NCBI GenBank assembly: GCA_000934665.2
Contig: JYFJ02004082.1
Span: 1 to 34,930 of the forward strand
Reading direction: 5' to 3'
From: Catajapyx aquilonaris
Taxonomy: Eukaryota
Length of the DNA stretch: 34,930 bases
The notes beneath the pieces were generated by a model. It saw only the letters and a list, made by a program, of their open reading frames with translations. It was not told the origin of the DNA and searched no databases. Positions 1-34,930 of the stretch are shown one piece after another; the stretch's first letter is position 1, and each line of letters begins with the position of its first letter. A program made the position numbers and the translations under genes.

Positions 1-482
1 CCGAGTGAAACTGCCCAGGGGCCCATTGAAGCCTCGCTACGGGCCTGACATCAGTATACCCTGGGGTCCAAAAAGGACACCACGTTTCAAGTTAGCGGTT
101 AAAGAACCCATTGTTTTGAAATATTTATTATGTGTTGTATAAGTATTTATAGTGAATGTCACATTTTTATTGTGTGATATTTCGCGGGGTGAGAATTACA
201 AGGTTGTAACCGGTTGTATAACTGCAATCACCCTGCGATTATAAGCTTATTTATGCTCATTTATTGTCTTGGGTTTACCAGACAGCTGGATACACCTTTT
301 GGAGGATAGTCATGATTGTGTCATTATTTGCACAAAACATGTCAACTTGGCATTGGGCTACTGACACACATAGTATGTGTCAGCCCAATGCCAAGTTGGC
401 ATGTTTTGTGCAAATAATGACACCGGGAACCTGTACACTGGTTCACTCACCTGACAGTTGATGATCAACTGTCAGGTGAGAC

Positions 483-679
483 AAAGGGGGTAACAACTTT
501 GTGGAACTGGTGTACAGGGTCCGACAGGGTCCCTGTGGAACCGGCCTGGAACAGGACTGTGGAGCCAGCTTGGAACTGGGTGGAAGCACCCGGTTCCGCA
601 GGAACTGGTGTACACTTTTTTGGGGAGTTGTTACCAAAGATGGTTGCTTGGATGGTTGTTACCGGTTGTTACCCCCTTG
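483..679. mobile_element. 197-bp MITE with 8-bp TSD (hAT/P-like)
   Basis: TIR AAGGGGGTAACAAC / GTTGTTACCCCCTT, TSD GGTGAGAC at 475-482 and 680-687, internal GGAAC-type repeats. Confidence 0.7.
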
Positions 680-1895
680 GGTGAGACTTTTGGCTCCCTT
701 GCACATCATTGTTATCCAGGTCTCCTGTAGTGTTTAACTACCCAATACAAGGCAACTTTTGTGTAGAAAACCCCAACTGTGCCCATGGTCTTAGAATACA
801 CTGTGCCTTCTCTGGGAACTGGCAAATAATGGCAATATTTATTACTCAGCCTAGCCTCAGCTTCAGGCTCTTTGCCATTGTTTCATTCACAAAATGCTAT
901 GTTTTAAAATGTACGGTATTTTTAGGCGAAATCCGGTAATTTTCACTCTCGTGATACGGTAGTGTCTACGGGTCAGGTTGGCAACGCTGACCAGGGTACC
1001 AGGGAATCAGCGCTGCATGTGGCCAAAATAAAAACCGATTGAGTATTGAGGAAAGGCCTGACATACAGGCCCTCTAGCATAATATATGGGTTGCAGTGCA
1101 AAAGCAGGAGAACAGAAAAAAAAGGAAAAAAGAAAACAGAAAGGCAGGAAGGAACCGATGATGGTGGTGGTGGTGGGTTTGCGGATAAACAGCTGATACA
1201 ACCAAGTTTGTGCAATGGTTGTCCGAAGTTTCCAACCAGCGGCGGCTAATTCCACGCCAGTTTTATGGCACCATTCAGCTGGTGAGACAAATTTCAACCT
1301 GTTTTTCATTCATTCAATATAGTGTGGTTGTAGAGATAGGATGAAAACATGGGATGGGTTTTTCATCCTCTTGCTAAGTCTGTGCAAGAAGCCTTGCAAG
1401 AAGCCTGATTCTGCTGATCAGGAGACACCCACAAGCTTTTTCATGGGTTAACGTGGTTACCAGTCATTGACATGGTACAGGCCGGTTTGTCTACTGCTAG
1501 TTTGCAGTACCGCTGCCATAACCAGTAGGCATGGTAACCCATAAGCTTTTGGATAACAGAAGCAAGACTCGGCTAGCACAGTCTTAGCAGGAGGATGAAA
1601 AACATGCCATCACAGGTTATATGGAGTATGTTGGGCTGTTTTTGGAAGGTGTTTGAAGGTGTAATGTTAGATATACTGTTGATAGAGATTGAGTTGACCT
1701 GACCCAAGAGCATATTGATATGGTTGGGCAACTGTGATTTAAAGGCCACATGTAGTTGGGTGTATGTTCTCGAGCGAGAGGTGTGCTGCATGGCCTGGTA
1801 AGGTTAGATATGATACATGGGTCGTGCATGTGTGTTGTGGCAATAATAGTTTTCTTTAGTCTGTCAGCTCTTTGCTATGTTCATATATCACTGTA

Positions 1896-2609
1896 CAGTA
1901 AAACTTCCATAAGTCGAATCTCCATGGGACCGGGAAAGCGATGGAAAAAGCGGGAAAAAGTGCGTCTTCGCGTGATCGTGATTTTGGTACCCCTTCAAAG
2001 AAATATTAATATCTCGATAACTAAATTTAATCTGGTAAAACTGATTGCTCCATAAGAGTTCAATTGGATGTGGGTTTCACATATATTTTTTTCAAAAAAA
2101 TCGATGACTATGACCTGACACCTTTTTTCACTCACTGGCTGATCTGAAATGGAACCACCCTATAAGGAAGTACCTTTATATCCAACGAAGAAAGCTGTTC
2201 AAAACTTAAAAATAACTGTCACTATTACACTTACAATGCGTTTTTTTGTTGTAAAAAGATCTCCGTTATGGACATTTGCCTACTCTTAGATTCAAGCGGA
2301 TTCAATTGTCACAATCGAGGCAAACACTTCTTTTGGTACGTCTGTGGTAGACGGAGATCAGGAAATTGAGCCTTTCGGTGCATGTGGCCTACTCTCGACC
2401 CTTCAGCTAGAAAATGAGACAATTTTCCGTACTCGCCAACATGAACTTCGACTTAGGGAGACTGAAAATGCATCGTAAGACCCTGCCTGGACTTCGAGTT
2501 TATTCCTATTATTCCTATTATTTTACATTGTGACCAACCAAGCTCATCCATTTCTTCGACTTATAGAGAACTTCAACGTAGGGAAGTTCGACTTACAGAA
2601 GTTTTACTG
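1896..2609. mobile_element. Tc1/pogo-like MITE family A, copy 1 (carries a fragment of family B)
   Basis: TA|CAGTAAAACTTC...GAAGTTTTACTG|TA; near-identical body at 20085-20653. Confidence 0.85.
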
Positions 2610-3018
2610 TATTTGGCTTTTTGCCATTGGAGCCCTAGGGTGATTCCAAGATCAGAGACAGGATTTTCGGTAATGAGTGTGCTTTTTTGTTGGGATGGAT
2701 TTTATAGGGTAGCAGCCAGGGTTGGCTGATTTAAACCATGGTTTAAATCAAGTGGTAAAAAAAACCATCATGGTTTCTTTCATGAAAAGTTATCCCAATT
2801 ACTGCTGAAATTTACTTATGTTACTACAAAATTATACAAATTAAATCATTCAGTAATCTATTTAAATTAACCTAACGAGTAGGGTCAAGTGGGGTAAAAT
2901 GGGTAGTTTTTAATACATAGGGTACTTCCTTTGTTACTGACACTACAGAGATGAAAAAAGGGTCCTCAAATAATATTTTTGTTAAGTTGCATGCTTTGTG
3001 AATACATGAAAAACTCTC

Positions 3019-3368
3019 CCAATTTTATTTACACTTATTAGATTAGTCTAAATATTTTTTCACTAAGCTACAGTGTGGAAAATGAAAGGGATCTGACCTT
3101 ATCAAGGTTTCCATGGGAAATACCCTCACACAACAGTATGAGTAAACAATATCAACAAAAAAGAACAATGAGTAACAAAAGAGTAACAATAAAATAACAA
3201 TATTACTTATTGTTATTTTATTGTTACTCTTTTGTTTCGCTGCGGCAGCGGCTGAGTTTAGCAATGTACTCAAGATGTAAGAAACGATGATGTCAGATCG
3301 GCGTTTCGTTTTCGTCACTGTAGCATAGTGAAAAAATATACTAATCTAATATGTGTAAATAAAATTGG
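3019..3368. repeat. Inverted repeat (about 55-bp arms), probably a MITE
   Basis: CCAATTTTATTTACAC..ATTAGATTAGT...TTTTTTCACTA.GCTACAGTG and its reverse complement at 3317-3368. Confidence 0.6.
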
Positions 3369-3647
3369 ACAGTTCTCTGTTTTTGTAGGTAACGATTCTT
3401 GAAGGGATATTATTATTATACAATATAGGTATGAAATTGCCCTTTTAATTTTCTTACTGGAGATTTTTAAGCAAAATGGGGTAAAATGTGAATTTCATCC
3501 CACGAGTTACCAATTTTATCCTCACCCCTGGGATAAATATTGATATAAAACATGAGTGCAATATTTTTGTTATAATGTTTAATTGTTCATAAAATATGAA
3601 AAAAGTAAGGCATTCTTCTTTCAATAAACTTATTGTATAAAGTAAAT

Positions 3648-4716
3648 ACAACAACAACAACAACACGACATTTCCCTATGAGGGGTAGTCAGCGATGAAG
3701 GGAGACGCAAGCTAACCCAACATATGAACTAATAAAACTCATGAGAATAAACCTAAAAACAACCTGTCCCACCCCCCACCCCTGCCCACCTCAGACATCA
3801 CCTTACCCTCAGACATATTTACCTATTTACCCATTAATTAACCTACGCCATTTACACCTATCCAAACAAACAACCCTAGCCTCAGCCACGTCCATGGTCC
3901 TATTGACACAAGAACGTCTCGGCTTAACACTAGCAACACTCGTAAGACACTGACCCACCTGGTCCAACCATGTCTTCCTAGGCCTACCCTTGCCCCTCAT
4001 ACCAACTACTCCACCCAAATAAACCTTCTTCACAATCTCCTCCTCCTTCATCCTCTCCACATGGCCAAACCACCTTAGAGTAGACCTACACACCTTATCT
4101 TTAAGAGTCTCCTTAACATTACACCTATGCAAAATCTCCTCATTCCTAATCCTATCGAACTTGGTAACCCCACAAACAGCCCAGAGATAACGCATCTCTG
4201 TAGCCAACACCCTACTCTTATGAGTATCTGACAAAACCCACGCTTCACTACCATACATAAGTGAAGGAACAATAACGTGAGAATAGACAGACAACCTACA
4301 GGCAGAAGATAAGTCCTTATTTCTAGAAAACTTACTTGTGGCACCTATTACTTTCAACCCAGAACTAACTCTCCTGTCAATCTCCCCATCCATTCTACCA
4401 TGACTCTCAAGGACACTACCCAGATATACAAACTGGTTGACCTGCTCAACCAGTTTTCCTCGTACCTGCAACATACAAGGAGAAACCTGCTGTCCCCTCT
4501 CAAATACCAATACCTTAGTCTTATCTACGTTAATCCTCATACCCCTCTTTTCACAAACATTATCTAACTTGCATAGGATCAACTGTAAATCAGCCTCACT
4601 CTCTGCCAGAAGGGCAGAATCATCTGCATACAGCAAGTGACTAACTCATCACCAAACTGCACTCCTACACCTTCAACCATGGCTTCCCTTACACATGCAT
4701 CTAAGTACATATTCAT
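3648..4716 (-). mobile_element. 5'-truncated RTE-clade non-LTR retrotransposon (RT C-terminal part, 3' UTR, (TTG)n tail)
   Basis: ORF 3827..4636 has LYADD, INVDKTK, FVYLGS, LMYGSEAW, DRIRNEEI, LRWFGHVERM and RGKGRPRKTW, typical of RTE RTs. There is a frameshift near 4650; the tail repeat is at 3648-3665. Confidence 0.92.
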
Positions 4717-5304
4717 GCATTATGAAATATGTTAAAATATCCTGAATATGTACCTAGAGAACCTTGGAGAACCATATGCGGAGTTTTCCGAAATGCCAGA
4801 AAGCTGCAAATAAGTATTAATTAATTTCTCGCAAAGTACGACGATTTCAGAAAATCCTCTGGTATGGTTCTCAAAGTTGTTATTCCACATATTTTCATGC
4901 ATTTCATAAATTAAATCAGCCTAAAAGTTGGGCGGCAGTAGTCCAATTTCGAGTTATTATAGCCCTTTTTTGGAAATTAATTTAGGGACTTCTAGACGAG
5001 TAAAATGGTTCCAGACACATTCATAGGGTTTTCCCAGATCTCGTAAGTATAGCTGTTATTATTTGCAAAATACCTTGTCCGTATCTTCGGAGTACGCGTA
5101 AGCGGAAAACTGTGTGGTTCGGGCCGATCTGGGGCTGAAGGGGTTAAAAAAAGACAAGTTGAGAATTCAGTGGTCATAACAAGTTGAGCATTTCACATTT
5201 CTGAAGGTACCCAAGAACCATTTTGGGAGGTGAGCGATCTACGTCATTGGATTTTACATTTTTGGCTCATTCTTGTGACACACTAAGTTTGAATAGACAG
5301 TAAA

Positions 5305-5596
5305 TAAGGGAGGCATGGTGGTCTCGTGGCTATGCTACCAACCAAGCAGGAGGTCCGGGGTTCAAATCCCGTGTCCGTCACCTCTGCTTGGTCAGGTCTT
5401 TTTCCGCTGTTCACCCAACATGTCCGGGCAGAATTGCACTCCCTTCTCTGCCCAGGGCCAAGAGAAAAGGTCTGGTATTTAAGAGGGTCAGAAATGGCTA
5501 GAAATTAATTAAGAGCACCCTCCCTTAGGAACCTCCCCTTCCCACCTTAAAAGGGCCCAAGGCCCAATCACAGGGTATTACAAACAAACAAAAAAA
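5305..5596 (+). mobile_element. tRNA-derived SINE with target-site duplication
   Basis: A box TGGTCTCGTGG (5319-29), B box GGTTCAAATCC (5359-69), (CAAA)n/A tail, and 10-bp TSD AGACAGTAAA at 5295-5304 and 5597-5606. Confidence 0.85.
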
Positions 5597-8500
5597 AGAC
5601 AGTAAAGGATGACCAAATGTACTCCCCTTACGAGTAACTGAATATATCTCGTATAGCAATAAACTTACATAAAAAGTATGTAATCCTGAGAATTAGGCTA
5701 ACATTCTAATTGAGGACTGTGCCTTTAATCATTTAATGGAAGCCATACTTTTAAAAAAATGCGACACTTGTTCCCATCCATTTCCATAATATTTCAATGA
5801 GGCTGATGCCATTTTGAATGGGGCTAGAAGTTACTCAGGATTATGGCTGAACACAGTCCATGACACAAAGTCAACTTGGTGGTAAGCTGCAGTCATTTTA
5901 AACAGCTCCAACTTAATCCTTTTAATAGGCCTCTTAGCAGAAGCTGCTTTTATGAGCAGTGCAGGTGTTGCATTTTGAAATAATATTATGATATGCTATT
6001 GATAGTTGCCTACAGTATATAACGTCATTTATCTGACAAAAGGACGAATTCAACATTTTCCTCCACCTCCACCACCCCTACCTTATCTGAGTGTGACCCA
6101 CTATGGGAGTTGGGGCATTCCAAGTGGGTGGCATTCAGACGGGTGATTCCATGTCAAAACAATCCAAGCTTTATGAAGTGGTGGTGCTACCACTTAGTAT
6201 TTCAATGATAAAAAATCATGAGAAATTCCTCCACCAAAGCGATTGCCAAATCTGAAATAATAGCTATTTAGAACAGAATTTGACAAATATGTAGCCATTA
6301 AAATTACCATTTTTACTGCATTAGGAATAATCTATTCCCAAACTGAATAGCAGAATAGGTGGGAATAAACGTGTCTATCAAAAATCTTATTCAGAAACAC
6401 ATTCCAAATTATTCCCTGCTATTCCTGAGGACACTGTGAGAACACTCCAGATGCCAGCATAAATATTTGAAACTGCACCTGCCTGACTTATAAATCACAA
6501 CCTGCAGTAAATTTTTTTTGGACTGATTCTATTCATCATTGACTGTCACCTAACTCAATACAGAATCACAAATTATAGTGGGGTGACTATAACATTATGT
6601 GAAAAGGAGGGGACTACAAGGAGAGGGTTGCGTTGTGGGCGTTTCCAGACATTCTGGTATTTGATGTGTTCTTATGAGGGAGTAAGGAATCAAATCCCCA
6701 TTTCTAATATAATGCTACAGAGATTATGCATATTTATTTTGGTGTGGGAAGGCAGGTGAGAGAGAGAAGCAAGGGGCACATAGCTGACTGCATAAAATTT
6801 AGTATTATCTATATGAGCCTTGAGGCGTAATTGAGTGCAAGGATGTGGCAATGGTTTTAATTCCACCCAAGTAGTGTGAAGGGAATATTTCAAATTGGTT
6901 TTTACTCTCTTCAGTTCAGCTGAACGGACAGGAAGAGTGCATTTTTCATTCACAATTTTTGATAACCAGAAGTCTAACATTATCGGTAGATTGATGATGA
7001 TGCTAGTAGTAGTAGTAGTGAATACACTAATTCAAAACATTTTAAGCATTAACTTTTGCTAGTTTGCATTGGCTGTTTTCAGAATAATTGTTATTGAAAT
7101 TATGGGGACATGGTGGACATGGTTATGCCCCTAGGGAGCCAAGCCAGAGGTAGGAGATTTTAGTCCCAGCTCCAGTGGGGTCTGGTCTCTCTGACTTTAT
7201 TTAAACATGTCTAGGCAGATTTTCTCTTCCATCTCTTTTCCCAGGAGCAAGAAAAAGAAGGCTAGTGATTTAAGCTGGTTTGTACAGACTGGAAAATTAT
7301 TGGTTGGTCCTTACCACCTCAGTGCAACTCCGTTTTTTTCACATAGGTTTCCCCCTCCAACCCCCGTGACTTTCGAGAGGCAAGGCGAGGCTTATCAGTA
7401 GTTAGGTAGGGTGCCGCAGCCGCATTGCTTGAGTTTGTGCCGCTTTTGTCCCGTTTTTTAAAGTGCTCTGCCCAGGAGCACTCCATCTTGTAAGCTAGTG
7501 GGGGAGGTGGGGGGGAGGGGGGTATCCACGTTCTCATGATCCGTTCTCAATTGAAGACCTATAGTAAAAAAGGTAGTAAGTGCCGAAAATGGAGATATGC
7601 AGTAAAAACAGAAGTAAATGCCAAGGGCAATATTGTAAAATAGGCATCAAGTGCCAGAAGCAACCCGAAGTAGTTTTTCTTGCAGTCAATAGAATGTTAT
7701 TTCATATGTCACCCCATAGTGATGCCAGGAGAAAAACATTATTTTCTCCATTCTCCCAAAATGGCACTTACTACCTTTTTTACTATAGGTCTTCAATTAA
7801 TAGTAATAATTTTCGCCACAGTGAGGGGTGTTGCCCCATGCACTGTGGCGCAGAACTGGCAGGGTGGGACTCAGGAGATCTACGCGATAAGGGGGCTAGT
7901 TGCCCGACCTGTATATATATACCAAAACTCCTCGGCCGTGGTCCGTACCATGGGAATATTTCTTCCCAAATACATCAGTATACAATCAATCACCATTTGA
8001 GTGATAGGCCTGAAAATACTAAGCAGCACAACCTAAATTGTCATCATCATCATCACTATAATTGTACCGGTACTTGAAACATTTCTGTGGTCATCTTAAG
8101 TTATATTATGATGTATTTGATTATATGAGATTAGTGGTCAAGGTAATTTTGTGTCCCCTGACTGTGGACAGTTAGCGCAATCGTATTTGTTACTGTCCAG
8201 AGAGGGCTGCATTTTCCTGAAATTTTAACCTCCACAAAGTCCTGGTACCACCAATGATTCCTCCCAGGATAACTGTTGGTATGCAGGTCCTAAATTTTTC
8301 CACAGGTGGAGTTAGAATGTTGGACCTGTTGTGTCATATCACAATTTCTGTCCTATTTTGATATTTATGTAAGAGGCAGCAATTCATTATTAGAACAACT
8401 GGTGACTGTTCCCATTTGACCAGAGGTCAAAGGAGTTTAAATGTAGCTTCATGTAGACGTTATTATTATTCATAACATGTACAAATGCCTTCAAGTTAGG

Positions 8501-9121
8501 CATTGGTATGTGAATCAGTATAACTTTTGTGTAGATATATTTTCCCTAGAGTATGCATTTTAAAATGTTATGCTGGTAACTTTTCTTGTGGCTAGGCTCA
8601 CAAAAATAGTTTTTTTAAAGCTGTTACTACTCTTACAATCAAAGAGTAGATTTTGGATTATCACAGCCTTGTTGAAGTGCCCTGATGCCTGTCCACCCAT
8701 TCAAACGTCATCCTCCCTCACACACACGTCCTCACCACTTGGCCCCCCTATTTAAAGGTTTTATACAAGTTCTGGTACTTGAAATATTTTCCTTTTAAAC
8801 TGTGTAATGTTAGTTACCCTCCCTGCCCTAGAGGAGAGTGTTGTCAAGTTCACAACTACTAAACTTTCTCTCATAACACAAGATAATGACCCTGAGGAAG
8901 ACAGGAAGGGGAGGGAAGAGATGCAGGAGAGCAATATTGAAGTGAAAGTGTTGCAAAGGTCGTTCAGTACAAAAAAAAGCTGCAAATTTCTGAGGCAATA
9001 TGCAAAAGTTTACTAGGGCATGATTTATATTCTATGTAGCTGATCTAGTTATCCTAGTTCTTCTCTCCCACCCCTCCTCTCTTTTCTCCCCCATACCTTG
9101 TCCCACTGTAAAATTGTAGTA

Positions 9122-9435
9122 GGGTGGTTCCATTTCAGATCAGCCAGTGAGTGTCAAAAGTTGTCAAGTTATTATTCCAAAACCATGAATTTAAAATTTC
9201 ATATCGGTTTTCGGAACGGTTCTGGAAACATACTCATTGAAAGGAATGGAAAAAGTGCATCTTCCCGTCATTGCGATTTTGGTATCCCTTATAATATCTC
9301 GATAACTAAATTTAATCTCGTAAAACTGATTGCTCTGTAAAGGTTCAATTGGATGTGGGTTTCACATATATATTTTTCAAAAAAATCGATGACTAGGACT
9401 TGAAACCCACTGGCTGATCTGAAATGGAACCAACC
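9122..9435. mobile_element. MITE family B
   Basis: TIR GGGTGGTTCCATTTCAGATCAGCCAGTG / CACTGGCTGATCTGAAATGGAACCAACC; its right part recurs at about 1950-2160. Confidence 0.8.
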
Positions 9436-9557
9436 AGTAGAGTTCTCTGGAATTTTATGGAACCTCATTCAGTTAATCCTCTGTGCTTGCATGAGTTTTA
9501 TTTTGGGATTTCCCACTCTCCAAAATTTCCTAAACATAAAGGTCAGGGCTGCTTCCT

Positions 9558-9560
<3 letters not shown>

Positions 9561-9590
<30 letters not shown>
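9561..9590. repeat. (TC)n microsatellite
   Basis: About 15 TC units, seen directly. Confidence 0.95.
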
Positions 9591-9592
<2 letters not shown>

Positions 9593-10884
9593 CTGCTCCC
9601 TACACCCCCNCAAGGTGTCTTGGCTCTCCAATCAGTTCTGATGGGATGAGGAGGAGTATAATATATGTCGAGGAATTTGCCATGCAGTATAATTTGTTAT
9701 TACTGTATTCTTATTTGCTTTTTAAATAATGTCGTGGATATGCGAAGGAGTAGGTCAAAATAAACTGTTGTTTTTTTTCAACAAACTGGGAGATGTGAAA
9801 TGTTTGGGAAGAACATTTTACCAGATAATTTCAGTTATTTCTCAGGCTCTTATTTGCCTATTTTTGGCCTTTTTAGTTTACTGAAGAAAAGATGGTGGAA
9901 GGTTTCAAGAAGCAGAAAATCTTTGGTAAGGCAGACATAATTATGCAGAAGAAGTAATTCTGATGCAATTCAGTATAATGTTTTATTTGTCAGTAGATGT
10001 TTAATACTTGTTATTGGCTGCAATATAAGTCAATAATTATCTAAGATAAATGTCACTGAGAAGAAGAGTGTATTAAGAACTGCTCCTTATGTTGCAATTT
10101 AAATGTTTGTAATTCAAGTCACATTCAATACTGTACCAGGGTAGAAGTAAGCTATACGGCAGGGAAACTCCCACAAAAACCTGTTATGAATGTCAACTAT
10201 TGCTCCAAGCAGTGAGCTTGCATAACTCCTACTTGCCATGCTTTGGCAGTGTGGAAAGCACATAACTTAGCTGCTGGAAGAGGGGCTCATAAAATTTCAC
10301 TATAAAATTAGAGTTACCTGCATTTTTTCTACCAGGTGATAATAATTAGGTGTTTTTAATGTAGAGTGGTCTGATACAAATTCACGAATGCACGATATGA
10401 GAAAAGTATGTTAAGTAGCAATTGCAATTTAATATATGCTCCTAAGCATGGTAATTGTTTCTGCACTTGAAGGGAACAGGTTGTTTTGTAGCTAACTGGA
10501 TCTGCACAGCCTGTTAAGCTCATTCCAATCTCTGAAGCCACTTTTTCAGAAGGACAGGGTGAGACCATCTGAAAAGAGATATGGACACTTTGCAGCTTGT
10601 ACTTAAATAATCAATTTCGTATTATTTTGGAGAAAAATTAAAATTTCCACATGTGCAAAAAACTGTTAGTTTTCGGAATAAATATGATGCACTTGTAATT
10701 TTATATTCATTAGCAAAACAAGGCATTGAGCCTCAGCAAAATGTGCGCAAAGCATATTAATTGCATTCAGCTCATAGTTAATCGAGAGCGAAACCAATGG
10801 TGCCAGATCCAGTGATTTTCACCTAGGGCGCTCTTTTTAAACCCACCCACCCAAAGAGTGCATTATCGAGCGGGAGACAAAGGG

Positions 10885-11632
10885 TTAGGTGCAGTCAATA
10901 AATTATGAGCCATATTTATTGTGGAAAAACTATGTGACCGACAATAACACCGATTGGCAGGGATAACCTTCAAACCTCAAAGAAAATTATGCCCATGCAC
11001 ATGTTTGGCTAGAGAGAGCAGGTGTTGCATCATGTGATCGAAAAGGAAGTGACCCGTCGAAAGTGCCGTCCAGTCAATAAAAACTGGGCTGAAGGCAATA
11101 TCAATGTAACATTTAACTTTTTTCAAAAGTACTGCCTGTGATAATTTAGACATTTATCCCACTGAGACACTTGGCATACAAAGGACTGCTCATAGAAGTC
11201 CTTGGGTTGTTCCTGGAACCATATCCACAACTCTTCCTCCACTTCATCATCCATCTGGAATCCGCCTCCGCTCAAAGCTACCTTCAGTTCACCAAAAACG
11301 TTTAAGTCATAGGGGAACAGGTCGGTACCGTAGTGTGGGGATGGCAGAGGACTTCTATTTCAATTTATGCACAAGATCTTTTATGAAATTTGCTGTATGG
11401 GGCCAGGAATTATCATGGCATTCTCGCATTCAGGGATTGCACTTGGACGGCACTTTTGGCAGGTCGCTTCCTTTTCGATCACGTGATGTGACTCCTGCTC
11501 CCTCTAGCCGCACATGTGCATGCACATGATTTTCTTTAAGGTTTGAAGGTTATCCTTGCCAATCTGCATTATTGCCTGTCCCATGGGTTTTTTACAATAA
11601 ATACAGCTGTTTAAAAAATTGACTTCACCTAA
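10885..11632 (-). mobile_element. Mariner-derived non-autonomous element with about 190-bp inverted arms, copy 1
   Basis: TTAGGTGCAGTCAAT...ATTGACTTCACCTAA ends. The minus-strand remnant HDNSWPHTA...YGTDLFPYD..VFGELK...F..DDEV...W...QPKDFY...QWDKCL matches the mariner HDNARPH / YSPDLAPSD region. Confidence 0.85.
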
Positions 11633-12714
11633 TAACAAAATGTGTGCAGTACAGTAATGATGAAGCACCTCCCAGTAAACTATTCTTTGTTTTTTAATGG
11701 AGTACTACAGGGTATCCAAATATGCAAATAACTGATGAGGTTTTAAAAATCATAATTACCTTCCACAATGCATAGCCCGTTAAGATTGTGAGAGTTGTTA
11801 GGCAGCAACAGCAAGGGCTACTTCTTCAATTAATTTATGTTTAATGGAACTCATCAGTTTGGAGCAATACTGTCATTTTCAGAAGGAAAAGATAACTGGC
11901 TTGATGTGAGGATTATTGGAATATCTGAATGGGATATGGCAGATGTAGGACTAAATGCTTTGCTGTTATGGCTGTCCTGTACTGCTTTTTGTGAGGATTC
12001 CATGTTATGCATATAATAATTTTTGACACCACTGGTGTACACAAAATTTGTACCATGCTCCTAAATTTTCATGTGAATTGTACCTCCATGTAATTGACAT
12101 ACAAATCCTCTTTGTCAATAGCTTAAGATGCATTATTTTTTTTGGCTACAATGTCTACCAAATATGAAAGAAAACTGTTCCTTGTAACTTAGTTTTTGCA
12201 GAACTATGAAAAATATTTCAGTTCTAAATGATTTCAAATTGAATTATGTGGTAATGAAAAGTAATTAACACAGTCAATTAGGAATGTCAGTATATGATGT
12301 TGTTATACTATGCCCTTGGAATTTTATAATTTTATAACTCGAATTGAGCAGAGAATTCTGCAAGCAGGCATATGCAATTATTTCTCGTGCCCCTTGTGTG
12401 ATATAGTTGTACAGGGTGATATTTTAGATGCAACCCACATGTTTGTCTGTAGATTTGAATTGATGGACAAAATGTGATAAACCATAGTTGTACCATATCT
12501 TTTTCTTCCCTTACAAAGTAATGGCTCATAATGTTGAAATTGACCACCTTGCTTCCTATAGACATTAGAATGCATTGGTGCATGATTTTGGTGGGGCATG
12601 TTAGACATCACACTTCATGCTCTAATGAACACTTCATAATTATTGAATACTGGGACATTGTATCCCAACATATTCTGAAAATTGAATGTATGTGTCGTAG
12701 GATATGAGCTACTA

Positions 12715-12949
12715 ACCCATCAAGTCACAAATAAGCATGATAGCGTAACTTGGTTGGTTGATTGAGGGAGACGAAGCAACTAAAGCCAACCAGCATAGGG
12801 GTGGGTGAGAGAGGAAAATATATTCTTGGGGTGTGAGAGGAAATGGGAGAACCTCAAGAAAACCCATGCACCTCTTGAAACATGAGAATCCTCCATCTGA
12901 CCTGGGGACCTCACAGTGGTAGGCTGTGATATTAGCCACTACACCACTG
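12715..12949 (-). mobile_element. Decayed tRNA-derived SINE
   Basis: The minus strand begins CAGTGGTGTAGTGGCTAA (A box) and later reads GGGTTTTCTTGAGGTTCTCCCATTTCC, a common SINE central motif. The 3' boundary is approximate. Confidence 0.5.
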
Positions 12950-13876
12950 TTTCACCCTTCAAGCAACTTATCTAGGGCATAATGCACTAATGATGCACAC
13001 TCTGAAATGAATGCCACCACAGCCTTCCACTTCATACGGATGGAGTCAGGTGGCAAATGGAACAATATAGCAGGAAATGCTTTTTGGTTTTAATACAGAT
13101 TCAAGGCAATCAAGTGCTGTTGCTCGCGATCTACAGCCAGTTACACATGTTGTGTTTAAAAATTTGCACCCTGTACCACTTGAAACTTTATGGTGCTCTT
13201 TAAAAGAGATTCAAGAGGTTTCTGGTGCTTTGGATTTTTCATCCTTAACATTTAACTCAATTTGCATCTGGCATAACCCTCAGCCTAACCCCAAATGTCC
13301 TGACCATTTCCGTGCCAATAGTACACAAGTGGAAAAAACTACCTTGCACTCTGGCAAGCAGTGCGCATGCAGGTGTGGGTAGAAGTGTGTCCGAGCTCAT
13401 CTTGATTAATGCACTCTTCCACCCATGCCTTCTTGCTTGGCCCGGCTTGCAAGGTTATAAGGCAGTCTTTTTAAGCACTGTACTGCACAATGAGTCTACA
13501 TGCATTTTTCACACACCCAAGCACTGTATGTGTATTCACACTACCCTTAAAGTGACATTTTAAAATATATGTTTGGGGGGGGGGGGTGTAGTATGTGTTG
13601 TTTGTCACTAAAGCCTATGCAGCATACACTATGAGGTGTCCCATAAGTTGGGACCCATAGGAGTTTGTCATGTTACAGTGTTGAAGTATATAGGTTACTG
13701 TGCAACCATAGTGATATTTTATAGTGATTCACTGACTACACTTGTTACTGAACTTCTGAGAGTTAGACGTATCCTATGGGTCCAGACTTACGGGACACTG
13801 TGTATTTTATGTGACTAACACATCATGTTTACTCCCTTTTTCAACTAATTTTATCTCCTAGCTAGCATGAAAAGTA

Positions 13877-14089
13877 ATGACAAGTTTGTTCTCTGGTAGG
13901 TATGCTGACAAAGGCCCTGTGAAGGTAGCCTTGCTCCCATCTGGGTCTCCTCTACCACTGTCTCATGCTAGTCCTTCTGGACCTGAGGAGGTTGCATCTT
14001 CTCAGCAGCCACGGGTGACTCCTCGTCCTCCACTAGGAGGATTGCGGGACTTACAGCTACGCTTTTTATGTCCTGAAGATTTGGAAGAG
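13877..14089 (+). CDS. NAA60: NAA60 coding exon 1 (MTSLFSGRYADKG...LQLRFLCPEDLEE)
   Basis: ATG at 13877 follows a pyrimidine-rich acceptor (ttttatctcctag, AG 13860-61). Donor GAG|GTGTTC at 14090, phase 0. Confidence 0.8.
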
Positions 14090-17000
14090 GTGTTCTAATG
14101 CTTTTTTGATAGCCTAGTAAATGACCAATTTGTACCACACCAACTGCATCTACTTAGAAATATTGTTAACACAATGTGTACAGTAATATTCCTCATCACA
14201 GACAAGAGGCTATTGCAGAGGTAATGGTATAATCTTGAAAAAAATTATTGATTGGGGGAGGGAGGGGGGTAATTAAAATTCTTATTTACAAGGACAAGCA
14301 ATAAAATTCAGAATTTACTTTTCTATGCTTTATGTTTATGGTATGCCTCAAATGCCACTCTGATTCAGACCCTCATATAGTTGTAATTTGTGCCAATGCA
14401 ATCAAACATGTGTTTACGTATTGGTAACATGCACAACATTATCACCACATCCTATGTCTGTTACTGCAACAGTGGAATTGCTGATAATAATATCTTGAAT
14501 TGAGGACAAAGCAATGATAGGCACACTGTGTTTCCAAGTGAGCAATGGTGCATTTAAAAGCTCATGGTAGAAGGTAATCTGCAATGCAACACGCATCTGT
14601 GCCACAATGGCGATCCACAAAATAAAATCATGTTTGCATTGTGAGACAGTACAGTGTAAATGCCAAATGTGTTTCCATTCACTAATCAGTGTTGACCTGG
14701 AGAAATGTAGAAACACATGAGTTGAACATGATTGCAGTGACAAGCACAGCAATCCTTGCTGATATTTAAAGAAGCTGAAATGTATGTTATATAAATTTGA
14801 CCCCAGTTTCCTTTGCTTGACAGTTGCATTCTTCCATGATGCTCATATGAAAACTAATAATTTGAAATCAAATTAGGAAACACTTGAACATGCCTCATAT
14901 ATAAGCAATATCATGTTGGGCACATATTCACTTCATGTCAACGGTTATTATTGTTTTAGCTGGTTACTGGTTGAGGTTAGAGAATGGTTCAAGATATCTT
15001 ACTATAATTATCAATAAGTAAAATATTTAATGGCATCTCAATGTATAGGTGCGCCGCCTTTGTCGTGAATGGTTCCCCATTGAATACCCTGAGACCTGGT
15101 ACCAAGATATTACATCAGATGCAAGATTTTATTCATTGGCTGCAGTTCAAGAGGGACGAATTGTTGGACTTGTCGTAGCAGAAATTAAGAATTATCATAA
15201 GCTGAATCGTGAGGTAAGGATCATGTTCAGAGTGTGTCATTCCCTCCCTATTTATGAGGGAACTTCACAAAGAATTATAAAGTTGAATTCTTAACATGCC
15301 TCAATTTAATAAGTATGATCTGATATAAAAGGCCATGCTCATGTTTTATGTCACACTTCAGAACTGGACATTTGAAATTTATTAGGAGAACAGAATAGTG
15401 TTCTCCAAGAGGAATATATTGATAATAGTGTCTCTTGGTAACTAAGGAAGTTACTAGATTAAAACATTGCCCATTGACATGAGAATATCATCGTCCATAA
15501 GGAGAAAGGGCAAATAGACTGTTTAGAAATTTTACAGGAGAGGTAAAAATGGGTTGAAAATCTGAGTCAAAACGAACTGAGGCTGATTTTTTATGTGACA
15601 AAGAGAATTAGTTCATGACTCGCAGTGAATGCCATCGTGTCCAGAATGTATTGAAGTATTAGAACACCAATTCTTGTTTGAATATTCCACGATCCCAGGC
15701 AATGGTGATTCCGGAAGTAGACCTAGATTCACATTCGCCTCTGCTCTGCCAGGAGGTTGGCGGTGAGGACCAATATTCAGTGTTGAGGTTTTGTTTCCGT
15801 TTGAATAAAACAGCCACAGAGGTGTACGACATGCTAAGATTGTGAACAGCAGATACTGGTTGTGTTGTTGGCCAGTTGGCACAATTGTCAGTATGGGGAA
15901 GTAGCCTTCATTTTGGAAACTACATAATAAATTCGACCATATTTTTTGGATTTTTTTGGCATATTCCGTTTTAAGATATCAGTTTCAGTTCCGGAGATAT
16001 TGGCGTTTTTTCGTAGGCAAGTGACGTCACTGTTTGCCTCGAAAATGTTGACGTCACGCGAAGTGAAATGAGCGCAAAAATGGTGTTATAGAACGCGCCC
16101 CGTCATTGTTGTAAAATGCTTCGCTGTTGTTAGCAACCGTCCCATTCCGTGAGCAAGATAGCAGCCGGGGCGCGTATTTATTCCAGGCCGCTCAAATCGC
16201 TTTGTACGTGGCAGTGATGCCACCAGCTCGGAAATATCTGTCTCCCGAATTAGGCACATAAAGGCCCCCCTTCTCCACCTCGATGACCTACAGCCGCCTT
16301 GCGAATGCTTTCCGTCGTGTCCGCGGTTAATTCAAAGTCAAATTCCTCATATCTAGCAGTCAACCAGTCATTTCAGTGTACCCTTTCGATTGGCACCACC
16401 CGGCTGCCCCGTTTTTCCCGCCAATTTTAAAGGCACTTTTAAATGTGCCGTAATTTATCCAGTAATGTCATTTTGATGCAACAGAGTGATGGAATGTATG
16501 TTTACAGGCATGGGCTAGCTAGTTATGAACAAAAATCCCAAATCCCAGACCAAGGCTACTTCCCCATTGTCAGCTGGCAGGTTGTTATGAGTGACCACAT
16601 TCAGTAAACACTCAGGGCCGTTTTCTCGAACAGTGGTTCAAATGTAAACCAGGTTCAAAGCCAGTTTAATCCCTGATTTGATTGTTGTTAGGCTGTTGTC
16701 AAGGGTTTAAATCGGCTTTGAACCGGGTTTACATTTGAACCACTGTTCGAGAAAACGGCCCTCAGGGTGGATTGCAAAGATGGAGTTTAAACCACGGCGC
16801 AATTAGAACGTGGTTGAAACCAGGATTCCGCTTGCAAAGACAGGGTTTAGCCTAGAAATGGGGTTTAAACTGCGGCCTAACTCAGACCACCTTCGAGGGT
16901 GGTTTAAACCTGGTCCAGACGGCTAGATGGAGTAGGACGGGCTTGATTATGACCGCTGTCTTCACCTTCTACAGCAATTGAAGGTTCTACCGCCCTGCCA

Positions 17001-20000
17001 TTGTGCATCTCAATGTACCCCCGCGAGCATAAAGATGGAGACGGCAAGCCCTTTTTTGACCTTTCTTTATCCGACTCAAATTCATGAACTCTTTTTGGAC
17101 TGAGTGAGCTGCTTCAGGCGTGTTTTCGTGTATTTATGACAGAATATTTGATACCGTAATAGCTGCGATTGGCAGAGCAGCCTGCCGAAGGTGAGGGCCT
17201 GCCGTCTCCATCTTTATGCTCGCGGGTGTACATGCTACAGGTTACTTCTGTCTCCTGACCTGGAACATGCTGATATGCAAGGACTAGGACTACAGGCAAT
17301 AACACAGATTGGCAAGGATAACCTTCAAACCTGAAATAAAATTATGTACATGAGTGGCTAGAGGGAGTAGGCATCACATCATGTGATCAAAAGGGAAGCA
17401 ACCCACCAAAGCGCCGTCCAGTCAATAAAAAATGAGCTGAAGGCTATATCAATGTAATGTTTACTTTTTCCAAAAGTATTACCTGTGATGGATTAGCTAT
17501 TAATCTCACTGAGACACTAGGCCTACAAAGGGCATCTCATAAAAGTCCTTGGGTTATTACTGGAACCACATCCGAACCCACTCATTTATCCTATGTCTGG
17601 AATCAGCATCAGCACAAAGTTTTCTTCAGTTCACCAAAACCGTGAAAGTCACAGGACGACAGGTTGGTACTGTAGTGAGGGGATGACAGGACTTTTCACT
17701 TCAATTTCTGCATAATTATTTTAATGAAATATGCAGTATGGAGGCGAGCATTATCATGGCATTCTCGCATGTAAGGACTGCGATTGGATGGCACGGTCGG
17801 TGCATCGCTTCTCTTTTGATAACGTGATGCGATGCGTGCTTACTCTAGCCGCGCATGCACATAATTTTCTTTAAGGTTTGAAGGTTATCCCTGCCAATCT
17901 GTGTTATTGTATGTTCCATAGATTTTTCACAATAAATACAGCTTGTTTTTTATTGACTGCACCTAATAGTTAAAGGTACGTATGTGCCAACATGTTGCAA
18001 TGTAGTTTTTTGGGAAGTTCTTTAAAAACTTTTTATGCCCAAAGAACCCTTACTTTCTTGACAAATCAATGTTTGGTGAAGTTCTCTCATCACAATCAGT
18101 TATATCAGTTTCCACCTGCAGTAATTCTAAAAGTCATTTTAAAATAATTTTGTTACCCTTACAATTGCCCCTAGTTTATCATGTGATTCCCCTAACATTG
18201 CCAGAGTTGAAGTGCAGGACTGGTTCATAGAAACTGAAGGTTATTGTGGGATTATTGTGGGTCCCAAGTGAGCCAGGAGAAATTGGGCATTTACACAAGC
18301 GGCAAAATGTGGTATTCTGGGGAATAGAATAAATGAACAGTTAAGTGAACAGAGTAGTTGTTGCTACAAGCCCTTTAAATGAGCCAGTCACTACACCTCA
18401 CAGTGGTTTCAGAATATTTTAAGTGGAATAAATGTGAGGTAAGTTAAGCAATGATGGTAATGGAGAATAAAAGGACTATTTACTTTACAGGACCAAGGTA
18501 TCCTGTCACTTCCACTGACTGGTGGGACGCAAGTTGGGTACATTCTCAGCCTTGGCGTTGTGAAGGAATATCGGCGACTTGGTGTTGCCTCTCTTCTTTT
18601 AGATGCTCTTCTTTCTCACCTGACTACTGTTGAGCACCACACATGCAAAGCTGTCTTCTTGCATGTTCTGGCATCCAACATAGCCGCAATACGGTTCTAT
18701 GAGCAGAGAAGCTTTCAGTAATGACTTATTGCAGTAGTCTTACTAAAATGAAGCATTTTACTCCTTCCTAATCCTTGTTTTGCAGGCTCTACAGCTTCTT
18801 ACCATATTACTACAGCATCAATGGTCGTAGCCGAGACGGTTTCACTTATGTGCTCTATATCAATGGTGGACATCCTCCATGGGGATTATTATATCCTTTT
18901 ACAAAATATATACTGACAATGTGCTTGTATTGTTTGATAGCTCTTGTTGGGTTTGTTATAACTATAGCCTTACTTGTTGCAATTGAAGTGTCTGCAGTGG
19001 TAAATGATTTTTTTTGCCACTAAACTACTCATTTTTACCCTATTCCAAGATATGTACCAAACTAAATTGACACAAAAATTAACATAGCCACATGATGGTG
19101 CGCATGTCTAACTACCACCACACACAAACTCATTGTTGATAAAAACTTATTCAAATAGTGGCACCAAAATTTGTGAGCTTACTTTGAGCACTCTTGCTTC
19201 CAAGCACATTCCTTTGTCTCTTGGACACACACTATATTCTCATCTGTGAATATATACATGGTGGTCCAACTTCAAGTGTCGTTTTATAACGTTGATTAAT
19301 AGCAGTGATTTTGCGATGACGTAGCAGCGACGTGTAAAATGTCCCACTTCGGCGCCATCGAAAATATTAGCTGCCAATAGCAGCACACATGTAATCAACC
19401 CTGCTGCTGGGTTGACCTGGAAAAAAGGAGGTGCACACATGACCTGCGATGCGCCTGGGTGAAATGGGTGACGTCCAAGGCACCAGATGGACCATGGACC
19501 TGTAATGCAAGGGGGAAGCCTGCAAACGAAACACAGCTAATATTTTCGATGGCACCGAAGTGGGCCATTTTACACGTGGCTGCTACGATAATAATTTCTA
19601 GGTTGTGAAAAAAAGTAAATGTCACTTTGTGCAAGGTTGGGACCTGACATTCCACTTGAAATTATGGAGGACTTATGACAGCATCTGACTGCAAATGGCA
19701 GTTCACATGTAGACATTACTGAAAGTCTCTAAGTTCAAGTGGGGCATCTTTTATTACCATGGTCTTATGTGCATCTTGTCTGGACACGCCCTCTCTTTTT
19801 GTGTCCACTTAGCTGCTCCCCCCCTTCCAGGAGGGGTTGCTGCTCTGATGCTGATGATGCTCCATAGTACCTTAACAGGTGGTGGTCCTGGTGGACTCCG
19901 CACATTTATGGAAACATGTTTAGGGGGTCGCAGTTGGTAAAAGGTTGGAAACCACTGCCCTAATGAGTGAACAAGAGACGAAGGAATCGGCTTGGGGGTG

Positions 20001-20904
20001 CAAATTCTAGACATGAGCTTACAAAATATGGTCACACGGTTTGTAAAATGTTTAGGGTAAATTTGAAATATTTACTGCCAAATACAGTAAAACTTCTAGA
20101 AGTCGAATCTCCATGGGACCGGAAAAAAACTTCGAGTTAGAGAAGATTCGAGTTAGAGAAGTTCGGAATGTTTAAAACACATCACCTACCTTTATATCCA
20201 GCGACGAAAGGTGTTCAAAACTTAAAAATAACTGTCACTATCACATTTACAATGTTCCTCATTGTTTTGGTGTAAAACAAACTCTGTTATGGACATTTGC
20301 CGACTCTTAGATTCAAGGATTTAATTGTCACAATCGAGTCAAACACTTCTTTCGGTACGTCTGGTAGACGGAGATCAGGAAATTGAGCCTTTCTGTATAT
20401 GTGGCCTACTCTCGACCCTTCGGCTGGGAAATTAGAAAATTTTCCGTACTCGCCAACATGAACTTGGACTTAGGGAGACTGAAAATGCATTAATATCCCA
20501 TTGTAAGGCCCTGCCAGCACGTTGAGTTATAGAAATTCGAGTTAGGGAAGTTTATTTCCTCTTATTATACATTGTGACGAACCAAGCTCATCATTTCCTT
20601 CGACTTATAGAGAACTTAGACATAGGGAAGTTCGACTTATAGAAGTTTTACTGTAGTACTTTTGTAATGTCATGATATTAAGCAGTTATTTTGTTACAGT
20701 TACTTTTAGAGGCTACTACTTGTATTACTGGTGTTACTTGAAGGATAATTTTCCTTATCTATGAACACAGATTACACAAAGCATTGGCTACAGTGCATGG
20801 CACGTAGTAATCCATGTGCTGTACCTCGGTGGTTGTGGTTAAGAACACAGGCAGCTCTCAACTGGGTCATTCCAGCCGCTAGGCGCCTGGTCAGTTTTTC
20901 TTAA
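13877..20904 (+). CDS. NAA60: N-alpha-acetyltransferase 60 (NatF, GNAT fold), spliced CDS join(13877..14089,15049..15213,18491..18717,18786..18890,20769..20904), 281 aa
   Basis: Exons sum to 846 nt in one frame. Motifs LQLRFLCPEDLEEVRRLCREWFPIEYP, GYILSLGVVKEYRRLGVASLLL (acetyl-CoA motif A), KAVFLHVL, AIRFYE and LPYYYSINGRSRDGFTYVLYINGGHPPWGLLDY are characteristic of NAA60. The start codon is uncertain (see findings). Confidence 0.93.
15049..15213 (+). CDS. NAA60: NAA60 coding exon 2 (VRRLCREWFPIEYP...KLNRE)
   Basis: tatag|GTG acceptor and GAG|GTAAGG donor; conserved WFPIEYP..WY..IT motif. Confidence 0.95.
15893..16567. mobile_element. GC-rich non-autonomous DNA transposon (superfamily unassigned)
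   Basis: 16-bp TIR ATGGGGAAGTAGCCTT / AAGGCTACTTCCCCAT, flanked by a TGTCAG direct repeat; CpG-rich interior. Confidence 0.7.
16615..16761. mobile_element. Palindromic Tourist/PIF-Harbinger-like MITE (147 bp)
   Basis: GGGCCGTTTTCTCGAACAGTGGTTCAAATGTAAACC arms are nearly perfect; 3-bp TSD TCA on both sides. Confidence 0.85.
17297..17966 (-). mobile_element. Mariner-derived element, copy 2 (outer left end missing)
   Basis: Colinear with 10940-11632; ends TTATTGACTGCACCTAA. Confidence 0.85.
18491..18717 (+). CDS. NAA60: NAA60 coding exon 3 (DQGILS...GYILSLGVVKEYRRLG...FYEQRSF)
   Basis: tactttacag|GAC acceptor and CA|GTAATG donor; GNAT motif A. The ORF track shows only a different frame here. 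Confidence 0.95.
18786..18890 (+). CDS. NAA60: NAA60 coding exon 4 (LYSFLPYYYSINGRSRDGFTYVLYINGGHPPWGL)
   Basis: gttttgcag|G acceptor after a 68-nt intron; ends at the U12 donor ATATCCTTTT. Confidence 0.95.
19320..19587. mobile_element. MITE/foldback with 54-bp arms in the NAA60 U12 intron
   Basis: CGTAGCAGC.ACGTGTAAAATG.CCCACTTCGG.GCCATCGAAAATATTAGCTG and its reverse complement at 19534-19587. Confidence 0.7.
20085..20653. mobile_element. Tc1/pogo-like MITE family A, copy 2, inside the NAA60 U12 intron
   Basis: Same TIRs and TA TSDs; ends about 100 bp upstream of the U12 branch point. Confidence 0.85.
20769..20904 (+). CDS. NAA60: NAA60 coding exon 5, C-terminal membrane-binding tail (DYTKHWLQCMARSNPCAVPRWLWLRTQAALNWVIPAARRLVSFS*)
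   Basis: Splicing TT|A at AC 20767-68 restores PPW.LLDY..H......S.PC, which aligns with the known NAA60 C-terminal amphipathic region. TAA at 20902-04. Confidence 0.85.
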
Positions 20905-22978
20905 GGAAGCCTCACTCTCCAACAAATTCCCATAAATCTGGTTGATGTTAGGTGATGCCAGAGTGCCTTGGAAACAACCTGAACAACGACCTCTGATCAG
21001 TTAACAACTTTGTGTACAAGCACGTGTCTATGCCCATGCCAAAGCAACGCTATAGGGTTGGAGTTTGTAAGGTTTGCATATTAAATATAACATCAGTCTT
21101 TTATAACCTAGATAAAAAGATGTAATGGTTCACACAGATATTTTATACTACCATTGAAATTCTCATGTAAAGCAATAGCAAGTCTCTTCCACATGAAATT
21201 GATCAGACTCTAAATCAGAATTCTACACTAGCATTAGTTGCTGGTCGTGGTAACAGTCCTTTCAGGTACATGACATGTGCATGTGACATTTGTCAATGAA
21301 ACATAATTCAACATCTATGACGTACATGAGTTCTCCTGTGCCAAATTTCAGGTTACATGTTTCATCCATTAACCTGTGAGATATGTTATTGAGCATTTGA
21401 CCTGTAGCAAGCTGTGGAACTGATTCAAAGAACTTGGTTAATTTCTTTTTGTAATTTTTTAAATTATGAAGTTAGTGTGTGAACAGATGGTTGAAGTGAA
21501 TATGGTCAGGTATTTCCATGAACATCAGTGTCCTCTTTGCATTTTTAAAAGATATTGGTGAAGAGTTCTCTGCAATGCCAAGCCGATGTTGATGATTTCG
21601 ATGGATGAAACACATTCAAGCTAGTTGAGATCAGACCAAAAATGATACGCAATGGATCGAGTGAATGTGAATTATTCCAATTATTACGATACTCATACCG
21701 GCAATTATTTTCAAGATCCCATGAGAGTCTTCAGTGGATTTTTAAAAATGAGTAAAGCAAGAGGAACACTATGATATTTGTAAGAATGTATGTATCGATG
21801 CTCAAGATTAATTGTTATACCTTGAAAGTCTGTCATCATCCGACTCATTCAATTTTATATTGTTTATATCTCTACATAATATAGAACCACTCTTAGGTTG
21901 ACCTTTTGTCTTCTGCCTTGAAGAAGGCACACATGAAGTGGTTCTCCCTGTATAAGGCCATTCTCAGGGTGTTTTCTTGAAGGTCGATTGTTATGATGCA
22001 GGTGAGTTGGCAAGTATAATTATTTTTTACAGATTTGTAATTCTCAAACATATGAGAAAGTTGGTGTTTACGAGAAGTTTATGTGAAAATTGTGCATTAT
22101 GCATTTTGTTAGTTCATATGAGAAAGCACTTAGCATGGTCATAACTGAGGCTAAGGATGGTGACTACCTTTATAGACTTGTAAATTGTACAGTGTGGTCC
22201 ATAAATCCTGTCAGCTTTCAATGATGGACAAGTCACGAGAGTTTGCCCAAGATTGTATTGATATACTTTATTGTATTTGTACATATGTGACAATCCTTAA
22301 CAAAAAAATATGGTGCTATGGGCATGTCACGCTTCCAGAAATGCCCTCTTTTTACCCTGTGGTGTAAAAAATGTTTTCCGAATACAGTATTTGTTGATAA
22401 TATGGGGTAACTCGACTCACTATGACAAATGTTGAGAGTGTAGTTCTTCAGGTTTGATTTTGTTCTGCATGTGTGCAAGGGCCATGTGGGGCAAGTTTCA
22501 TACTCAATCACTAACAGCTTGCCTCTTGCAGGCACATTTGTGTCTGGTTATACAGAAGGTGGAGCTGTAATAAAAGGGGATCAAAGTGTCAATGCTTTTA
22601 ACAAGGCATTACCTGAAGAGGAAGAGCATTTATGCTGATGGTAGTTTAGAAGGCAGTGTCATGGTGAGTGCTACATATGCAATTGCCCTCTGCCTCCTTT
22701 TCCAAGATTTATGGACCATCCTTACATCATCATCTAGCATGTTATGCTTGCCAAACTGCCTGAGACCTGTAAGGCCTCTGGTCAGAATGAGTACTTGCAG
22801 CTATTGTTATTGATGTGGAATCGTGGATTTCTAGGCTAAGGCCCTTGATTAAGTATATTAGGTTCTAGCATGCTGCATTAACAACTGTTCCATTGAGATG
22901 TCATTCACTACACATCTTTATAATCTGCAGGATGGCCAGAAAACATAACACTATGTATTAGCAGAAGCTACATAGATA

Positions 22979-23279
22979 CAGGGTGTAAATGAAATAAGTG
23001 CGCTTTATTTGCAGAATGATAGTGACCCGAAGGAAACATTTTTTGCCAGTACATTTGGTGCCGCAGATCGTTACGTCAGAAAACTCGGGTTTATCACGCG
23101 TCATACAAACACGTCAAATTGGGGTAACTAGAGTTACCTTACCCAAATGTGACGAGTGACAAACCCTCGTTTTGTGATGTAACAACTTGTCTGCGGCACC
23201 AATTGTATTGACAAAAATGTTTCTTTCGAGTCACTCTATCATTCTGCAGAAAATAAGTACTTATTTCATTTACACCCTT
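22979..23279. mobile_element. Tc1-like palindromic MITE
   Basis: TA|CAGGGTGTAAATGAAATAAGT...ACTTATTTCATTTACACCCT; arms pair over most of the length. Confidence 0.8.
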
Positions 23280-23576
23280 TACACAAAAAGTGGGTGCAGA
23301 ATTGCTCTCCTTCCCTTTGGTATGTAAGGCACTTTCCATCACAGTGGTGATGCGTTAGGCTACATCAGTGATTCTCACAGTGAGGTCTATGGTCTATCAG
23401 TGGACCACAAGGATCCTGCTCATGGCTCATGGGCCATGAACTGATCTGAAAGTGCTGGAAATTTCTTTACAGAGAACTGACAAAATTCCTTAATTCCTGG
23501 GGTTGGTCGTCCAAGGGATCTCTTGTATTTCCTAATAGTTGCAGTCAGGGAAGTTTGAAAACCTCTGCACTAAATT

Positions 23577-25050
23577 AGTGTATAGTACTGCTCATAAAGA
23601 ATGGTGCAAGTCTAGAGAAGAACTTTTCATCATGGGTGTCAAGGGCAACCTCCCAACACATGCCAGGGGTGGTGAGCAGGTCCGACCAGGCCAACCTGAT
23701 GCCTTGCTGGGGAGGGTGAAAACAAGGTCACACCTCACATGTATATGGAGGGAATATGCAGCCTTGAACAGACACATGTTGTTAAATGCTTTCGTTGCAG
23801 TAATGTCCGCACTGAATAATAACATTAATTGATCGTCACAAAACCACACCTCTGCCTTCATTCCAAGGGGCAAGAAAGGAAGCTGCTCTAAGCAGGAACT
23901 ATGACAGTCATGGTGTCATAGTTGTAGTTTTACATGTGAAGTGGTTATTTGTCTGAAACATTAAAGAAAGAAACCAATAAGCAAATAAACAAAAATGTGA
24001 ACACCACTATCTGTAGAGGCTGACCATTCGGCATTAATGGGACCGATAACTTACTGTGCAACCAACATGTATCAGCTGCAATGTCACATTTCATTGAAGA
24101 AGTAACAGGTTTTGTCTGCGGACACTGAATGCCACACATTATTGGCCCAAAGAGCGAATCTCTGTGCCCGGAATGAGGGCTTGCATGTCAAACAGCAGAC
24201 AGGAGAAAATGTCTCTCAGTTGTAAAGGTGTCATTTAAGCAGGAGTGGTACTGCTATTGATGATCACCCGTCGCAATCATTGTCGCATAGCTGATAGTCG
24301 CAATGACAACCCATGCAACATTTGCATCAGCATGAGGATATAAAATGGGGACAAGGGTTGCACGCAGCACTGGACCTGTAATCACTTCACGTGTGAAGCT
24401 GCATGTATGACACCATGATTGTCATAGTTCTTGCTTCGAGCAGCTTCCTTTCCTGCTATTCGGAATGAAGGCAGAGGTGTGATTTTGTGATGATCAATTT
24501 TTTTGTTCAGCGTGGACATTACTGCAATGAGCATCTAGCAACAATCTGTCATTTCAAGACTACATATCCCTCCATACGCGAGATCAGTTTGGACAGTTTT
24601 GCCTCCTAGGTGATAATTTTGATAATACACAAGATAATTGCATAAACTGTATGTCTGGTGAAAGAACACCTGAAGGGACACCATTACACCAGTGATATGG
24701 AGGTGCAAGCACATGTGCATCACTGGTGCCTGGAGAAGACGGCTGATTTCTTCTCTGATGGGATGCAACAACTGGTCCGACGGTGGTGTGACTAGGGATG
24801 CTGACTTAATGGAAAAGTAATGAAACCCTCTGGTAGAGGTCATTCCAAGCCTTTACCGGGTTTATGTGATTATCTTGCGTATTATCGAAATTATTACCTA
24901 GGAGGCAAAACTTTTCAAACCAGCCTCATACATGTGAGGTGTGACCTTGTTTTCATCTCCCCGGCATGTGTTGGGGGTTGCCCTCAACAGCCAGGATGAA
25001 AAGTTCTTCTATAGACTTGTATCTACCATTCTTTACGAGCGGTACTGTAC
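23577..25050. mobile_element. Long foldback element (about 370-bp arms); right arm interrupted by a mariner MITE
   Basis: 23577-23947 is the imperfect reverse complement of 24379-24576 joined to 24929-25050. Confidence 0.8.
24577..24928 (+). mobile_element. Mariner-derived MITE nested in the foldback arm
   Basis: TIR AGTTTTGCCTCCTAGGT.ATAATTT.GATAATAC and its reverse complement, TA on both sides, internal FFSDGMQQLVRRW-like mariner C-terminal remnant. Confidence 0.7.
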
Positions 25051-25169
25051 CAACAATGAGCTGAAAGGTTCCCAACTCACCCCCTACATCACTGCCAATG
25101 CTACTGATCTAAAATTATATTTTTGTTCATGTATGATTTGTAGCAGATATTGATCATTTTGTTTATTTT

Positions 25170-25171
<2 letters not shown>

Positions 25172-25218
<47 letters not shown>

Positions 25219-25456
25219 TAATGCCACCCCATGGTAGGCGAGTGGCATCCTAGGGGATCTTGGAAATACATGGCTTAATGCTGCTTATGGATTTTTGAGT
25301 GGAAAAAAACTGGAGCACACTGAGGAAACCCACACAGACATGAGACTTTCCATTGTTCTATATGCAAAACTCCTTTCCACATGAAAATATTGATCGCTCA
25401 ACATGGGGATTGAACTTGGGACAGTGGAAGGCTGTAGCCTAAACTGTTGCACTAAC
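25172..25456 (-). mobile_element. tRNA-derived SINE with V/Meta-like central domain and (TTA)n tail
   Basis: Minus strand: B box GTTCAATCCCC, then GGAGTTTTGCAT...GTCTGTGTGGGTTTCCTCAGTGTGCTCCAGTTT. The (AAT)n array at 25172-25218 is the tail. Confidence 0.65.
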
Positions 25457-26216
25457 ATATTTATTGCCTGGGTTTATTTGGCAGTGTTTTCTGGCCACCC
25501 TTTATACATAATAAATTGTGGAAGTGACAGGTGGTCTATTTGAGATGTCCTTGTATTTGGCTTCGGCAAAGCTCTTCCTACAAGCATGAAAATGTATTTA
25601 AAAAATAGAAGACTGTGGAAATCCCATTCCACCATGGGCTGCAGAACTTCAACAACAGAATGCAGTGAAGTATGTGAAGTTGCATACCTTGTATACTACA
25701 GTTTGCATTAAGTTAATTGTTTCAGGCACAGTGCAAATAGAAAACTGTAAAACTTATTAGGGGCCATGAATAAATTATGTAACTCTGTTTTTGGTGATTA
25801 TTGAATATCATGACAATGATCTTGATTACTGCAGCGAAAAGAACGATATTGTGCATTTTTGTTTATTGGAAGCGTTTCCCCCCCCCCCCCCCCCCCCNCC
25901 CCCCCCCCTCCCCTCCCCTCCTGAAGACCACAATTCAATCTCTTGCACAGTAATGCATAGGTAAACACCGATAGTCATGCTTGCAAGGGTGTCTGCCTCT
26001 CTCTCTGTCCTGCACAGCACTTGGAGTTCGAGTGTGGATTTCCGTATGCTGGTTTTTCTCGCTGGCCTGTGGGTGTTCTGGTTGTTTTCAGGAGAATATT
26101 CTAGTCACTTGGAGGAATTTAACAGTTGCTGATTCCTCTTCCACGGGGGAGGGCCTTGATTTCTCAAAGTACCGCGTCGCATAGTGTAATATTTAAATTT
26201 AATATTGAGTGTTTGT

Positions 26217-26365
26217 CGTCTGAGATGGGCAGGGGTGGGGGGCGGGACGGGTTGTTTATAGGTTTATTTTTACAAGTTTTAATTTAGTTCATATTTTGGG
26301 TTAGCTTGTGGCTCCCGTCATCGCTGACTACCCCTTATAGGGAAATGTCGTGATGGTGATGATGA
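26217..26365 (+). mobile_element. RTE-related 3' end (same family as 3648-3800) with a (TGA)n-like tail
   Basis: Aligns by eye to the reverse complement of 3661-3800, e.g. GGGCAGGGGTGGGGG, TTGGGTTAGCTTG and TCATCGCTGACTACCCCT.ATAGGGAAATGTCGTG. Confidence 0.85.
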
Positions 26366-26627
26366 CAATGCAATAAGAGCCCAATTGTGAAAATAGAAAA
26401 TGTCCAGAAAGCGAAAAAAAAAAACTATTTATTTCTGTTTCTGTTCGTAGTAGACAATTGTGCTCTAAACCTAATGACAGATATATACCACCAGACATGC
26501 ATTTTGAGACTGTGCTCAGCTGCCAGCATGTCCGTGGTGGCGAAAAAAATCTGCAACACACCACCACAGAAGCGCCGCCTAATTTATGCGGCAGCGCTGC
26601 CATGGTGGTCTCGTGTGAAAATAGCCT

Positions 26628-27197
26628 TACAAGGGGTGGATATAGAGTAGTGCCAACATCATCTGGCACTGCACAAATACCAAATGGTGTTGTTGTACCT
26701 GATACTAGTAGCTGGTTGTCTTGCAAGTCAGATAAGCACATTTTCACCAGTTCATGGCATTAGAAGAGGGAGGCTGTGAAGTTATGTCAAGCAAGACTGC
26801 CTTAAAGACAGGTTCACCTGGACAGAGCAATGCACGAGTATAAAAATAAAGGTTGTGATGATTATGAATATTTTATTAGGTGTTCAAGAAGTCTGTGGTG
26901 CTGAAGCACTGCCACATCAGACTGTAGCACTTGACAAAGTTGAAACAATCCCTGGAAGAGACAATTTTTGCACAAGAGACGCTATCGGTGAAGCAGTAGG
27001 CAATGCAGGGCGTTCTTGAGCACATCCAAACAAGAACAAAACAAGAATAGCTTATGTCTAGTGCCTTCAAAAAGTGTGGGAGAATGTTGTGAATGTGGAA
27101 AGGGATTATCCTGAAGGAATGTAAAGCTAATTTTCATCCCAAAATTTCCCTTACTCATATAGAGGTGTCACCACTATTTTACACCATGTCTTTGTAA
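26628..27197 (+). mobile_element. Highly decayed mariner-like element
   Basis: Degenerate ends TACAAGGGGTGG...AGTAGTG and CACTATTTTACACCA...TGTA. About 27070-27125 reads WE..V.VE.DY.EG, like a mariner C-terminus. Confidence 0.35.
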
Positions 27198-28098
27198 ATG
27201 CTTATATTTTTTAAACTGTCCCACCACACCATCACATGAAGAAAAGTATTCCATTACTTGGCCCAACTTGCCAAGAATTCATCACATTGTGTGGCTTCCT
27301 ACCAAAATATGTCAGTTACGAACTGTTTTGTGTGTTAGGCTACTGCATACCCCTAACATCTCATGGCATCCAGTAATATATTCACCTATCCTGTACGACT
27401 AGTTCTCCCCTGGGTCACAAAACCTGTGGCCAACCAGAAAAGTTTTATGAAGTATGACACAGTCATGCCACATGCAGTGGCAAACTAATAACCCAAAATA
27501 AAACTTAGCACTAGTCACTAGTGTTTGAAAATTATATCTTCTTTTTCGATGTAAGAAGTTCTCTCCAATGCTTCTTGCATCCATATCTACAAGACCTGTT
27601 TTCTCTACAACAAGACCTAGATTATTCAAAGCAGCTTGCTACACTCGCATCTTGCTTAACAGGGTTTGTCTCTCTTCTCAAATAGATCCCCACTACATCC
27701 ATTCACTTTTGCTAACATCACTCCCCTTCCTGATACTTTTTTTTCCCCCCAAGAGGGTGCACAGCAGGGCCATTGTGACGGGTTTTATATCCTGATCGTC
27801 AATATTTGTTTAGGTGTGTCTTCTTCAGCTTGGGGATGGTCAGAAGTTGTGATAGCTGAACAGGGGCTCGTTTGGCCAACAAAAACCCTGATTCCTTCCG
27901 AGTCACAGAGGGGTATGTATTTTTGAGAACAATATCTGGATAAAACCCATCAACTCTTAAAGAGAAAAAAAGTCCAGTTTGTATTTGAATGAGTGGAAAC
28001 ATAACTACAATGCTAGGACCTGATCCTCAGATGAGAATAACTTAAGTCTTGTTATAACATAAAAAGAACTCTTGTAATATAATTAGAATTCAACTAGT

Positions 28099-28357
28099 TC
28101 AGGATGTGTTATCTCGAAAAGCAATGCATGTTACTGGCTTCTGATGACCACTATATTCTCGTTTGACTTCACCACTTTCAATGCTCCAGAGACGAGCCAT
28201 GTTATCTGATGATGATGTGAAAACATACTGTCCATCAGCACTGAATGCAACATCCCAGACCCATCGCTGCCCTTCTTCCTTCAGTTCTGTCAAAAGTGAA
28301 AAATCTGTGGTCCTCCAAACCTTGGCAGTCTGGTCAGCAGAAGTGGTCACCAGTAAA
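28099..28357 (-). CDS. MLST8: mLST8 coding exon 6 ([14 protein letters not shown]...AFRDNTS*)
   Basis: cacacag|T acceptor; TGA at 28101-28099. Confidence 0.95.
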
Positions 28358-30701
28358 CTGTGTGAATACAATTAAATGGTATTAACTGTCATTATAATGA
28401 CAAGCACAAAATAAGCATTTTCTATTTCTGGGGTCCTAGCCGCTTCACTTAAAATACACTGAATGCACCAAGATTTGAGCTACGTTATATTACAGATACC
28501 ATAATATGGAGCCAAAAAGCTCAAACGTAACCAGCCCACGGACACTACCCCTACAGTCTTATCGCCTGCCGGGGCATTTTGCATGGGGTGCTCACCTGAG
28601 AGTGCCATGAGACATTTCACTGCTGGATTATGTGGCGACCCTACGGAACTATGCCGAACTTTATAGGTACAAAAGGGAAGGGCTACATTGGGGGACCCAA
28701 CATGGTCGCCGGCGGCCATGTTTGGCCCGCATGTAGCAGCTTCTCTTCTACCTTAGTTCAGCGTAGTCCGGTAGGGTCGTCACATAATCCAGCAGTGAAA
28801 AGCTGTCTCCTGGCGCTCTCAAGTGAGCACCTCATGCAAAACGCCCCGGTAGGTGATAGTGTGAGTGACCAGACCTGAGTATTCTCAGATAATGAACGTA
28901 ACTCATACAAATAAGCAGCTAAGTTCCAACAAATAGCTATATTCGTCTAACAGGTATTTTTCATCACCTTGTATTTTTGTCCTCAAGAAAACCTAACCGT
29001 AATTAAGTGGGACTCCCTCCATCTCTACCCGACTTACGTAGAATCTGGGCTGAACCGGCATTTTAGTCCGTAGCGTTGGTGAGCAGCTAACTTATGTTTT
29101 GGATGCAACTGTACAGCTTCTTCCCTTCCACCACTCAAACTCCAAACATAGCAATGACCTTTATTGGTTACTGCTGCCATATATGATGCCTCAGGATCTA
29201 TTGACACGTGTTGAATAAATGCATCTTGCTCTGGAATCTGGTAAAAAAGGGTATCAGCACATTTCAGAGATGTATTTTCCAGAACTTGAAGTCAATTGAG
29301 GGGCTGGGTGCAAAAAGGGCCCATCCCACGCAATGTAACTGCTGAGAAATGAAGCTGTACCATGGAAAGTTCTCCTTACATCTTCCTAGTAATTATTTTT
29401 TAATGGCTCCAAGACCCATCCAAACTCGCGGAGGTTTTACATGTCACTAACAGATAGTAGTAGCCACGCAATAGTGGAAGAATCTAATTTTTCCTCAGTG
29501 CAGAATGGACCCTTTTTGCACCCAGCCCCTCAATTTCAGACACCCTGCTGAAACATTTTGCTTGCATGAACCAATACCTCACTTCAATATAAATGCACCA
29601 TATGCATTCCTCCAATATGTAGTGAAAATTATTAGCATCTTTTCAATAACCCTTACCAGCTGTTCATTATGGTCTGTGCGTAAATTCCATATGTGAATAA
29701 TTCCTGATTGGTCACCCACTATTAGTTCAGCCTGGCTTGGATGTAAACAAGCACAAGTAACAGGTGCCCCGACTTGAAAGATGCGCTGGCACTGCGGGTT
29801 GCGTCCTCTACAGAAAATAAGATAGCACGAGTTACGCAGAATGCCATCAATTATTCTCAATCACCATAAGAATACCGCAGATCCCAGATTTTCGCACTGC
29901 AATCCTCGCCACCAGTGAACATCCAGTTTCCTTCATCATTAAATCCAACTGCAGTCACATTTTTGCTGATTCCCTCGAAATTCATGACTGGATTTGAATT
30001 GTTGGAGTTGACATCATATGTACGCACATGTTGATACCCTAAAAACAAACACATATCATGTTTGCTCAGTGCAACAAATAAAGAAATCTCCTTGCCTACC
30101 TCCAGCTGCTATTATCCGGCCATCTTGTGTAATTTCCAATGCATTTACTTGCTAATGTGCATTAAGGAATGTCAATAGCAATTTCAAAAATACTTAATAA
30201 CTATAAGGAGTCAAGGTAACTGGTGGAGATTGCTTGAAACATCTCTCGTCAACACTCGCCGGGCGATAACAACGCTGAGTAACCATGGTTACTCAGTGTC
30301 GTCATCGCTTGGCGATGACATCGCGATATCAAATCGCTCACATGTAAACGCCGCTTTACAAAGTGACTGCTTATGTAAATTCTAAGTAATTGTTGCCACA
30401 AGTTACTCTCTCAGGGAATTTCTCCATGGCTTATCAATGCACCACTGCTACAAATTTTTATATGCCCCATAACCAACTGCTAAGACAATGCAAAGGATAC
30501 CGAATCTGCATGCTGGAATGTCTTTTGACAAATCCCACTGTGAGCCTGCCAAAATTTGATGGTGTGATCATATCCTCCTGTGGCCAAAACCACCTGCTCC
30601 ACACCTGCTCCACTATCACCTCCTGCATCCATCATCTGAGTATCACCATGAGCCTCGTTCGGCCCCGATACATTAGATTGAGATAAGGATGCTTGTGGCA
30701 T
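28099..30701 (-). CDS. MLST8: Target of rapamycin complex subunit LST8 (WD40), spliced CDS complement(join(28099..28357,29038..29237,29657..29807,29876..30038,30100..30151,30501..30701)), 341 aa (319 aa if started at ATG 30635)
   Basis: Exons sum to 1026 nt in frame. [108 protein letters not shown] and [12 protein letters not shown]...[15 protein letters not shown] are diagnostic of LST8. Confidence 0.96.
28560..28858. mobile_element. Foldback/MITE with about 100-bp arms in mLST8 intron 5
   Basis: 28560-28660 pairs with 28755-28858 (TTTCACTGCTGGATTATGTG.CGACCCTAC / GTAGGGTCG.CACATAATCCAGCAGTGAAA). Confidence 0.75.
29038..29237 (-). CDS. MLST8: mLST8 coding exon 5 ([34 protein letters not shown]...CRFSPDS)
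   Basis: ttttttaccag|ATT acceptor and AC|GTAAGT donor; missing from the ORF track, translated by hand. Confidence 0.94.
29298..29531. mobile_element. MITE with AATT TSD (Sola-like) in mLST8 intron 4
   Basis: AATT|GAGGGGCTGGGTGCAAAAAGGG...CCCTTTTTGCACCCAGCCCCTC|AATT. Confidence 0.75.
29657..29807 (-). CDS. MLST8: mLST8 coding exon 4 ([12 protein letters not shown]...DHNEQL)
   Basis: ttttctgtag|A acceptor and CTG|GTAAGG donor. Confidence 0.95.
29876..30038 (-). CDS. MLST8: mLST8 coding exon 3 (GYQHVRTYD...KIWDLR)
   Basis: gtttttag|GG acceptor and CG|GTATTC donor. Confidence 0.95.
30100..30151 (-). CDS. MLST8: mLST8 coding exon 2 ([17 protein letters not shown])
   Basis: cacattag|CAA acceptor and G|GTAGGC donor; too short for the ORF track. 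Confidence 0.92.
30152..30500 (-). other. U12-type GT-AG intron of mLST8
   Basis: 5' ss GTATCCTTTG and branch TTCCTTAAT (30169-30161), 9 nt before the end of the terminal AG; no polypyrimidine tract. Confidence 0.92.
30501..30701 (-). CDS. MLST8: mLST8 coding exon 1 (...MMDAGG...[29 protein letters not shown])
   Basis: ATG at 30701 or 30635; ends at the U12 donor GTATCCTTTG. Confidence 0.9.
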
Positions 30702-31621
30702 ACTCGATTTTCCACACAGTATTGTTCAGCGCCCCTTTACCTCATGTACACGTTAGTATTTGCACCTACCAACGTCACATGATACTGTTCGAGCAGGACT
30801 AAAAGCAGGCTAGCAGGAACGTGATAATTTTCTTACGGTATTTTACGTTCTGCTGAGTTTGCTTATATAAGCATTCAGCATGGCGAAACATCTGCACGCT
30901 TTCATTCACTGCATTCTAGTCATGATTCTCGTAAATTCTATCACGGCGAATCGCACGGCCATCTTGCTGGTTTAGTTTCACCTGTGTGCTATGATAGCGC
31001 TGTATGCATGGGCGAAGGTTGAAGGACATATTCCCTCACGTGATAGGCTGCACAACAACGCATTTTATCAATCTGGGGACCTGGGGGCATATATTTTTAA
31101 AAATTACATTCTTTGAGTGGGTGAATCGTGGGGTGAATGTATTGGAATGCATTGAAGCCTCGTGTACTGCTCGTGCAGGTCTCCATGTCTCAGGTCTTAT
31201 TGATACTGTCCAATCAGCGCCAATCAGCGTGGCAAACACCAATCACCTGATTGAAGTGCTACAATATGGCTGCCCCAACCGCCCAATATCCCCATGCCGC
31301 CCCAAACTGTGTATGTACTTATAAATAAATTAAAATTTATTCGTGCTAAATTAAAAACACAATTCCTGAATGAGCTCAAGCGAAGGCGAATGTGCTGCTC
31401 TGTGGGCTGATTGTCAAGCTAAGAGGTAGTGGCTCATCCACGTTTATACTAGATCCATGATCAAAGGCTCTATTCGCCAAGACCAACCGTGAGCCGTACA
31501 ATTCGGATTCGGACTAGACAGGTTATTTGTACTGTATACGTGTGTACAGTAGGTTTACGTTGAAGTTCCTCAGCTGGCAGTGGTTTGGTGAAGACGTGAA
31601 GTTGCGGCTCCTATTTTCGAC
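30702..31621. promoter_or_regulatory. Putative bidirectional promoter / 5' UTR region between mLST8 and UBXN4-like
   Basis: The divergent start codons are about 920 bp apart. The region is CpG-richer than the gene bodies and has a YY1-like AAGATGGCCG on - at about 30956-30965. TSSs cannot be located from sequence alone. Confidence 0.55.
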
Positions 31622-31718
31622 ATGGAAGGGCCACGGGTTCGGTATTTTGAAGGGGACATACCCGCAGCTGTGAAAAAGGCGCGCGCAGGAGGAGCAATAT
31701 TTGTTGTCGTGATAAAGG
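31622..31718 (+). CDS. UBXN4: UBXN4-like coding exon 1
   Basis: gacATGG start context; G|GTGAGA donor, phase 1. Confidence 0.8.
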
Positions 31719-34383
31719 GTGAGATATGTTTTTGTCATGTCATATTCCGTCTGTGTGGTCTGTGAGACATGGTGCTAGTGGTTGAGGTTATGGTTTTGGA
31801 TTTGTGGTTTTGATTGTGACACTTGTGGAGTTGGCGTGTTGTCCATCCCTGTCGTCATAGCTCGTAATCTTAACCAGAGAGCAGATGAACCTAAAATCGG
31901 TTTTTGTGAATAAAAATATCGAGCTCTGCCTGTCACATGAAATGGTTTTGATTAACCCAGATATGCCGAGTGTGCCCTATAGGGGACACCTGCACAGTTG
32001 TTACATTTTAATTTTTTGCGCAGGTTCTTCTGCTGCTAAAGAGCTCGCAGTAGTGATGGGGGCTTCAGTAGAGTCCCAGCTAACTATAAAAGTTCAAACC
32101 AGCTCAATATTGCTTCAGATTTTTAAGATACAGATGTTTGAATTTTAACGCAGGAAATAATGGCTGCACCTCCATTCTCGAATGCTGATTAGCATTATGA
32201 GTTATTTTTTGTTTGTAATACTTAGAAAACTCATGAATGATGATGTCCATGTGGAAATTTAGGCATATTTTTTACTTTCCTTGTCTGAGGGTGGCGTTGA
32301 AATCGGGTGTCCCCTATGAGGGACACTCGGCAAATGCACCACAAATGGATCGGCAAGTCAAGCACCGGTACTCTAGGCTACTGTATGCGTCCGGACTTTG
32401 TGCGTTTTGTCGAACTGAATTTTTATGAATCCCTATTTTTAAAACGAGGGTTACCCGGCAACTGGGTTGCCATGGCAACCATCGTAGCTATGCTGGTAAC
32501 CCATTGCCATGTACAATCTAACATTATCATGCATACAAACTTTCTCTTTTGGGTACAGTGAAGCCCAGTGGCGGATCTATAGGGGGAGGGGGAGCGTGGC
32601 GACAAATCCCCCCCCCACCACCACCAACAACAACAACAACGTCTAGATCCGCCACTGGTGAAACCTGTGTATAGCAGAATAGCACGGTGCCCTAGAAAAA
32701 TCAGTAATTGACAAGTTTCTGCTGAAAATTACGATTTTCCTAGTCATCAGCACCAAACGGGAAAGAGTGGAAGTGAACGCTGCAACGGCACAAAGCATAT
32801 TGTGGGCAGAGAGTGGGGGAGGAATAAGAGTGGCGCTGTTGTTGCGGATCGCACGCGAACCATTTAACTATGTCGGAACCGTGATGTCGGATATACATAG
32901 TACGGTATATCAGCCGTTTCCGCTATTTTCGACACGGTATTTATGTCCTATACATACGCCCGTTCCCGGAAAAATTTCGCAATGGACAAGTTTTTTGTAA
33001 CACTCGGTACGTTATGGACAGGTTTCACTACATATTTATCTAGAGTGAATCCTGTCCATAACGGACCCTCAACGTAACGGAAACTTGCCTATTGCGGAAT
33101 TTTTCTGGTAACGGGCGTATGGAAAGTATACACTATTTCCGCGTCGAATATAGCGGAAATTGTGTAATTTTCATACGATAGTTACCAGAAAAATTCCGCA
33201 ATAGGCAAGTTTCCATTATACACAGGGTCCGTTGTGGACAGGGTTCACTGTATATTTATATACAGTGAAACCTGTACATATCTGAATAGCAAGTGACTCT
33301 AAAATTCCGCAATGAGCAAGTTTCCGCTATACCCTCCTGAGACCCGAGAAGCCATTTGTGCAATTATTTAGTAATACTTTGAAAGAACCTTCTGTAGTGG
33401 AGGTGTAGAAGCCATTTTTCAGAATATTTCATATTTTTGTTGCTATCACTTATTGCAAAATTAGATGTCCTATATATAGGACATTGGGTCTTAGCTATAA
33501 CATTCCTTCTCTATATTTTTCAATGAATTAAAAAAACACTTTCATCTTTATTTCAATACAGCAGCCTATATCTTACGTTTTCCTTGTGTATACAGTATAG
33601 CTATACTAGATGTTACATTTGCCGAGTGTTCCCTATAGGGGACGGCACTTTTCTTACAATCTAGCATTCCATAAATTTTTTTATCGTTTTTGTTGTGTTA
33701 TGGGGACTATCATGAACTAATAAAATCAAACAAAAACCAAAATTGAAACAAAAAATCTTTCAGGCATATCTGGGTTAAGGTAGGAGGTTTAAGATAGTAT
33801 TTCAATAGAAAGTCAGAATTTTATTAGATTCTTCTGGTTGTGACTGCACAACAATATATTGATGATTTTTATTGATGTTTTAAAGGTGATGAAGAAAACG
33901 TCGCGACGTGCATCCAAGATTCAGCATTGAACCACCCTCGAGTTGTGAGATACCTAAATTCTGATCATTTTGTTGTGATCGAGGTATATGGTGATCAAAA
34001 GGCCTTCAACTACTTCGCTGAATACTGTATCCTTTTCATGCAGAAAATGTAAAGTTGAAGTATGTGATCCACTTTCTTAACAGTGTGACAGTTCCTGATG
34101 CTGAGGTACCATCCATATACTTCTTCAGCAGTTCGGGCAGCCTTATGCTTGTCTCAGGAGGAGAGGAAGTCGATCCTGAGCTACTTCTGGAAGACGTCCG
34201 CACTGTCATGGACAAGAAATTGGTATTCACTTTTTTAAACTCTTGAACCAGTTTTGGAAATCACAACAAGTTTTTTGATTGACCTTTGTTTACTAGGGCA
34301 GTAATATGTCTGTTGTATTTTTACTGACCTCTGTTTTGTTTTTAAAGTATACCGCTGCCAAACAAGCTGAAGCTGAATATCAG
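31622..34383 (+). CDS. UBXN4: UBX domain-containing protein 4-like, N-terminal thioredoxin-like domain; partial CDS join(31622..31718,33886..34026,34092..34222,34348..34383), continues beyond the window
   Basis: The spliced peptide MEGPRVRYFEGDIPAAVKKARAGGAIFVVVIKGDEENVATCIQDSALNHPRVVRYLNSDHFVVIEVYGDQKAFNYFAEYFPDAEVPSIYFFSSSGSLMLVSGGEEVDPELLLEDVRTVMDKKLYTAAKQAEAEYQ matches the UBXN4 N-terminal pattern (W/Y)F.G.I..A......A.FVV...G...FV.I......F.....P...VPS.(F/Y)F...G. No UBX domain lies in the window, so ortholog versus paralog is unresolved. Confidence 0.75.
32556..33332. mobile_element. Three adjacent Tc1/pogo-like MITEs of one family (32556-33030, 33043-33250, 33263-about 33332 truncated)
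   Basis: Ends CAGTGAA(A/T)CCTGT / ACAGG(T/G)TTCACT, separated by short TA-rich spacers; shared TTCCGCAAT...CAAGTTTCC internal motif. Confidence 0.7.
32566..32657. mobile_element. 92-bp hAT-like MITE
   Basis: TIR CAGTGGCGGATCTA / TAGATCCGCCACTG; 8-bp TSD GTGAAGCC / GTGAAACC (1 mismatch). Confidence 0.8.
33886..34026 (+). CDS. UBXN4: UBXN4-like coding exon 2
   Basis: ttttaaag|GT acceptor; open frame; ends at the U12 donor GTATCCTTTT. Confidence 0.85.
34027..34091 (+). other. U12-type GT-AG intron (65 nt) of the UBXN4-like gene
   Basis: 5' ss GTATCCTTTT, branch TTTCTTAAC at 34073-34081, AG at 34090-91; frame restored (T|TT = Phe). Confidence 0.88.
34092..34222 (+). CDS. UBXN4: UBXN4-like coding exon 3
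   Basis: gacag|TT acceptor; same frame as ORF 34055..34246 (PDAEVPSIYFF); TTG|GTATTC donor. Confidence 0.8.
34348..34383 (+). CDS. UBXN4: UBXN4-like 36-nt coding exon 4 (YTAAKQAEAEYQ)
   Basis: Branch ctgac plus tgttttgtttttaaag acceptor; CAG|GTAATT donor; phase 0-0 and open. Confidence 0.6.
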
Positions 34384-34930
34384 GTAATTATACATGTCTT
34401 GGCATCATTTTGTTTCATTGTTGACCTTTCAAAATAATTGCATAATGCTTATTACACAGCGCAACAAAAAAAAACTTTCGGCGTGTTATTCGGAAACCTC
34501 TATACACATCATGTTAGTAGGACCCAAAGTAGCTGGGAAACGCCCGGGATTTTTCTCCCAAAATGTGCAGTGGGTCAGGGTGACCAAAAACCGAAAAATT
34601 CAAAATATTGACGTTTTTTGGCCTATTTCCAGGTCTGGCAACCACTGTAAGTTTCGGATTTTGTTTTTGCTGGCATTAGGTGTTACCTGGGACTAGTCTG
34701 AAGCCACTATGGTGTTTAAAGTCAATCTTTTATAGAGACTGTGGTTTTCCAGGGTCCTTTTTATGGAAAAAATTCCGTTTTTTGCTACTTTTTCGTCAAT
34801 TTTTGGGGAACAGTGTATGGACTTTTTTTAAATAAAGTGTAGCGTAATGGGCTCTTTAGAGACCCTACAATCAAGGAATAATAGTAGAACTTTCCTATGC
34901 AACCCTAGTACGCGTGTGCAAAAGCCTAAT

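What the first reader, a model, noticed from the sequence alone, without database searches (positions are those of the whole stretch)
13877..34383. Three adjacent, unrelated genes each carry a minor-spliceosome (U12) intron
Seen: NAA60 has ATATCCTTTT...TTCCTTATC...AC (18891-20768), mLST8 has GTATCCTTTG...TTCCTTAAT...AG (30500-30152), and UBXN4-like has GTATCCTTTT...TTTCTTAAC...AG (34027-34091). Each restores the homologous reading frame. Known: U12 introns are well under 1% of introns, occur in a small minority of genes, and are often rate-limiting for expression. Inference: three of three neighbouring non-paralogous genes is unlikely by chance. It may mark a local cluster of minor-intron genes (Golgi N-acetylation, TOR signalling, p97/ERAD), two of them sharing a bidirectional promoter, co-limited by U11/U12/U6atac activity.
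Basis: partly seen in the sequence, partly recalled or inferred. Interest (0 to 1): 0.75.

Follow-up and report, generated by a model that had tools for sequence, protein, structure and literature searches.

The report
Three neighbouring genes, ancient minor introns
Three unrelated neighbouring genes in an insect-like genome each carry a transcript-confirmed intron with minor-spliceosome signals, likely the same ancient introns already catalogued in their human and mouse counterparts, and their side-by-side position is most likely coincidence rather than a co-regulated cluster.

Summary
All three U12-type introns sit at the stated coordinates, are skipped exactly in transcript-like contigs of one run and open the reading frames. 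The genome has U11, U12, U4atac and U6atac. The introns are not new: human and mouse NAA60, MLST8 and UBXN4 are catalogued minor-intron genes with matching phase. The UBXN4 name here is recalled; no database search confirmed it. The cluster idea is weakly supported. The genes lie on three chromosomes in mouse and respond unequally to minor-spliceosome inhibition. Around 34 other credible U12 introns of this genome (1.11 Mb), only 1 had an unrelated U12 neighbour, against 0.4-1.6 expected by chance. A triple is still rare: about 0.001-0.3 expected per genome at random, more if old genes cluster. mLST8 and the UBXN4-like gene are head-to-head, 524 bases apart. Insect synteny could not be tested. 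Verdict: real, ancestral, probably coincidental.

The parts
13900..20904 (+). NAA60 gene, coding exons 13900-14089, 15049-15213, 18491-18717, 18786-18890, 20769-20904; start codon probably in an unlocated upstream exon
   Evidence: Open 273-aa frame; exon 3 matches human NAA60 structures at E 1.4e-19 and insect NAA60 at up to 69%; spliced protein 52-64% identical to 7 of 7 homologues aligned; last two joints in X1
18891..20768 (+). U12-type AT-AC intron of NAA60, phase 2, branch site TTCCTTATC at 20751-20759
   Evidence: Sequence; X1 joint 18890>20769 AT..AC; human donor TTT|ATATCCTTA fits the same phase; Drosophila Naa60 also has a minor intron
27670..30975 (-). mLST8 gene, exons 30975-30501 (ATG 30635), 30151-30100, 30038-29876, 29807-29657, 29237-29038, 28357-27670 (stop ends 28099)
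   Evidence: Open 319-aa frame; exon 1 best matches human mLST8, E 1.2e-17, ending at human residue 43; all 5 joints in X1
30152..30500 (-). U12-type GT-AG intron of mLST8, phase 0 after Ser, branch site TTCCTTAAT at 30169-30161
   Evidence: Sequence; X1 joint 30151>30501; human donor TCC|GTATCCTCC; mouse Mlst8 is used as a minor-intron reporter
30976..31499 (.). 524-nt gap between the divergent 5' ends of mLST8 and the UBXN4-like gene; likely shared promoter, 5 CCAAT/ATTGG boxes
   Evidence: Transcript ends at 30975 and 31500 in X1 contigs (contigs do not fix true starts); 5 boxes against 1.02 expected, a post hoc count
31500..34383 (+). UBXN4-like gene, 5' part: exons 31500-31718 (ATG 31622), 33886-34026, 34092-34222, 34348-34383; continues off the contig
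   Evidence: Open 135-aa frame; three joints in X1; name recalled, no database hit
34027..34091 (+). U12-type GT-AG intron of the UBXN4-like gene, 65 nt, phase 1, branch site TTTCTTAAC at 34073-34081
   Evidence: Sequence; X1 joint 34026>34092, not the AG directly behind the branch site; human UBXN4 donor TCT|GTATCCTTT fits phase 1

Best explanation
Each of the three genes carries a U12-type intron that is spliced at the predicted sites and is likely inherited from an early animal ancestor, and the genes most likely came to lie side by side through ordinary rearrangement among old housekeeping genes, without selection for shared minor splicing. Mechanism: U11/U12 would recognise each donor and branch site and U4atac/U6atac.U5 would excise each intron, gene by gene (inferred from the signals and the snRNA genes; not tested by knock-down). 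Shown: signals, joints, open frames, snRNA genes, and minor-intron status of the mammalian genes. Inferred: positional orthology (strong for NAA60 and mLST8, recalled for UBXN4), a shared promoter for mLST8 and the UBXN4-like gene, and chance adjacency.
For: All three mammalian genes are catalogued minor-intron genes whose donor context fits the same phase. The mLST8 exon ends at human residue 43. Three Daphnia NAA60 proteins read 'YPF' at the junction, as the unspliced frame of the window does, which suggests the same AT-AC donor in crustaceans. The genes are unlinked in mouse (chr16, chr17, chr1) and human. Neighbour test: in 1.47 Mb around 47 pattern hits, non-anchor RTATCCTT sites numbered 75 against 98 for the reversed control. 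Among 34 credible anchors (1.11 Mb) 1 had an unrelated U12 neighbour, against 0.39-1.55 expected for 100-400 introns placed at random. Close minor introns of unrelated genes also occur in human: NOP2 and CHD4 14 kb apart; IK, HARS and HARS2 within 35 kb. [quoted passage not shown]
Against: A triple is rare under random placement: 0.001-0.09 expected per genome by distance, 0.004-0.28 by gene order, 0.02-0.09 from the measured neighbour rate. It approaches or exceeds 1 only at the upper limit of that rate (0.6-2.4) or if old genes are assumed to cluster strongly and 250 or more introns exist. The genome-wide U12 count is poorly known (capture estimate about 110, range 46-832). The neighbour test rests on one event, on my judgement of which sites are real, and misses donors other than RTATCCTT. 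No insect relative was available for synteny.
Confidence: 0.8

Rival explanations
1. Selection keeps the three genes together because neighbouring, co-transcribed minor-intron genes share a local pool of scarce U11/U12/U6atac particles and are throttled together.
For: Low chance expectation per genome; 524-nt head-to-head gap with 5 CCAAT boxes; one more unrelated pair, 8.3 kb apart on contig C21; all three mammalian introns respond to minor-spliceosome loss in at least one dataset.
Against: Unlinked in human and mouse. Unequal responses: human NAA60 9 of 9 datasets, UBXN4 4 of 9, MLST8 2 of 9 in each of its two rows; mouse 4, 1 and 2 of 6. No excess of neighbours at 34 other anchors. The three proteins share no pathway that I know of (recall).
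Confidence: 0.08
2. Minor-intron genes cluster mildly genome-wide only because they are old, broadly expressed genes that sit in compact housekeeping neighbourhoods; the triple is the tail of that clustering and has nothing to do with splicing.
For: Gene-age bias of minor introns; head-to-head layout; expected triples reach 0.09-0.98 for 150-250 introns if confined to 4000-6000 conserved genes (those gene numbers are assumed). This overlaps with the best explanation and differs only in how strong the clustering is.
Against: The measured neighbour density (0.9 per Mb, 95% interval 0.02-5) does not exceed the genome-wide estimate.
Confidence: 0.3
3. This lineage has gained many new U12 introns, so triples are common.
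For: The genome is fairly rich in U12 introns: 38 pattern matches against 13 for the control; 40 credible introns seen here. One neighbouring pair lies in genes absent from the mammalian minor-intron tables.
Against: All three introns have mammalian counterparts. Density around anchors is about 1 per Mb. The estimated total is in the range published for arthropods (Pediculus 88, Tribolium 101, Nasonia 139, Strigamia 143, Solenopsis 146, Ixodes 175).
Confidence: 0.03
4. NAA60 is joined to the other two genes by a misassembly, so only a pair is real.
For: The assembly is fragmented (20,583 contigs). The stretch between the two 3' ends holds repeat fragments and an N in a C-run near 25898. No laid contig bridges it (searches did not cover 24501-27499).
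Against: No positive sign of a bad join was seen.
Confidence: 0.04

Closest known systems
Human and mouse NAA60, MLST8 and UBXN4 minor introns (Minor Intron Database tables, Olthof et al. 2019, PMC6717393; Table S6 of Olthof et al. 2024, PMC11347168)
   Same: Same genes (UBXN4 by recall), same subtype (NAA60 AT-start, the other two GT-start), donor context fitting the same phase and codon.
   Different: In mammals the genes are unlinked; here they are neighbours. Intron lengths differ (human 1101, 143, 591 nt; here 1878, 349, 65).
Drosophila Naa60 minor intron (3L:9728615-9728712, responsive to U12 and U6atac knock-out; PMC11347168 Table S6)
   Same: A minor intron in insect Naa60.
   Different: 98 nt long; its position in the protein and its neighbours were not checked.
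Close minor-intron genes in human: NOP2 and CHD4 (14 kb); IK, HARS, HARS2 (35 kb); PIGN and RELCH (opposite strands on chr18)
   Same: Minor introns of unrelated genes lying close together (coordinates).
   Different: HARS and HARS2 are paralogues. That NOP2/CHD4 are adjacent, that other genes lie between IK and HARS, and that PIGN/RELCH are head-to-head is recalled. I saw no strict run of three unrelated genes in the roughly one quarter of the human list that I read.

Membership tests
U12-type (minor) spliceosomal intron | 5' splice site RTATCCTT | tested here: met
   ATATCCTTTT, GTATCCTTTG, GTATCCTTTT at the three donors
U12-type (minor) spliceosomal intron | Branch site like TTCCTTAAC close to the 3' end | tested here: met
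   TTCCTTATC, TTCCTTAAT, TTTCTTAAC ending 9, 9 and 10 nt before the intron end; each differs from the consensus at one base
U12-type (minor) spliceosomal intron | AT-AC or GT-AG ends used in the spliced product | tested here: met
   Exact joints in X1 contigs, one contig each, one run whose kind is not on record
U12-type (minor) spliceosomal intron | Host encodes U11, U12, U4atac and U6atac snRNAs able to pair with the sites | tested here: met
   Rfam hits over the cut-off: U11 (2), U12, U4atac, U6atac. Duplex energy of the 3 donors with U6atac -6.7 to -8.2 kcal/mol against -0.1 to -4.4 for the 10 other donors; with U11 -8.3 to -12.3 against -1.8 to -9.5, so one ordinary donor overlaps
U12-type (minor) spliceosomal intron | Splicing depends on minor snRNPs (retention on knock-down) | not testable with these tools
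   Shown only for the human, mouse and fly genes in published tables
Orthologues of the catalogued mammalian minor introns | Same gene and same position and phase | tested here: met
   NAA60 and mLST8: gene identity by PDB and protein hits; the three exonic bases before the human donors fit phase 2 and phase 0; the mLST8 exon ends at human residue 43. The human exon maps themselves were not fetched
Orthologues of the catalogued mammalian minor introns | Third gene is UBXN4 | tested here: inconclusive
   No database hit for its short exons; an isolated UBX exon on C4632 could not be linked to the window; identity rests on recalled N-terminal likeness and the phase-1 match
Functional (selected) gene cluster | Conserved synteny across distant species | tested here: not met
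   Three chromosomes in mouse; two chromosomes and 1.3 Mb apart in human. Insects not testable: no relatives held
Functional (selected) gene cluster | U12 genes adjoin each other more often than chance | tested here: inconclusive
   1 of 34 anchors against 0.39-1.55 expected; 95% interval of the rate 0.001-0.15. Strong clustering is excluded, weak clustering is not
Functional (selected) gene cluster | Co-regulation or co-response of the members | not testable with these tools
   No expression data for this organism; the mammalian genes respond unequally
Head-to-head (bidirectional) gene pair | Divergent 5' ends within about 1 kb | tested here: met
   X1 contigs reach 30975 (-) and 31500 (+), 524 nt apart; shared promoter activity not tested

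The most novel reading that the evidence does not exclude
In this insect-like lineage, rearrangement brought three ancient minor-intron genes together and selection keeps them there, because co-transcription at one locus concentrates the scarce U11/U12 and U6atac particles. It would be a first case of gene order shaped by spliceosome type.
Probability: 0.08. Interest if true: 0.75.

Novelty: new member of a known kind. Interest (0 to 1): 0.22.

Why it matters
As it stands it is a good annotation result: three ancestral minor introns kept in one 15-kb stretch, which ab initio predictors tend to read through (as the Daphnia NAA60 proteins appear to show). The locus would be a convenient single target for testing minor-spliceosome knock-down in this organism. 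If the adjacency were selected, it would link genome organisation to spliceosome type, which my five literature searches did not find described; the present evidence gives that about 8%.

Tried and rejected
(1) Other splice sites for the three introns: rejected; X1 joints match the U12 sites, and for the UBXN4-like gene the joint uses 34091, not the AG right behind the branch site. (2) No RNA holder was listed for the mLST8 stretch; the one run found was laid instead. It shows no joints for NAA60 introns 1 and 2, and one contig runs on into intron 1; lack of cover is no evidence. (3) Confirming UBXN4 by database: nothing from Pfam, protein searches, representatives, Atlas, PDB or the UBX7_N family in the genome (69, one weak hit elsewhere). 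A UBX exon on C4632 has no overlap with the window end. (4) AT-AC pattern count: 16 against 23 for the control, no excess, though several hits look real. The first, looser pattern gave 126 against 233. Only the GT-AG patterns beat their controls (19 against 3; 38 against 13). (5) Long U12 introns were not counted genome-wide, and no flanks around non-U12 housekeeping genes were obtained as a control, so the total and the matched background stay rough. (6) 13 of the 47 anchors were dropped as not credible or uncertain before the 1-of-34 count (10 in the second batch, 3 in the third); none of them showed a credible U12 neighbour either. 72 of the 75 non-anchor sites were judged chance, exonic or U2 (e.g. 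C1735:19456, C185:103192, C1364:10083). (7) Literature: five searches listed no paper on adjacency or clustering of minor-intron genes; passages of PMC6865273 had none. No counts for hemimetabolous insects were obtained. (8) Earlier findings: no note on a cluster of unrelated U12 genes and no look-alike window in another genome.

Full report
Setting. The window is the whole of contig C2200 of G000, a 285.6-Mb assembly in 20,583 contigs. The best protein matches of NAA60 exon 3 are insect proteins at 64-69% identity, so the organism is insect-like; I did not place it further. No relative genome is held.

Observation. They are the only three RTATCCTTT matches in the window; shuffles give 0.73 on average and 3 of 100 reach three. 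Contigs of one public run, X1, skip exactly 18891-20768 (AT..AC), 30152-30500 and 34027-34091, one contig each. The same run skips seven ordinary introns of the three genes; 4 further joints listed look repeat-derived. X1 is not on record as RNA but behaves like cDNA, and it is a single run. Joining the exons gives open frames of 273, 319 and 135 residues. NAA60 and mLST8 are identified by hits to the human structures. The third gene is called UBXN4-like from my recall of the human N-terminus; nine calls with its short exons or the family found nothing. I recognised no other host gene among 84 ORFs of 75 residues or more. The NAA60 start probably lies in an exon further upstream, since an X1 contig aligns from 13899 with 150 unplaced letters before it.

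Machinery. U11 (two copies), U12, U4atac and U6atac all pass the Rfam cut-off. The three donors pair with this genome's U6atac more strongly than all 10 other donors of the window, and with U11 more strongly than 9 of the 10; the mLST8 intron-3 donor (-9.5) beats the NAA60 U12 donor (-8.3). That the minor spliceosome removes these introns is inferred, not tested.

The introns are old. Human and mouse NAA60, MLST8 and UBXN4 are all listed as minor-intron genes (PMC11347168 Table S6; PMC6717393 tables). The listed human donors with three exon bases, TTT|ATATCCTTA, TCC|GTATCCTCC and TCT|GTATCCTTT, fit the phases seen here (2, 0 and 1). The mLST8 exon ends at human residue 43. Drosophila Naa60 has a minor intron that responds to U12 and U6atac loss. 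Three of seven NAA60 homologues aligned, all Daphnia, read YPF at this junction just as the window's unspliced frame does; I infer read-through of the same AT-AC donor. So each intron is best explained by inheritance, gene by gene.

Is the adjacency more than chance? First, synteny: the genes lie on chr16 (2.21 and 3.48 Mb) and chr2 in human, and on chr17, chr16 and chr1 in mouse. Insect synteny could not be tested. Second, base rate: donor-plus-branch-site patterns limited to introns of up to about 430 nt gave 19 matches against 3 control and 38 against 13; a looser pattern and the AT-AC pattern did not beat their controls. I saw 40 credible U12 introns in all. A capture estimate from 6 introns found without the pattern, 2 of them captured, gives about 110 with a range of 46-832, in line with 88-175 published for six arthropods. 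Third, a neighbour test: I fetched up to 20 kb on each side of 47 pattern hits (1.47 Mb) and scanned both strands. Non-anchor RTATCCTT sites numbered 75 against 98 for the reversed word. I judged 34 anchors credible (1.11 Mb) from open frames on both sides and recognisable proteins; 12 of them have a Pfam hit (14 of 41 exon pieces scanned hit), and the other gene names are recalled. Three of the 75 sites look like real U12 donors: one in the same gene (C1379), one in a tandem paralogue (C226) and one in an unrelated neighbour (C21:232054, AT-AC, followed by a TFIIIC zinc-finger exon, 8.3 kb from its anchor). One unrelated neighbour compares with 0.39-1.55 expected for 100-400 randomly placed introns. 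Strong general clustering is excluded; weak clustering is not, and the test rests on one event and on my calls.

How rare is a triple? For 100-400 introns: 0.001-0.09 per genome by distance, 0.004-0.28 by gene order (15,000 genes assumed), 0.02-0.09 from the measured neighbour rate with an upper limit of 0.6-2.4, and 0.03-4 if the introns are confined to 4000-6000 clustered old genes. But it was picked after the fact from a scan of some 250,000 windows, minor introns favour old genes (PMC10639083), and close minor introns in unrelated genes also turn up in human: NOP2 and CHD4 14 kb apart, IK with HARS and HARS2 within 35 kb (gene order recalled). With about 700 of 20,000 human genes, 0.86 adjacent triples are expected by arithmetic alone.

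Co-limitation. In the published inhibition datasets the human introns respond in 9 of 9 (NAA60), 4 of 9 (UBXN4) and 2 of 9 (each of two MLST8 rows), the mouse ones in 4, 1 and 2 of 6. All depend on the minor spliceosome, but not in step. This concerns unlinked copies, so it does not test a locus effect here. The head-to-head layout is real: X1 contigs reach 30975 and 31500, and the gap holds 5 CCAAT boxes against 1.02 expected (post hoc). Such pairs are common among housekeeping genes (established knowledge) and need no splicing explanation.

What I saw of each paper. PMC11347168: passages, supplement parts 1 and 15 of 265 and searched rows. PMC6717393: searched supplement rows and part 8 of 9 of file 8. 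PMC8034651, PMC3291851, PMC12084885, PMC6865273: passages. PMC10639083: passages and a species list in its supplement. All others: search listings only. Five searches listed nothing on clustering of minor-intron genes; subscription papers are largely missing from the library.

Verdict. Observation confirmed; interpretation partly supported. Three new members of a known kind, in an arrangement that is most likely coincidental (0.8), with about 8% left for a selected cluster. Interest 0.22.

Noticed in passing
G000:C21:232054-232352 (+) and C21:223700-223794 (-); L071, L070: A second pair of unrelated neighbours with U12 introns, 8.3 kb apart on opposite strands: an AT-AC intron before a TFIIIC zinc-finger exon (GTF3C4-like) and a GT-AG intron in a METTL18-like gene (name recalled). 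Neither gene name occurs in the mammalian minor-intron tables, so these may be minor introns absent from mammals.
   Followed up: partly
G000:C1735:19454-19508 (+); L136: A 55-nt intron in a METTL14-like gene (name recalled) starts GTATATCCTTT: a U12 core shifted two bases behind a GT, with no U12 branch site. It could be a U12-to-U2 conversion or chance.
   Followed up: partly
window 29875-29808 (-): mLST8 intron 3 has a minor-like donor GTATTCTT that pairs with U11 at -9.5 kcal/mol, but I saw no U12 branch site.
   Followed up: partly
G000:C171:80642-80776 and C288:110681-110815; L033, L034: Two U11 genes with identical score. The 5' end of the C171 copy could pair along the whole GT-type donor from +1 to +10 with two G-U pairs; the human U11, as I recall, does not pair with +1 to +3.
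   Followed up: no
G000:C187:83431 (+) and C187:100005-100108 (-): The U6atac gene lies about 16.5 kb from an AT-AC U12 intron of a KCMF1-like gene (name recalled).
   Followed up: no
window 13860-13925: The NAA60 exon starts at 13900 behind an AG. An out-of-frame ATG at 13902 opens a 6-codon frame. The in-frame start must lie in an upstream exon for which no joint was listed within 9500-24500.
   Followed up: partly
window 3827-4645 (-), 11123-11359 (-), 24535-24852 (-): A LINE-type reverse-transcriptase fragment (Pfam RVT_1) and two fragments that look like mariner transposase (recalled; no Pfam hit).
   Followed up: no
G000 pattern searches: Matches lean to the reverse strand (83 against 43, 15 against 4, 29 against 9). 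Unexplained; it may reflect contig orientation or the way matches are counted.
   Followed up: no
P0024, P0032, P0037 (Daphnia NAA60): These database proteins end in a tail that looks like read-through of the AT-AC intron, so their C-termini are probably mispredicted.
   Followed up: partly
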